Source: Marsupella aquatica
Taxonomy: Eukaryota > Plantae > Marchantiophyta
Assembly (NCBI GenBank): GCA_973895155.1
Contig: OZ316896.1
Coordinates: 7,178,780-7,242,779, forward strand
Length of the DNA: 64,000 nt
Reading direction: 5' to 3'
Both the position numbers and the translations under genes were made by a program. This document shows positions 1 through 64,000 of this stretch, piece after piece; positions within the stretch are counted from its first letter, which is position 1, and each line of letters starts with the position of its first letter. The notes beneath the pieces were generated by a model. It was not told the DNA's origin. It saw nothing but the letters and a program-made list of their open reading frames with translations, and did no database searches.

Positions 1-2831
1 CAACCTTGCCCCCCTGGCCTTGGTTTGGGTCCACACATCCCCTTTGAGCCCTAGAGAAGGCTCCTCTATCTAAGGACTCTTCCTCTTGTTCTTACTTCTT
101 GTTAACACCACACACCAAGCAAAGTACTTTCCACCCTCAAGCTATAATCCTCTCTAAGTCTCAAAGTAATGCTATACCTTAACCTTGCCTCCTTGGCCTT
201 GGTTTTGTACTAGCACATCCCCTTCAAGCTTAGACCAAGATTATACCATAGCATGGACTCTTCTCTTGCTCTCATATACTTCAAATGCACTCACACTTAA
301 TGGTCACAATGAAGATTGGTAAGTCTCCTTTTATTGCATCACCTTTACAACAAAAGTTCACTACACATTCTCCACACTAAGCATGGACCACCTCTCCTTT
401 CTCAAGCTTAGCCCTACCTTGGCAAGGTAGAGATTTCACTTAAGAGATGAGACTCCCGGTCCCTAACAAATGAAAACTTCCTCCTTATATACTATCTCCT
501 TCCACATCACACCAAGCTTGACCTGGGGTCCAACTATACCTCCCCCAAGTCCTCCTAACACACAAAGTCCAACTCTATAGTTCATAGCCCACCCTACTAC
601 TTGCTATTTTGCCTCCTTCCAAGCCCTGGAATATGCCACACATGAGTGGTATGCTTTGACTTCCAAACCTACTCCCACTTATGGTCCTCCTCACCAGCTT
701 ACCAACCCACTTGAAATCTCGCAAAAAGAGTGAGTGAGTCTCAAGTTGTGCCTAGTCAAAGTTGGCCTTATTTTACTTGTAACCCCTTTACTACCCTAAG
801 TAAACTACCCCCTATATTTACTTTTCTTAACTTGATGGCCTTACACCTTTGGCCAAAGGTAAGTACCCTTCTCTAGAGCCTAACTCAAGTGGTATGGGTG
901 CAAGAAAGGTCAGCCCCTAAATCTGGTATTCATTCCCCTATGCCGACTTTGGTTTGCAAGTTGTCGGGACTCCCTCGTGGCCTCGGTTAAAAATATATTT
1001 GAGTGATTACTTTTCTGGGGTTCCACCTTCACCAGGGGGTGCCTTATCTTCCCCTAACTCAGCACAAAAAAATTTGGGCCCCAACGGATACCTCTAGCCA
1101 AAGTTATGCCCATTCTCCCAAGGCCTGTTTTTGGTGTAAAGCGGGTGTAAGCGGCGGCCCGATTACACTTACCTTACATGCCCCTTATGGGGATTCCACG
1201 TGTCATGAGGGGAGAGCACTCTCATTATACTCATGTTTCTTATGAAGAAATTGTAAGGACAGCAATGTTTGCAGCCATTTCTCTCTCGTGAATTCAATCT
1301 AAAACCACAGCATTCTCTATTGGATTCTTTCTTGTGCAGCAGTCCAGCTGATCAGCCGCCAGCCCCTCAATTTCACAGCCACCATAGCTCACAGCCAGCC
1401 TAGTCAATTTCGCAGCTAGCCCACCTCTTCAATTTTGCCGCTAGCAACACAGTCAATTTCGCAGCTAGCAGCACAGTCACATCAGCGCATTTACAGCACA
1501 ACAACAGCAGATTTGAAGCACAGCAGCAGCAACCATAGCTTGATTCCTTCTCAGTCAAGCAGGTCTCTCTTCTCAATTTCGTAGCTGCCCACCTTTGCAA
1601 TTTCGCAGCTAGCAGCAGCATCATTCAATTCAGCAGCATCAAGGCAGCAGCCAGCCAATTCTCATGAGCATCTCGTGCCTGATTAGTAGGAGCACCTCTA
1701 ATCTAGTGTGCAGCTGTCATAGCAGCAAGCAGCCTTCCCAATTCAAAGCCAGCAGCGATCCTAATTTGCAGCCATAGCTCTTTTCCTTCTCAGCAGCCAT
1801 AGCTTCTTCAATCAGCAACAGCCCTTGCTTCTTCAATCAGCAGCAGCCATTTCAATTCAGCCGCCCTTCCTTCAATTCAGCCGCCCTTCCTTCAATTCAG
1901 CCGCCCTTGTGCTCAATTGATTCCTCAAGTAATCATGCAGCACCTTTGGACAGCCTCCCGGTGCTTGACGTCCTCACCAGCCTCGTGCTTGCTCCTCCTT
2001 GCCTCGTGCTCGCTCCTCCTTGCCTCGTGCTCGCCGCGTGATCGTCGCCCACGCGGTTTACACTTAGAAAAAAATACATTTTTTTTTGGAAAAACAGCAT
2101 TTTGGGGCGATTTTGGACCCCCCTCCAAAACTCACACATAAGTCCAAAAGGACTTCTGAGTAGCTCCACTGATTCTATGGACATAGGACTATGTCCGGGT
2201 TTACTAAGATATAAACAAAACCCTATAACAACTTTTCTAAAATTAGGCAAAGAGGGTCAAGTCTTTATGTCTTCCAAAATTCTTCTCAACTTTGAGATGC
2301 TCCCAAAAAGTAACCAAGTGTGACAAAGTTGTCCCACAAGTTTCTAGGGATAGAGGGGACCATACTTAACCCACTTCCAAACTTGGAACCCCTACATTTA
2401 CCCATCAGCTATTTTTCCCGGGACCCGCTATTTGGTAACTTTGATTTTTGCCAAAATACTTATAACTCCTAGGTTAAGACCCCACTTGACTTCATACTTT
2501 TTCAGGGTTCCCTAGGGACCTCCCAGCACCCATGGGAGAAATATCAGCCAAAAATAAGATGTCCGGTGTCGGGTCATTTTTCGGTCCCGACTTAGTCGCC
2601 TATTATAACTAAGGACGGACTAGTTTCCTGCCCCTCCTATAGTAACTTGCTTACCCCTAGATAACTTTGCATAACTAAATTCCCTCTTACCTCTACTAAG
2701 CTTCCCTTCTTACTTAAGTGCCCTAAACCTAGCTACTCTGATAGCACTAAAACTTTTTCCCTAACTATTTCCTCTTCTAAACGAAAGAATGTCATGTTTC
2801 TCTACACTAGCTGACACTGAGCCATCCCACA
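1..2831 (-). repeat. Family A 3' LTR (partial)
   Basis: Starts TGTGGGATGG on the minus strand at 2831, right after the PPT. It matches 9347-12177; I saw one mismatch (1320 T vs 10666 G). Confidence 0.95.
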
Positions 2832-2844
2832 TAGCCCCCTACTT
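2832..2844 (-). promoter_or_regulatory. Polypurine tract of element A
   Basis: AAGTAGGGGGCTA lies directly before the LTR TG and ~30 nt after the pol stop codon. Confidence 0.85.
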
Positions 2845-2871
2845 AAGTGTGCAGCGTCCCCGCAAACACAC

Positions 2872-5800
2872 TTATTCCTGATTAAAGTACCTTTTCAACC
2901 TATCATGATGCACTCTAGTAGGGAACACCTCTCCTTCAAGAGTAGCAAGCTGAATTGACCCATTAGCATAAACCTGGTGAACAACATAAGGACCCAACCA
3001 CCGAGTATGCAACTTGCCTGGAAAATGAGCATACCTACTGTCATAGAGTAATACCAGTTGTCCAGCAAGTAAAGAAGTTGGCTTCTTCAACTTCTTGTCA
3101 TGATGTTGCTTCACTTGAGCTTGCTTCTTCTTCACTTGCTTGCTTGCCTCTTCCCGGATTTCCTCCAACTCCTCCAGCTGGTAAGCTCTCTCCATTAAAC
3201 TCTGGTCAGCCTCCATTCTCTCCTCCACACTTACCCTCAAAGTAGGCACTTCAAACTCAACAGGTACAAGGGAGTGTTGTCCAAATACTAGGTAGAAAGG
3301 ACTATGGCCGGTTGTGGTCTTGAAAGCAAGGTTGTAGGAGTACACAGCTGAGTATAATTTGTCATCCCAATCAGTCTTGTGTGCCGCCACGGTTTTGTTC
3401 AAGATCTTGCCAATGATGCCATTAGCTCTCTCCGTTAATCCATTGGCCTTGGGGTGATAGGGGGTGGTCTTCCTATGCTTAATCAAGTAATGGTTAGTGA
3501 GCTCCTCCACAACTTCATTCAAGAAGTGAGTCCCCCTATCACTAACCAGCTCTAGAGGTGGCCCAAATCTGGTAAAAATCTGTTGATACATGAACCTTGC
3601 TACTGTGAGAGCATTATCCTTGCTGGTTGGTCTTGCCTCTACCCACTTAGTAGCATAATCAGTTGCAAGAAGGATGTATCGATTCCTTCTAGACCTGGTC
3701 ACAGGAGTGATGGGACCTATGAAATCTATACCCCACTTCTCAAAAGGTGCAAGAGGTAAGATGGTGGTAAGAGGGTGATGCCTTGAGTGAGCTGGCTTAC
3801 CTGTCCTTTGGCAAGGGTCACATCCCCTCACAAAAAGACTTACATCCTTATGAAGTGTTGGCCACCAATACCCTGCATCAAGAATTTTCCTTGCTGTTGT
3901 TGCACTTGCATAATGGCCACCAGCCTCCTCCTCATGCATAGCTCTCATCACAATGGAGATTTCCTTCTTCTCCAAACACCTCCTTAGTCTCCCATCAACT
4001 CCTTCCTTGTGAAGGACACCCTTCACCAATAAGTAAGGTCTGATTTTTCTCAGGAAAACAGCAGCCTCCTCTTGGTTCAAATCTCTTGGTAGCCGGGTTG
4101 TGAGAAGAAATTGGATGATATCCAAATACCATGTATCTCCTCCACTTCCCACATGAAAGAGGTCTTCATCTGGAAACTGATCATCCACCTCCTTCAAGTC
4201 CTCTTCTCCTTCAATCCTTGAGAAGAAGTCTGCATTCCCATGCTTCTTACCAGGCCTGACCCTCACCTCATAATCAAACTCTTGGAGCAACAAGATCCAC
4301 CTTGCCACTCTACCAGTTACATCAGGTTTATTCACCATATACTTGAGAGCATTGTGATCAGTATGAAAGACCACCTTATAGCCCAACAAGTAGTGCCTAA
4401 ACTTCTTACAAGAGTAGATGATTCCTAGAGCTTCTCTATCGGTTGGTGAGTAATTCTTTTCAGCTGGTGCCAATAGTCTACTTGCAAAGTAGATAGGGTG
4501 ATCCCTATTCTGGTCATCAAGTTGACTAAGCACCACACCAATACAAAAGCCAGACACATCCACATACACATGAAATTCTCTACTCCAATCTGGTGCTATC
4601 AAGATAGGGGCTTCAACCAACCTGTTCTTCAACTCCTGAAAACTTGCTAGCCTCTCAACTGAGGGTTCAACCTCAGCCCCCTTCTTAAGCATGCTGGTTA
4701 GGGGTAAAGCTACTTTAGCAAAGTCCTTAATGAACCTTCTATAGTAGTTTAAACATCCCAAGAATCCCCTCAACTCTGTCACTGAAGTTGGAAACTTGAC
4801 AGCCATCCAAACAGCAACCTTCTCTTGGTCCACTTCTATGCCCTTCTTGGATACCTTGTGGCCAAGTAGTATCCCTTCTTCCACACCAAAGAAGCACTTC
4901 CCTGGGTGAAGCTTCAAACCAACTTCCCTACATCTTTGGAAGGTCATCCTCAAATGTTCAACATGGTCCTTCCCCCTTCCAAAAACAGCAAAGTCATCTA
5001 TGAATACTTCCAAGAACTTTCTCAAGTAGTCATGAAAGATATTCATCATCAACCTTTGGAACATACCAGGGGCATTACAAAGACCAAAAGGCATCCTCCG
5101 AAAGGCATAAATCCCCCACTCAGTAGTAAAGGCTGTCTTCAACTGGTCCTCCTTCCTTATCCAAATCTGGTTGTAACCTGAGTACCCATCTAGGAAGCTA
5201 TACACTTCCCAACCAGCTACTAAATCAAGTACCATATCAGTAAATGGAATGGGATAGTGGTCCTTCTTAGTGGCCTCATTGAGTTTCCTAAAGTCTTGGC
5301 AAACTCGGATCTTAGGCTTACCATCCAAGCCTGGTTTCTTTGGTACTATGACAATTGGAGAAACCCACTCACTATTCAACACAGGATAGATGAAACCTGC
5401 TTCCAGCAATTTGTCTATCTCTTCCTTCACCATCAAGGAGTACTTGGGATTCATCCGATATTGCCTTTGTCTCACAGGTGAAGCTCCTAGCATCAAGTCG
5501 ATTCTATGCTCACCAAGTTCAGGGTTTACACCAGTAAGATCCAAGTGACTCCAAGCAAACACATCCACATATTCACCTAGCAAATCTTGGATAGTTTTCT
5601 CTTCACCTGATCCCAGGGCATTTCCCAAGTTGAAGGTCTTGTCTTGCTGGACAGAGATGGTTCTGTACTGCTCAGCTCGAATCACCTCCATCTTGTTCCT
5701 CATTGTGGAGTCAAAAGTGCCCTCAAGTTGTGCCAACCTCATGCCTCCATAGACGGGTGCATTTTCAGCACTTAACTCCTCCTTCTCCTTGCTTGAATGC

Positions 5801-8800
5801 TGGTCTTCCTGAGTCTCATCCTCCTCTGAGTTTGCAGCCTTCAATTGGTCCTCTAGCTCCTTTATCTTGAGCTTTAACAAGGCTAAGTGCTTAGCCTTTA
5901 ACCTCTGGTCATTACTCCTTGTCTTGATCTCAACTTGGGCAGCACCCTTGCTGGTCTGATCAACCTCCTGAGCCATTGTGATAGTGTCTTCTTGGTTGCT
6001 CTCCTTGGCTGAGGTCTCAGCCTGCTTCACCTCCTCGAGACTGGTCACTTCACTGAGACTGGGCAGAGGTGAATGGCTGGTAAGAGCCTCCTGCTCTTGC
6101 TCCTCTCCAAACACTTCTTCTTCAGTCCATTGGCTCACCATGTTCAACATGTATACCTCATCCTCATCAGATTCAGATTTGGTACTCAACTCATCGGAAA
6201 GTTCAGAATCATATTCATCCAACTCATCAGTAGTCTCTCCTTGATGCTTGTCATGACCCCATGAAACTGAAGTGGCTGGTTTGCCAAACCTAAACTCCTT
6301 CTTGCCCCAATCAGACACTACTTTGGCTCCATATAGCCAAGGCCTCCCAATCAAGATTGGGTAAGTAGATGGCCTTGCTGGTCTCATCACCAAGTAATTC
6401 AACAAGAACTCCTGCCCCCCAATGAGAGTAGGTACTTGAGTAAGTGTCCCCACCGGTAGCACTCTTGCTCCATTTGCTAGCCTCATTGTCCTTGCTGTTG
6501 GCTGAAGTTTCTTGAAACCTAGTTGTTGGGCAGTAGCCTCAATCATGATATTCACACCTGAGCCTCCATCAACTGGTACATACGAGAGTACACACCCATT
6601 TACTTGAACATCAATCTCAGGTGCTCCAAGGTCTTCACAAACCATCATCACATCAGCTGGGGTACCAACCTTTGGAAGCTTCCTTCTTCTCCTTCCTACC
6701 AACATCTCCTTCAGTTGCCTCCTATACAAAGGGTTGTCTTTGATCAGCTGCCCCACTGTAGCAGTAACCAAACAATCTTTCACATCCTTCTTGATGTCAT
6801 AAGAGGGTACCTTGCTGGTCTCTTTCTTCTCTTCCACCTCAGCTTTTTCCTTCAAAGCTTTAGCAACCTTCAGGTCTTTGTTGATGGCCTCTTGATGCTC
6901 CTTAGCCTCCATCTCCTCTAGTTGCCTCTTGACTTCCTCATTCACCTTGGGATAGAAGAGCTTCGGATGGTCTCTCTTGTAGTCACTATCTTCAGCTGGT
7001 GGGACTTGAACTTCTGCTCCAACTTCAACTTCGATTGGTGACTCCGTTGAGTGCTCCTTTCTCTCCTTCCTCTTCTTCCTCTCTTCCACTCTTTCCTTCT
7101 TTCTTGTGGACCTGGTAGACACCTTGTAACACACAGCTTCCTCCTCAGGTGTCTCCATTCCTGGTAGATCTGGCTGGTTCTCCCCACCAGCAACTTGTGT
7201 CACTCCATCTTTGGCCTCCTCTTGCCACTCCATACTCAAGAAGTTCACTGTGGCTTCACCGGGAGCCTTGGCAACCGCTGGTGGTGGTGCTTCTATCCTT
7301 CCTATCATCATCTTGGCAGCAGATCCAATAGGACAGTTGGCTGTGGTATGACCCTCCCTTTTGCACACAGCACAAAGAGGATAGGGAGCTCCTTGTCCCT
7401 GCCTCCTTGGTTCGGGGCAACTGTTGGAATAGTGCCCTGGTTTTTGACAGTTCCAGCAGATCACCACGGTAGTTCTTGCCACTCCCCCAGGTCCTTGAGG
7501 TCCCATTTGATCCACCATCCTTGGTTGAAGACCAGGCATCAGTTGAGGTGCCATGGGTGGAGCTGGTCTTCCTTGCAAAGTTCTTGGGCCTCCTGAAATC
7601 TGGTACACCATCTCCGGGGCTTCTTCATAGAAGTAGTCCACCACTTCACTTGCTTGATAAACATCGTTGGACTCTTCATTGACATACTGAACTTGATTCC
7701 TCCAACCTTGACACTCTTGAGGTGTATGGCCAAAACTCTTGCACTTGACACACCATACATGGGCTCTATTCACCGGCACTTTTCTCCTATCAGGTTGCAC
7801 ACCAGCAAAGTGAACTGATAGGGCCTTGAGTTGGTTGGTGATCTCACTCATCTTGTTATCCATCACCTTCTTCTCCTTGGTTGCTGGTGTAGAACCTTCC
7901 ACCAAGTTGAAGGTTGCAGATTTGTGGTGCTTACCACCTGGCTTCTTCTTGCTGGCTCTCCTCTTCTGGTCGCTTTTTCTCTTTGCCTTCTTCTTCTTCT
8001 TCTTCTTCTTCTTCTCGGAGTCCTCCTCAGAATCAGATTCTGAATCAGAACTGGAACTACTCTCCTCAGATTCCGACTCAGAAGTATCCTCAACTGAACT
8101 ACTTGATTCACTTGAGCTAGAAGAAGAATCACTATAAGCAAATCGCTTCTTCTTTCTCCTACTCTTGGAACTAGAGATCTCAGCACTCCTATAAGACTGA
8201 GCCGCCTCAATGGCCTCATCCAACGTATTAGGGTGAGATTGCCTTACTGAGACACCCATCTTCTTGGGTAGGCTTGCCACAAACCAAGCCAACAACATGG
8301 AGTCTACTGGTCTGGGGTCAAGCTTGGTAGCTAACCTTTGAAACCTTTGCAGAAACCTCCTTACTGACTCCTTGGATCCCATTCTGATCTCTCCCATCTT
8401 GATCAGAGCTTCCGATTCTTCTCCCACCTTCCTAAACTCCTGCAAGAATGCTAGCTTGAAGGCATCCCAATCATTCTTGATGGCATTTGATAGGCTATTG
8501 AACCAAGGTCTTGCTTCTCCTCTCAAGACCCCCGCCAAAGTGGTCAACTTAATATCAAACTCTCCATTGGCTTGGGCTGTCCCAATGAAGTCCTCCAACC
8601 AAGCATCAGGATCCTCCTTGGGCTTGCCATGGAATGTCTTGTACTGAAATCTTGCTCTTTGAGTCACCACCATGGCTGCTTCTTGATCTTCACTTGTGTT
8701 GGTAGTGGAAGAAGATGTATCACTCCACCCTACACCAGGTTCCGCTTCAGCTTGCAAATGAATGTCCACCCAATCTGGTTGCTCCAACTGGTCACCAAAG

Positions 8801-8850
8801 TTGAAACTAAGAGAGGCTTCTTTTAGTGCTTGACTCCTTGTAGTGGGCAT
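2872..8850 (-). CDS. gag-pol: Gag-Pol polyprotein (Gag, 3 CCHC knuckles, protease, RT, RNase H, integrase)
   Basis: ORF 2872-8940; first ATG at 8850 (MPTTRSQ). Motifs: CVKCKSFGHTPQEC, CWNCQKPGHYSNSC, CAVCKREGHTTANC; protease VDGGSG; RT MPFGLCNAP and FIDD; RNase H VYVDVS; integrase H..H/CDPC, WGIDF, SDRGTHF, ANGLTER, WLGPY. No chromodomain visible. Confidence 0.96.
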   Translation of the reverse strand: MPTTRSQALKEASLSFNFGDQLEQPDWVDIHLQAEAEPGVGWSDTSSSTTNTSEDQEAAMVVTQRARFQYKTFHGKPKEDPDAWLEDFIGTAQANGEFDIKLTTLAGVLRGEARPWFNSLSNAIKNDWDAFKLAFLQEFRKVGEESEALIKMGEIRMGSKESVRRFLQRFQRLATKLDPRPVDSMLLAWFVASLPKKMGVSVRQSHPNTLDEAIEAAQSYRSAEISSSKSRRKKKRFAYSDSSSSSSESSSSVEDTSESESEESSSSSDSESDSEEDSEKKKKKKKKKAKRKSDQKRRASKKKPGGKHHKSATFNLVEGSTPATKEKKVMDNKMSEITNQLKALSVHFAGVQPDRRKVPVNRAHVWCVKCKSFGHTPQECQGWRNQVQYVNEESNDVYQASEVVDYFYEEAPEMVYQISGGPRTLQGRPAPPMAPQLMPGLQPRMVDQMGPQGPGGVARTTVVICWNCQKPGHYSNSCPEPRRQGQGAPYPLCAVCKREGHTTANCPIGSAAKMMIGRIEAPPPAVAKAPGEATVNFLSMEWQEEAKDGVTQVAGGENQPDLPGMETPEEEAVCYKVSTRSTRKKERVEERKKRKERKEHSTESPIEVEVGAEVQVPPAEDSDYKRDHPKLFYPKVNEEVKRQLEEMEAKEHQEAINKDLKVAKALKEKAEVEEKKETSKVPSYDIKKDVKDCLVTATVGQLIKDNPLYRRQLKEMLVGRRRRKLPKVGTPADVMMVCEDLGAPEIDVQVNGCVLSYVPVDGGSGVNIMIEATAQQLGFKKLQPTARTMRLANGARVLPVGTLTQVPTLIGGQEFLLNYLVMRPARPSTYPILIGRPWLYGAKVVSDWGKKEFRFGKPATSVSWGHDKHQGETTDELDEYDSELSDELSTKSESDEDEVYMLNMVSQWTEEEVFGEEQEQEALTSHSPLPSLSEVTSLEEVKQAETSAKESNQEDTITMAQEVDQTSKGAAQVEIKTRSNDQRLKAKHLALLKLKIKELEDQLKAANSEEDETQEDQHSSKEKEELSAENAPVYGGMRLAQLEGTFDSTMRNKMEVIRAEQYRTISVQQDKTFNLGNALGSGEEKTIQDLLGEYVDVFAWSHLDLTGVNPELGEHRIDLMLGASPVRQRQYRMNPKYSLMVKEEIDKLLEAGFIYPVLNSEWVSPIVIVPKKPGLDGKPKIRVCQDFRKLNEATKKDHYPIPFTDMVLDLVAGWEVYSFLDGYSGYNQIWIRKEDQLKTAFTTEWGIYAFRRMPFGLCNAPGMFQRLMMNIFHDYLRKFLEVFIDDFAVFGRGKDHVEHLRMTFQRCREVGLKLHPGKCFFGVEEGILLGHKVSKKGIEVDQEKVAVWMAVKFPTSVTELRGFLGCLNYYRRFIKDFAKVALPLTSMLKKGAEVEPSVERLASFQELKNRLVEAPILIAPDWSREFHVYVDVSGFCIGVVLSQLDDQNRDHPIYFASRLLAPAEKNYSPTDREALGIIYSCKKFRHYLLGYKVVFHTDHNALKYMVNKPDVTGRVARWILLLQEFDYEVRVRPGKKHGNADFFSRIEGEEDLKEVDDQFPDEDLFHVGSGGDTWYLDIIQFLLTTRLPRDLNQEEAAVFLRKIRPYLLVKGVLHKEGVDGRLRRCLEKKEISIVMRAMHEEEAGGHYASATTARKILDAGYWWPTLHKDVSLFVRGCDPCQRTGKPAHSRHHPLTTILPLAPFEKWGIDFIGPITPVTRSRRNRYILLATDYATKWVEARPTSKDNALTVARFMYQQIFTRFGPPLELVSDRGTHFLNEVVEELTNHYLIKHRKTTPYHPKANGLTERANGIIGKILNKTVAAHKTDWDDKLYSAVYSYNLAFKTTTGHSPFYLVFGQHSLVPVEFEVPTLRVSVEERMEADQSLMERAYQLEELEEIREEASKQVKKKQAQVKQHHDKKLKKPTSLLAGQLVLLYDSRYAHFPGKLHTRWLGPYVVHQVYANGSIQLATLEGEVFPTRVHHDRLKRYFNQE

Positions 8851-8956
8851 GCCACTCACAATCACCTTCTTATCTCCCTTCTTCTCTTGAACAGCAAACC
8901 TGCAAACACACCTCCAAGTCTTGTGGCTCCACTCCAACAAAAACTGTAAAGAGTTG

Positions 8957-8974
8957 TCCCCGGCAGCGGCGCCA
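8957..8974 (-). promoter_or_regulatory. Primer-binding site, tRNA-Asp type
   Basis: TGGCGCCGCTGCCGGGGA, one mismatch from the Athila-type PBS TGGCGCCGTTGCCGGGGA. Confidence 0.85.
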
Positions 8975-9830
8975 AAAACAAGGGTGGGACTCTATGTCAA
9001 ACACTTGCCAAGGAGCTTAAGCGGCTTTTCTCCCCAAAAGACTACCTAATACCTGCTCCATGTCATACCAGGGTCACAAAGGATTGACAAAACTTCTGAA
9101 GTGTGCTTACAATGTCCAATCACTCCATACATAAGTAGTTTCAACTCTCCACTTCTAGAGAGGTAGTCCCCTTGACTACTTTTGTACTCACCCCTTCCCC
9201 TCTCCTCTACTCCAAGGATCAGCAAGGGGGATCTCCGCTCCAAGCTGTCACCTTAGAGTAGATTCTCACACAAACACCCAAGAACCCAAAGTACTTTCCT
9301 CTTCAAGCTTAAGTCTCCTCAAGACCCTCAAAGTAGTGTTACCCCTCAACCTTGCCCCCCTGGCCTTGGTTTGGGTCCACACATCCCCTTTGAGCCCTAG
9401 AGAAGGCTCCTCTATCTAAGGACTCTTCCTCTTGTTCTTACTTCTTGTTAACACCACACACCAAGCAAAGTACTTTCCACCCTCAAGCTATAATCCTCTC
9501 TAAGTCTCAAAGTAATGCTATACCTTAACCTTGCCTCCTTGGCCTTGGTTTTGTACTAGCACATCCCCTTCAAGCTTAGACCAAGATTATACCATAGCAT
9601 GGACTCTTCTCTTGCTCTCATATACTTCAAATGCACTCACACTTAATGGTCACAATGAAGATTGGTAAGTCTCCTTTTATTGCATCACCTTTACAACAAA
9701 AGTTCACTACACATTCTCCACACTAAGCATGGACCACCTCTCCTTTCTCAAGCTTAGCCCTACCTTGGCAAGGTAGAGATTTCACTTAAGAGATGAGACT
9801 CCCGGTCCCTAACAAATGAAAACTTCCTCC

Positions 9831-9838
9831 TTATATAC
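9831..9838 (-). promoter_or_regulatory. Putative TATA box of the A LTR
   Basis: GTATATAAGGAG is conserved in all four A-type LTR copies (also ~485, ~48116, ~57985). Confidence 0.6.
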
Positions 9839-10639
9839 TATCTCCTTCCACATCACACCAAGCTTGACCTGGGGTCCAACTATACCTCCCCCAAGTCCTC
9901 CTAACACACAAAGTCCAACTCTATAGTTCATAGCCCACCCTACTACTTGCTATTTTGCCTCCTTCCAAGCCCTGGAATATGCCACACATGAGTGGTATGC
10001 TTTGACTTCCAAACCTACTCCCACTTATGGTCCTCCTCACCAGCTTACCAACCCACTTGAAATCTCGCAAAAAGAGTGAGTGAGTCTCAAGTTGTGCCTA
10101 GTCAAAGTTGGCCTTATTTTACTTGTAACCCCTTTACTACCCTAAGTAAACTACCCCCTATATTTACTTTTCTTAACTTGATGGCCTTACACCTTTGGCC
10201 AAAGGTAAGTACCCTTCTCTAGAGCCTAACTCAAGTGGTATGGGTGCAAGAAAGGTCAGCCCCTAAATCTGGTATTCATTCCCCTATGCCGACTTTGGTT
10301 TGCAAGTTGTCGGGACTCCCTCGTGGCCTCGGTTAAAAATATATTTGAGTGATTACTTTTCTGGGGTTCCACCTTCACCAGGGGGTGCCTTATCTTCCCC
10401 TAACTCAGCACAAAAAAATTTGGGCCCCAACGGATACCTCTAGCCAAAGTTATGCCCATTCTCCCAAGGCCTGTTTTTGGTGTAAAGCGGGTGTAAGCGG
10501 CGGCCCGATTACACTTACCTTACATGCCCCTTATGGGGATTCCACGTGTCATGAGGGGAGAGCACTCTCATTATACTCATGTTTCTTATGAAGAAATTGT
10601 AAGGACAGCAATGTTTGCAGCCATTTCTCTCTCGTGAAT

Positions 10640-11390
10640 TCAATCTAAAACCACAGCATTCTCTAGTGGATTCTTTCTTGTGCAGCAGTCCAGCTGATCA
10701 GCCGCCAGCCCCTCAATTTCACAGCCACCATAGCTCACAGCCAGCCTAGTCAATTTCGCAGCTAGCCCACCTCTTCAATTTTGCCGCTAGCAACACAGTC
10801 AATTTCGCAGCTAGCAGCACAGTCACATCAGCGCATTTACAGCACAACAACAGCAGATTTGAAGCACAGCAGCAGCAACCATAGCTTGATTCCTTCTCAG
10901 TCAAGCAGGTCTCTCTTCTCAATTTCGTAGCTGCCCACCTTTGCAATTTCGCAGCTAGCAGCAGCATCATTCAATTCAGCAGCATCAAGGCAGCAGCCAG
11001 CCAATTCTCATGAGCATCTCGTGCCTGATTAGTAGGAGCACCTCTAATCTAGTGTGCAGCTGTCATAGCAGCAAGCAGCCTTCCCAATTCAAAGCCAGCA
11101 GCGATCCTAATTTGCAGCCATAGCTCTTTTCCTTCTCAGCAGCCATAGCTTCTTCAATCAGCAACAGCCCTTGCTTCTTCAATCAGCAGCAGCCATTTCA
11201 ATTCAGCCGCCCTTCCTTCAATTCAGCCGCCCTTCCTTCAATTCAGCCGCCCTTGTGCTCAATTGATTCCTCAAGTAATCATGCAGCACCTTTGGACAGC
11301 CTCCCGGTGCTTGACGTCCTCACCAGCCTCGTGCTTGCTCCTCCTTGCCTCGTGCTCGCTCCTCCTTGCCTCGTGCTCGCCGCGTGATCG
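10640..11390. repeat. CAG-rich low-complexity and minisatellite block in the A LTR (second copy ~1295-2045)
   Basis: Recurrent CAATTTCGCAGCTAGC, about three copies of TTCAATTCAGCCGCCCTTCC, and about three copies of CCTCGTGCTYGCTCCTCCTTG. Confidence 0.85.
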
Positions 11391-12678
11391 TCGCCCACGC
11401 GGTTTACACTTAGAAAAAAATACATTTTTTTTTGGAAAAACAGCATTTTGGGGCGATTTTGGACCCCCCTCCAAAACTCACACATAAGTCCAAAAGGACT
11501 TCTGAGTAGCTCCACTGATTCTATGGACATAGGACTATGTCCGGGTTTACTAAGATATAAACAAAACCCTATAACAACTTTTCTAAAATTAGGCAAAGAG
11601 GGTCAAGTCTTTATGTCTTCCAAAATTCTTCTCAACTTTGAGATGCTCCCAAAAAGTAACCAAGTGTGACAAAGTTGTCCCACAAGTTTCTAGGGATAGA
11701 GGGGACCATACTTAACCCACTTCCAAACTTGGAACCCCTACATTTACCCATCAGCTATTTTTCCCGGGACCCGCTATTTGGTAACTTTGATTTTTGCCAA
11801 AATACTTATAACTCCTAGGTTAAGACCCCACTTGACTTCATACTTTTTCAGGGTTCCCTAGGGACCTCCCAGCACCCATGGGAGAAATATCAGCCAAAAA
11901 TAAGATGTCCGGTGTCGGGTCATTTTTCGGTCCCGACTTAGTCGCCTATTATAACTAAGGACGGACTAGTTTCCTGCCCCTCCTATAGTAACTTGCTTAC
12001 CCCTAGATAACTTTGCATAACTAAATTCCCTCTTACCTCTACTAAGCTTCCCTTCTTACTTAAGTGCCCTAAACCTAGCTACTCTGATAGCACTAAAACT
12101 TTTTCCCTAACTATTTCCTCTTCTAAACGAAAGAATGTCATGTTTCTCTACACTAGCTGACACTGAGCCATCCCACAACCCGAGAGGATGGAGGACTACC
12201 AAGTAGCCCCGGGGACCATGGCCTACGACCTGGTCCAGAAGTTTAGCCAGACTATGTCTGGGGAGTTGGCGACATACATCGGACAACAAGTCTCGGCGTA
12301 CTTTCAGCCAGCCTTCTTCATGTTAGAGCACCAACCACGGATCGTCAGCCGCTTGGAAGAAGAACTCATGGCGAAGGGGAATGAGATCGGGCGTCTCTAG
12401 ATGCTGGTAGAGCACCTCGAGGAGGAGGCAACGACCCGCCGCAAGGATTTAGTCCGCACTGTCGAACAGAGGGACGGACTAACCCAGGAGTTAAGCGGAG
12501 CGCAGGCCAAACTCAAGAAGCTGGATGACACCGTGCTTCAATTACGCTCAAAATCTTCGGCTCGGGTTACCAGCCTGACCGACCTCAACAAACAATTCCT
12601 GCAGGCAGCACAGCAGGTGGCTAGTCTCTCCGTCGAACGAGATAAATTGCTAGCGCAGGACCAGGTCCATCGCGACGC

Positions 12679-15600
12679 TATGATGCCTAGACAGGAATCA
12701 CTCGGCCGGTTAAGTGGGTAAAGCAGGAAGGCACCCTAGGAACACCTTAGTATAGTGACAAAACAAGGAAAATATAAACAATTAGGGGCAACCATGGAAC
12801 CCGGGCAGAGGCCGGAGGTAAGGCTGAGGGTGAAAACCCGATTAGGGTTAGGGCGCGTTAAGCGTCGGTGGCTAGGAAGGATCAACGGGAAGAAGGACGG
12901 GCAGAGGAGAGGGGTAAGGAGCGCTTTCAGGAGATGGTGGCTCATTTGCGAGCACGAACTAGGCAGACGACTACGGGAGGCCAACTACTGTCAGCTGCTT
13001 AGGCAAGCACTCGGGGAGAGAGTAGATACCGACGATCAACCTAAGGAGGGTATGAGCAACGTCAATCAAGCGGCACATTTCTGGGGATGCCTGTTCGAAC
13101 GGGCAACTGAGTACATCAAGACTTACGAGGACGAGGAGTCAGAAAGGGCAGCTCGAGAACGGCAGGAGCTCGCTCGATTGTGGGAGCTGCAGAAGACGGC
13201 TTTCTTAGGAGGCGAACTCATCAAGGACGAGTTCCTGTGGACGCCTACTTCCAATCAACTCGACGATCTTCTGTTTTGCAAAGACAACGTCGTCGGCATC
13301 CGAGAGGCCATCAAGAACTGCAACGACATACACTGGGAATTAAAGGGTAGCACGGAAAGGTGGACCCAGGCAACGGTGCTAGGAGAAACCTCCACGGCAG
13401 CAGAGATGAAGAGGAAGGGAGCCGTCAACGATGAAGCCACCCCGGCAAAAAGAACGAGGTCGGCGGCACCAAAGAAGCCAGCCGAGCAGCAGAGCAGGAG
13501 GCAGGGAGAAGCCGAAGAGGAGGAGGTCGATCCCATCAAGGCCATTCCAACCAGGGATGACACCTGGAAGGGCTGGGCGGCAACCCTACCGGTGGAGGTG
13601 CAACTACATTTTGCACGGGAGGAGGATGCATGCTTTACGGCCATGCAGACCAAGAAGTACCAAGGCTTCATGGCCGGATCCGGCTTGGAGGCCTTTGTAA
13701 GATTACCATGGCTGAAGCCGGAGGTACCGGAGTCAGACCTATTAGAATTCGTGGGGTCATGGGAACCCGAGACCAATTGCACGAGGATATATGGGAAGGA
13801 TTTCTATCTTACTCCCAAGGTAATTGCCGAAGTGTTTGGCTTGCCGATAGGCAATAAGACCAAAGTTGATACCAGGAAGACCTTGCCTGACAAGGAGTTC
13901 CGGTCGTTCCCCGGGCCATCAACGAAGAATGGCTTCTTCCGGAACACCTGCACCAACCCGCACATAGGAGAGATGATCGACTTCTTGCGGGTGACCATGC
14001 ATTGTAACTTGCCGAGGGCAGAGATCGGCAAGGCACAGGTCTATCTGGCAGAAAGGCCAGACCCAAGCCGGGACTACAACGGGTACCTCCTCAACCAATT
14101 GAAGAAGATCTTAAAGGAGGAGCAGCAGGTAATCGGCATGGGGAGCGTGTCGCGGCTTGGCTATCACATGCCGCTGTTGTGCCGGTATGCCAGAGGTCAG
14201 ACTTTTGCCCCGGTACTTCCCCTGCAGGTAAGGGCACCCGAGGAAGCTCCAACACCGAGGCCGTTGGCTGAGAAGCCTCAACCACCTGTTAGTCCTACGA
14301 TCGAGCAGGTGTTTAGGCCCAGGAAGGAAGACTTGCCGATGCAGCAACCAGGCATGCAGAGTCTGCTGAAACTACTGGAGAAAGAAAAGAAATCGGCATC
14401 GGCAACAACAACAACAACGGCAACGGCAACAATGCAGGACACTACTACAGAGGTAGGCCTACACCGGCTCACAAGAGAAAACCCCTTTGCTGGAGACAAG
14501 GAGAGAATCAGGCCGGAATCCAAGCCAGGTGTTCGAATGTACGTGGGAACCTCAAGCTCCGAATCTGAGGCAGAATTGCCTGAAGCTCCTACCGACGAAG
14601 AGGAGAGGGAGAAGCCGGACGTCCAAGAGGTAGAGGAGGCAGTGGAGGCCTGCAGCCATGATAATTCCGGCTATGGGTCGGACCATCACGTTCCAGGAGT
14701 AAGGACCTGTGGCCGGTTTGTCCCCACACTTCCAAGGGTAGTGCGAGGGGACCCCAACCAGCAGAGTAGCCCTGAGTCTCCCCCACCAGATGTTGCTCCC
14801 CCGAGCTTTGACGGCATAAAACAGACGGTGCAGGAATTTCAGGAGCGAATCAAGCAGGAGGAAGAGGCCGCCCTGGCTAAGGAAAAGGATTTACCAGGAG
14901 GAGATTGGCCGGAGGACATCAGGCGGCTAGCCGAAAAAGGAAGCAAACCTCTAGCCACGATTGAAGAGATCCGCAGGACGGCTTGGGAGCAGAGGCCACG
15001 ATGGGCGATGCCGATCACTTCTACTTACTCCACCTACGCTAAGAATAGAGCCATGGAGTATGGTGAGATGTGTGGGGAACTTGCGCTCGGCATCTTTGGA
15101 GAGGAGTTGGAGGTAGGACCCTTTTTCCATAGGGAGCAGTTGGAGAAGCACCAATTAGAAGAAGCGGTGGCTTTAGAGAGAAGCAAGAAGGACGAGGTCA
15201 TTCGGCGGCTTAGGAGGATGGGAGCCAAGATTGAAGATCTAAGGGCGGCCAAGAAAGCCCAAGATGAACTGCGGATTAAACGACATGAGCTGAACATCAT
15301 GCAGGGGCAGTTGGACGCCGCGCAGGCTGATAATCAGAATATCAAGGATAAACTGACTCAGACGCAGGAAGAGTTGGCCGACACGATCAAAGAGAGGGAA
15401 AAGTGGAAGCAAGAGCTGAAGAATACAGAGGAGGCCCACATAACAGCCAACAGCCGGGCCATGGCGGAGACCCAAAGAAAGGAATGGGCGTTGAAAGGGG
15501 AGCTCGAGAAAATCCGCGGAGCCCTTGAGCAGAAGGAGGTCGAGTTAGGGAAATCCTATCAAGGGATTATGGCGCTGCAGCAGGAGCTTGCGTCCCTGAC

Positions 15601-17320
15601 GGCCAGCTTCAAGGCCGACCTAAGGGAGAAGGACGAGATGCTCGAACAGACTTACGCCAAGATGAACCAGATGGAGTCTGTCATCATTGCAGAGCTCGAC
15701 AAGGAGCTAAGAGCAACCCAGGAGGAGAGGGCTACCTTGAAGAAGGAATTGGAGGAAGCCCACAGGGAGCAGGAGGAGGCCAAAAACGAGCTGGAGGGGG
15801 CACGTAAGGACCTGGATGAAACCCAAGAGGAGTTGGAGGAAATCACGAGGAAGATGGAGAACCTACAGCGGCGGGCCGACAACCAAACAGAGCGGCTGAA
15901 GAAACAAGCCGCAGTATTTAAATGCTTAGCTGCAGCAGGTCCATCTCCCGTTGGGACAAACCAGTTACCAGGGGTGGTAATTGCCGAAGGACAAGCCGCG
16001 CCACCTGCACCAGTGCCGGAAGTAAGTGGGAAGGGGAAGGGACCAGCTGCCGAGCCACCAACGAAGAAGAAGCGGAAACCTTCAGGGTCAAGGAGTAATA
16101 TGACTTCACAGGCCGTGGTGATCAAGGAGGTAGACCCAGCACCGACCCCAGACAGGGTCACGGCTAAGGATCCAACTACCCTAGGGGAAGGGGAGGCCAA
16201 AGCCGTGGGAGTGGCTGAGGCCGAAGCCGTGGGTATTGCCGAGGCCGGTGTCGAGGCTGAAGCCGAAGGTGGACCCAGTCAGGCCGATGGAGAGTTGACT
16301 CGGTCAAGGGCAGGTAATCTGTCAGTAGGCGGGCCAACGGCAGTGGCTGAGGAGGAAGTGTTGGGGGCGTCCATTGAGGATCCACCACCGGTGTCGTGAC
16401 GGTGCAAGGGCGCCGTTCCTTTTAGGGAGGGCGGACGTGGAGGGAGGAGGCATGAGTGGGCAGGGCGGGCACGGATCTCCACGTTTAGGATTAGGATCAG
16501 AACCAGGAACGGCCCTGACACTTAGCTTAGTGGGATTGCGGTCCCACTGGTAGGAGCAACACTTGTGCTCCTGCCTTGCTGTACATAGGTAGATTCGGGC
16601 AAGTAGATTACTGTTAAGTAGATTAGGCTTACGATGCAAAGAATGGCGGATCCACTACCAGGATAAGTACCTGGGTAGCGGGGAGCTCAGGGCCTCTTCT
16701 TTAGCAAGTTCTTAGTTTGCACCAGCCGGGCTGGGATCAAGTAGTACGAGAAGCTCTCGGTTAGTCATACAGTGACCCTTGTGTATATTCATGTTTCCTC
16801 ATGCCTAAGAGCTGAATAGAGTTGGCCTCACGGCTTAGTTCGCAGAACTTATGTATGAGATGTACTGTTTGTATGGCAAGTGCATGGTATGACTCAGTCA
16901 GAATGAGTCATTTTGCTATTTGTGTGTCGCATTAACTTGTGTGAAGAGTGCCCACATCAACAGAAGGAAGGAAAGTAAGCAGGGGAGTGAGAGTTGGATG
17001 TGTCGAGCTGAGAGAGGTCTTAGCGGCTTAACCAAGCCTATTGGGGATCATTCCGGCGGCGGAATCCAAACATACCTAACAAGACGGAGGGGAAGACAGG
17101 GGAAGACAGGGGAAGGCCTATATTAGGCCGGCTACGTATCTCATGACCCGATGAAGGATCTGTCCAGTATATGTGTGTAAAATGTTAATAGTAGTAGTAG
17201 AAGGTTAGCAGCGTCCCATGCCGCTAAGCCGCGAAAACAGCCTCGCCAAGCACGAAACCTGCGGGAATCGGCTTGAGCTGGGGGGTTTCTTGGGTTTAGG
17301 GAGCCATGGGACGCACCACA
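12679..17320 (+). repeat. Family B 5' LTR (4642 bp) containing a long ORF
   Basis: Starts TATGATGCC; the copies at 28206 and 39216 start TGTGATGCC and each directly follows a PPT. Ends GACGCACCACA, followed by a PBS. Confidence 0.9.
13052..16399 (+). CDS. Intact LTR-encoded protein of unknown function (~1115 aa from MSNVNQ; frame open from 12755): N-terminal domain, central retroelement accessory-type domain, Pro/Glu linker, long coiled coil, basic NLS-like motif
   Basis: Uninterrupted frame. The central motif LPW..EFVGSW...IYGKDFYLTPKVIAEVFGLP resembles plant retrotransposon extra-ORF domains (by eye). Also a heptad-rich E/K/L segment and KKKRKP. The start was chosen by alignment to the family C start MSHTILSSSAIQFW. 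Confidence 0.85.
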   Translation: MSNVNQAAHFWGCLFERATEYIKTYEDEESERAARERQELARLWELQKTAFLGGELIKDEFLWTPTSNQLDDLLFCKDNVVGIREAIKNCNDIHWELKGSTERWTQATVLGETSTAAEMKRKGAVNDEATPAKRTRSAAPKKPAEQQSRRQGEAEEEEVDPIKAIPTRDDTWKGWAATLPVEVQLHFAREEDACFTAMQTKKYQGFMAGSGLEAFVRLPWLKPEVPESDLLEFVGSWEPETNCTRIYGKDFYLTPKVIAEVFGLPIGNKTKVDTRKTLPDKEFRSFPGPSTKNGFFRNTCTNPHIGEMIDFLRVTMHCNLPRAEIGKAQVYLAERPDPSRDYNGYLLNQLKKILKEEQQVIGMGSVSRLGYHMPLLCRYARGQTFAPVLPLQVRAPEEAPTPRPLAEKPQPPVSPTIEQVFRPRKEDLPMQQPGMQSLLKLLEKEKKSASATTTTTATATMQDTTTEVGLHRLTRENPFAGDKERIRPESKPGVRMYVGTSSSESEAELPEAPTDEEEREKPDVQEVEEAVEACSHDNSGYGSDHHVPGVRTCGRFVPTLPRVVRGDPNQQSSPESPPPDVAPPSFDGIKQTVQEFQERIKQEEEAALAKEKDLPGGDWPEDIRRLAEKGSKPLATIEEIRRTAWEQRPRWAMPITSTYSTYAKNRAMEYGEMCGELALGIFGEELEVGPFFHREQLEKHQLEEAVALERSKKDEVIRRLRRMGAKIEDLRAAKKAQDELRIKRHELNIMQGQLDAAQADNQNIKDKLTQTQEELADTIKEREKWKQELKNTEEAHITANSRAMAETQRKEWALKGELEKIRGALEQKEVELGKSYQGIMALQQELASLTASFKADLREKDEMLEQTYAKMNQMESVIIAELDKELRATQEERATLKKELEEAHREQEEAKNELEGARKDLDETQEELEEITRKMENLQRRADNQTERLKKQAAVFKCLAAAGPSPVGTNQLPGVVIAEGQAAPPAPVPEVSGKGKGPAAEPPTKKKRKPSGSRSNMTSQAVVIKEVDPAPTPDRVTAKDPTTLGEGEAKAVGVAEAEAVGIAEAGVEAEAEGGPSQADGELTRSRAGNLSVGGPTAVAEEEVLGASIEDPPPVS

Positions 17321-17324
17321 TTTT

Positions 17325-17342
17325 TGGCGCTAGATGGAGGGG
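17325..17342 (+). promoter_or_regulatory. Primer-binding site, tRNA-Asn type
   Basis: TGGCGCTAGATGGAGGGG lies 4 nt after the LTR CA and resembles the Tat-type PBS TGGCGCTAGAAGGAGG. Confidence 0.8.
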
Positions 17343-17389
17343 GCATTTCTTAAGCCGTGAGATATGAAGTTAGAACGGAAGCGTAGGTA

Positions 17390-17833
17390 ATGACTGACCT
17401 TACGCCGAGGGAAGAAAGAGTGATTCAACGGGAGAGAGCTCGACTGCAGCAGCTCGCCGGGTGGCATGATACACAGCGACTGAGAGGGGCAGAAAGAGCT
17501 GGTAGCTCCGAAACTGGAAGTGGCATCGAAGAAGACATACCAGAAGAAGAGTCGGTAAGGAGAAGTGAGTCTCCAACCGACATGGGGGAACCAGAGGCAC
17601 GGCCAGACGAGAGGCCAGGGACCAGATTGAGCCAGCGGTCGCGCATACATTACAAGGCATTTCATGGGAGAGGAGATGAGGATCCGGACGAATGGGTGGA
17701 TGATTTCGAGGGAACCGCTGCAGCAAATGGAGAATCGGCCATCAAGATGCAGATTCTTCCCGGCCTGTTCAAGGGTGAGGCTAGGCCTTGGTACAGAGCC
17801 TTAGATGTGGAAGATCAAGCCATCTGGGTTTAG
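17390..17833 (+). pseudogene. gag: Truncated family B gag N-terminus
   Basis: YKAFHGRGDEDPDEWVDDF...GEARPW aligns with A gag YKTFHGKPKEDPDAWLEDF...GEARPW. Confidence 0.9.
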
Positions 17834-19561
17834 CGGCTTAACCAAGCCTATTGGGGATCATTCCGGCGGCGGAATCCAAACATACCTAACAAGACGGAGG
17901 GGAAGACAGGGGAAGACAAGGGAAGGCCTATATTAGGCCGGCTACGTATCTCATGACCCGATGAAGGATCTGTCCAGTATATGTGTGTAAAATGTTAATA
18001 GTAGTAGTAGAAGGTTAGCAGCGTCCCATGCCGCTAAGCCACGGAAACGGCCTCGCCAAACACGAAACCTGCGGGAATCGGCTTGAGCTGGGGGGTTTCT
18101 TGGGTTTAGGGAGCCATGGGACGCACCACAGACGCCATCGACCAGCTCAACTTGGAGGTGGCGCGGCTCCAGACTGAAGCCGATGAAGCTGCAAACGAGG
18201 CGGAGGAAGCATTACGGGACAACAAGGCTTTGCAGGACCACGTCACCCTGCTCGTCCTCCAGCGGGGAAAACCTGGGCCCACCTCTGATCAAGGTGGCTC
18301 GAGGTCTCGCCCCGACAAGGGGACCAGCCCTGGTCCAACCACTGCACACACGTAAGGGGTAGTTAGCAAAGGGTAGAAGCAGGCGCCGCGCGAGGCGGTT
18401 AAGTCAGCGGCATCTTTTAGTTAGGCGTAACGACAAAATGACTGTCATTAGGCGCCGATTAGCGGCAGTAGGAAGAATTAGGGCCGGTCAGTTAGGATCA
18501 GCCAACGTAGGATTGAGTCCATCAACGGACTAGAGTTTGTTAGTAGGCTTGGCCGCTGCCATTCCGGTTGGCACACTCGTCGTCAACGGTCAACCGGTCA
18601 GTGCAGCGCGACCAGTAGTCAACAGTTAGTTAGTCAGTAGGTAGTACCCCGAAAGGTAGTATCCTCCGGTTCTCTTCCGCTATGGTAGTATTTAGGCTTC
18701 CCCTTCCGCGATGGGAAGGGGGAGAAGGCTTAGTTATCTCAGCAGAAGAAAGGCGAGGCACGGGGAGTCTCGGCCTGAGTAGGGTCAGAGCGTACCAAGG
18801 AGTGAGAGCCAGAGTCGAGCTTGCTGGGCAAGTGCAAGGCAGGGCCTCGTAGAGACTGGGCATCGACTGCCGTTGGGCCTGCTGACCCCCTTTGAAGTCG
18901 AGTCAACCATGTAAACTGATGCTTCGCTGAGTAAATGTAGTCTTTTCCCCCTAATGTTTCTGAGAGTAACTGGTGTTGTGTGTATGCTTTGTCCGGGCAA
19001 AGGCGCCATTTTAAGGGACGTACCGGGTGCGGACTAATGGTAGGGATTGCCACTCATTGCATGTCACAAGTTCTTGTCACGTCGATGGCTTGAAAAGCCC
19101 CAAGTCGGGAGTTAGTCCGCGTCACTAACTGAGGGAAAATTCCAGCGGTGGAAAATAAATATACCTATGTCAAGTACGAATTATGCGAGTGTTATACCAG
19201 TAAGTATAGCGGCTTAGCCCGACTTAGGGCTATTGAAGGTCACTACACACCTCCTTGCCCAAACCCTCACCCCTACTGGTGGTCGAGGTCGCACCACGAC
19301 ACTAACCCGGATTTAAGGCCCAGGGTAGGGGTGCGACACCACTGCCTCTCCATCGTCGACTTCAGGAGTTGTATGGACGAGTCAACTTTCAAGATACAAA
19401 TCTCCCAGAAGCGGGTTTTTGGAGACTAGTGTATTGACGGCCATACTCTGCTTCCTATGCTCGGGCCCCAAAATCTCGGCTTCGGCTGAGGTCGTGGTGG
19501 CCTCGCTTCCTGAGGGGTTGATGGTAGGCATAATGGCTTCAGCTCCCTGCTTAGCTGGAGT

Positions 19562-22060
19562 TGTCGCACCCATAACTCGGGCCTTAAATCCAAGTTAGTT
19601 CCCTAGGGCGACCTCGACCACCAGTAGGGGTGAGGGTTCGGGCAAGGAGGTGTGTAGCAGGCCCGATTAGTCCTAAGTCGGGCTAAGTCAATATACTTAA
19701 CGGTATAATACTTACGCAGCTCGTACTAGTCATAGGTATATTTGTTTTCCACCGCTGGAATATTCCCACAATTAGTGACTCGGACTAACTCCCGGCTTGG
19801 GGCTTTCAAGCCATCGATGCGACAGAACTTTGTGACATGCAATGGGTGGCAATCCCTACCATTAGTTCGCACCCAGTACGTCCCTTGAAATGGCGCCTTT
19901 TCCCGGACAAAGCATACACACAACACCAGTTACTCGTGGAAAAATCAGAGGGAAAAGACTATATTTACTCAGCGAAGAATCAGTTTACATAGTTGACTCG
20001 ACTTCTAAGGAGGTCAGCACGCCTAAGGCAGTCGATGCCCAATCTCTACGAGGCCCCGCCCCGCACTTGCCCAACAAGCTCGACTCTGGCTCTCACTCCT
20101 TAGTGCACTCTGACCCTGCTCAGGCCAGCACTCCCCGTGCCTCGCCTTTTCTTGCACTGAGATAACTAAGCCTTCTCCTCGTCCTCCAATGGAAGGGGAA
20201 GCCTAAATACTACGGTTGCAGAAAGGAACCAAAAGATACTACCTCCCGGGGTAATGCCTACTGTACTGAGTAACTACCTTTTGACTAACCGGCTGTACTA
20301 CCTCTGACCGATTGACCGTTAGTGGCGGCGGCACTGACCGCGGTGGCAATAGCCAAGTCTACTGACCAAAATCTAGTTTGTTGATGGACTCTATCCTATG
20401 TCAACCGATCCTAACTGATTCTGTCCTAATGCTTCCTATTGTGCCGCTAATCGATGCCTAATGACAACCATTCTGTCGTTAAGCCTAATCAAAAAGATGT
20501 TGTTGACTCAACTACCCCGCGCGGTGCTTGCTCACATCCTCTACTAACCACCCCTTACGTGTGTGCTGTGGTCGGGCCAGGGTTTGTCCCCTTTTCGGGA
20601 CAAGACCTCGAGCCGCCTTGATCAGAGGCGGGCCCAGGTCTTGCCCGCTGGAGGACGAGCAGAGTAATGCGGTCCTGCAAGGCCTTGTTGTCCCATACCG
20701 CCTCTTTTGCCTTGTTTGCAGCTTCATCGGCCTTGCTTAGGAGCCTTGCTACCTCCAGGTTGAGCTGGCCGATGGAGTCACAATGGGTCTGGTCCTGCGC
20801 CAGCAATTTATCTCGCTCGGCGGAGAGACTAGCCACATGCTGAGCTGATTGCAGGAGTTGGTTGTTGAGGTCGGACAGGCTGGTAACCCGAGCCGAGGAT
20901 TCTGAGCGCAACTGAAGCACGGTGTTGTCCCGCTTCTTGAGATCTGCTTGCGCCGTGCTCAACTCTTGGCTTAGTCCATCCCGTTGTTCAACAGTGTGGA
21001 CTAACTCCTCACGACGGGTAGTGGCCTCTTCTTCAAGGTGTTCCACTAGCATTTGGAGGCGCCCGATCTCGTTCCCCTTTGCCATGAGTTCTTCCTCCAA
21101 GGGGCTTACGATCCGCGGTTGGTGCTCTAACATGAAGAAGGCTGGTTGGAAGTACGCCATGACTTGTTGTCCGATGTATGTCGCCAGCTCCCCTGACATA
21201 GTCTGGCTAAACTTCTAGACCAGGTCGTAGGCCATGGTCCCTGGGGCTACTTGGTAGTCCTCCATCCTCTCGGGCACCGGTGGTTCCTCGGGCGGGGGGG
21301 GCGAGCTCCTCCGTAGTCTGCAATGGGGAGGGGAAGGTTTCTTTAGGTGGTGGAGGGATTGGGGGTGGTTGTACCGGGGGTAGCGAAGGCTTGACGGAAG
21401 GGGGTGGCGGAATTTCAACAGGAGGAGGTGACGGAGTATTAGTCGGGGCTCGGGGTTTGCCTGAGGCGTGGTAGTTTGCTCGCTCGAGGTAGCCTCCTCG
21501 GGAGCGGGGGTGGCGCTAGTCAGGGCTGAGGTGGCCATGTTCTTTCCCCTTGCCTCCCGCCGCGCTTTGTACTAGGCAAGGATGTTGGCGATGTGACTTC
21601 CTACGTAGGTCCTTCCCCCGATAGCCATACCTCCTTGAGCTTGCTTAAGCTGCCCCGAGAACCTACGGTAAAAGAATTGGGCCTAGTTCCGCCGTTTGTA
21701 CTATTCCACCTATACGATTGTATAGAGGGAGATCTTGGATTGTGGCTCAATCATGTGTAGGGTAGTCCGTATGAAGTTAAGCCGCTCCATATAGACCAAG
21801 TTGGTGCAGGACCCTTGCTTGTACCCGTTGTCTGTCTTACCCTCTGGTTTGAAGTGCCGAGGTGTATACTCCTTATCCCAAATTTGGAGTTCAACCAAAA
21901 TCGGCCTGGTTGGCAGACAAAAGATCTGTGCCAACCGATGCTCCGTGAGTGATAAGGTATGTCTTGAAACCTTGGTGGTAGATGTGTTAGTGTTGAAGTT
22001 GGATATGAACTCACAAACCTAGCTCCCTTGGTCCGGCTGCATTAGGTCTCCATAGCAAGT
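19562..22060 (-). mobile_element. Family D LTR-like unit (minus copy), 5' part lost at the LINE junction
   Basis: Inverted homologue of 12178-12678 and 18136-19338; terminus TGTCGCACC at 19562. Confidence 0.75.
20555..22060 (-). pseudogene. Family D LTR-encoded ORF, degraded
   Basis: LSLTEHRLAQIFCLP...DNGY...ERLNFIRTTLHMIEP...IGGRTYVGSHI aligns with family C MSLTEERLKMIFGLP...DNGF...ERLEFQRYALHMMEP...IGGKAYFASHI. A Pro-rich linker and coiled coil follow. Confidence 0.8.
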
Positions 22061-24011
22061 GAGCAAACTACTAGATGCTAGTGGCATGCCTTTGCTCCTT
22101 GGGGACACCATTCAGTTTACAGAGAGGGAGGTGAAGGTGCATCTTTCCCACATGCAACATGGGAAAGCTAAAGATCTGTTGGGCCTGAACTTGGAGCTTC
22201 TTTTGTGGGGAGGACCCTCTTTACTAACAAACTTGGTGCATGAGCTGAATCAAGCAATGGCTTTAGGTTTACCTAAAGCTTGGATGACCAGAAGAGTGGT
22301 GCCTATCTTCAAGGCAGGCAACAAGGACGATGTGCACAACTACAAAACCATCATGGTAGGCAATACTTTTGCTAAAGTTTTGGGAGGACTACTTGAAGCC
22401 AGATTAAGCTCTTGGTTGGAGAGTGAGATGAAAAGGGCACCTTCACAAGCAGGTTTTAGGAGAGAATTCAGCACTATGGATCACATTCTCTGCTTGAGGG
22501 TGTTGTGTGAAAAGGCCAAATCTCCACATAAACCATTATTTTGCTTGTTTGTGGACTTCTCCAAGGCCTTTGACAAAGTTTCCCGATCCAAGCTTTGGGA
22601 TAGGATGGTGGAGTTGGAAGTGCCTGAAGAGCTCAGGTTGGCTGTTTCTAAATTGTACCAAGAAGTGCGCATCAAACTTTCAAAGGAAACCTCTGAAGAA
22701 ATCTGGAGCACTCTTTGGGTGATCCAAGGTTGTCCTCTCTCACCAACTCTCTTTGGCATCTTCATTGATCAGCTACACAACATTTTGGAGGAGCATGGTG
22801 GAGTTGGCACTCAATTGGGTAGGTTTGTCCTCCAACTTCTTATATTTGCAGATGATGTGGTCCTACTTGCTCATGCTCAAGAAGCTTTGCAAAGGCATCT
22901 CAATGCCTTGGAGGAGTTTTGTCAAGCAACAGGGATGGTAGTCAACCTCAAGAAGACCAAGTGTTTGGGCATTGGCACACGACAAAATCCAGAGCTCTAC
23001 TTCCAAGGGAATCTGGTGGAATTTGTGAGGACCTACAAATACCTTGGGGTGGAGTTCTCTCAAAACTTGAGTTGGGCCTCATGTGTAAAATCTAGGGCTG
23101 CCAATGGGTACAGAGCTTTTTATGCATTCATGAACAAATGCAAAAGAGCTGGTCTACACACTTGGAGGTTAAGGAAACATCTATTTGGAGCTTTGGTGAA
23201 ACCAGTCATTCTTTATGGAGCACCAATTTGGGGAGCAGGTGTGTCTAAATCTGGGTGGCAACAGATTGAGGGGCTGCAAAAGCTATTTATTGAGATGGAG
23301 CTTGGGATCAAGTCACAAACCCCATATGCACTTACACTTGCAGAGGCAGGCTTGTTTCCTTTGGAGGTGGAGGCACTCTTCCACACACTCAAATACATCA
23401 TGCGTGTAAGAGAGTTGGAGGAAAACAGATTTCCTTTTCATGCCTTGCGCTCATCTTCAGCTACAGGGTGGTATGCAGATGTGTGCAGGTGGGCCCATGC
23501 TTGGGATTTTCCTGAACATGAATGGCCAACACACCCAACCAAGCTAGGAGCAAAACTTGAGCAAAAGGCTTTGCACAAACTTTGGCATGAACCTAGCCCA
23601 CGGCAGCAATACTACATGAGAGATGTGAACCCCATGAAGAAATATCGAGAACAAGAATACTTATCTAGCACTATCTCAGTACAACTTAGACAACTTATTG
23701 CTCAGTATAGACTAAGCTCACACCACCTTGAAGTAGAAGAAGGGAGATGGAAGGATATTGACAGGAAAAAGAGGGTTTGTCAACTATGTGATAGCTCTAG
23801 TATAGAGAATGAATATCATGTATTCATTGCTTGCAAGTTTTATGAGGGGGTTAGGATGGCATCTCAAATCTTGGTGAAAGATTTGTATGCATTGTTTGGT
23901 CTGCCCCCTCAGCAACTTGGAAGATATATCTTTGCGGTGGATAGGGAAAGGAGAATAGGTTTGGAAAATCTTTCAGGGCTCTCTAGGTCCATAGTTTCTT
24001 TGAGGACATAG
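22059..24011 (+). pseudogene. LINE ORF2 fragment: reverse transcriptase and C-terminal Cys/His motif
   Basis: QAGFR, FVDFSKAFD, QGCPLSP, FADD, YKYLG, and C-terminal EEGRW...RVCQLC...ENEYHVFIAC. The endonuclease domain is missing through truncation. Confidence 0.92.
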
Positions 24012-24142
24012 TTGTCCTCTTCTGAGCAATCTCTTTTGGTTGCTCTTTTCTTTGATTGCATTGTACTTTACTTTTTGTGGCAGCTCCTTTGACTTTCATG
24101 GTCCCGGAGCTTATAATACATTACCATTACCATTACCATTAC
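22060..24142 (+). mobile_element. 5'-truncated non-LTR retrotransposon (LINE, probably RTE-X clade) with (CATTAC)n tail
   Basis: RT ORF, ~110-bp 3' UTR, and four CATTAC units at 24119-24142. The 5' junction position is approximate. Confidence 0.9.
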
Positions 24143-24275
24143 TCCAACTGATGCTCCTTGAGATAGTCCGCGTGGTCTCGTTTCTTGATCGCTAGCAGAG
24201 GAGGGGCCCAAAATCCCAAGGGTCAAGGAGCTATATATCAACGAGGAGGGGTCCAAAATCCCAAGGCTGTAAGGG

Positions 24276-27200
24276 TCAAGGAACAATTCGGGAGAAATGT
24301 ATCCTCGGATTATTCAGAATCCGTCAGTACCTCCTAGGCCGAATGTGCAAAGATTTGCGGCATGTTATAATTGTGGTCAACCTGGCCATTTTGCTAGAGA
24401 ATGCCCGAATGCATGCAAACGAGGTGATGGACAACCAGCTCAGCTATGTATGGGATGCCAACAGGAGGGTCACATGCTAGGACAATGTCCTACTTGGTTG
24501 GCAGGACTTGCCGCAAATCATAAGCTCTTACCGGTCAAGGTCTTGCCTCCGGGTACTACCCCAGGAGGAGTTCAAATCAACCACAGAGGATTTGGATCAT
24601 AATTGCTACCGGGTCTCTACTCGATCCACCAGAAGGAAGGAAAGGTGGGATGGGCTGGCCAAAAATAAAGGGAAGGTTAAAGAAGAAAAGATTGACTCTT
24701 TGTCAACATCAACAGAAGGAGAAGGAAGGGCGCCGACAACACAGGTAAGCCATGAGCCCACCAGTGAGCCCAATCCTTCACAGGACAGCGACTTCAATCA
24801 AGACCACCCTAAGTTGTTTTACCCCTCTATTACGGCTAGTGTTAAGGAACAACTGCGAGAATTGGAAACCCTGGAGAATACCGAAGCCATAGCCAAGGAT
24901 GTGAAACGAGCAAAAGTGTTGTTTGCTTTGGAGGATCCAAGGGCTATGGAAACTAGCGTGAAAAAACAGGCCAAAGCCAATACAAAGACACCGGCAGAAG
25001 AGAAGCCGATAGTCCCCAATGACTTGGCTAAAGATGTACTAGAATCTAGAGTCTCGGCAACAGTAGGTCAACTATTGAAAAATAGCCCGTACTTCCGGAA
25101 GCAGTTAAGGAAAGCCATTCTTGGCAAGCCGAGATTACCCAAGGTAGCAACCAGATCCGACGTGCTGATGATAGAAGAAGATCAAGGAGCCCCAGCATTA
25201 CCATTAATGATTCAAGGAGAAATATTACTAAGGGTACCCATCGATGGAGGATCAGGGGTATGTATTATGATTGATTCAACAGCAAAAGGATGGGGACTAA
25301 CGCCGGAGATGACTGGAAGAGTGTTGAACATGGCCAATGGGTATCAGGTCATTCCCACGGGAGTGTTAACCGGCATCAAGACTGAGATAGGAGGGATCTT
25401 CTTTAGCATTAACTATGTAGTAATGAAGCCGGTAAACCCTACGTCATTTCGGCTATTGATTGGCAGGCCATGGCTGTATCTAGCCAAGGTAATAGAAGAT
25501 TCGGGGAAGAAGGAGTTCACTTTTGGAACCCCCGCTATCACGGTATCTTGGGACACCAAGGATGACCGTAGGAGAAGCATCAGGGAGGTAGACGGGTATG
25601 ACAGTGGACTGGAGTCAGTAGATGAGGTACGTTGGCTAGAATGCCTCACTAACCTGACCGAAGAAAGTATCTTTGGACCAGAAGTATCCCCCAGCGGACT
25701 ATGGCAAGAACCTATGGAGAGTGGCTTGGAGGAATGTGAAGACAAAACCGAGGACTGCTTTGCCATAGAGTCCACCTTTTTAGCTTCAATTCCGGAGGAA
25801 GCACAAAAAGTGGACCAATTGGATGAAACGGCTAAGTGGGGAGCAGCAACCGAGCCAGTGGATTTTCCTCAAGCGTTGTGGCAGAGCCGGCAGGATCCAC
25901 AATGCCGTCTATCATCGGCAATAAATTAAATACCAAGGAATCGGCATACAAGCCGATTACGAGGGTAGAACGAATTGAGGCCCTATTAGAAGCCGGAAGA
26001 GCACAGCGACCTGACCCTCAGGAGGTAGGAATGGATGAGATACACAGAAACAAGCCAGAGCCAAGGCCGGAAGGGAAGCCGACCACCAATTCAAAACCGA
26101 ATAGTCCGGCAAGGGGACACTCTGCGGATAACCAGGGAGAAACCGACTCGGCTAGTACGGCCGAGATTCCAGTTTATGGAGGTATGAGACTGGAGAGGCT
26201 GGAAGCCGAATTGGACCCAAACTTGAAGAAGCAGATTAATATGATCCAAGCACGGCAATACCGAAAGCTCGACTTAGGAGAAGGAAGGGAACTGAACTTA
26301 GGACAGGACCTAGCACCTGAGCTTGAGAAAGAAATCAGTGAATTACTGTTTGAATTTCAGGATGTGTTCGCATGGAGTCACCAAGACTTGAAGGGAGTAG
26401 ACCCAAAATTAGGAGAACATCAAATTGATCTCATGTTAGGGGCCAATCATTTCGACAACCAATTCGAAGGATGAACCCTAAGTATTCCATGGTCAAAACT
26501 GAAATTGACAAACTAGTGGAAGCCGGATTCATCACTCCAGTCCTACATTCAGACTGGGTGTCTCCAATTGTGATAGTTCCCAAGAAAGCTGGACCCGATG
26601 GTAAACCCAAGATCCGGGTTTGTCAGGATTACAAGAAGTTGAATGAGGCTACGTTAAAGGACCATTTTCCTTTACCCTTTACTGATATGGTACTAGACAT
26701 GGTAGCCGATCATGAATTATACTCATTCATGGATGGGTACTCTGGAGGACCAAATCAAGACGGCCTTCATCATGGAATGGGGGATCTATGTCTTCAATCG
26801 TATGCCGTTTGGACTCTGTAACGCACTAGCTATGTTCCAATGATTATTGGTGAACATTTTCCATGACTACTTGAGAAAGTTCACGGAAATCTTCATCGAT
26901 GACTTTGCAGTATTTGGGAAAGCATCGAAACATGCTAAATACCTAAGGAAGACCTTCATGAGATGCAGAGAGGTAGGTCTCAAGTTACACCCAGATAAAT
27001 GTTTCTTTGGAGTAATAGAGGGTGTACTGCTAGGGCACAAAGTATCGAAGAAGGGCATTGAGATTGACAAGGGTAAGCTAGCAGTATGGCTTGATATCAT
27101 GCAACCTAAAAACATAAAGGATGTGAGATCCTTCTTGGGGTGCATTGGGTATTATCACCGGTTCATCAAGGATTTTTCCAAGCTAGCTTTACCATTAACC

Positions 27201-28205
27201 AACATGCTCAAGGCAAGCGCAGACTTTGAACCCAGAGCAGAAAGAGTAATAGCTGTGGTGGAATTAAAGCAAAAGTTAGTGGAGGCCCCAGTCATGATAG
27301 CACCAGACTGGAACAAGGATTTTCATGTCTTCATAGATGTCTCAGGCTTCTGTATCGGCTCAGTACCAAGTCAGCTAGATGAGAAAGGAAGGGACCATCC
27401 CATATACTTTACAAGCTGCCAGCTTGCCGATGCCGAACGGAACTACTCCACCACAGAAAGAGAAGCTTTAGGAGTCATTTATTCATGTAAAAAGTTTAGG
27501 CATTATTTTCTAGGGTCTGAATGATATAATTAATCGTTTAAATGAGCAGTATTTAGTTAGACATACACCTACTACTCCTTACCACCCAAAGGCAAATGGG
27601 TTGACAGAACAAGCCAATGGGATTATAGGAAAAATATTAAACAAGACTGTAGCTCAGAACAAACTCGATTGGGATGATAAATTGTTTGCTGCTATTTTTG
27701 CTTACAATTTAGCCTATAAATCCACTACCGGTCATACACTCTTTTTCTTAACCTTTGGGCAGGAAGCTCTGGTACCCATGAAACTTGAGATACCTACATT
27801 TCAAATTACAATTGAGGAAAGAGTCTCTGAGGAGGAAAGCCTAAAGGAGCGAGAATATAGATTAGAAGCTTTAGAAGAAGCAAAAATGATTTCAGCCGAG
27901 AGAGTAGAATATAGACAGAATACCATGAAGCAGCAGTATGATAAAAGATTGAAACCAGTTAGTATCCACACAGGAGACTTGTATTACTTTATGATAGTAG
28001 GTATAGTAGGTTCCCAGGTAAACTTTACACTCGTTGGTTAGGACCCTTCAGGGTAAACATGAAGTTCTCCAATGGCTCCGTGCAATTGGCCAACATTACT
28101 GGAGAAATATACCCAGTTCGCATTCATTACGACCGTCTCAAGAAATACTATATGGACAAAGATGAAGTTGTTCGCGAGGACGCTTCACAATTAAGTGGGG
28201 AGCTA
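24276..28205 (+). pseudogene. gag-pol: Family B internal region B2: degraded gag-pol
   Basis: CYNCGQPGHFAREC, IDGGSG, FIDD, RNase H and integrase C-terminus, with frameshifts. Deletions near 24585, 26745 and 27517; the last removes the RNase H end and integrase N-terminus. Confidence 0.92.
28193..28205 (+). promoter_or_regulatory. Polypurine tract of B2
   Basis: AAGTGGGGAGCTA directly before TGTGATGCC. Confidence 0.85.
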
Positions 28206-29390
28206 TGTGATGCCTAGCCAGGAATCATTAGGCCAGTTAAAATAGTAAAATCAGGAGTGTACCCTAGGAAACACCTAAGTAGTATAGTAACAAAAACAGG
28301 GAAATATAAACAATTAAGGGTGACTATGGAACCCGAACCGAGGCCGAAAGTAAGGACGTCGGGGGAGGGAACACGATTAGGGCTAGGGCGCGCTAAGTAC
28401 CGGCGGCTATGGGTAACCAATGGGAAGGAAGACCAGCCAAGGGGGGGTAAGGACCGATCGCAAGGAATGGCGGCTCATTTGCAAGCACGAGCTGTCACGT
28501 CGTAGGCTTCGGCCTTAACTCAGACTTCAGCTTAGACGGGCACATCCCTCGTAAATCTGAGGGTTTGGGCAGGAAGGGAAGCACGTAATGCACCTTATTC
28601 TCGTAAACTAGCGCTAAGTGCGCATACTGCTAAATACAGACACCTCCTAGGTATGGTTTGTGTTCCGCCGCCGGAACGTACCTTAGTCGATAGCAAGATC
28701 GACCCCGGCTTAAGGGCTTCTAAGCCTTCGTGCTGTCCGCCTTCGATCCGGATTCGATGATACAGGTCCTCAACCCGTGCTCGCAACCACTTACCCGCAG
28801 GCTGCACCCTGTGCACGTCTCGGGTAGTGCGTTCGGCCCGGCGCTGCCACCCATATACGAGAAACCCACACACATATGCGCACACATGCATACAATCTCG
28901 ATTTACACGAAGGAAAAATGATGGGAAAGGATTTTACTACAAAGGGAACATATGCGTACACTTAGTTGACACGACAGCCCTGGAATGCACAGGTTCAAGG
29001 CCAAGAGTGCACACTACAACGGAGCCCGGCTCCGCACTCGCCCAGCGAGCTTAGTCCTACCCCCTCCCCTTGGTACTCTGTCATTCCCAGAGGTCGGGAC
29101 TCCCCGCATGTCCCGCGGATGTCCGACTCTGAAACTAAAACCCCCCCTTGCCTCTACCGAGGGGTGCACTAAATACTAAGAGCCAAGGAACGGGGCGTCC
29201 TCCTGCCGAAGATCCGCTGACCAAGGTCCTAACTAAGCTGACAGTCAGGCCGGAAAACGGCTGTGTCTTATTAGAAGATCCTAATCTACGCAGGCTGGAC
29301 AGCAGGGCAGCGCTGCTGTACCTAAGGCAGGTGCCTGTCCCAAGAGCCTGACTAAGCCAATCCTAATCCTAATCTATTCCTACTCCGCCG

Positions 29391-32046
29391 CTAATACCTG
29401 GCACGCTTGCCAGAGCCGCCCGAATGGGAACGGCCATCCCGCTGCCTTCGAAGCCTGTCATTGTCCGCTTTGAGGAGCTGGACCTGGTCTAGCAGAGATT
29501 CGTTCTCTCGCCTCGCCGCGTCCGTCTCCTCTGCTGCCTCCTGACATGCCTCCTCCAGCTGCTGGGCATCGCTCGTCAGTTTACTCGCCAGCTGGTCCTG
29601 CTTCTCGGCCTCGGTTTGGAGCCGCGCCATCTCGGCCTGCAGCGTGGCTATCTCCGTTGCGTCCCGCTGGGCTCGCTCCTCGGCCTCCTCCAGGTCTTTC
29701 TGCCAGGTGACAGCTTGTTTCTTCAAACTGTCAATCTGGTTCCGGAGTCGTGTAATCTCGGCCTCGTTCCCAGCTTTGGCCTGTTCGGCTAGGGCGGTAA
29801 GAGCGTACGCCTTTGCTAACAACTCATCGGCGGCTGCAACCTTGGGTCGTAGTTGCAGAAGCTCAGCCTCTTGAGCCGCCACTTCGTTCTTTAGGTACAC
29901 GGACTCCACCCGGTACCGCTCTATCCTCTGAAGGGCCTCCGACTGGGCCCGACCTGCCTTTACGGCGGCAACCAACTCCTGATTGAAGAAACAGGCTACC
30001 TTCCGGGCCATGAACTCCCCGGTATCCCGGGCAATTTGATGAGAGAAATCTCCTAGAAGCCCGTTCAGAAACGTACCCTGTACGAAGAGTTCTGGGTGGT
30101 CCAAGTTGTGCCTGTCCGGATTTGGGCACGGGCAGACATCAACACGCGCAGGGGCCGGGGCAGTGACGTCCAGCCCTGGGGACATAACGTTGGAAGGGGC
30201 TGGAGTGTCCTCCTGCAGCGATGTCCGGTTCTCCGGAATTGCCACCGGCGGGTCCTTGGGAGACCCGGGTTCGGGTAAGACCTCTGCCGTACCAACTTCT
30301 GTACTTAGCCTGGCTAGTTGGGTCGCATCAACGGTTGCGATGACCGACCCCTCCGGCGCCTCCTCGGTTACGATTACAGCTATTTGTGGAGGTGGGGTGG
30401 GTGAAGCTGGCGTGTCCACTGGACTTCGGGCCTCGGGTTGGGGCCGTCTCTCCAATGCCGGAAAAACCCACCTAGCTGGGACCAGCTTTGTAACGTTGAT
30501 GCGGGGAAGGGTTCGTCGATCAAACCGGGCGTACCACTCAAGAATGATTTCGATGTGGCTAGCGAAATACGCTTTCCCGCCAATGTACAGCGTCTTCCTT
30601 CGCCGCTCCATCTCTTCATGGAATTTCTTAGCGAAGTACGACGCCCATTTCCTAGGTCGATAGTTCTCGACCTGGATGACCTGGGCGGCGGAGATCTCCC
30701 CCCGGGGTTCCATCATGTGGAGAGCGTACCTCTGGAACTCCAGCCGCTCAGCTATCTCGGGCATGAGGCAGGTCCTCATCACGAACCCGTTGTCCACTGA
30801 TCCCTCTGAGGGAAAACTTGAAGATTGGTACTTGGCCCCCTTGCCCCCGGGAGCCCGTGATTCGACTCGATGGTCACCTTCGGGTAACCCGAAGATCATC
30901 TTGAGTCGTTCTTCTGTGAGGGACATATTCCTTCCCCGCAGCCGAGTCTGTTGACGTACGTCGTCATAATTCTTGATGAATTCTGTCATGTCCTCCCCGT
31001 AGTACCTGCAAGTGTTCCAGGGGAGAGAGGCGAGGTGCTCAAATCCCTGAGTCTTCAGGTACACCGCATGCTTGGGATGGAGGATGTTGCTGTGAACGTT
31101 TTCCCCCATGCGATGCATCGTTACCTTGGCTACGGCTACCGTGGCCAACGGTAACCCGGATGCACTGGCGGATTCCTTCCTCTTCTTTCCCCGTGACTGA
31201 CTCGGGGAAGGTGATACTTCCCCATCCTCCCGATCGGGCCTGGGGAGTGCCACCGCGGTTGGTAACGGGCCCGGGGCGGCCACGGTCACCATGTTGTCTG
31301 CTGGGGCCGCTCCTGGGGTCAGAGCAGGGGGTGGGGACGATATAGTGTCGGCCCCCCGAGCGCTCACTAACCTTATTGGCCTCCCAAGTGTGAGGAAGGA
31401 TCTGTGGGGTAGCCTCGTCGTCATCGCTAAGATCCACAGCGTTGATGACGGAGCGTACCTGTGCTGGCTGGGTGATAGGTGGTGGGGTTTGGCTAGGCCG
31501 CGGCTGAGGCTGAAGCTGAAGCTGAGGTTGCATGGGCACGGGTACGGGTACGGGTACGGGTCCGACTGAGTTGGTCATGTTGGTTGATGGCCGAGTTCCC
31601 ATGAAGCTCTATAGGTGCTGGTAGAAGTTCTCCGAAGCGAGTGCGGACGCCCTTGTCGAACAGTTGGTACTGGACTCGCCGTTAATGACAGCCCGAACCT
31701 GGGCAGGGATGTGGTCGAAGTGATGTCGCTGCAGGTCAATTGTACCCGGGATATTGAAGACCTCGTCCGGAAGCCGAAGCAATGCTTCCCAGAACCCGAT
31801 ATATTTGTCTCCGTTGAAGAAGTACCCACATACCTCAGCTGGTCGGTAAAGCTCGCTCTGAGACGGGTAGTCAAAGTTAAGGACGTAGTGGTGTCGTCCT
31901 GCTAGGCGGATGGCTCTCTCGTATTCGTGTTCGATCTCGTATTGGCGCGGGTTGGCGTGTTTCAATGAATCGGCCAAGTGCCTTCCGGTAGATAGGAACT
32001 GCGTCCAGAATTGAATGGCCGAGCTGGAGAGGATCGTGTGCGACAT
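29391..32046 (-). pseudogene. Family C LTR-encoded ORF (~885 codons ancestrally; one CAG>TAG stop near 31609 and one frameshift near 31400)
   Basis: The 145-aa, 187-aa and 677-aa ORF pieces join into one frame when compared with copy C2. Homologous to the B ORF. Confidence 0.85.
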
Positions 32047-32147
32047 TCAGAGGAGATAGTAGTGGCGACCTAGAGAGAACGAGAGAGCTGGGGTCGAAGC
32101 TGGCGCGCGGACTGATGGACTGGTGCACTACAAAGGGTTGGCTCCCC

Positions 32148-32155
32148 TTTTATAT
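32148..32155 (-). promoter_or_regulatory. Putative TATA box upstream of the C ORF
   Basis: ATATAAAAGGGG ~100 nt upstream of the ATG at 32046, followed by a CT-rich leader. Conserved in C2 (~56077-56084). Confidence 0.55.
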
Positions 32156-32613
32156 TTTGAGGGCTTGTCGATCCTCGACGTCTCCTCGACGCCCATAGGT
32201 TGAACCGCTCACGCTTGTGGTGTACCGGCCACTCCGCCGGTCTGAGTCAGCGTGTGTCAGTGGCCGCTTCCTTAAGTTCGTTATACGGACCCGAGGGAGG
32301 GGCCCCTCCACGCTCGTAACCCGGGTGTGCGAATAGCGACCCGCCGCCAGCCCGAACCTGAAGTCCCCCTTATTGCCTAATGATGTCCTACCCCTAATGA
32401 TTACCTAAATACTGTCGTTATGCTAATAATAGCGACCTAAGACCCTAAACCCTAATGCGCGTGCCGAGCGCAGTTAGACTGAATCACTCATTAACCGCCG
32501 TACCGGCGGCGTCACACGAGCCAAGCGGACGACTAAGGGAGGCCAACTACTGTCCGTTGCTCAGGCAAGCACTCGGAGTGGAAGCAGATACCGACAATCA
32601 AATCAAGAAGGGT

Positions 32614-34851
32614 ATGAGCAACGTCAATCAAGCTGCTCATTTTTGGGGATGCTTGTTAGAACGGGCAACTGAGTACATTGGGACCTACAAAGACAAAGAA
32701 TTGGAGAGAGCGGCTCGAGAATGGTAGGAGCTCGCTCGACTATGGGAATTGCATAAGTCTGCCTTCTTAGGAGGAGAACTCATTATGGCTGAATTCTTGT
32801 GGACGCCTACTGCCGACAAACTCGCCGATCTTCTGTTTTGTGAGAACATAATAGTTGGCATCCGGGAGGCCATCAACCGCTGCAATGACATACACTGGGA
32901 GTTGAAGGGTAGCACAAAGGGGTGGACAAAGGCAACCGTGCTAGGAGAAACATCCACGGCAGCCGCTATGAAGAGGAAAGGGAATAACAACAAAGAAGCC
33001 ACCCCTACGAAAAGAACGAGGTTGGCGGCACCCAGGAAACTAGTAGAGCAGGGAAGCAGGAGGCAGGCGGAAGCCAAAGAGGAGGAGGTCAACCCCATCA
33101 ATGCCGTTCCAACAAGAGATGACACATGGAAAGGCTGGGTGGCGACCCTCCCCGAGGAGGTGCAATTACACTTTGCACGAGAAGAGGATGCATGCTTTAC
33201 GGCTATGCAGACTCGGAAATACCAGGGCTTCATGGCTAGATCCGGCTTGGAAGCCTTCGTAAAGTTACCATGGCTGAAGCCGGAGGTGCCGGATTTGGAC
33301 TTACTAGAATTCGTGGGATCATGGGAGCCCGAGACCAATTCCACAAGGGTGTATGGGAAGGATTTCTATCTCACTCCCCGGGTGATCGCCGAAGTGTTTG
33401 GCTTGCCGATGGGCAATAAGACCAAAGTAGATACCAGGAAGACCTTGCCAGACAAGGAGTTTCGGTTGTTTCTAGGGCCATCAACAAAGAATGGCTTCTT
33501 TCGAAACACCTGCACCAACCGCACATAGGAGAAATGATCGATTTCTTGCGGGTGACCATGCATTGTAACTTGCCGAGGGCAGAGATCGGCAAGGCACAGG
33601 TCTATCTGGCGGAGAGGCCAGACCCAAGCCGAGACTACAACGGGTACCTCCTCACCCAACTAAAGAAGATCTTGAAGAAGGAACAACTGGTGATCGGCAT
33701 GGGAAGCGTGTCCCGGCTTGGTTATCATATGCCACTGTTGTGCCGGTATGCCCGAAGTCAGATATTTGCCTTGATACTGCCCTTGCAGGCAAGAGCACCA
33801 GAGGAGGTTCCGGAACCGAGGCCGGCAACAGAGAAACCGACCCAGCCCGACAGTCCTACAATCGAGCAGGTGTTTAGGCCGAGGAAGGAGGACTTGCCGA
33901 TGCAGCAACCAGGCATGCAAAATCTGCTGAAATTGCTAGCAAATGAAAGGAGAACGGCAACGGCAATGGGACCGGTACAGAATACTGCTCCCAAAGTTGG
34001 CCTTAGCCAACTTACCAGGGAAAACCCCTTTACCGAGATCAAGGAGAGAAGGAGGCCGGAACACGAGCCGGGAGTCTGAATGTATGTAGGAGCTTCAAGT
34101 CCCGAAGCCGAGGAAAAGCAGCCTGAAGCTCCTGGTCACGACAGGGAGAAGATGAGATCAACGTGGAAGCTGAAGGAACCAGGACCCGTGATCTGTGAGG
34201 CCGTGTTCATGGCAAGACCAGGACGGCAGCCGGGGGAGCCGGTAGTCCAAGCCGAGGAGGAGGCGGTAGAAGGCTACGACAATGATGACTCCGTCTACGG
34301 GTCGGACCATCATTTTCCAGCAATAAGGACCTGTGGCAGGTTCATCCCCACGCTTCCAAGAGTAGTTCGAGGGGACCCGACCCAACAGAGCAACCCCAAG
34401 TCTCCCCCACCAGATGTCGCTCCCCCGAGCTTTGACGGCATAAAATAGACGGCACAGGAGTTTCAAGAATGACTCAGGGAGGAAGAAGAGGCAGCCCCGG
34501 CTAGGGAGAAGGATTTACCAGGAGGAGGATGGCCAGAGGACATCAGGCGGCTTGCAGAAAAATGAAGTAGCCCGCCAGCCACGATAGAAGAAATTTGCAA
34601 GGCGGCTTGGGAACAAAGGCCGCGGTGGATGATGCCGATGACTTGTACTCACTCCGCCTATGCTAAAGAACGAGCCATGGAGTACAAGGAGATGTATGGG
34701 GAACTTGTGCTCGACATCTTTGGGGAGGAGTTAGAGCAGGGACCCTTTTTCCAGAGGGAAATGTTGGAGAAGCGCCGATTAGAAGAAGCGGTGGCTTTGG
34801 AGAGAAGCAAGAAGGACGAGGTCATCCATCGGGGGCAAGGGAAGCTGAGGT
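32614..34851 (+). pseudogene. Family B LTR-encoded ORF, degraded copy
   Basis: MSNVNQAAHFW... pieces match 13052-15235, with stops and a frameshift. Confidence 0.88.
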
Positions 34852-35833
34852 TTACCTAAAGCTTGGATGACCAGAAGAGTGGTGCCTATCTTCAAGGCAG
34901 GCAACAAGGACGATGTGCACAACTACAAAACCATCATGGTAGGCAATACTTTTGCTAAAGTTTTGGGAGGACTACTTGAAGCCAGATTAAGCTCTTGGTT
35001 GGAGAGTGAGATGAAAAGGGCACCTTCACAAGCAGGTTTTAGGAGAGAATTCAGCACTATGGATCACATTCTCTGCTTGAGGGTGTTGTGTGAAAAGGCC
35101 AAATCTCCACATAAACCATTATTTTGCTTGTTTGTGGACTTCTCCAAGGCCTTTGACAAAGTTTCCCGATCCAAGCTTTGGGATAGGATGGTGGAGTTGG
35201 AAGTGCCTGAAGAGCTCAGGTTGGCTGTTTCTAAATTGTACCAAGAAGTGCGCATCAAACTTTCAAAGGAAACCTCTGAAGAAATCTGGAGCACTCTTGG
35301 GGTGATCCAAGGTTGTCCTCTCTCACCAACTCTCTTTGGCATCTTCATTGATCAGCTACACAACATTTTGGAGGAGCATGGTGGAGTGGGCACTCAATTG
35401 GGTAGGTTTGTCCTCCAACTTCTTATATTTGCAGATGATGTGGTCCTACTTGCTCATGCTCAAGAAGCTTTGCAAAGACATCTCAATGCCTTGGAGGAGT
35501 TTTGTCAAGCAACAGGGATGGTAGTCAACCTCAAGAAGACCAAGTGTTTGGGCATTGGCACACGACAAAATCCAGAGCTCTACTTCCAAGGGAATCTGGT
35601 GGAATTTGTGAGGACCTACAAATACCTTGGGGTGGAGTTCTCTCAAAACTTGAGTTGGGCCTCATGTGTAAAATCTAGGGCTGCCAATGGGTACAGAGCT
35701 TTTTATGCATTCATGAACAAATGCAAAAGAGCTGGTCTACACACTTGGAGGTTAAGGAAACATCTCTTTGGAGCTTTGGTGAAACCAGTCATTCTTTATG
35801 GAGCACCAATTTGGGGAGCAGGTGTGTCTAAAT
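34848..35833 (+). mobile_element. LINE fragment (RT core)
   Basis: Nearly identical to 22265-23250; AGGT microhomology at the 5' junction. Confidence 0.92.
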
Positions 35834-36491
35834 GGTAATGGTAATGTATTATAAGCTCCGGGACCATGAAAGTCAAAGGAGCTGCCACAAAAAGTAAAGT
35901 ACAATGCAATCAAAGAAAAGAGCAACCAAAAGAGATTGCTCAGAAGAGGACAACTATGTCCTCAAAGAAACTATGGACCTAGAGAGCCCTGAAAGATTTT
36001 CCAAACCTATTCTCCTTTCCCTATCCACCGCAAAGATATATCTTCCAAGTTGCTGAGGGGGCAGACCAAACAATGCATACAAATCTTTCACCAAGATCTG
36101 AGATGCCATCCTAACCCCCTCATAAAACTTGCAAGCAATGAATACATGATATTCATTCTCTATACTAGAGCTATCACATAGTTGACAAACCCTCTTTTTC
36201 CTGTCAATATCCTTCCATCTCCCTTGTTCTACTTCAAGGTGGTGTGAGCTTAGTCTATACTGAGCAATAAGTTGTCTAAGTTGTACTGAGATAGTGCTAG
36301 ATAAGTATTCTTGTTCTCGATATTTCTTCATGGGGTTCACATCTCTCATGTAGTATTGCTGCCGTGGGCTAGGTTCATGCCAAAGTTTGTGCAAAGCCTT
36401 TTGCTCAAGTTTTGCTCTTAGCTTGGTTGGGTGTGTTGGCCATTCATGTTCAGGAAAATCCCAAGCATGGGCCCACCTGCACACATCTGCA
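35833..36491 (-). mobile_element. 5'-truncated LINE 3' end with tail
   Basis: Reverse complement of ~23474-24130; its TGGTAATGGTAATG tail is joined to the plus-strand fragment. Confidence 0.92.
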
Positions 36492-38632
36492 AAACTAGGA
36501 GAACCCAAAACTAGGAGAACACCGAATCGATCTCATGTTAGGGGCCAAATCATTTCGACAACCGATTCGAAGGATGAACCCTAAGTATTCTCTGATGGTC
36601 AAGGTTGAAATCGATAAACTAGTGGAAGCCGGATTCATCACTCCAGTCCTGCATTCAGACTGGGTGTTTCCAATTGTGATAGTTCCCAAGAAAGCTGGAC
36701 CCGATGGTAAACCAAAGATCCGGGTTTGTCAGGATTAGAGGAAGTTGAATGAGGCTACGTTAAAAGACCATTTTCCCTTACCCTTTACTGATATGGTACT
36801 AGACATGGTGGCCAGTCATGAACTATACTCATTCATGGATGGATACTCTGGTTATAACCAAATCAGGATTAGGCAGGAGGATCAAATCAAGACAGCCTTC
36901 ATCACGGAATGGGGGATCTATGTCTTCAATCGTATGCCGTTTGGACTCTGTAACGCACCAGCTACGTTCCAACGATTAATGGTGAACATTTTTCATGACT
37001 ACTTGAGAAAATTCATGGAAATCTTCATTGATGACTTTGCAGTATTTGGGAAGACATCGAAACATGCTAAATACCTCAGGAAAACCTTCATGAGATGCAG
37101 AGAGGTAGGCCTCAAGTTACACCCAGATAAATGTTTCTTTGGCGTAACAGAGGGTGTGCTACTAGGTCACAAGGTATCAAAAAAGGGCATTGAAATTGAT
37201 AAGGGTAAACTAGCAGTGTGGCTAGATATCATGCAACCTAAGAACATAAAGGATGTGAGATCCTTCTTGGGTTGCATTGGTTATTATCGCCGGTTCATCA
37301 AGGATTTTGCCAAGCTAGCTTTACCATTAACCAACATGCTCAAGGCAGGTGCAGACTTTGAACCCACACCAGAACGAGTGACAGCGGTGGTGGAATTGAA
37401 GCAGATGTTAGTAGAGGCCCCAGTCATGATAGCACCAGACTGGAACAAGGATTTTTATGTCTTTGTAGATGTCTCAGGCTTCTGTATCGGCTCAGTACTA
37501 AGTCAGTTAGATGAGAAAGGAAGGGACCATCCTATATACTTTGCAAGCCGCCAGCTTGCCGATGCCGAACGAAACTACTCCACCACAGAAAAAGAAGCAT
37601 TAGGAGTCATTTATTCATGTAAAAATTTTAGGCATTATCTGCTAGGGTACAAGGTAATCTTTCATACTGATCATGAAAGTTTAAAGTACCTAGTAAATAA
37701 GCCGGACCTTACAGGCAGGGTAGCAAGATGGATTTTACTATTACAGGAGTTTGACTACGAGCTAAAAATCAAGCCGGGAAAGCTACACGCCAATGCCGAC
37801 TTCTTTTCAAGGATCACAGGTGAACCTGCCACGGATTGCGTCGACGATCGATTTCCCGACGAGGAGCTATTTGTTGTGGAAATAGCTGATACATGGTACC
37901 CTGAGATTTTACAATTTCTCAGCACTTCCAGATTACAACCCGGGCTAAGCCGAGAGCAAGTCGTAGTCTTTTTGCGGAAGGTCAGACAGTATCAGTGCAT
38001 CAAGGGCGTGCTACACAGGCATGGAATCAGCGGCACAATTCAAAGGTGTTTGGAGGAGGGAGAGGTAAAACGAGTCTTACGAGCTATGCATGGGGAGGAG
38101 GCCGGGGACATTTTGCTCTAGTAACCACTTCTAAAAAGATATTAAATGCCGGTTACTAGTGGCCCACCTTGCACAAAGATGTCTATAAGTTTATCAAACA
38201 ATGCGATCCTTGTCAACGAGCAAGAGGACCAAGGGCGTCCACAAGACATCCACTGCACCCTATTCTACCTCTGGCACCATTTGAGAAGTGGGGTATTGAT
38301 TACATCGGACCCCTGAAACCATTGACCCATCCTCGAAGAAACAAGTACATAATCTTGGCCACGGATTATGCAACTAAGTGGGTAGAGGCCAGGCCGACAA
38401 TGAAGGATGATGCAATTACTATGGCTTGATTAATGTATGAGCAGATCTTCACCAAGTATGGCGCACCCTTAGAATTAGTTAGTGATAGAGGAACCCATTT
38501 TTTGAATGATATAATTAGTCGTTTAAATGAGCAGTATTTAGTTAGACATAGGCCTACTACTCCCTACCACCCAAAGGCAAACGGATTGACAGAACGAGCC
38601 AATGGAATTATAGGAAAAATATTAAACAAAAC

Positions 38633-38662
38633 TGGTAATGGTAATGGTAATGTATTATAAGC
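38633..38662 (-). mobile_element. ~30-bp LINE tail-only insertion in integrase
   Basis: TGGTAATGGTAATGGTAATGTATTATAAGC equals the LINE 3' end and is absent from the homologous site at ~27645-27655. Confidence 0.88.
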
Positions 38663-39202
38663 CCAGAACAAACTTGATTGGGATGATAAATTGTTTGCTG
38701 CTGTTTTTGCTTACAATTTAGCCTATAAATCCACTACCGGTCATACACCTTTTTTCTTAACCTTTGGACAGGAAGCTCTGGTACCCATGCAACTTGAGAT
38801 CCCTACATTTCAAGTTACAATTAAGGAGAGAGCCTCAAAGGAGGAAAGCCTAAAGGAGCGAGAATATAGGTTAGAAGCTTTAGAGGAGGCAATAATGATT
38901 TCAGCCGAGAGAGTAGAATATAGACAGAATACCATGAAGCAGCGGTATGATAAAAGGTTGAAACTAGTTAGTATTCACACAGGAGATCTTGTATTACTTT
39001 ATGACAGTAGGTATAGTAGGTTTCCGGGGAAACTTTACACTCGCTGGTTAGGACCTTTCAGGGTATCAATGAAGTTCTCTAATGGCTCTGTGCAGTTGGC
39101 CAACATAACTGGAGAGGTGTACCCAGTTTGCATCCATTACGACCGCCTCAAGAAATACTATATGGACGAAGATGAAGTTGTTCGCGAGGACACTTCACAA
39201 TT

Positions 39203-39215
39203 AAGTGGGGGGCTA
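39203..39215 (+). promoter_or_regulatory. Polypurine tract of B3
   Basis: AAGTGGGGGGCTA directly before TGTGATGCC. Confidence 0.85.
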
Positions 39216-39592
39216 TGTGATGCCTAGCCAAGAATCACTAGGCCGGTTTACATGGTAAAAGCAGGAGTGTACCCTGGAAACACCTTAGTATAGTAACAAG
39301 ACAAGGAAAATATAAACAATTAAGGATGACTATGGAACCCGGGCCGAGGCCGGAAGTAAGGACGTTGGGGGAGAGAACACGATTAGGGTTAGGGCGCGCT
39401 AAGCGTCGGCGGCTAGGGGTGACCAACGGGAGGGAAGACCAGAGGAGGAGAGGGGTAAGGACCACTCGCGAGGAATGGTGGCTCATTTGCAAGCACGAAC
39501 TGGGCAGACGACTACGGGAGGCCAAATACTGTCAGCTGCTTAGGCAAGCACTCTGGGTGAGAACAGATACCAATGATCGAGTCAAGGAGGGT

Positions 39593-42500
39593 ATGAGCAA
39601 CGTCAATCAAGCGGCACATTTTTGGGGATGCCTATTCGAACGGGCAACTGAGTACATTGGGACTTACGAGGACGAAGAATCAGAGAGAGCAGCTCGAGAA
39701 CGGCAAGAGCTTGCTCGACTGTGGGAGCTGCAGAAGTCTCCCTTCTTAGGAGGAGAACTCATCAAGGCCGAGTTCTTGTGGACTCCTACTGCCAATCAGC
39801 TCGATGACCTTCTGTTTTGCGAAGACAGAATCGTCGGCATTCGGGAAGCCATCAACCGCTGCAACGACGCGCACTGGGAGTTGAAGGGTAGCACGGAAGG
39901 GTGGACAAAGGCAACTGTGCTAGGAGAAACATCCACAGCAGCCGAGATGAAGAGGAAAGGAAACAACAATGAAGAGGCCACCCCGGCAAAAAGAACGAGG
40001 TTGGCTGCACCAAGGAAACCAGTAGAGCAGCAAAACAGGAGGCAGGGAGAAGCCGAAGAGGAGGAGGTCGATCCCATCAATGCCATTCCAACAAATGATG
40101 ACACGTGGAAAGGCTGGGCGGCGACCCTACCAGAGGAAGTGCAATTACATTTTGCACGGGAGGAGGATGCATGCTTTACGGCCATGCAGACCAAGAAGTA
40201 CCAGGGCTTCATGGCCGGATCCGACTTGGAAACCTTTGTAAGATTACCATGGCTGAAGCCGGAGGTGCCGGACTCAGACTTATTAGAATTTGTGGGATCA
40301 TGGGAACCCGAGACCAATTCCACGAGGGTGTATGGGAAGGATTTCTATCTCACTCCCCGGGTGATTGCCGAGGTGTTTGGCTTGCCAATGGGTAATAAGA
40401 CCAAGGTTGATACCAGGAAGACCTTACCTGACAAGGAGTTCTGGTCGTTCCCAGGACCATCAACAAAGAATGGCTTCTTCCGGAACACTTGCACCAACCC
40501 GCACATCGGAGAGATGATTGATTTCTTGCGGGTGACCATGCATTGTAACTTGCCGAGGGCAGAGATCGGCAAGGCTCAGGTCTACCTGGCAGAAAGGCCA
40601 GACCCAAGCCGGGATTACAACGGGTACCTCCTCAACCAACTAAAGAAGATCTTGAAGGAGGAACAGCAGGTGATCGGCGTGGGAAGCGTGTCCCAGCTTG
40701 GCTATCACATGCCGCTGTTGTGCCGGTATGCCAGAAGTCAAATCTTTGCCCCAGTACTTCCCCTATCGGCAAGGGCACCGGAGGAAGTTTCGGAGCAGAG
40801 GCCGGCAACAGAAGAGCCCAACCATCCTGTCAGTCCTACGATCGAGCAGGTGTTTCGGCCAAGGAAAGAAGACTTGCCGATGCAGCAATCAGGCATGCAA
40901 AATCTGCTGAAAATAATGGAGAAGGAGAGAACGGCACCAGCAACGGCAACAACACCGGTACAGGACACTGCCCCAGAGGCCGGCCTAAGCCAACTCAGGA
41001 GGGAAAACCCCTTTACCAGAGCCAAGGAGAGAAGTAGGCCGGAACACAAGTCGGGAGTGCGAATGTATGTGGGAGCCTCAAGCCCCAAATCGGAGGCAGA
41101 GCAGCCTAAGGCTCCTTCTCACAGAGAGCAGAGGGAGAGGATAGCCTGGAACCGAGAGAAGGAACAAGGGCCCGTGATCTGTGAGGCCGTTTTCACGGCA
41201 GGACCAGGGGAACAGAGGGGGAAGTCGGGAGTCCAAGCAGTGGAGGAGGCGATGGAGGACTACAACAATGATAACTCCGGCTATGGGTTGGATCATCATG
41301 TTCCAGGAGTAAGGACCTGTGGCCGATTTATCCCCACGCTTCCAAGAGTAGTTTGAGGGGACCCCACCCAGCAGAGTAGCCCCGAGTCTCCCCCACCAGA
41401 GGTTGCTCCCCCGAGCTTTGACGGCATAAAGCAGACGGCACAAGAATTTCAGGAGCAACTTAGGGAGGAAGAGAAAGCAGCCCTGGCTAGGGAGAAAGAT
41501 TTACCAGGAGGAGATTGGCCGGAGGACATCAGGCGGCTTGCCAAAAAAAGAAGCAACCCTCTTGCCACCGTAGAAGAAATCCGCAAGGCGGCTTGGGAAT
41601 AGAGGCCGAGGTGGTTGTTGCCGATGACTTCTACTTACTCCACCTATGCTAAAGATAGAGCCATGGAGTACGGGGAGATGTGTGGGGACCTGGCACTCAG
41701 CATCTTTGGGGAGGAGTTGGAGCAGGGACCTTTCTTCCAGAGGGAGAGGTTGGAGAAGCACCGATTAGAAGAAGCGGTGGCTTTGGAGAGAAGCAAGAAG
41801 GACGAGGTCATCCGACGGCTTAGGGAGAAGGAAGCCGAGGTGGAAGTCCTGCAGGCAGCCAAGAAAGCCCAAGATGAGCTGCGGATTAAGCGGCATGAGC
41901 TAAACATCATGCAGGGGTAGTTGGATACCGCTCAGTCTGACAATCATATCAAAGATAAACTGACTCGGACCCAAGGAGAGTTGGCCTGCGCAGTCAAGGA
42001 AAGAGAGAAATGGAAGCGGGAGCTAAGGGACGCAGAGGAGGCCCACTTAACCGCCAACAACCATGCCATGGCGGAGACTCAGAGAAGGGAGAGGGCGTTG
42101 AAAGGAGAGCTCGAAGATATCCACGGAGCCCTTGAGCAGAAGGAAGCAGAGTTAGGGAAATCCTATCAAGGGATTATTGCGCTGCAGCAGGAGCTTGCGT
42201 CCCTGACGGCCAGCTTCAAGGCCGACCTGCGTGAAAAGGACGACCAGCTCGACCAGACTTATGCCAAGATGAATAAGATGGAGTCTGTGGTCGTAGCAGA
42301 GCTGGACAAGGAGCTAAGAGCAACCCAGGAGGAGAGGGCTACCTTAAAGAAAGAATTGGAGGAAGCCAAAAAGGAGCTGGAGGAGGCGCGCAAGGACCTG
42401 GACAAGACCCAGGAGGAGTTGGAGGAAATTACGAGGAAGATGGAGAACCTACAGCGGCGGGCCGACAACCAAACAGAGCGGCTGAAGAAACAAGCCGCAA

Positions 42501-43015
42501 TATTTAAATGCTTGGCTTCATCAGGTCCAACTCCAATTGGGGCAACCCAGTTACGAGGGGTAGTATTGGCCAAAGGACAAGCCGAGACACTCACCCCGGT
42601 GCCGGAGGTAAGTGGCAAGGGGAAGGAACTGGCTGTCGAAATAGGGAAGAAGAAGAAGCGGAAACCTTCTAGGTCTGGGAGTTATACGGCTTCTCAAGCC
42701 ATTATGACCGAGAAGATAAACCCGGCACCAACCTCCGGCATCGGCACGGCGGTGGATCCACCAGTCCTAGTAAGTGGGGATGGCAAGGCCGAGGCCGGGA
42801 CAACCAGTAATGAAGCCGAGGTACCAGATCCTCCACTAGAACATGCCGGGGAGGCCGTGGCCGATGCTCAGGCCGAAGCCGAGGGTGGACCCAGTCAGGC
42901 CAATGAAGAGTTGACTCGGTCCGGGGCAGGTAATCTGTCAGAGGATGGACCAACGACAGTGGTTGCGGAGGAAGCGTTGGGAGTGTCCATTGAGGACCAG
43001 CCACCGGGGTCGTGA
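39593..43015 (+). pseudogene. Family B LTR-encoded ORF with three in-frame premature stops and no frameshift
   Basis: ORFs 39326-41356, 41615-41920 and 41921-43015 share one frame. The stops correspond to CGA or CAG codons in B1. Confidence 0.9.
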
Positions 43016-43501
43016 CGGTGTAAGGGAGCCGTCCCTTTTAGGGAGGGCGGACGTGGAGGTAGGAGGCGTGAGTGGGCAGGGCGGACGCTAATCTCCAAGT
43101 TTAGACTAAGGATCAGGACCAGGAGACGGCCCTGACACTTAGATTAGTGGGATTGCGGATCCATGAGTGAGGGCAACACTTGTGCTCCTGCCTTGCTGTA
43201 CATAGGTAGATTACAGTTAGGTAGATTATAGTAAGTAGATTAGGCTTACGCTGCAAGGAATCAGGCGGATCCACAACCAGGTTAAGTACCTGGGCTACGG
43301 GGAGTTCAGGGCCTCTTCTTTAAACAAGTTTTTAGTTGCACCAGCAGGGCTGGGATCAAGTAGTAAGAGAAGCTCTCGGTTAGTTATACAGTGACCCTTG
43401 TGTATATTCATGTTTCCTCATGCCTAAGAATTGAATAGAGTTGGCCTCACTGCTTAGTTCGCAAAGCTTGTGTATGGGATGTACTGTTTGTATGGCAAGT
43501 G

Positions 43502-44523
43502 GTAATGGTAATGGTAATGGTAATGTATTATAAGCTTCGGGACCATGAAAGTCAAAGGAGCTGCCACAAAAAGTAAAGTACAATGCAATCAAAGAAAAGA
43601 GCAACCAAAAGAGATTGCTCAGAAGAGGACAACTATGTCCTCAAAGAAACTATGGACCTAGAGAGCAATGAAAGATTTTCCAAACCTATTCTCCTTTCCC
43701 TATCCACCGCAAAGATATATCTTCCAAGTTGCTGAGGGGGCAGACCAAACAATGCATACAAATCTTTCACCAAGATTTGAGATGCCATCCTAACCCCCTC
43801 ATAAAACTTGCAAGCAATGAATACATGATATTCATTCTCGATACTAGAGCTATCACATAGTTGACAAACCCTCTTTTTCCTGTCAATATCCTTCCATCTC
43901 CCTTGTTCTACTTCAAGGTGGTGTGAGCTTAGTCTATATTGCAATAAGTTGTCTAAGTTGTACTGAGATAGTGCTAGATAAGTATTCTTGTTATCGATAT
44001 TTCTTCATGGGGTTCACATCTCTCATGTAGTATTGTTGCCGTGGGCTAGGTTCATGCCAAATTTTGTGCAAAGCCTTTTGCTCAAGTTTTTCTCTTAGCT
44101 TGGTTGAGTGTGTTGGCCATTCATGTTCAGGAAAATCCCAAGCATGGGCCCACCTGCACACATCTGCATACCACCCTTTAGCTGAAGATGAGCGCAAGGC
44201 ATGAAAAGGAAATCTGTTTTCCTCCAACTCTCTTACACGCATGATGTATTTGAGTGTGTGGAAGAGTGCCTCCACCTCCAAAGGAAACAAGCCTGCCTCT
44301 GCAAGTGTAAGTGTATATGGGGTTTGTGACTTGATCCCAAACTCCATCTCAAGAAATAGCTTTTGCAGCCCCTCAATCTGTTGCCACCCAGATTTAGACA
44401 CACCTGCTCCCCAAATTGGTGCTCCATAAAGAATGACTGGTTTCACCAAAGCTCCAAAGAGATGTTTCCTTAACCTCCAAGTGTGTAGACCAGCTCTTTT
44501 GCATTTGTTCATGAATGCATAAA
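43502..44523 (-). mobile_element. 5'-truncated LINE inserted in the B3 LTR
   Basis: (GTAATG)4 tail; TSD AAGTG at 43497-43501 and 44524-44528; the empty site is at ~16875-16885. Confidence 0.93.
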
Positions 44524-44952
44524 AAGTGCATGGTATAACTCAGTCAGAAGGAGTCATTTTGCTATTTGTGTGTCGCATTAACTTGTGTGAAGAGTGCCCA
44601 CATCAATGAAGGGAAGTAGCAAGGGAGTGAGAGTTGGATGTGTCGAGCTGAGAGAGGTCTTACCGGCTTAACCAAGCCAATTGGGGATCATTCCGGCGGC
44701 AGAATCCAAATATACCTAAAGAAAGCGAGGGGAAGACAAGGGAAGGCCTAGATTGGGCCGGCTACGTATCTCATGGCCTGATGAAGGATCTGTCTAATAT
44801 ATATGTGTAAAATGTTAATAGTAGTAGTAGAGGAGATTAGCAGCGTCCCATGCCGGTAAGCCACGGAAACGGCCTCGCCGAGGACAAAACCTGCGGGAAT
44901 TGGCTTGTGTCGGGGGGTTTCTTGGGTTTGGGGAGCCATGGGACGCACCACA

Positions 44953-46330
44953 GCTTGAAGGTTGTTTCTTGCGCTACATGCGTTGAGTAACCCGATCAAA
45001 GTAACCGTCGGTGGACGATATGGAGCATCCTGGTTTCAATGTCGATAACGTTGTGTGGCCCCAGAGGGAAGTGCCAGCGTCGGAGGAGCAGACCGATCAG
45101 ACGGTCAACTTTAGGTCATCGACATCAATTGCAGACACCGAGAGTCGCCTGACCAAGACTTCCGACATAAGGAATCGTCTCTAACTGCCTGCGGACGAGG
45201 GTATGAGCTCGGGTGAACGAAACATTCCTTGGCTTCCTGATTCTCCTTCGAGGCCATTTCAGGAGAGATTCTCAATTCATTATCCAACTCCCGAACATCC
45301 TTCATTGAATGTCTTCTGGGATGTGGAAATTCAGTCTGCCAAATTTCTTGGTCGTATCAATTTCTATGATAAAAACCTTCCTGAGTCTTCATTGCGCCCT
45401 TCGCGAAGGCTTCCAAGTGCACGGTATGTTGCAACTCGAACATTTGGCTTTTGACAAAAGCCAAAACACAAGAAGGCAAGGCTCAACGACGAATGTGAGT
45501 CTTCGTTTGATCCGAGATCATCCTAGGATCATTGTGGTCATGATCTTGGGTAGCGCCAGGCGCTGCTCATTTCATGGAGGAGAACCACATCCAGTTCGTA
45601 GTTTGGAATCGGAGGAGGTGCACTTGGTGCTTCGTTTTGGGGTTAGGTTAGGCTTGTGAATGGGTTCTTTCACCGTGGATTACTCCGTTAGAGTGAGGTT
45701 GACTACAGTTCGTAGGGCTCAACGACGGATTTGGGTCTTTCTCTGATCCGGAATTTTTGAATAGAATTGTGGTTAGACTCTTAGGCCTCCCGAAGATACT
45801 TGTTTCGTTGATGCGATCTGTGATCCGGTGAATAATTTTGAATCGCTGGAGGTGGACTTTAGGCTCCTCATTTTGGAATTTTGTATTGTGCTTCATTAGT
45901 AGAAGCGTGTATACACAATGTTTTCGCTTTAGTAAAAATCATTTTGGCTTGAGTTTTGTTAACTGGTATCATTACATTTTTTCATTTTTGGGTAGCGCCT
46001 GGCACTATGATGTTTCATGGTTGTGTTTCATTACGGTATTCAGTTTTGGGTAGCGCCTGGCACTATGATGTTTTCACGTATGAGTCGATTGCTATGTTTG
46101 GGACCCTGGATGATTAAAAGTGAACATTGCTTTGGATTTAGAGAGTTTTTACCCATTGACTAGCCGGGTTATTCATGGAATATTCTCTTTGCACATGTTA
46201 TTTTGGGATATATTGTTGATGTTTTGGTTGAAGTATTTTCCTGTTTCCTTTTTGCTATTTCCTGTTTGGATTTTCCTATTTCCTGGCACGGTGGTGATAC
46301 CCGTGAAGGCAAGGTGCTAAGCTGGCAACA
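44953..46330 (+). other. Unassigned segment F: decayed coding-like sequence, T-rich trailer with a ~30-bp duplication, possible LTR end GGCAACA
   Basis: Broken reading frames at 45020-45900; TTTTGGGTAGCGCCTGGCACTATGATGTTT occurs twice (~45986, ~46044). Single copy in the window. Confidence 0.35.
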
Positions 46331-47281
46331 CACACTAAGGACTTAGACTAGTAGAGGGCTGGTCGGGTCATGGGAAAGGGCCGGACACCCAGACATACTT
46401 TGAGTTCTTAGGGCTTGAGTGAGAGCTTAGCTTGGGCCCAAGGCTAAATAAATGGAGTTTACTTCATGCACAATAGACACTTGGGGCACGAGATACGGCC
46501 CGACCCAAGTTAAAAATTGTTATTACGTAAAAAAAATGCATTTAAGAATTTTCAAACTGCATGGAAATTTGTTTTTTGGCTGATCAAGGGGGCCAAGCAA
46601 CGACAGGTTTTGAGGGCCCAGGCGTGAGCACTGGGTCGGCCCAATCACAACGGGCTAAGTCACTCTGCCTACGGACACCTAACTAGAAAGTTATGGGCAT
46701 AGTCAATTATGGACATAGCGGGTTGGGATCCAGGTGGGGGGCCAAAATTTGGGGACCAAAGTAGATCCGAGGGTGGTAGATCTCTAGAAGCATATATGAG
46801 AGGACTGGTGTCTCCCTAGGGACTAGGGGCAAGCCGAAGTTGTGAGCCGCAACAGTCGCGTCAATAACTAAGGGGAAACATCAAATAAAAATGACGATAA
46901 CTTCCCAACGGGAAGTTTGTTGGAAGACTTCTTGGGTGCGTTGGAAAGCTCTCAAGGAGGACTACATCCTCTTGAGCTCAATTGGGTCTAGGGGTGCCAT
47001 AGATTCTTGGGGTTTGCAGGGGCTATCTCGCCCTCTAGCCAAATCTTGCCGAAATAGCAGCCAAGCCGCGTTTGTTTCCCAAGAGAGCTTGCATTGGGGA
47101 GACAAGGCCAAGTAGGCATGGAGGTTAAGTTCTAAGTGTACTTGGCCCTAGGCTATCAACTGAGTCAACATCATGAGTTGGTTGTTAGAGCCGAGATCCT
47201 TTTGGTCCCGACATGCTAGGACAAGCTTGGGACAAGCTTTAGGACAAGCTACGCTATTTGGGGCATGGCAATTGGTTGGTG

Positions 47282-49206
47282 TGTCAAACACTTGTCAAGG
47301 AGCTTAAGCGGCTTTTCTCCCCAAAAGACTACCTAATATCTGCTCCATATCATACCAGGGTCACAAAGGATTGACAAAACTTCTGAAATGTGCCTACAAT
47401 GACTAATCACTCCATACATAAGTAGTTTCAACTCTCCACTTCTAGAGAGGTAGTCCCCTTGACTACTTTTGTACTCACACCCTTCCCCTCTCCTCTACTC
47501 CAAGGATCAGCAAGGGGGATCTCCGCTCCAAGCTGTCACCTTAGAGTAGATTCTCACACAAACACCCAAGAACCAAAGTACTTTCCTCTTCAAGCTTAAG
47601 TCTCCTCAAGACCCTCAAAGTAGTGTTACCCCTCAACCTTGCCCCCTGGCCTTGGTTTGGGTCCACACATCCCCTTTGAGATCTAGAGAAGGCTCCTCTA
47701 TCTAAGGACTCTTCCTCTTGTTCTTACTTCTTGTTAACACCACACACCAAGCAAAGTACTTTCCACCCTCAAGCTATAATCCTTTCTAAGTCTCAAAGTA
47801 GTGCTCTACCTTAACCTTGCCTCCTTGGCCTTGGTTTTGTACTAGCACATCCCCTTTGAGCTTAGACCAAGATTACACCATAGCATGGACTCTTCTCTTG
47901 CTCTCATACACTTCAAATGCACTCACACTTAATGGTCACATGAAGATTGACAAGTCTCCTTTTATTGTATCACCTTTACAATAAAAGTTCACTACACATT
48001 CTCCACACTAAGCATGGACCACCTCTCCTTTCTCAAGCTTAGCCCTACCTTGGCAAGGTAGAGATTCCACTTAAGAGATGAGACTCCCGGTCCCTAACAA
48101 ATGAAAACTTCCTCCTTATATACTATTCTCCTTCCACACCACACCAAGGTAGCCCACCAAGGACCAAGGACCAAGGACCAAAGTAGAGGACCAAAGTAGC
48201 CCACCAAGGACCAAGGACCAAAGTAGCCCACCAAGGACCAAGGACTAAAGTAGAGGACCAAGGACCAAAGTCCAATCACCAAAGTCCTACTAACTACCAA
48301 AGTCACACTACAACAAAAGTCCAACTAACTACCACTCCCACTCAAGCTCCTTCACCTTGTGATTGCCTGGTCTATTCAACCATCTCCTAGCCGCCCTTGT
48401 GCTTGACTTATTCCTGCCTTGTGGTAGCCTCGTCGAAGCGTTTTTACACTTAGTCGGATTTCGTTATTGGGGAAAAACTATAATTCCCCGGCCCATATTG
48501 TACCCACCGCCAAAAATCACCCATAAGGCCAAAAGGACTTTTGAGTAGATCCATAGATTTTCTTGACATAGGGCTATGTCCTGGTTTACTAAGATCTAAA
48601 CAAAACCCTATAACCAATTTTCTAAAATTAGGTAAAGAGGGTTAATTCTTATGTTTTCCAAAATTCTTCTCAACTTTGAGATGCTCCCAAAAAGTAACCA
48701 AAGGTAACCAAGTTCTCCCACAAGTTTCCAGGGATAGAGTGGACCATATTTAACCTATTTTGAAACTTGGAACCCCTACATTTTTCCATCAGCTATTTTT
48801 CCCGAGACCCGCTATTTGGTAACTTTAAGTTTTGCCAAAATACTTACAACTCCTAGGTTAAGACCCCACTTGACTTTGTGACTTTTATGTGTGGTCTAGG
48901 GACTACCTAGCACCTATAGGGTGAGTCTTAGCAAAACTTATCACTCAAAAGTATCGGTCATGCCTTCAGCCCGACTTGCCGACTACCGTAACTTTTTTCC
49001 GCCCTTACCAAATAACTTACTCAACTCTTGATACTTCTTAGAGAAACATGTCCTCTCCCTCAATTTATTTCCCTACTCTACTTCCCTAGTTATTAAGTTA
49101 TCTTAAACCTAACAACTCCGCTAATCACTAAACTATGTAATTACTACTCCTTGAAAGCAAAAAACTGACGCATTTCTTACTCAAGCCTCCCTTGAGCCAT
49201 TCCACA
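47282..49206 (-). mobile_element. Family A solo LTR A2 (1925 bp, variant U3)
   Basis: TGTCAAAC...TTCCACA with TSD TGGTG (47277-47281, 49207-49211). Confidence 0.93.
48141..48330. repeat. Minisatellite of CCAAGGA / CCAAAGTAG units in A2, directly upstream of the TATA box
   Basis: Many tandem ACCAAGG units with interspersed CCAAAGTAGCCC and CCAAAGTAGAGG. Confidence 0.85.
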
Positions 49207-49862
49207 TGGTGATGGATAGGTACAAGGGGGAACCCGGGCTGCACCCAAAGAGGGGCTATTCTGGATGAACTGTGGGTGTCGGCTCTGGTTCTGACTTATG
49301 GCAACTGGAAGACCTATCGCTGACCTACTTACTAATGTCTGTTGAACTTGAGTTAGGATGCTAGACTTTGGGAGATCTAGTTCCTATTGTGTTACTTAAC
49401 GGAGTACGTGGTTGCTTGTGCAGACAGTGCAGACCATTGAGCGACAATTGTGTTAGGAAGAAAGTGTGGCTTTGTATGGGAGTGGCCGTTGAGGGTGCAA
49501 GGAGCATCAAGTTGCTTGCTCATGGAGTTCCGTGGAGCATTTGGGCACCAAGGGCACTTAGGCATGGGTGTTGGGATTGGTGAGGGCGCTGGGTAGCAAG
49601 GTCCACCACTCACTAGAAAAAATTGTCATGTTTTAAATTATTTTGGAAACTGTGACTTTTAATGACACGTTTTCAGATTGTCTGTTTTGCTAGTAACATC
49701 AACCCTGGTCTAAGCCTTTGTGTTTTTCCCCGCCCATACAAAGGCAGTAATATTCTTTTGCAAGCTATCTAGTGTCCCAAGCTGCCCAACCCAAACGGTA
49801 ACTAAGAGAGAACTACAAAGTGCTCAAAACCAGGTGATTGGCCACTATGACCCGGACGATCA

Positions 49863-50051
49863 CGTGGTGCATCCCATGGCTCTCGAAACCCAAGAACCTC
49901 CCCTGAACAAGCCGATTCCCACTGGTTTTGCTCTTTCCAAGGCCGGTTCCATGGCTTATCGACATGGGACGCTGCTAATTTGCTTTACTAACTTTTTACC
50001 CACATATACTGGATAGATCCTTCATTGGGTCATGAGATATGTAGCCGGCCT
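49863..50051 (-). repeat. Old, diverged B-type LTR 3' end
   Basis: Reverse-complement homologue of ~17125-17320. Beyond 50051 the sequence is unrelated and pyrimidine-rich up to ~51200. Confidence 0.75.
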
Positions 50052-51201
50052 GCTCAATCCCTTGACTCTATCTTCGATGTGTTCTTCAAATCAGAGCTTT
50101 AAATCCAACAACGTCCACCATTTTTCTTCTCATTTATTCAAGCTTCTCTTTCAGTCTCTCCTCTATTTTGCGCTACTCCTTTCTTTGAGTCCTCTGCACA
50201 TTCCATCACTCTCCAATAATTTTCTTTCTCGGTCCACTCTTCCTCACATCCACATTTAACACTGCGCAATACATTGCTCCTCTTTTCCCTCTTTCCAACC
50301 AAGAACCTTTTAAACACCTTTGCCTTTCACACTTTTGCACTCCTGATTGATTCACTTCAACAAAAAATTTCCACACTTCATCAACCTTGACACAGCAAAA
50401 ACACCTCAATGCCACTAGGATCCATCCTCGGACCTTTGCCCCATGCTTCCTTTGCCCTGCACAATTCAATTCTCCACATCAAAACGTTCTATCATCTTCC
50501 TTAAAACAACACCCAAAAACTCAGTCTCCCCTCTTCTCTGTAACCTCTGATCTTTTTCCTCACCTTAACCACATCGACCATTTCCTAGGAATTCTCAATC
50601 CCTCTTTTCAATTCCCCATAGCCCTTCTATATCTCAACACCCAAATTCCTTCATAATTTTCTCAGTTTCTCAACGCCCTACCAATTCTAACTTTCAAAGC
50701 TCTCATTGACATCGAGCTCGCATCCATAGATTTCTTCTCCTCTTAACTCTATCAATGCACCCCATCCACCTGAAACCACCATAGCCTTTTTCTTTTTCTT
50801 TCGCCTGCCTCATCCAAAAAATAAAATTCCCCCAACATTCACCACCAAGACCACATGCCACGTTTGACCATTTGTCTCCCTCAATCTTTATAACGCCCCG
50901 GCCTTCTCTCTTCCATTCCTATTTCTCCAAAATATTTGCTCCACACTCCCATGTGACACTTCACTTTTGCACTTAACTTTTTCCCGGTCATGAGTCTCCT
51001 TCGCCCTACACAGTGGTTATTCTTGCCTCTTCCATAGCACACCAGGAAAAAATCTCTTCACTCACACTTCCACAATGTTTGTCCACTCTACAGAAGCACA
51101 CCAACTTACTCATTTTTAGTTGATTCTTGTTGAAGCACACTCACCTCTGTTCACCGATCTCCCTCACATCACACAAAAAACATTCTCCACCAATTAACAT
51201 C

Positions 51202-51782
51202 AGTGGTGGACCTTGCCACCCAGCGCCCTCACCAATCCCAGCACCCACGCCTAAGTGCCCCTGGTGCCCGAACGCCTTCATGAAATACCTCAAGCAAGCA
51301 ACCTAGTGCCCCTTGCACCACCAGCGGCCCCTCCCATACAAAGCCACATTTGCTCTCTAATGCGACCGCTACTCAACGATCCTCACTATCTGCACAAGCA
51401 ACCAAGCATCTCGGTAAGTAACCCTTCAGGATCTAGATCTCCCGAGTCTAGCATCCTAACTCAAGCTCAACAAACATTGGTAAGTAGGTTAGCAATAGGT
51501 CCTCCCGATGCCATAAGCCGGAACCAAAACCGACGCCCACTATTTGTCTAGAATAGCTCCTTCCTTGGGCGTAGCCCGGGTTCCCCCTCGTACCTATCCA
51601 TCACCAACTGACCGCCCTGCCCCCAGGACATGCTCATGGCCCAAATAGCATAGCTTGTCCTAAAGCTTGTCCGGGAGCTTGTCCCAACACGCCGGGACCA
51701 GAACGGCCCCGACTTTAGCAACTAACTCCCGGTTCTCACCCCACTGATGGCCTAGGGACCAAGTGCCCCCTCTCTAGGGACC
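51202..51782. repeat. Family E repeat, inverted partial copy
   Basis: Inverted homologue of 49212-49610 and 47180-47281, without the A2 insertion. Confidence 0.7.
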
Positions 51783-52443
51783 AAGCCTGAGACATCTACA
51801 AAGACATGGAAATCCTTGTTCCAGTCTAGTGCTATCATGACTGGGGCCTCTACTAACATTTGCTTTAATTCCACCACAGCTGTTACTCGTTCTCGTGTGG
51901 GTTCAAAGTCTGCACCTGCCTTGAGCATGTTGGTTAATGGTAAAGCTAGCTTGGCAAAATCCTTGATGAACCGGCAATAATAGCCAATGCACCCCAAGAA
52001 GGATCTCACATCCTTTAAGTTCTTAGGTTGCATAATATCTAGCCATACTGCTAGCTTACCCTTGTCAATCTCAATGCCCTTCTTAGATACCTTGTGACCT
52101 AGCAGCACACCTTCTGTTACTCCAAAGAAACATTTATCTGGGTGTAACTTGAGACCTACCTCTCTCATCTCATGAAGGTCTTCCTTAGGTATTTAGCACG
52201 TTTCGATGCCTTCCCAAATACTGCAAAGTCATCAATGAAGATTTCCATGAACTTTCTCAAGTAGTCATGGAAAATGTTCACCATTAGTCGTTGGAACATA
52301 GCTGGTGCATTACAGAGTCCAAACGGCATACGATTGAAGACATAGATCCCCCATTCCGTGATGAAGGCCGTCTTGATTTGGTCCTCCTATGTGGAATGGC
52401 TCGATATAGGTTTATGTAAGAAACTTGTCATTTTTTTGCTTTT

Positions 52444-55400
52444 TGTCACGTCGTCAGCCTTGGCCTTACTCCGGGCTTCGGCTTAAATAGGCACATCCTT
52501 TGTCAAAATGAGGTTTCGGGCAGGGAGGGAGGCACGGAATGCACCCAACTTACATAAAATAGCGCTAAGTGCGCCTATCGTCATATACGGACACCTCCTA
52601 GGTATGATTTGTGTTCCGCCACTGGAACGTACCTCAATCGATAGCAGGATTGACCCTGGCTTAAGGGCTTCTAAGCCTTCGTATTGTCCGCCTTTGATCC
52701 GGATTTTGGTGGTATGGGTGCTCAACCCGGGCTCGCAACCACGTACACGCAAGCTGCACCCGTGCGCTACTTGGGTAGTGCGTTCGGCCAAGCGTTGGCA
52801 CCTATACACGAGATTCACACACATACATACGCACAAGCATAAAATCTCAAGTTATACAAAGGAAATAACGGGAAGGGATTTTACTCCATAAGAGACATAT
52901 GCGTACACTTAGTTGACCCGAATGCTCTGGAGTGAACAGGTCCGAGGCCGATGGTGTACACTACAATGGAGCCCGGCTCTGCACTCGCCCAACGAGCTTA
53001 GTCTTACACCCTCCCCTTGGTACTCTTCCACTCCCAGAGGTCGGGACTCCCCGCACATACCGCGAATGTCCGATACTGAGACTAAAAAAACCCCCTGCCT
53101 CTACCGAGGGGTGCACTAAATACTAAGGGCCGAGGAACGGAGTGTCCTCCCACCCGAATATTTGCTAACGTAGGTCCTAACTAATTTGACTGTCAGGCCA
53201 AAAAACGGCTATGTCTTATTAGAAGATCCTAACCTACACAGGCTGGACAGCATGGCGGTGCTGCTCTAACTAGGGCAGGTTCCTGTCCCCATAGCCCGAT
53301 TTAGCTATTCCTAACCCTTTTCTATTCCTACTCCGCCGCTAATGCCTGGCACGCTTGTAAGAGCCGCCTGAGTGGGAGCGGCCATCCCGCTGCTTATGAA
53401 GTCTATCGTTGTCCGCCTTGAGGAGCTGGACCTGGTCCAGCAGAGATTCGTTCTCTCGCTTTGCCGCATCCGTCTCCTCCGCTGCCTCTTGGCATGCCTC
53501 CTCCAGCTGCTGGGCATCGCTCGTCAGCTTGCCCGCCAGCTGGTCCTGCTTCTCGGCTTCGGTTTGGAGCCGCGCCACTTCGGCCTGTAGTGTGGCTATC
53601 TCCGCAGTGTCTTGATGGGCCCGTTCTTCGGCCTCCTCCAGGTCTTTCTGCCAGATGACAATTTGATTCTTCAAACTGTCAATCTGGTTCCGGAGTCGTG
53701 CAATCTTGGCCTCGTTCCTAGCTTTGGCCTGTTCGGCTAGGGCGGTAAGGGCGTGCGCCTTTGCTAACAACTCATCGGCGGCTGCAACTTTGGGTCGTAG
53801 TTGCAGAAGCTCAGCCTCTTGAGCCGCAACTTTGTTCTTTAAGTATACGGACTCCACCCGGTACCGCTCTATCCTCTGAAGGGCCTCTGACTGGGCCCGA
53901 CCTGCCTTTACTGCGGCAACCAACTCCTGATTGAAGAAACAGGCTACCTTCCGGGCCATGAACTCCTCGGTATCCCGGGCAATTTGATGAGAGAAATCTC
54001 CCAGAAGCCCGTTCAGAAATGTACCCGGTACGAAGAGTTCCGGGTGGTCCAGGTTGTGCCTGTCCGGAGTTGGGCACGGGCAGACGTCAACACGCGCGGG
54101 GGCCGGGGCAGTGACATCCAGCCCTGGGGATGTAGTGTTGGAAGGGGTTGGAGTGTCCTCTTGCAGCAATGTCCAGTTCTCCAGAATAGCCACCGGTGGG
54201 TCTTTGGGAGATCCGGGCTCGAGTAAGGCCTCCGCTATACCTACTTCTGTACTTGGCCCGACCTGTTGGATTGCATCTACGGTTGCGATAACCGACCCAT
54301 CCGGTACCTCCTCGGTCACAACTACAGCTACTTGTGGAGGTGGGGTGGGTGAAGTCTGCGTGTCCGCTGGACTTCGGGCCTCGGGTTGGGGCCATCTCTC
54401 CAAGGCCGGGAAAACCCACCTAGCTGGGACCAGCTTCATAACGTTGACACGGGGAAGGGTTCATCGATCAAACCGAGCGTACCACTTGAGAATGATCTCG
54501 ATGTGGCTAGCGAAATACGCCTTCCCGCCAATGTATAGCGTCTTTCTTTGCCGCTCCATCTCTTCATGGAATTTTTTAGCAAAGTACGACGCCCACTTCC
54601 TAGGTCGATAGTTCTCGACCTGGATAACCTGGGCAGTGGAGATCTCCCCTCGGGGTTCCATCATGTGGAGGGCGTACCTTTGGAACTCCAATCGCTCAGC
54701 TATCTCGGGGATGAGGCAGGTCCTCATCACGAACCTGTTGTCCACTACTCCCTCTGAGGGAAAACTCGAGGATTGGTACTTGGCTCCCTTGCCCCCGGGA
54801 GCCCGTGATTCAACTCGATGGTCACCTTCGGGTAACCCGAAAATCATCTTGAGCCGTTCTTCTGTGAGGGACATATTCCTTCCCCGCAGCCGAGTATGTT
54901 GATGTGCGTCATCATAATTCTTGACGAATTCCGTCATGTCCTCCCCGTAGTACCTGCAAGTGTTCCAGGGGAGAGAGGCGAGGTGCTCGAATCCCTGAGT
55001 CTTCAGGTACACCGCATATTTGGGATGGAGGATGTTTTTATGCACGTTTTCCCCCATGCGGTGCATTGTCACTTTGGCCGCGGCTACCGTGGCCAATGGT
55101 AACCCGGATGCAGCGGCGGGTTCCTTCCTCTTCTTCCCCCGTGACTGGCTCGGGGAGGGTGACACCTCCCCATCCTCTCGATCGGGCATAGGTAGTGCTA
55201 CCGCCGTTAGTATTGGGCCCGGGGCGGCCACAGTCACCGTGTTGTCTGCTGGAGCCGCTCCTTGGGTCCGAGCATGGGGAGGGGACAATGTAGTGTCGGC
55301 CCCCTGAGTGTTTGCTCCTCTGGGCCGCCTGAGCAAGGGTGGGGTAGCCTCGTCGTCGTCGCTAAGGTCCACAACGTTGATGACGGAGCGTACTTGTACT

Positions 55401-56442
55401 GGCGGGGCGATTGGCGGTGGGGGTTGGCTAGGCTGAGGCTGAGACTGAAGCTGAGCCTGAGTCTGCATTGGTGCGGGTACGGGTATGGGGTTGACTGGGC
55501 CGGCGCCGGCGGTTGAGGGTCTAGTTCCCATGAAGCTCTGCAGGTGCTGGTAGAAGTTCTCTCAAGCAAGTGCAGACGGCCTTGTTGAACGGGTAGTGCT
55601 GGACTCGCTATTGATGATAGCCCGAACCTGAGCAGGGATGTGGTCGAAGTGATGTCGTTGCAAGTCGATCGTACCCGGGATATTGAAGACCTGGTCCGAA
55701 AACCGAAGCAATGCTTCCCAGAAACCGATATATTTGTCTCCATTGAAGAAGTACCCAGATACCTCTGGTGGTCGGTAAAGCTCGCTCTGAGACGGGTAGT
55801 CAAAGTTAAGGATATAGTGGTGTCATCCTGCTAGGCGGATGGCTCTCTCGTACTCGTGTTTGATTTCGTATCAGCGCGGGTTGGCGTGTTTCAATGAGTC
55901 GGCCAAGTGTCTTCCGGTAGATAGGAACTGCGTCTAGAATCGAATGGCCGAACTGGAGAGGATCATGTGCGACATTCAGAGGAGATAGCAGTGGTGACTA
56001 AGAGCGAACGAGAGAGCTGGGGTCGAAGCTGGCGCGTGGACTGATGGACTGGTGCACTACAAAGGGTCGGCTCCCTTTTTATACTTTGGGGGCTTGTCGA
56101 TCACCCGACATCTCCTCGTTGCCTATAGGTTGAACCGTTCATGCTTGTAGTGTACCGGCCACTCCGCCAGTCTGAGTCAGCGCGTGTCAGTGGCCGCTTC
56201 CCTAAGTTCGTTATACGGACCCGAGGGAGGGGCCCCTCCACGTTCGCAACCCGGGCATGCGAATGGCGACACGCCGCCAGTCCGAACATGAATTCCCCTT
56301 ATTGACTAATGATTTTCTACTCATAATGGTTAACTAAATACTGTTGTTATGCTAATAACGGCGGCCTAAGATACCCCTAACGCGCATGCTAAGCGCGGTC
56401 TAGACTGAATTACTCATTACTCGCCATACCGGCGGCATCACA
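52444..56442 (-). mobile_element. Family C solo-LTR-like element C2 (3999 bp)
   Basis: TGTCACG...ATCACA, collinear with C1; TSD CTTTT/CGTTT (one mismatch). Confidence 0.86.
53339..55975 (-). pseudogene. Family C LTR-encoded ORF, copy 2 (premature stops)
   Basis: The 356-aa and 366-aa pieces share a frame; the upstream part matches the C1 145-aa ORF. Confidence 0.85.
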
Positions 56443-59400
56443 CGTTTTGAACAAGGAATAGTAAGAAAGACGTTTTAAGTGCTATCGGAGTAACTAGGTT
56501 TTAGGAACTTAAGTAGGTAGAATAGGAAAGATAGTGGAATGGAAGGTTACTGAGTTCTAAGCAAGTGACAAGGTACAAGAAAGGTCTTTATGATGGGGCA
56601 TACAACGTTCCGTCCTTATTTAGAATAGGCGACTATTCCGAGCCGGAGAAACAACCCGACACTTGAAGTCTTAGTTTTGGTTCAGATTTTTCCCATAGAT
56701 GCTAGGAGGTCCCTAGAGCACCCCTGAAAAGTTAGATGTCAAGTGGGATCTCAACCTAGGGTTTCCTTGTGTTTTGGTGCGACTTAAATTAACAAAATAG
56801 CGGGTCCCGGGAAAAATAGATGATGAGTAAATTTAGGAGTTCCAAGTTTGGAAGTGGGTTAAATATGGTCCACTCTATCCCTGGAAACTTGTGGTAGAAC
56901 CTGGGTATCTTTGGTTACTTTTTGGGAGCATCTCAAAGTTGAGAAGAATTTTGGAAAACATAATAATTAACCCACTTTACCTAATTTTATAACATCGGTG
57001 ATAAGGTTTTGTCTAGATATTAGTAAACCAGGACATAGTCCTATGTCTAGAGAATCTGTAGATCTACTTAGAAGTCATTTTGGACTCATGTGTGATTTGT
57101 GGGGGCATTCCAAAATAGCCATTCGAATCCAACAGAAAATGATGTCTGCTGCCATTCGAATCCAACAGAGAATGATGCACTTTCAGATTGAATTCAAGAG
57201 AGGAAAATGGCTGCAAAAATTGATGTCCTTATCAAATTCTTCATAAGAAACGTGAGTATAATGAAAGTACTCTCCCCTGGTGACACCTGGAATCTCCATA
57301 AGGGGCATGTAAGGTAAGTGTAATCGGGTCGCCGCTTACACCCGCTTTACACCAAAAACAGGCCTTGGGAGAATGGGCATAACTTTGGCTAGGGGTATCC
57401 GTTGTGGCCCAAAAAAATTTGTGCTGAGTTAGGGGAAGGTAAGGCACCCCTTGGTGAAGGTGGAAACCCAGAAAAAGAGTCACTCAAATATATTTTTAGC
57501 CGAGGCCATGAGGGGGTCCCGATAGCTTGCAAACCAAAGTCGGCATAGGGGAATGACTACCAAATTTAGGGGCTGACCTTTCTTGCACCCATACTACTTT
57601 AGTTAGGCTCTAGGGAAGGGTAATTACCTTTGTTCAAAGATGTAAGGCCATCATGTTAAGAAAAGTAAGTATAGGGGGTAGTTTAGTTTGGGTAGTTAGT
57701 AAAATAAGGTCATCTTTGACTAGGCACAACTTGAGACTCACTCACTCTTTTTGCGAGATTTCAAGTGGGTTGGGAAGCTGGTGAGGAGGACCATAAGTGG
57801 GAGCAGGTTTGGAGGTCAAATCATGCAACTCATGTGTGGCATATTCCAGGGCTTGGAAGGAGTCCAAACAATAGGTTGTAGGGTGGGCTACGAACTATAG
57901 AGTTGGACTTTGTGTGTTAGGAGGACTTGGGGGAGGAGTAGTTGGACCCCAGGTCAAGCTTGGTGTGGTGTGGAAGGAGAATAGTATATAAGGAGTAAGT
58001 TTTCATTTGTTAGGGATCGGGAGTCTCATCTCTTAAGTGGAATCTCTACCTTGCCAAGGTAGGGCTAAGCTTGAGAAGGGAGAGGTGGTCCATGCTTAGT
58101 GTGGAGAATGTGTAGTGAACTTTTGTTATAAAGGTGATGCAATAAAAGAAGACTTGTCAATCTTCATTGTGACCATTAAGTGTGAGTGTATTTGAAGTAT
58201 ATGAGAGCAAGAGAAGAGTCCATGCTATGATGTAATCTTGGTCTAAGCTTGAAGGGGATGTGCTAGTACAAAACCAAGGCCAAGGAGGCAAGGTTAAGGT
58301 AGAGCACTACTTTGAGACTTAGAAATGATTATAGCTTGAGGGTGGAAAGTATTTTTCTTGGTGTGTGGTGTTAACAAGAAGTAAGAACAAGAGGAAGAGT
58401 CCTTAGATAGAGGAGCCTTCTCTAGAGCTCAAAGGGGATGTGTGGACCCAAACCAAGGCCAGGGGGCAAGGTTGAGGGGTAACACTACTTTGAGGGTCTT
58501 GAGGAGACTTAAGCTTGAAGAGGAAAGTACTTTGGTTCTTGGGTGTTTGTGTGAGAATCTACTCTAAGGTGACAGCTTGGAGCGGAGATCCCCCTTGCTG
58601 ATCCTTGGAGTAGAGGAGAGGGGAAGGGTGTGAGTACAAAAGTAGTCAAGGGGACTACCTCTCTAGAAGTGGAGAGTTGAAACTACTTATGTATGGAGTG
58701 ATTAGACATTGTAGGCACATTTTAGAAGTTTTGTCAATCCTTTGTGACCCTGGTATGATATGGAGCAGGTATTAGGTAGTCTTTTGGGGAGAAAAGCCGC
58801 TTAAGCTCCTTGACAAGTGTTTGACATCCTGTCTAATCCTGATTTGGTTATAACCAGAGTATCCATCCATGAATGAGTATAGTTCATGACTAGCTACCAT
58901 GTCTAGTACCATATCAGTAAAGGGCAAGGGAAAATGGTCCTTCAACGTGGCCTCATTTAACTTCCTATAATCTTGACAAACCCGAATCTTGGGTTTACCA
59001 TCGGGTCCAGCTTTCTTGGGAACTATCACAATTGGAGACACCCAGTCTGAGTGTAGGACTGGAGTGATGAATCCGGCTTCCACTAGCTTGTTGATTTCAT
59101 CTTTGATCATCAGGGAATACTTAGGGTTCATCCTTCGAATTGGTTGTCGAAATGATTTGGCCCCTAACATGAGATCAATTTGGTGTTCTCCTAATTTTGG
59201 ATCTACTCCCTTCAGGTCTTGATAGCTCCATGCAAACACATCCTAAAATTCAATCAGTAATTCACTGATTTCTTTCTCAAGCTCAGGTGCTAGGTCCCGT
59301 CCCAAGTTTAGTTCCCTTCCTTCTCCTAAGTCGAGCTTTCGATATTGCCGTGCTTGGATCATATTAATCTGCTTCTTCAAATTCGGGTCCAGCTCAGTTT

Positions 59401-62191
59401 CCAGCCTCTCTAGTCTCATACCTTCATAAACTGGAATCTTGGTTGCACTAGCCGAGTAGGTTGACTTGATTTCTTCCTTGTTATCCGCAGACTGTTCCTT
59501 TGCCGGTCTATTTGGTTTTGAATTGGTGGTCGGCTTCCCTTCCTGACTCGGCTCTGGGTTGTTTTTGTGCATCTTCTCCATCCTTGCTTCTTGGGTTTCA
59601 GGCCGTTGTGCTCTTCCGGCTTCTAGTAGGGCCTCAATTTGTTCTGCCCTCGTGATCGGCTTGTACGCCGATCCCTTGGTATTTAATTTACTGCCGATGG
59701 TAGATGGCGTTGTGGATTCTGCCAGCTCTGCCACAACGCCTGAGGAAAATCCATTGTTTTCGGTGCCACTCCCCACTTAGCCGTTTCATCCAACTGGTCC
59801 ACCTCTTGTGCTTCCTCTGGAATTGAAGCTAGAAAGGTGTTTCTTCTTCACATTCTTCCAAGTCATCCTCCATAGGTTCTTGCCATAGTCCGCTGGGGGG
59901 TACTTCTGGTCCGAAGACACTTTCTTCGGTTAGGTCAGTGAGGCATTCTAGCCAACGTACCTCATTGGCTGACTCCAATCCACTGTCGTACCCGTCTACC
60001 TCCCTGATGCTTCTCCTATGGTCATCCTTGGTGTCCCAGGATACCGTGATAGAGGGGGTCCCAAAAGTGAACTCCTTCTTACCCCAATCCTCTATTACCT
60101 TGGCTAGGTACAGCCATGGCCTGCCAATCAATAGTCGGAACGACGTAGGGTTTACCGGCTTCATCACTACATAGTTAATGCTAAAGAAGATACCTCCTAT
60201 CTCTGTTTTGATGCCGGTTAACACTCCCGTGGGAATGACCTGATACCCATTTGCCATGTTCAACACTCTTCCAGTCATCTCCGGTGTTAGACCCCACCCT
60301 TTTGTTGTGGAATCAATCATAATACATACCCCTCATCCTCCATTGATGGGCACCCATAGTAATATTTCTCCTTGAATCATTAATGGTAATGCTGGGGCTC
60401 CTTGATCTTCTTCTATCATCAACACATTGGATCTGGTTGCTACCTTGGGTAATCTTGGCTTGCCGAGGATGGCCTTCCTTAACTATTTCCGAAAGTACGG
60501 GCTATTTTTCAACAGTTGACCTACTATTGCCGAGACTCTAGATTCTAGTACATCTTTAGCCACGTCATAGGGGACTATCGGCTTCTCTTCTGGCGGTGTC
60601 TCCATATTGGCTTCGGCCTGTTTTTTCACGCTAATTTCCATAGCCTTTGGATCCTCCTAAGCAAACAATGCTTTTGCTCGTTTCACATCCTTGGCTATGG
60701 CTTTGGTATTCTCCAGGGTTTCTAATTCTCGCAATTGTTCTTTAACACTAGCCATAATAGAGGGGTAGAACAACTTAGGGTGATCTCGATTGAAGTCGCT
60801 GTCCTATGAAGGATTGGGCTCATTGGTGGGCTCATGGCTTACCTGCATTGCTGGCGCCTTTCCTTCTCCTTCCGTTGATGTTGACGAAGAGTCGATCTTC
60901 TCTTCTTTAACCTTCCCTTTATTTTTGGCCAGCCCATCCCACCTTTCCTTCCTTCTGGTGGATCGAGTAGAGACTTGGTAGCAATTTATGATCCAAATCC
61001 TCTTCTGAGAATGTTGATAGGGCCTCGGCCTCATCATCAGATGGTCCGTTTGCCATCTGAGTTCAATATGGTTGATTTGAACTCCTCCTGGGGTAGTTCC
61101 TGGCGGCAAGACCTTGACTGGCAAGAGTTTATGATTTGCGGCTAGTCCTGCTAACCAAGTAGGACATTGTCCTAGCATGTGACCCTCCTATCGGCATCCC
61201 ATACATAGCTGAGCTGGTTGTCCATCACCTTGTTTGCGGGCATTCGGGCATTCTCTAGCAAAATGGCCAGGTTGACCACAATTATAGCATGCCGCAAATC
61301 TTTGTACATTCGGCCTAGGAGGTACTGACGGATTCTGAATAATCCGAGGATACATCTCTCCCGGATTGTTCCTTAATCCTGACCAGAGAGATGCAGGTTG
61401 GTTGGATAGGTCTCGTGCTCCAGTCTCACTGATGCCAAAAACACTATCAGCGGCATCCCCTAGAAAGTATTCTACTTCTCCTTGACACGGTCTGATCTCA
61501 GCTATATGCCGAACATGACTAGTAGTGAGTTTAGGACATGCACCTTTATGGTGTCCGGTTTTATAACATAAGGCACACCATACAAAGCTATCTTCCAGTA
61601 CTACTTTCTTCTTTGGCTTTACCTCTGCTATTATAGCCTTAAGTTGATCGGTAAGAGCCACAATGTTATCTGGCATTTTAGCCTCTAGCTTGACTTTGAA
61701 CTTCCCCCTCCTTCTGCCCTTCTTTTTCCTAGATTTCTCTTCTTTAGAACTAGAAGATGACTCACTCTTGCTACCTCCACTATCCGAGCTTGAGTTATCA
61801 CTTCTTGACTTCTTAGAATGTTTCTTTTTCTTATCTTTTTTCTTATGGGGTGATCCTTCCTCCGATGAGGAACTCTCAGATTTGAGCTATTTCTTTCGGC
61901 TTGTGATATCTGCATTAATATACAATTGAATATCTCTAATTGCCTCGGCTAAAGTCTCTGGGTTCTCCTTCCTAATTGCAAAGCTTATCTTTTGTGGCAA
62001 AGCATTCACCAACCATTGAAGTTGCATACCTTCAGATGCATTGGTCTTTGTACATCTTACCAGCTTTTGGAAGCGTTGCAAGAACTTCCTGAAGGATTTG
62101 TTCTCCTTGAACCAAAGTCGTCCCAACTTTAACACTGCTAGCTCTGAGGTTCCAATGGGTCAAAACTCCTTGACAAATAGTGTTTTGAAGG

Positions 62192-64000
62192 TGTGGTGCG
62201 TCCCATGGCTCCCTAAACCCAAGAAACCCCCCAGCTCAAGCCGATTCCCGCAGGTTTTGCGCTTGGCAAGGCCGTTTCCGCAGCTTAGCGGCATGGGACG
62301 CTGCTAACCTTCTACTACTACTATTAACACTTTACACACATATACTGGACAGATCCTTCATCGGGTCATGAGATACGTAGCCGGCCTAATCTAGGCCTTC
62401 CCTTGTCTTCCCCTCTGTCTTGTTAGGTATATTTGGATTCCGCCGCCGGAATGATCCCCAATAGGCTTGGTTAAGCCGCTAAGACCTCTCTCAGCTCGAC
62501 ACATCCAACTCTCACTTGCTACTTCCCTTCATTGATGTGGGCACTCTTCACACAAGTTAATGCGACACACAAATAGCAAAATGACTCCTCTGACTGAGTC
62601 ATACCATGCACTTGCCATACAAACAGTACATCTCATACACAAGCTCTGTGAACTAAGCCGTGAGGCCAACTCTATTCAGCTCTTAGGCATGAGGAAACAT
62701 GAATATACACAAGGGTCACTGTATGACTAACCGAGAGCTTCTCTTACTACTTGATCCCAGCCCGGCTGGTGCAAACTAAAAACTTGCTAAAGAAGAGGCC
62801 CTGAGCTCCCCGCTGCCCAGGTACTTATCCTGGTAGTGGATCCGCCTAATTCTTTGCAGCGTAAGCCTAATCTACCTAACAGTAATCTACTTGCCCGGAT
62901 CTACCTATGTACAGCAAGGCAGGAGCACAAGTGTTGCTCCTACCAATGGAACCGCAATCCCACTAAGCTAAGTGTCAGGGCCGCTCCTGGTCCTGATCCT
63001 AATCCTAAGCTTGGAGATCAGCGCCCGCCCTGCCCACTCACGCCTCCTCCCTCCACGTTCGCCCTTCCTAAAAGGAACGGCGCCCTTGCACCATCACGAC
63101 ACCGGTGGTGGATCCTCAATGGACGCCCCCAACGCTTCCTCCTCAGCCACTGCCGTAGGTCCGTTTTCTGACAGATTACCTGGCCTTGACTGAGTCAACT
63201 CTCCATCGGCCTGACTGGGTCCACCATCGGTGTCGGCATCGGCTCGGGAATCATTATCGGCTACGGCCTCAGCCTCGGCTACGGTCTCCCCGGCCTGCTC
63301 AAGAGGCGGATCTGGGATACCGGCCTCATTACTGAGTAGTTCTGCTTGGGCCGCACCATCCCCACCTTTGATGATAGCGGGATCTATTGCCGTGTTCATG
63401 CCGGAGGTTGGTGCTGGGTCTACCTCCTTGGTCACCACGGCCTGTGGAGTCGGATTACTCCTTGACCCTGAAGGTTTCCGCTTCTTCTTCTTTTCTGGTT
63501 CGGCAGCTGGTCCCTTCCCCTTCCCACTTACTTCCGGCACTGGTGCAGGTGGCGCGGCTTTTTCTTCGGCCAGTACCACTCCTGGTAACTTGGTTGCCCC
63601 AATTGGAGTTGGGCCTGATGAAGACAAGCACTTAAATACTGCGGCTTGTTTCTTCAGCCGCTCCGTTTGGTTGTCGGCCCGCCGCTGGAGGTTCTCCATC
63701 TTCCTCGTGATTTCCTCCAACTCCTCCTGGGTCTCATCCAGGTCCTTGCGCGCCTCCTCTAGTTCCTTCTGGGCTTCCTCCCGTTCTTTCTTCAAGGTAG
63801 CCCTCTCCTCCCGGGTTGCTCTTAGCTCTTTGTCGAGTTCTGCAATGATGACAGACTCCATCTGATTCATCTTGGCATAAGTCTGATCGAGCATCTCGTC
63901 CTTCTCCCTTAGGTCGGCCTTGAAGCTGGCCATCAGGGACGCAAGCTCCTGCTGCAGCGCCATAATCCCTTGATAGGATTTTCCTAACTCGGCCTCCTTC
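62192..64000 (-). repeat. Family B LTR (3' part; continues beyond the window)
   Basis: Reverse complement of ~15530-17320; ends GACGCACCACA at 62192 with no PBS. Confidence 0.92.
63094..64000 (-). CDS. C-terminal part of the family B LTR-encoded protein (open as far as visible)
   Basis: MALQQELASL...SIEDPPPVS matches the B1 C-terminus. Confidence 0.75.
   Translation of the reverse strand, partial: KEAELGKSYQGIMALQQELASLMASFKADLREKDEMLDQTYAKMNQMESVIIAELDKELRATREERATLKKEREEAQKELEEARKDLDETQEELEEITRKMENLQRRADNQTERLKKQAAVFKCLSSSGPTPIGATKLPGVVLAEEKAAPPAPVPEVSGKGKGPAAEPEKKKKRKPSGSRSNPTPQAVVTKEVDPAPTSGMNTAIDPAIIKGGDGAAQAELLSNEAGIPDPPLEQAGETVAEAEAVADNDSRADADTDGGPSQADGELTQSRPGNLSENGPTAVAEEEALGASIEDPPPVS

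Follow-up and report, generated by a model that had tools for sequence, protein, structure and literature searches.

The window analysed here, a stretch of 64,000 nt from Marsupella aquatica (Marchantiophyta; GCA_973895155.1, OZ316896.1, positions 7,178,780 to 7,242,779, forward strand), contains two families of Ty3/gypsy retrotransposon LTRs of about 4 kb, named B and C, each carrying a whole gene of about 880-1115 codons that belongs to one protein family. The interior of an LTR is an unusual location for a gene. A third family, D, is likely to be another gene-bearing LTR family of this kind. The families are nested in this window, their copies having inserted into LTRs of one another, and B1 is the sole intact one among the 8 copies or fragments present. 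The features of the B family are as follows.

12679..17320, + strand: B1 LTR (4642 bp), the 5' LTR of a B element (12679-18130) with an internal deletion
12773..12778, + strand: TATAAA of the B LTR, putative promoter element 274 nt ahead of the ATG
13052..16399, + strand: B1 ORF, intact, 1115 codons plus stop, entirely within the LTR
13052..13381, + strand: B1 N-domain (~110 aa), recognised by an HMM of the C-type N-domain
13583..14200, + strand: B1 core domain (206 aa), matched to C and D by BLASTP and hhalign
15125..15919, + strand: B1 coiled-coil-like region (about aa 692-956), from composition only
16064..16078, + strand: basic cluster KKKRK in the tail of B1, putative nuclear-localisation-signal-like motif, from composition
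17325..17337, + strand: B1 PBS-like site TGGCGCTAGATGG (TGG...), 4 nt past the LTR end at 17320, with the gag N-terminus next
17830..18130, + strand: final 301 bp of the B1 element's 3' LTR, 98.3% identical to 17020-17320, stopping at the second target duplication
28206..28492, + strand: B2 LTR, left part, directly after the PPT AAGTGGGGAG and overlapping the end of the integrase ORF
32517..34851, + strand: B2 LTR, right part, cut by a LINE at 34848
39216..44952, + strand: B3 LTR, a 3' LTR preceded by the PPT and interrupted by a LINE at 43502-44526
62192..64000, - strand: B4, incomplete B LTR that extends beyond the window, ORF tail at 63097-63999

The B1 LTR begins with TATGATGCC and terminates with CACCACA, and the other B copies begin with TGTGATGCC. 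The B1 element is flanked by a target duplication, GACGC, at 12674-12678 and 18131-18135, and the gag N-terminus that follows its PBS (17387-17833) matches the gag of element A (E 9e-23). In both B copies with an attached internal region, at 28206 and 39216, a PPT is found immediately upstream, which places the B ORF inside the LTR and downstream of the PPT and bears out the preliminary description of this DNA, where it had been called an LTR ORF. The B unit is therefore delimited as an LTR by TG..CA ends, a 5-bp target duplication, a PPT before the 3' copy and a PBS after the 5' copy; no PBS was found after B4. TATAAA occurs once in the B LTR and is kept in all three aligned copies. The B2 ORF (32614-34850) is decayed by stops and one frameshift, and the B3 ORF (39593-43015) is a single frame with 3 internal stops. 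The C family is represented by two copies.

28493..32516, - strand: C1 solo LTR (4024 bp), inserted in the B2 LTR, with TG..CA ends and a target duplication
32148..32154, - strand: TATAAAA of the C LTR, putative promoter element some 100 nt ahead of the ATG, with a CT-rich leader after it
31609..32046, - strand: C1 ORF, N-domain piece (145 codons)
29391..31574, - strand: C1 ORF, main piece (727 codons), with linker, core, Pro-rich linker, coiled coil and KRAR end
30519-31142, - strand: C1 core
52444..56442, - strand: C2 LTR, with the ORF frame at 53339-55975

Read on its own strand, the C1 LTR has the ends TGTGACGCC...GACGTGACA, and its target duplication, CGAGC, lies at 28488-28492 and 32517-32521. 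As C1 forms a solo LTR flanked by a target duplication, a location of the C ORF inside the LTR is implied, and the earlier assignment of this ORF to an LTR is supported by the TG..CA ends and the CGAGC duplication. One frameshift separates the two pieces of the C1 ORF. The C2 ORF frame comprises 879 codons counting the terminal stop and contains 5 internal stops and no frameshift; the flanks of the C2 LTR agree at 3 of 5 bases only. The C LTR contains a single TATAAA match, which is present in both C copies. No internal region, PBS or PPT of the C family was found within the window. The D family is present as two remnants.

20555..22085, - strand: Db, D ORF remnant with core, Pro-rich part and coiled coil, truncated on its 5' side by a LINE
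21710-22018, - strand: Db core
20555-21214, - strand: Db coiled-coil part
12179..12678, + strand: Da, coiled-coil region of D, interrupted by the B1 element and resuming at 18131-18355

Both D copies are thus truncated or split, and no D LTR ends were identified in the window. Self-blastn (E<=1e-20, at least 250 bp) gave no B-C, B-D or C-D pair, in agreement with the earlier statement that the families have no obvious similarity at the DNA level, and the peptides quoted in support of the protein family were all found where they had been placed.

The core of about 200 aa is recognisable by BLASTP, well beyond chance, in all three pairs, with E-values of 1e-19 for B-C (28% over 185 aa), 4e-17 for D-C and 5e-11 for D-B. 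Profile-profile alignment, which had been suggested as a check, is significant for the core, as hhalign gives 98.7% (E 3e-16, 184 columns) for the B-group against the C-group, 94.6% (6.5e-8) for B against D and 99.0% (2.4e-18) for C against D. Pairwise comparison of the B and C N-domains gives no BLASTP alignment, a Smith-Waterman score that 317 of 2000 shuffles attain and, with the window copies alone, an hhalign P of 0.016 at a probability of 2.8%. An HMM built from C and four outside homologues matches B1 with 27.1 bits (residues 1-106) and B3 with 30.2 bits, end to end, whereas none of 2000 shuffles attains these scores, the best reaching 7.9 bits. Judged from these scores, the N-domain is common to B and C and visible by profile only. 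A Pro-rich linker and a coiled-coil-like tail are present in B, C and D by composition only, the coiled coil being called from 30-aa bins with at least 70% EKQRLAMD and almost no Pro or Gly. Basic clusters (KKKRK, KKRK and KRAR) also occur. The preliminary description had proposed one old protein family with a shared four-part architecture. Our analysis confirms this in part: the core holds for B, C and D and the N-domain for B and C, the Pro-rich linker and the coiled coil are retained on composition, and the proposed helical motif shared by the families is not distinguishable from chance.

The dN/dS ratio between B1 and B3 is 0.25 overall, 0.087 in the core and 0.14 in the N-domain. For C1 and C2 it is 0.106 in the core and 0.157 in the N-domain piece, and for Da and Db it is 0.17 over 222 codons, with wrong-frame controls at 0.87 and 1.31. 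Purifying selection has acted on all three families, and the globular core (0.09-0.11), not the coil, is the most constrained part of the protein.

Among 1.84 billion representatives, 78 proteins are homologous at E<=1e-3, of which 35 also satisfy E<=1e-10, and those homologues that bear an organism name are all from a liverwort. One of the 78 is an intact protein of 906 aa with the full architecture, and the order of N-domain, core and coiled coil recurs in relatives from other genomes. By a crude composition criterion, coiled-coil-like tails are present in 12 of 25 retrieved proteins, cluster members as well as representatives, that extend at least 200 aa past the core. Pfam coiled-coil families match C and D weakly. 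None of the six window cores matches any Pfam model in hmmscan, even at E<=10, and this includes PF20167, PF10536, PF03078 and PF09331. However, PF20167 (Transposase_32, 'putative plant transposon protein') is matched collinearly over the core region by 6 of 77 remote homologues with E-values of 1.6e-7 to 6e-3, at 17-32 bits and hence all under the gathering cut-off of 45 bits, which points to a distant relation and not to membership. PF10536, PF09331, PF04195 and PF03078 are matched by none of the 77 homologues at E<=0.01. For the B core and the C core alike, DUF1985 and PMD clusters are among the language-model (Atlas) neighbours at 0.89-0.90, with PMD at 0.89. The interpretation offered earlier is therefore partly supported. 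A PF20167 or PMD-like class is indicated indirectly, by the sub-threshold matches, the Atlas neighbours and the fold described below, with no window core matching Pfam, whereas no link to PF03078 (ATHILA ORF-1) emerged, as 0 of 6 cores and 0 of 77 homologues match.

The AF2 model of the B1 core, calculated from 42 sequences, has a pLDDT of 90.1 and a pTM of 0.87. When compared with 48,161 chains by VIA-align, it matches 9lnk_A (VANC21 with target DNA) at Z 8.5 and an rmsd of 3.8 Å, with 199 of 206 residues aligned; only two chains reach Z>=2, the runner-up at 2.3. The match covers residues 291-526 of 9lnk_A and is given for these residues, not assigned to Pfam DUF1985 itself. Foldseek gave no PDB match to the core model at E<=0.001, the 42-sequence core profile retrieved no VANC21 chain (9LNK) from the PDB at E<=10, and by sequence 0 of 6 cores and 0 of 77 homologues belong to VANC/DUF1985 (PF09331). 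The core is predicted to share the VANC21 fold, although Z 8.5 is moderate and a shared fold does not establish a shared function. As the core is predicted to fold like VANC21, the B and C ORFs likely encode DNA-binding helper proteins, and the modelled fold speaks more for a protein that binds DNA or chromatin than for a particle scaffold.

VANC21, the anti-silencing factor of VANDAL21 (PDB 9LNK), resembles the B core in fold but has no detectable sequence similarity to it; both VANC21 and the B, C and D proteins are transposon-encoded accessory proteins. VANC carries DUF1985, as stated in a part of PMC5735166, and a portion of PMC10398659 describes VANC21 as binding the non-coding DNA of its own transposon and stripping methylation there. 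A coiled-coil region is reported for VANC21 in the section of PMC13547354 concerned with it, and coiled-coil-like tails, called from composition, are also present in B, C and D. However, the sections of PMC5735166 and PMC10398659 on VANC describe it as a dicot-specific protein carried by a Mutator-like DNA transposon and give tandem short-motif arrays as its target, whereas the present proteins are encoded in Ty3/gypsy LTRs that have no such arrays. The largest arrays in non-coding sequence of the B and C LTRs comprise 2.8 and 4.8 copies.

Extra ORFs of Tat-lineage Ty3/gypsy elements were reportedly described by Steinbauerova et al. in 2011. In the passages of PMC4408406 on the Tat-lineage PMD-CC and Tr28-CC ORFs, a globular transposon-type domain is followed by a coiled coil, as is the case here (the coil by composition only), and the accessory gene is likewise carried by a non-chromodomain Ty3/gypsy element. 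However, those genes sit in the internal region, in sense upstream of gag or in antisense at the 3' end, and not inside the LTR as here. The B and C proteins further differ from them in an additional N-domain of ~110 aa, and neither the six window cores nor the 77 homologues match Pfam PMD or Tr28. For moss Tat-like elements, the corresponding part of the same study (Ustyantsev et al. 2015) reports that no extra ORFs were found. A chromodomain or an additional RNase H was matched neither in the 2039-aa polyprotein of element A nor in the B integrase pieces, which fits the liverwort Tat elements of PMC13468544 but is not diagnostic of Tat. The rice ORF0 elements Retrosat2, RIRE3 and RIRE8, in the account given in a part of PMC3485330, are also Ty3/gypsy elements whose LTRs are unusually long (>3.2 kb) and which have an additional ORF, in sense orientation, on the 5' side of gag; their LTR ends (TGTCAC...GTGACA) are similar to those found here (TGTGAC...GTGACA). 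Rice ORF0, however, sits between the 5' LTR and gag whereas the B and C ORFs lie within the LTR, and the two are likened by description, not by sequence.

AATAAA is absent from every B and C LTR in the window, so the ORF could lie in U3, as sag of MMTV does, or in R/U5. MMTV sag, one of the retroviral accessory genes that lie in the LTR or overlap it, is a protein-coding gene within the LTR, downstream of the PPT, and hence present twice per provirus. It is thus an in-LTR gene as here, but it is unrelated in sequence and function, and the B and C LTRs differ in that a TATA box precedes the ORF. The LTR ORFs are best read as divergent members of the known class of PMD/Tr28-plus-coiled-coil extra ORFs, which would have been relocated into the LTR, downstream of a conserved TATA box. 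They likely encode an accessory protein that is nuclear and binds DNA. We tentatively propose, at a probability of roughly 0.45, that the LTR genes of B and C, and likely of D, encode a nuclear coiled-coil protein with a VANC21/PMD-like core that likely binds the element's own DNA and sustains transcription or unsilencing. With its conserved TATA box ahead of the ORF, each LTR would be a transcription unit in its own right, even as a solo LTR. The basic clusters may serve as nuclear localisation signals, the coiled coil may oligomerise the protein and the core may bind DNA, so that the protein would act in trans, by anti-silencing or transcriptional activation of its family.

The long coiled-coil-like tails of B, C, D and 12 of those 25 retrieved relatives, together with the weak Pfam coiled-coil matches of C and D, could instead speak for a structural or trafficking accessory, namely an oligomeric scaffold (compare the Athila domain and env-like ORFs) for the assembly, movement or import of virus-like particles or RNA, which would not act on DNA. 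Published models of Athila-domain and VANC proteins as pentamers held by coiled coils, described in a part of PMC13547354, agree with such a role. It is nevertheless doubtful, as the strongest constraint falls on the globular core and not on the coil, the sole structural match of the core is a DNA-bound protein, and the basic clusters suggest the nucleus. A DNA-binding type of core fold would also suit a protein that tethers the pre-integration complex to chosen chromatin, replacing the chromodomain for which the intact element A polyprotein and the B integrase pieces gave no match, and the families do insert into one another's LTRs in this window. However, nesting is common among LTR retrotransposons generally and a targeting factor would not require expression from solo LTRs, and we regard this role as quite improbable.

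With 7 of the 8 copies or fragments broken, the ORFs might appear to be neutral passengers or decayed captured host genes without a role for the element. This is contradicted by the selection tests, in which each of the three independent family pairs has a dN/dS within 0.09-0.25 and wrong frames give values near 1; moreover, the architecture is kept between families without DNA similarity and intact relatives are found elsewhere, which leaves the passenger explanation scarcely credible. A further alternative is that the LTRs are mis-delimited and that the gene belongs to the internal region, as a usual 5' or 3' extra ORF. Known extra ORFs do sit between LTR and gag, or in antisense at the 3' end (in the relevant parts of PMC4408406 and PMC3485330), and none of the B elements in the window has both of its LTRs complete. 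Such an error is, however, very unlikely and is contradicted by the B and C junctions: the 4.6-kb B unit begins at one base after the PPT in both 3' copies, the B1 unit ends at one base ahead of the PBS and gag, and perfect 5-bp target duplications flank B1 and C1 at exactly those ends.

Analysis of the window by self-blastn, ORF search and Pfam reveals that it is filled with nested LTR retrotransposons of the plant Ty3/gypsy type and with LINEs. The LTR elements, comprising a separate element at the left edge (element A) and the copies of families B, C and D, are located as follows.

LTR retrotransposon copies in the window
1-12177 (-): element A, with LTRs of 2831 bp (99.97% identical) and an uninterrupted gag-pol of 2039 aa
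12179-12678 plus 18131 onward: Da, a broken D copy in orientation opposite to Db
12679-17320 (+): B1, one of four occurrences of family B
about 22085 down to 19562: Db, a broken D copy
28206-34851 (+): B2, family B, split by C1
28493-32516 (-): C1, one of two occurrences of family C
39216-44952 (+): B3, family B, split by a LINE
52444-56442 (-): C2, family C
62192-64000 (-): B4, family B

The gag-pol of element A contains capsid, CCHC, RT, RNase H and integrase, and no chromodomain match is present in it. Element A, which has neither an LTR ORF nor a relative of the B, C and D ORFs, probably inserted into a D copy very recently.

The ORFs of family B are located truly inside the LTRs. B2 and B3 start at the same first base (TGTGATGCC), immediately 3' of a purine-rich tract, AAGTGGGG(A/G)G, that lies where the integrase ORF ends. 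At the other side, B1 ends in ...CACCACA and TGGCGCTAGATGG starts four bases further on, followed by an ORF whose product matches the N-terminus of the element A gag (E 9e-23). The B1 element as a whole (12679-18130) was inserted into a D copy, of which GACGC is duplicated without mismatch on the two flanks. It has kept its 5' LTR in full, followed by 509 bp of internal region and by a remnant of the 3' LTR, its final 301 bp, with 98.3% identity to the corresponding stretch of the 5' LTR. Its make-up and the LTR identity indicate that B1 is a young insertion with an internal deletion, which accounts for its ORF (1115 codons at 13052-16399) being the sole intact one in the window. B4 was considered as a further 5' LTR and rejected as no PBS follows it, so that the 5' junction is documented by B1 only. 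C1, a solo LTR inserted in the B2 LTR, is bounded by TG..CA, and CGAGC is repeated exactly on both flanks; an internal region of a C element is absent from the window. The D copies have no definable ends here, and the label 'LTR ORF' is for this family an extrapolation from architecture. The preliminary description had placed the ORFs of all three families in LTRs, which therefore holds for B (PPT, PBS/gag, GACGC), probably holds for C (solo LTR ends and CGAGC of C1) and is extrapolated for D. In the open-access literature we found no plant ORF inside an LTR, the cases retrieved being essentially those of MMTV sag; subscription journals may contain an earlier description.

The same description had recognized by eye one old protein family with a common order of parts, an observation which is real and mostly borne out, its interpretation being partly supported. 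By sequence comparison, the core of ~200 aa is beyond doubt homologous in B, C and D: BLASTP gives E-values of 1e-19 (B-C), 4e-17 (D-C) and 5e-11 (D-B), and profile-profile alignments are significant for all three pairs with probabilities of 98.7% (B-C), 94.6% (B-D) and 99.0% (C-D). Pairwise comparison of the B and C N-domains is not significant. A C-like N-domain is present in four outside homologues (P0083, P0035, P0033 and P0024), and an HMM built from these and C1 spans the whole B N-domain with 27.1 bits for B1 and 30.2 bits for B3, the best of 2000 shuffles reaching 7.9 bits; the N-domain is thus common to B and C. In D this part has been lost to a LINE. For the Pro/Gly-rich linker and the coiled-coil-like tail, the families agree in composition and order only. 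The helical motif gave mixed shuffle results and is not counted among the shared parts; its pairwise scores were reached by 339, 95 and 377 of 2000 shuffles, and those of profiles with hand-picked anchors by 441, 14, 1, 18, 15, 790 and 39 of 2000.

Nei-Gojobori estimates of dN/dS, with stop and gap codons excluded, are listed below and are to be read with the caveat that synonymous divergence (0.3-0.5) exceeds the divergence of non-coding LTR sequence (0.12-0.20).

dN/dS between copies
B1-B3, whole ORF: 0.25
B1-B3, core: 0.087
B1-B3, N-domain: 0.14
B1-B3, acidic/Pro-rich C-terminal tail: 0.68
B1-B3, first 1800 nt, true frame: 0.20
B1-B3, first 1800 nt, wrong frames: 0.87 and 1.31
C1-C2, core: 0.106
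C1-C2, N-domain: 0.157
Da-Db, 222 codons: 0.17

The ORFs of B, C and D are real genes, which were of service to the elements while the subfamilies diverged. The synonymous excess may result from fast CpG decay at third positions or from non-coding constraint, and leaves the sign of the selection result unchanged. These values provide clean evidence of strong purifying selection on one family of Ty3/gypsy extra ORFs.

Old copies decay almost wholly by point changes. Over its 879 codons, the terminal stop counted, the C2 ORF (53339-55975, -) is interrupted by five in-frame stops and by no frameshift, and as it keeps one frame throughout, the C protein was originally encoded by a single ORF; the B3 ORF (39593-43015, +) has three in-frame stops and no frameshifts. 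Short contigs matching the B LTR are present in all four sequencing runs compared (14,237, 23,736, 509 and 60), and the B LTR is thus an abundant repeat under four organism labels. Most differences between B1 and the reads of these runs are A>G and T>C, as expected if B1 has lost CpG by deamination. The comparison yielded neither a usable selection signal nor transcript ends.

No Pfam model matches B, C or D. Among 77 outside homologues, PF20167 (Transposase_32) gives matches in six (E 1.6e-7 to 6e-3), which at 17-32 bits are below the cut-off of 45 and cover the same residues as the core-profile match, while PMD, DUF1985, Transposase_28 and ATHILA match none. Language-model neighbours of the B and C cores include DUF1985 and PMD clusters at 0.89-0.90 and are taken as leads only. 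A first AF2 model from 6 sequences was unusable (pLDDT 46.8); with an alignment of 42 sequences, the model of the B1 core (about aa 178-383) has a pLDDT of 90.1 and a pTM of 0.87. Foldseek with this model found nothing in the PDB at E<=0.001, and in BFVD its best match (E 0.037, TM 0.34) carries no name. An exhaustive structural aligner run over 48,161 chains gave one convincing match, 9lnk_A, described as 'VANC21 in complex with its target DNA' (Z 8.5, rmsd 3.8 A over 199 of 206 residues), the runner-up having a Z of 2.3. At the sequence level, the core profile finds only a chance match in the PDB (E 1). Together, the sub-threshold PF20167 matches, the embedding neighbours and the fold point to the PMD/DUF1985/transposon-protein superfamily for the core; the class guessed in the preliminary description is supported to this extent, not as PF03078 specifically. 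The B/C/D family is best regarded as a new and divergent branch within a known class, and its new and testable parts are the position inside the LTR and the fold-level link to VANC21.

According to the literature, VANC proteins carry DUF1985 (PMC5735166), their structure resembles the plant mobile domain of MAIN/MAIL1 (bioRxiv 2024.09.27.615353; PMC13547354), and VANC21 binds short motifs in the non-coding DNA of its own transposon and strips methylation there (PMC10398659). The targets of VANC are tandem repeats, whereas the non-coding parts of the B and C LTRs lack such arrays and have only micro-arrays of 2-5 copies. Closer in architecture are the extra ORFs 'PMD-CC' and 'Tr28-CC' which Ustyantsev et al. 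2015 (PMC4408406) report in Tat-lineage Ty3/gypsy elements. Their position is either 5' of gag in sense orientation or at the 3' end in antisense, and moss Tat-like elements had no extra ORFs in that study. The B/C/D proteins share this architecture and differ in the location of the gene inside the LTR, in the additional N-domain and in a divergence beyond Pfam detection. Rice Retrosat2-type elements have long LTRs and a 5' ORF0, but this ORF0 is internal (PMC3485330). Among the transposon accessory proteins considered here, VANC21 is the sole one with a described mechanism, namely DNA binding and methylation removal. The structural link turns a retrotransposon extra ORF of 'function unknown' into a testable DNA-binding hypothesis. 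To our knowledge, 15 years of cataloguing the extra ORFs of plant Ty3/gypsy elements have brought no function for them.

A single TATAAA is present in each LTR of B and C, kept between copies and located upstream of the ATG. In B it is 274 nt away from the start codon; in C the distance is about 100 nt and the box is followed by a CT-rich leader. This single conserved box suggests direct transcription of the ORF from the LTR. In that case each LTR, a solo LTR included, would be a transcription unit, and solo LTRs would be potential sources of trans-acting factors and no inert relics. Should the genomic RNA start from the same promoter, the ORF would be situated in R/U5; with a second promoter near the 3' end of the LTR it would be situated in U3, as in MMTV. 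The canonical AATAAA is absent from all B and C LTRs.

Basic clusters are present in the ORF products (KKKRK in B; KKRK and KRAR in C). Together with the DNA-binding-type core and the long coiled coil, they suggest a nuclear, oligomeric DNA-binding protein. We predict an accessory protein of this kind which acts on the LTRs of its own family and favours transcription or opposes silencing, and give this reading a probability of about 0.45. A particle or trafficking scaffold appears an unlikely role for the product, and an integration tether a still less likely one. On the reading as a DNA-binding accessory protein, a wider but doubtful proposal may be made: each LTR might be a complete gene with promoter, leader and VANC-like DNA-binding factor, so that an element would carry its counter-silencing gene twice and solo LTRs would act as trans-acting suppliers for the whole family, a retrotransposon counterpart, on present evidence in bryophytes, of VANDAL anti-silencing. 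If each LTR is a transcription unit, LTR-derived transcripts and 'hypothetical proteins' of bryophyte genomes would have to be read differently.

Relatives of the core exist elsewhere. An exhaustive HMM search of 1.84 billion representatives gave 78 proteins at E<=1e-3, of which 35 reach E<=1e-10 and two E<=1e-30. Ten of the 78 were looked up, and three are from the liverwort Calypogeia fissa, each an 'unnamed protein product'. An intact cluster member of 906 aa has, like C, the N-domain, core, Pro-rich linker, coiled coil and a KRAR end. The N-domain is present in all four fetched proteins with at least 150 aa before the core (three representatives and the 906-aa member), which are themselves among the training sequences of the N-domain model. 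Of 25 fetched representatives and cluster members with at least 200 aa after the core, 12 have a coiled-coil-like run downstream by a crude composition criterion. Word-seeded protein searches gave no match with B region 170-500 and, with the core profile A2, a single one at near lengths (P0002, a C-like fragment) and none at longer lengths. In a scan of metagenome contigs the core pattern occurred in 32 stretches, none of which was confirmed.

Several further features of the elements were observed. Telomere-like TTAGGG/TTTAGGG repeats, which resemble telobox promoter elements, are located near the 5' ends of the LTRs (B1 12782-12853, +; C1 about 32390-32460, -). Relative to the TATA box, their position is upstream in C and just downstream, in the putative leader, in B, and they are kept between B copies. 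The putative B1 leader between TATA box and start codon also contains an upstream ORF of an ATG and eight codons (about 12940-12968, +), which by eye is longer in B3. The 8-mer TTAGGATC occurs eight times in the window against 2.57 expected, a count reached in 1 of 100 shuffles in this post hoc comparison.

Sites of TTAGGATC
16491, 18492 (+)
1757, 11103, 20407, 29277, 53225, 62995 (-)

All eight sites are in LTRs, both LTRs of element A included, and in sense to the element; the six in B, C and D copies are all about 95-140 nt 3' of the ORF stop codon. It could be a shared cis element.

The D copies form a 1.2-kb inverted repeat, tail to tail (18131-19338 versus 19562-20779, 82% identity, 224-bp spacer), which could result from two insertions or from an inverted duplication. 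The region 24269-44952 (+) consists of an internal region, the B2 LTR, a LINE, an internal region from RT onward and the B3 LTR, and resembles a tandem pair of B elements with a common LTR, yet B2 and B3 are only ~85% identical. One LINE (RVT_1) is present in three copies of 98-99.6% identity (22265-24142, 34848-36491 and 43502-44526), located in D, the B2 LTR and the B3 LTR, and a 651-aa ORF at 22056-24011 is open, which points to a recently active non-LTR element younger than the LTRs it hit.

Follow-up and report, generated by a model that had tools for sequence, protein, structure and literature searches.

VANC21, which removes methylation, binds short motifs that have accumulated in non-coding DNA of the transposon encoding it, as set out in the accessible text of PMC5735166, and the available part of a second report (PMC13547354) assigns a common fold to VANC and the PMD protein MAIN, with a coiled coil in VANC. 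Modules of PMD-C and DNA motifs are described, in the available portion of bioRxiv 10.1101/2024.09.27.615353, as countering telobox/TRB-recruited Polycomb silencing. Within the accessible part of PMC4408406, the extra ORFs of Tat elements carry PMD, PMD with a coiled coil, or Tr28, and moss Tat-like elements are reported without extra ORFs. In the available portions of PMC7264820 and PMC6431247, plant LTR retrotransposons have their extra genes in the internal part of the element, and long LTRs are treated as non-coding. A literature search that was short on subscription journals found no gene inside plant LTRs. A gene of this placement is known from mouse mammary tumour virus (MMTV), in which sag, a superantigen gene, lies in the U3 of the LTR and acts on the host immune system.

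The window (the whole stretch of DNA analysed, 64,000 nucleotides), probably from a liverwort-like genome, contains two copies of a 4-kb unit, C1 and C2, which we interpret with moderate confidence as separate insertions, most likely Ty3/gypsy solo LTRs, the 4-kb LTR enclosing a whole gene (TATA box, leader, ~880-codon ORF and trailer) for a predicted VANC/PMD-like DNA-binding anti-silencing accessory protein. C1 (4,024 bp, 28493–32516) and C2 (3,999 bp, 52444–56442) both lie on the minus strand, which is the element orientation. With C1 as query, BLASTN returned two matches in the window, C1 itself and 52444–56442, the latter on the same strand with 87.19% identity over 4,028 columns. The forward-strand ends of C1 are TGTCACG from 28493 and GTCACA up to 32516; in element orientation the termini read TGTGACG..CGTGACA, complementary at 6/7 positions, and form a short imperfect inverted repeat. 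C1 is flanked by the unstranded target-site duplication CGAGC (28488–28492, other copy 32517–32521), and B1 and B3, other copies of the repeat that hosts it, are continuous at this site, where ..GCACGAAC is followed directly by T(A/G)GGCAGACGAC..; this read-through shows that C1 was inserted and that 5 bp were duplicated. Across the C1 site, Logan contigs from two runs are joined, skipping 4,029–4,038 bp. The host site of C2 is an old A-like solo LTR, and the intact A LTR reads CTAAACGAAAGAATG there.

The initial annotation had proposed two independent insertions with TG..CA ends and 5-bp target-site duplications. Exact coordinates and the uninterrupted paralogous sites confirmed the insertions and their ends; the duplication is complete for C1 (5/5), whereas the C2 flanks (AAACG and AAAAG in element orientation) agree at only 4/5 positions. 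Its further observation that gag, pol and internal terminal direct repeats are missing was borne out as well: 0/16 tblastn matches of the gag-pol of the window fell inside either copy, and the 8 direct-repeat families detected in C1 were all ≤25 nt and non-terminal. Neither a PBS nor a PPT was found inside C. C1 and C2 are discrete units that represent two separate integrase-type insertions. The C family is present in very large numbers in two sequenced organisms, with 14,803 contig pieces in one and 9,083 in the other, flanks included; among metagenome contigs, none of 131 pattern matches was confirmed and an exact 29-mer gave 0 matches.

A homologous gene is found in family B of the same window. 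The 5′ LTR of this family (12679–17320, plus strand) holds an intact ORF with a likely ATG at 13052 and a stop at 16397–16399, and the element at 12679–18130 is an internally deleted family B copy with the 5-bp target-site duplication GACGC. The 3′ LTR (39216–44952, plus strand) lies behind pol and the PPT AAGTGGGGGGCTA, carries the same ORF and has received a 1-kb LINE insertion (43502–44526). The B repeats occur twice after pol and a PPT and twice before a PBS-like site and gag, and in this window they are demonstrably true LTRs. Their ORF encodes 1,100–1,200 aa, lies wholly within both the 5′ and the 3′ LTRs, shows a dN/dS of 0.25 over 1,095 codons and matches the C ORF in BLASTP at 2e-19. 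Family D (20555–22081, minus strand, truncated at ~22056 by a LINE) has the same domain and a coiled coil, the domain being 35% identical to that of C (E 1e-22). Family A, which is young and intact, has a 3.2-kb LTR without any ORF ≥120 aa, so the gene is dispensable for some elements of this group; no DNA similarity between C and the A LTR was found outside the ORF.

Outside the ORF, the DNA similarity of C and B amounts to one 29-nt collinear match (E 3.7e-4), the trailer motif GTTCCGGCGGCGGAACACAAACCATACCTA (28648–28676, minus strand), after which a TATA-like site follows. The two families are alike in their first 9 nt (TGTGA(C/T)GCC in C, TGTGATGCC in B), in size, in a TATA–ORF–trailer layout and in having TTAGG arrays. 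Judged by the first 9 nt and the layout that it shares with the family B LTRs, C is most likely a solo LTR. Full-length C elements would then exist, with C1 and C2 produced by LTR–LTR recombination.

The decayed C1 ORF spans ~885 codons (29391–32046, minus strand; terminal stop 29391–29393) and carries one in-frame stop (31609–31611) and a frameshift caused by a 10-bp indel near 31395–31404. The C2 ORF (53339–55975) runs in a single frame from ATG to stop over 878 codons with 5 in-frame stops, and both copies in the window are now broken. The ATG lies at element position 471 in C1 and 468 in C2. An ancestral ORF of ~885 aa had been claimed at the outset, and a frame of ~880 codons was indeed recovered from both copies. 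Differences between C2 and element positions 1201–3000 of C1 fell at codon positions 1, 2 and 3 in the numbers 32, 32 and 101; dN/dS between the copies was 0.21 across 657 codons and 0.16 across 141 N-terminal codons, and two wrong frames gave 1.28 and 1.33. By this substitution pattern, the C ORF was a real gene, under purifying selection during divergence of the two lineages.

For the non-coding parts of C, the conserved TATA box and CT-rich leader first placed ~370 bp into the element were located in both copies, as was a trailer, estimated at ~900 bp and measured at 898 bp in C1. The TATAAAA box of C1 (32148–32154, minus strand) starts at element position 363 and is conserved in C2; in more general form, TATA(A/T)A occurs at position 363 (C1) or 360 (C2), ~105 bp before the ATG, and the CT-rich leader between box and ATG is likewise conserved. 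Downstream of the ORF only AATAAG-like polyadenylation-type sites were seen. The TATA box at ~363 would drive an mRNA for the ORF, in which case any LTR that is intact, even a solo one, would amount to a self-contained gene.

A somewhat unlikely alternative accepts C1 and C2 as solo LTRs and places the ORF in U3, expressed mainly from full-length elements as a 3′-proximal gene through read-through or a spliced subgenomic RNA, as with sag of MMTV or nef of HIV. The main promoter would be the TATA-like site 130–200 nt from the 3′ end of the LTR, the upstream TATA box would play a small part or none, and a solo LTR would not function as a gene. This reading draws on a motif retained in both B and C (TTCCGGCGGCGGAA..ACCTA) and the TATA-like sequence that follows it (CTATATTAGG in B, TGTATTTAGC in C1 and CGTATATGAC in C2) about 130–270 nt before the LTR end in both families, the usual place of a U3/R boundary; these downstream sites, however, show no sequence conservation between C1 and C2. 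The family B ORF begins at most 374 nt into the LTR, directly behind pol and the PPT, and a single-promoter model needs an R of ~3 kb, which is unusually long. Against these points stands the conservation of the region around the upstream box: both copies have the canonical TATAAAA ~105 nt ahead of the ATG, the 300 bp upstream of the ATG equal the coding region in conservation (91%, versus 75–85% at the trailer ends), and K in the 5′ region (0.12) is well under the dS of the ORF (0.27), with K at 0.20 in the trailer. Behind a single promoter the ORF would lie in R/U5; a two-promoter version, with the ORF in U3 and a second promoter near the 3′ end, is kept alive by the TATA-like site 130–200 nt short of the LTR end in B and C.

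The protein encoded by C consists of a globular domain, disordered Pro-rich linkers and a C-terminal coiled coil of ~180 residues (29430–29957, minus strand; residues ~540–715 of a 727-aa piece), a region matched only by coiled-coil families. A profile of the globular domain, run against 1.84 billion proteins, retrieved 80 at E ≤1e-3, of which 35 reached ≤1e-10; the named relatives belonged to two liverworts, Calypogeia fissa and Riccia sorocarpa. A word-indexed protein search gave 0 matches for the 727-aa piece and, with a 50-row profile, only 2 proteins, both already known. None of 5 domain sequences of the window matched any Pfam family even at E ≤10, PMD, Tr28, Transposase_32, DUF1985 and DUF287 included, nor was there an above-threshold match to PF10536, PF04195 or PF20167. 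Among 34 remote relatives, Transposase_32 appeared sub-threshold in 4 and DUF1985 in 1 (8e-5, below the cut-off). Language-model leads included DUF1985, Transposase_32, ATHILA and PMD, all with scores <0.9, and an hhalign comparison with a Vicia Transposase_32 protein was in register and non-significant (E 0.038, probability 1.35%).

For fold prediction, the globular domain (30468–31139, minus strand; model residues 7–230) was modelled with AF2 from a 50-row alignment with 45 relatives, which resulted in a pLDDT of 88.6 and a pTM of 0.84; the 5 window sequences alone gave an unusable model (pLDDT 34.3). The best Foldseek match was 9lnj_A, VANC21 with DNA (E 9.6e-3, prob 0.99). VIA-align of the domain model with VANC21 yielded a Z of 8.1 and an rmsd of 4.3 Å over 205 residues at 10% identity, and an unbiased VIA search of 48,161 chains placed VANC21 at Z 8.0 over 210 residues, the runner-up reaching Z 2.2; a Z of 8 is middling on the scale of the tool itself. 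Searched against PDB sequences, the domain profile did not recover VANC21, its 20 rows all being coiled-coil noise. The predicted fold of the globular domain thus matches VANC21 alone among solved structures, and a common fold does not show a common function.

In the non-coding DNA flanking the ORF on either side, TTAGG is clustered on one strand in all three families (C, B and D). In C1 an upstream cluster of 6 TTAGG, all on the minus strand, spans 32376–32455 (element positions 62–141), and a downstream cluster of 5 (29228–29372, minus strand) begins 19 nt past the stop codon; the 2.66-kb ORF contains 0. In the non-coding parts of C1, B1 and D combined, TTAGG, a motif first picked by eye, was the top over-represented strand-specific 5-mer of 1,024, with a count of 28 versus 7.4 expected (Bonferroni 6e-6). 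The arrays are candidate binding motifs of the LTR-encoded protein, and TTAGG could equally be a site for a host factor (telobox-like) or part of a promoter or terminator.

If the protein worked as VANC21 does on VANDAL21, it would oligomerise through its coiled coil, bind short motifs in its own LTR, for which the TTAGG arrays are candidates, and keep the LTRs of the family clear of silencing marks. Given the VANC21-like predicted fold, the protein may have aided escape of the element from silencing. A broader proposal, doubtful as it stands and offered only tentatively, is that bryophyte Ty3/gypsy LTRs carry a coiled-coil protein of VANC/PMD fold that recognises TTAGG/telobox-like arrays on either side of the gene that encodes it and clears the LTRs of its family of Polycomb or methylation silencing. 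Because the gene lies within the LTR, each intact solo LTR would be a free-standing helper gene keeping the family active in trans, and the system would be the retrotransposon counterpart, possibly the evolutionary source, of the flowering-plant VANC and MAIN/PMD systems.

We consider it unlikely that the protein is instead a structural or RNA-handling particle accessory, either a coiled-coil RNA-binding multimer like LINE-1 ORF1p or an export factor for genomic RNA like Cer1 CERV, with the VANC-like fold a generic nucleic-acid-binding scaffold. A globular domain with Pro-rich linkers and a coiled coil would also suit multimeric nucleic-acid chaperones, the extra ORFs of Tat/Ogre elements that carry PMD or Tr28 have no known function as far as the accessible parts of PMC7264820 and PMC4408406 go, and an RNA-export accessory protein of an LTR retrotransposon is described in the available text of PMC10309623. 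The sole solved structure with this fold, however, is a sequence-specific DNA-binding anti-silencing protein, and strand-specific arrays of short motifs surround the gene in three families, as the accessible text of PMC5735166 describes for VANC targets.

Whether C is an LTR at all was weighed from the structure of the units themselves. Both C copies in the window are solitary, with no C pair around an internal region among the 2, and in run X1 the 8 contigs leaving the PBS-side end of C had heterogeneous flanks (agreement 0.5), with no common PBS-like flank and no TGGCGC-like primer site; the C ends, moreover, match those used by the family B integrase. These features would fit a non-autonomous mobile gene cassette that stands alone, has LTR-like ends and owes its insertion in trans to a B- or A-type integrase, an interpretation we regard as very improbable. 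PBS/PPT-primed reverse transcription necessarily yields two LTRs, whereas C lacks terminal repeats in its interior and has neither PBS nor PPT; a homologous gene lies within the proven LTRs of family B; and other families have solo LTRs with 5-bp duplications in the same window, among them a bona fide one flanked by TCCTA/TCCTG. The initial assignment of C to solo LTRs of a second ORF-in-LTR family is partly supported, in an indirect way, by the homologous ORF in true B LTRs, the common first 9 nt and layout and the purifying selection on the ORF, and both copies in the window stand alone. A captured host gene is considered unlikely, since three diverged LTR families carry the gene and all show or imply long-term residence in transposable elements, and the idea that C1 and C2 are the paired LTRs of a single 28-kb element was rejected, since they have separate duplications and interrupt different host repeats.

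Solo LTRs of Ty3/gypsy elements thus remain the preferred reading of C1 and C2, and we infer that the C gene is a variant of the known extra ORFs of plant retrotransposons, an LTR-borne, VANC/PMD-like accessory gene. Here a large gene, kept by selection, lies within the LTR of two families at the least and probably of three. A transposon association of the VANC/PMD fold would reach back to bryophyte-like plants, which bears on whether genic PMD proteins derive from retrotransposons (PMC5418596). For accessory ORFs that have long been enigmatic, the predicted link to the VANC21 fold suggests a concrete, testable function, sequence-specific anti-silencing. Solo LTRs, usually regarded as mere promoters, would be left holding a gene.

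Compared with known systems, C resembles MMTV sag in having a protein-coding gene wholly within a retroelement LTR, whereas sag encodes an unrelated protein in a vertebrate retrovirus, the ORF and the LTR both being much shorter. In its predicted fold the C domain matches VANC21 of the Arabidopsis Mutator-like element VANDAL21/Hiun (PDB 9LNJ/9LNK; Z 8.0–8.1, 205–210 residues). VANC21 is likewise transposon-encoded with a coiled coil beside the domain (in the available part of PMC13547354), and its motifs lie in the non-coding DNA of its own element (accessible text of PMC5735166), to which only the candidate TTAGG arrays correspond in C. Unlike VANC21, the C domain has no detectable sequence similarity to it (10% identity structurally) and no Pfam DUF1985 or DUF287; the C gene sits in the LTR of an LTR retrotransposon rather than in a DNA transposon; the host is bryophyte-like, whereas the available part of PMC13547354 describes VANC as dicot-specific; and DNA binding and anti-silencing, properties of VANC21, are only predicted for the C protein. 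The Arabidopsis PMD-C proteins MAIN, MAIL1 and MAIL2 have the VANC fold by report and act together with short DNA motifs near teloboxes against Polycomb silencing (PMC5418596 and bioRxiv 10.1101/2024.09.27.615353, in the portions available), and the LTRs described here have telobox-like TTAGGG/TTAGG arrays. These proteins differ in being products of host genes of flowering plants with no sequence match to the C domain, the likeness to MAIN running via the published fold only. The extra ORFs of Tat-lineage Ty3/gypsy elements (Ogre ORF1, Retrosat2/RIRE3/RIRE8 ORF0 and the antisense ORFs of Retand/Grande), as presented in the accessible parts of PMC4408406, PMC3485330 and PMC7264820, are also accessory genes of a non-chromovirus group with very long LTRs, and they combine a globular domain associated with transposable elements with a coiled coil and are conserved within families. 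The LTR ends of Retrosat2 (TGTCACACCC..GGGCGTGACA) resemble those of C, and 4/34 remote relatives of the C domain give a sub-threshold Transposase_32 signal, whereas Pfam PMD, Tr28 and Transposase_32 have no match in the window sequences. In those available texts the Tat extra ORFs occupy internal positions, either between PBS and gag or in the stretch from pol to the 3′ LTR; the gene described here is contained entirely in the LTR, which gives it two copies per element and survival in solo LTRs.

The family C insertion C1 lies where it was first annotated, opening with TGTCACG at 28493 and ending in GTCACA at 32516. BLASTN of C1 against the window returned C1 itself and the second copy, C2 (52444–56442), on the same strand with 87.19% identity over 4,028 columns and 12 small indels. 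C1 interrupts a copy of the family B repeat, and because two other B copies run through this site uninterrupted, its insertion and 5-bp duplication were confirmed; contigs of two public sequencing runs also join the site without the insert, skipping 4,029–4,038 bp. C2 is located near one end of an old A-like solo LTR (52390–58826; 77–93% identical to family A), which carries a 5-bp duplication of its own (TCCTA/TCCTG) inside the pol of a B-type element (64000–51782, minus strand). The initial annotation had assigned 5-bp duplications to both copies; this is exact for C1, bordered on either side by CGAGC, and holds at four of five positions for C2 (AAACG/AAAAG). Its other structural points were borne out: all 16 tblastn matches of the window's gag-pol lie outside C, internal terminal repeats are absent from C1 (its eight repeat families are all ≤25 nt), the trailer measures ~900 bp, and TATA(A/T)A with a CT-rich leader occurs at element position ~360 in C1 and C2. 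In both copies an ATG follows ~105 nt after this box.

The C2 ORF is a single frame of 878 codons with five stops, and that of C1 has a single stop and is shifted out of frame by a 10-bp indel. Differences between C1 and C2 at codon positions 1/2/3 numbered 32/32/101 (element positions 1201–3000), with dN/dS values of 0.21 (657 codons) and 0.16 (first 141 codons), as compared with 1.28 and 1.33 in the wrong frames. dS was 0.27, and K was 0.20 in the trailer and 0.12 in the 470 bp before the ATG. The C ORF was formerly a working gene, and its few breaks represent recent decay. Given the third-position excess, the dN/dS and the K values, most of the 13% divergence accrued in replicating lineages needing the protein; promoter-proximal DNA of C was also under constraint.

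Within the window, Ty3/gypsy elements are nested in one another. The 4.6-kb family B repeat was found after pol and a polypurine tract (AAGTGGGGGGCTA) in two places (28206 and 39216), before a PBS-like TTTTTGGCGC and gag start at 17321, and before gag-pol at 62185 (minus strand). An internally deleted family B element at 12679–18130 has an intact 5-bp TSD (GACGC) and a second-LTR remnant of 301 bp (98.3% identical), and was shaped by internal deletion, not LTR–LTR recombination. Its parts are a 5' LTR, the PBS-like site, ~500 bp with the gag start and the final 301 bp of the 3' LTR. Because of these pol/polypurine tract and PBS-like/gag neighbours and the deleted element with its TSD, the family B repeat is a true LTR. 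It contains an open frame of 1,219 codons, and since codon bias begins only after nucleotide ~300, the ATG at LTR nucleotide 374, preceded by a TATA-like site at ~94, is the likely start. The N-terminus read from this ATG is MSNVNQAAHFW, its C counterpart being MSHTILSSSAIQFW. For the copies B1 and B3, dN/dS was 0.25 (1,095 codons).

Homology links the C protein to that of B (BLASTP 2e-19, 28% over 185 residues), and in each a coiled coil follows; the two families also have in common their first 9 nt (TGTGATGCC in C2; 8/9 in C1) and a single collinear 29-nt trailer motif. The domain recurs, again with a coiled coil, in a third and more decayed family, D (20555–22081), where it is 35% identical to that of C (E 1e-22). 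These homologies to B and D make a solo LTR the most likely identity of C, as the initial annotation proposed. For paired C copies around an internal region, metagenome scans gave no copies, and eight contigs of the public run X1 running off the end of C have mixed flanks. The C/B motif (28648–28676 and 17051–17078) comprises palindromic TTCCGGCGGCGGAA, then CAAAC(C)ATACCTA, and is the sole collinear C/B LTR DNA similarity outside the ORF; a similar word, CCGCCGCCGG, stands at the 5' terminus of C. The 3' parts of family D form two inverted facing copies (12179–12676 plus 18131–19338, and 21274–19562), 82–87% identical with a ~220-bp spacer, one of them split later by the B1 element.

Pfam searches of the protein gave coiled-coil noise only. 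A domain profile built from five window copies, searched among 1.84 billion proteins, matched 80 at E ≤ 1e-3 (35 of those ≤ 1e-10), with named relatives in Calypogeia fissa and Riccia sorocarpa. When 34 relatives were scanned against Pfam, sub-threshold matches were seen to Transposase_32 in four and DUF1985 in one; 29 matched neither, 24 of these having no Pfam family at all. AlphaFold2 modeled the domain with pLDDT 88.6 and pTM 0.84 from a 50-row alignment, and with pLDDT 34.3 from five rows only. The sole notable PDB match by Foldseek was the complex of target DNA with VANC21, the anti-silencing protein of the Arabidopsis transposon VANDAL21 (E 9.6e-3, prob 0.99); VIA-align gave Z 8.1 and rmsd 4.3 Å over 205 residues. 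An unbiased search of 48,161 representative chains placed VANC21 first with Z 8.0 over 210/241 residues, in general a middling score, and the next chain at Z 2.2. The VANC21 match to the predicted model is unique and whole-domain, and is consistent with the weak DUF1985/Transposase_32/PMD leads; profile comparison with PDB sequences and hhalign against a Transposase_32 protein did not confirm it.

Because TTAGG had first been spotted by eye, an unbiased 5-mer scan was the fairer test. Outside the coding regions of the C1, B1 and D LTRs, TTAGG ranked first among over-represented strand-specific 5-mers (28 versus 7.4 expected, Bonferroni 6e-6), clustering just upstream of the TATA box and just past the stop codon in each family, with none in the C1 ORF. 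VANC21 is reported to bind a 9-nt motif accumulated in non-coding parts of VANDAL21, leading to loss of DNA methylation (PMC5735166); VANC proteins, which carry a coiled coil, are described as sharing a fold with the PMD protein MAIN (PMC13547354), and PMD-C proteins as opposing telobox-recruited Polycomb silencing via short DNA motifs (bioRxiv 10.1101/2024.09.27.615353). Together with the TTAGG clusters, this literature leads us to propose that the LTR gene may encode a multimeric DNA-binding factor that would target its own LTRs and counteract silencing, and that would be transcribed from the upstream TATA box. Placement of the ORF in U3, with expression from full-length elements only, remains a competing reading, as does an RNA- or particle-associated role for the C protein. 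That C is a non-LTR cassette is much less likely.

The LTR gene is not universal in this element group, since the young, apparently intact family A element (1–12177, minus strand) has no ORF of ≥120 aa in its 3,184-bp LTR (8994–12177). The window start truncates its other LTR, and the 2,831 bp available for comparison show 99.96% identity between the two; a PBS-like TTTTTGGCGCCGC lies 16 nt after the LTR, and gag-pol is one open frame of 2,039 codons. Speculatively, such elements might rely on LTR-gene protein in trans. A LINE-like element (22056–24142, 34848–36491 and 43502–44526; RVT_1 only, 651-codon frame) looks recently active. Its partial copies are 98–99.6% identical, insertions of this family have interrupted family D as well as two of the B LTRs, and one copy has two parts in opposite orientation, resembling 5' inversion.

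Among named sequences, those closest to the window's pol come from liverworts (Riccia sorocarpa 58%, Marchantia 48%), with relatives of up to 88% on other contigs. One of these, P0001, a 1,954-aa polyprotein labelled 'transposase InsO family protein' on a 19-kb metagenome-source contig, is 88% identical to family A pol; plant retrotransposon DNA seems to be present in metagenome collections under prokaryote-style annotation. Because the window's pol has no chromodomain, and Transposase_32 or ATHILA domains occur in some of its angiosperm relatives, the elements are probably non-chromovirus and Tat/Athila-like. From these pol relatives, the genome is probably that of a bryophyte.

The literature searched, which covered few subscription journals, contained no account of a plant LTR that encloses a protein gene, and a passage of a giant-transposon review calls long terminal repeats non-coding (PMC6431247). 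The C gene is rated, on its predicted fold, as a putative Tat-type accessory gene with a VANC-like structure that, in this bryophyte-like genome, would have moved into the LTR. Extra ORFs of the Tat lineage are described as encoding PMD, PMD plus coiled coil, or Tr28 (PMC4408406). Passages of that survey and of a review (PMC7264820) place the extra ORFs of plant LTR retrotransposons in the internal region, whereas the gene of B, and most likely that of C, lies inside the LTR.
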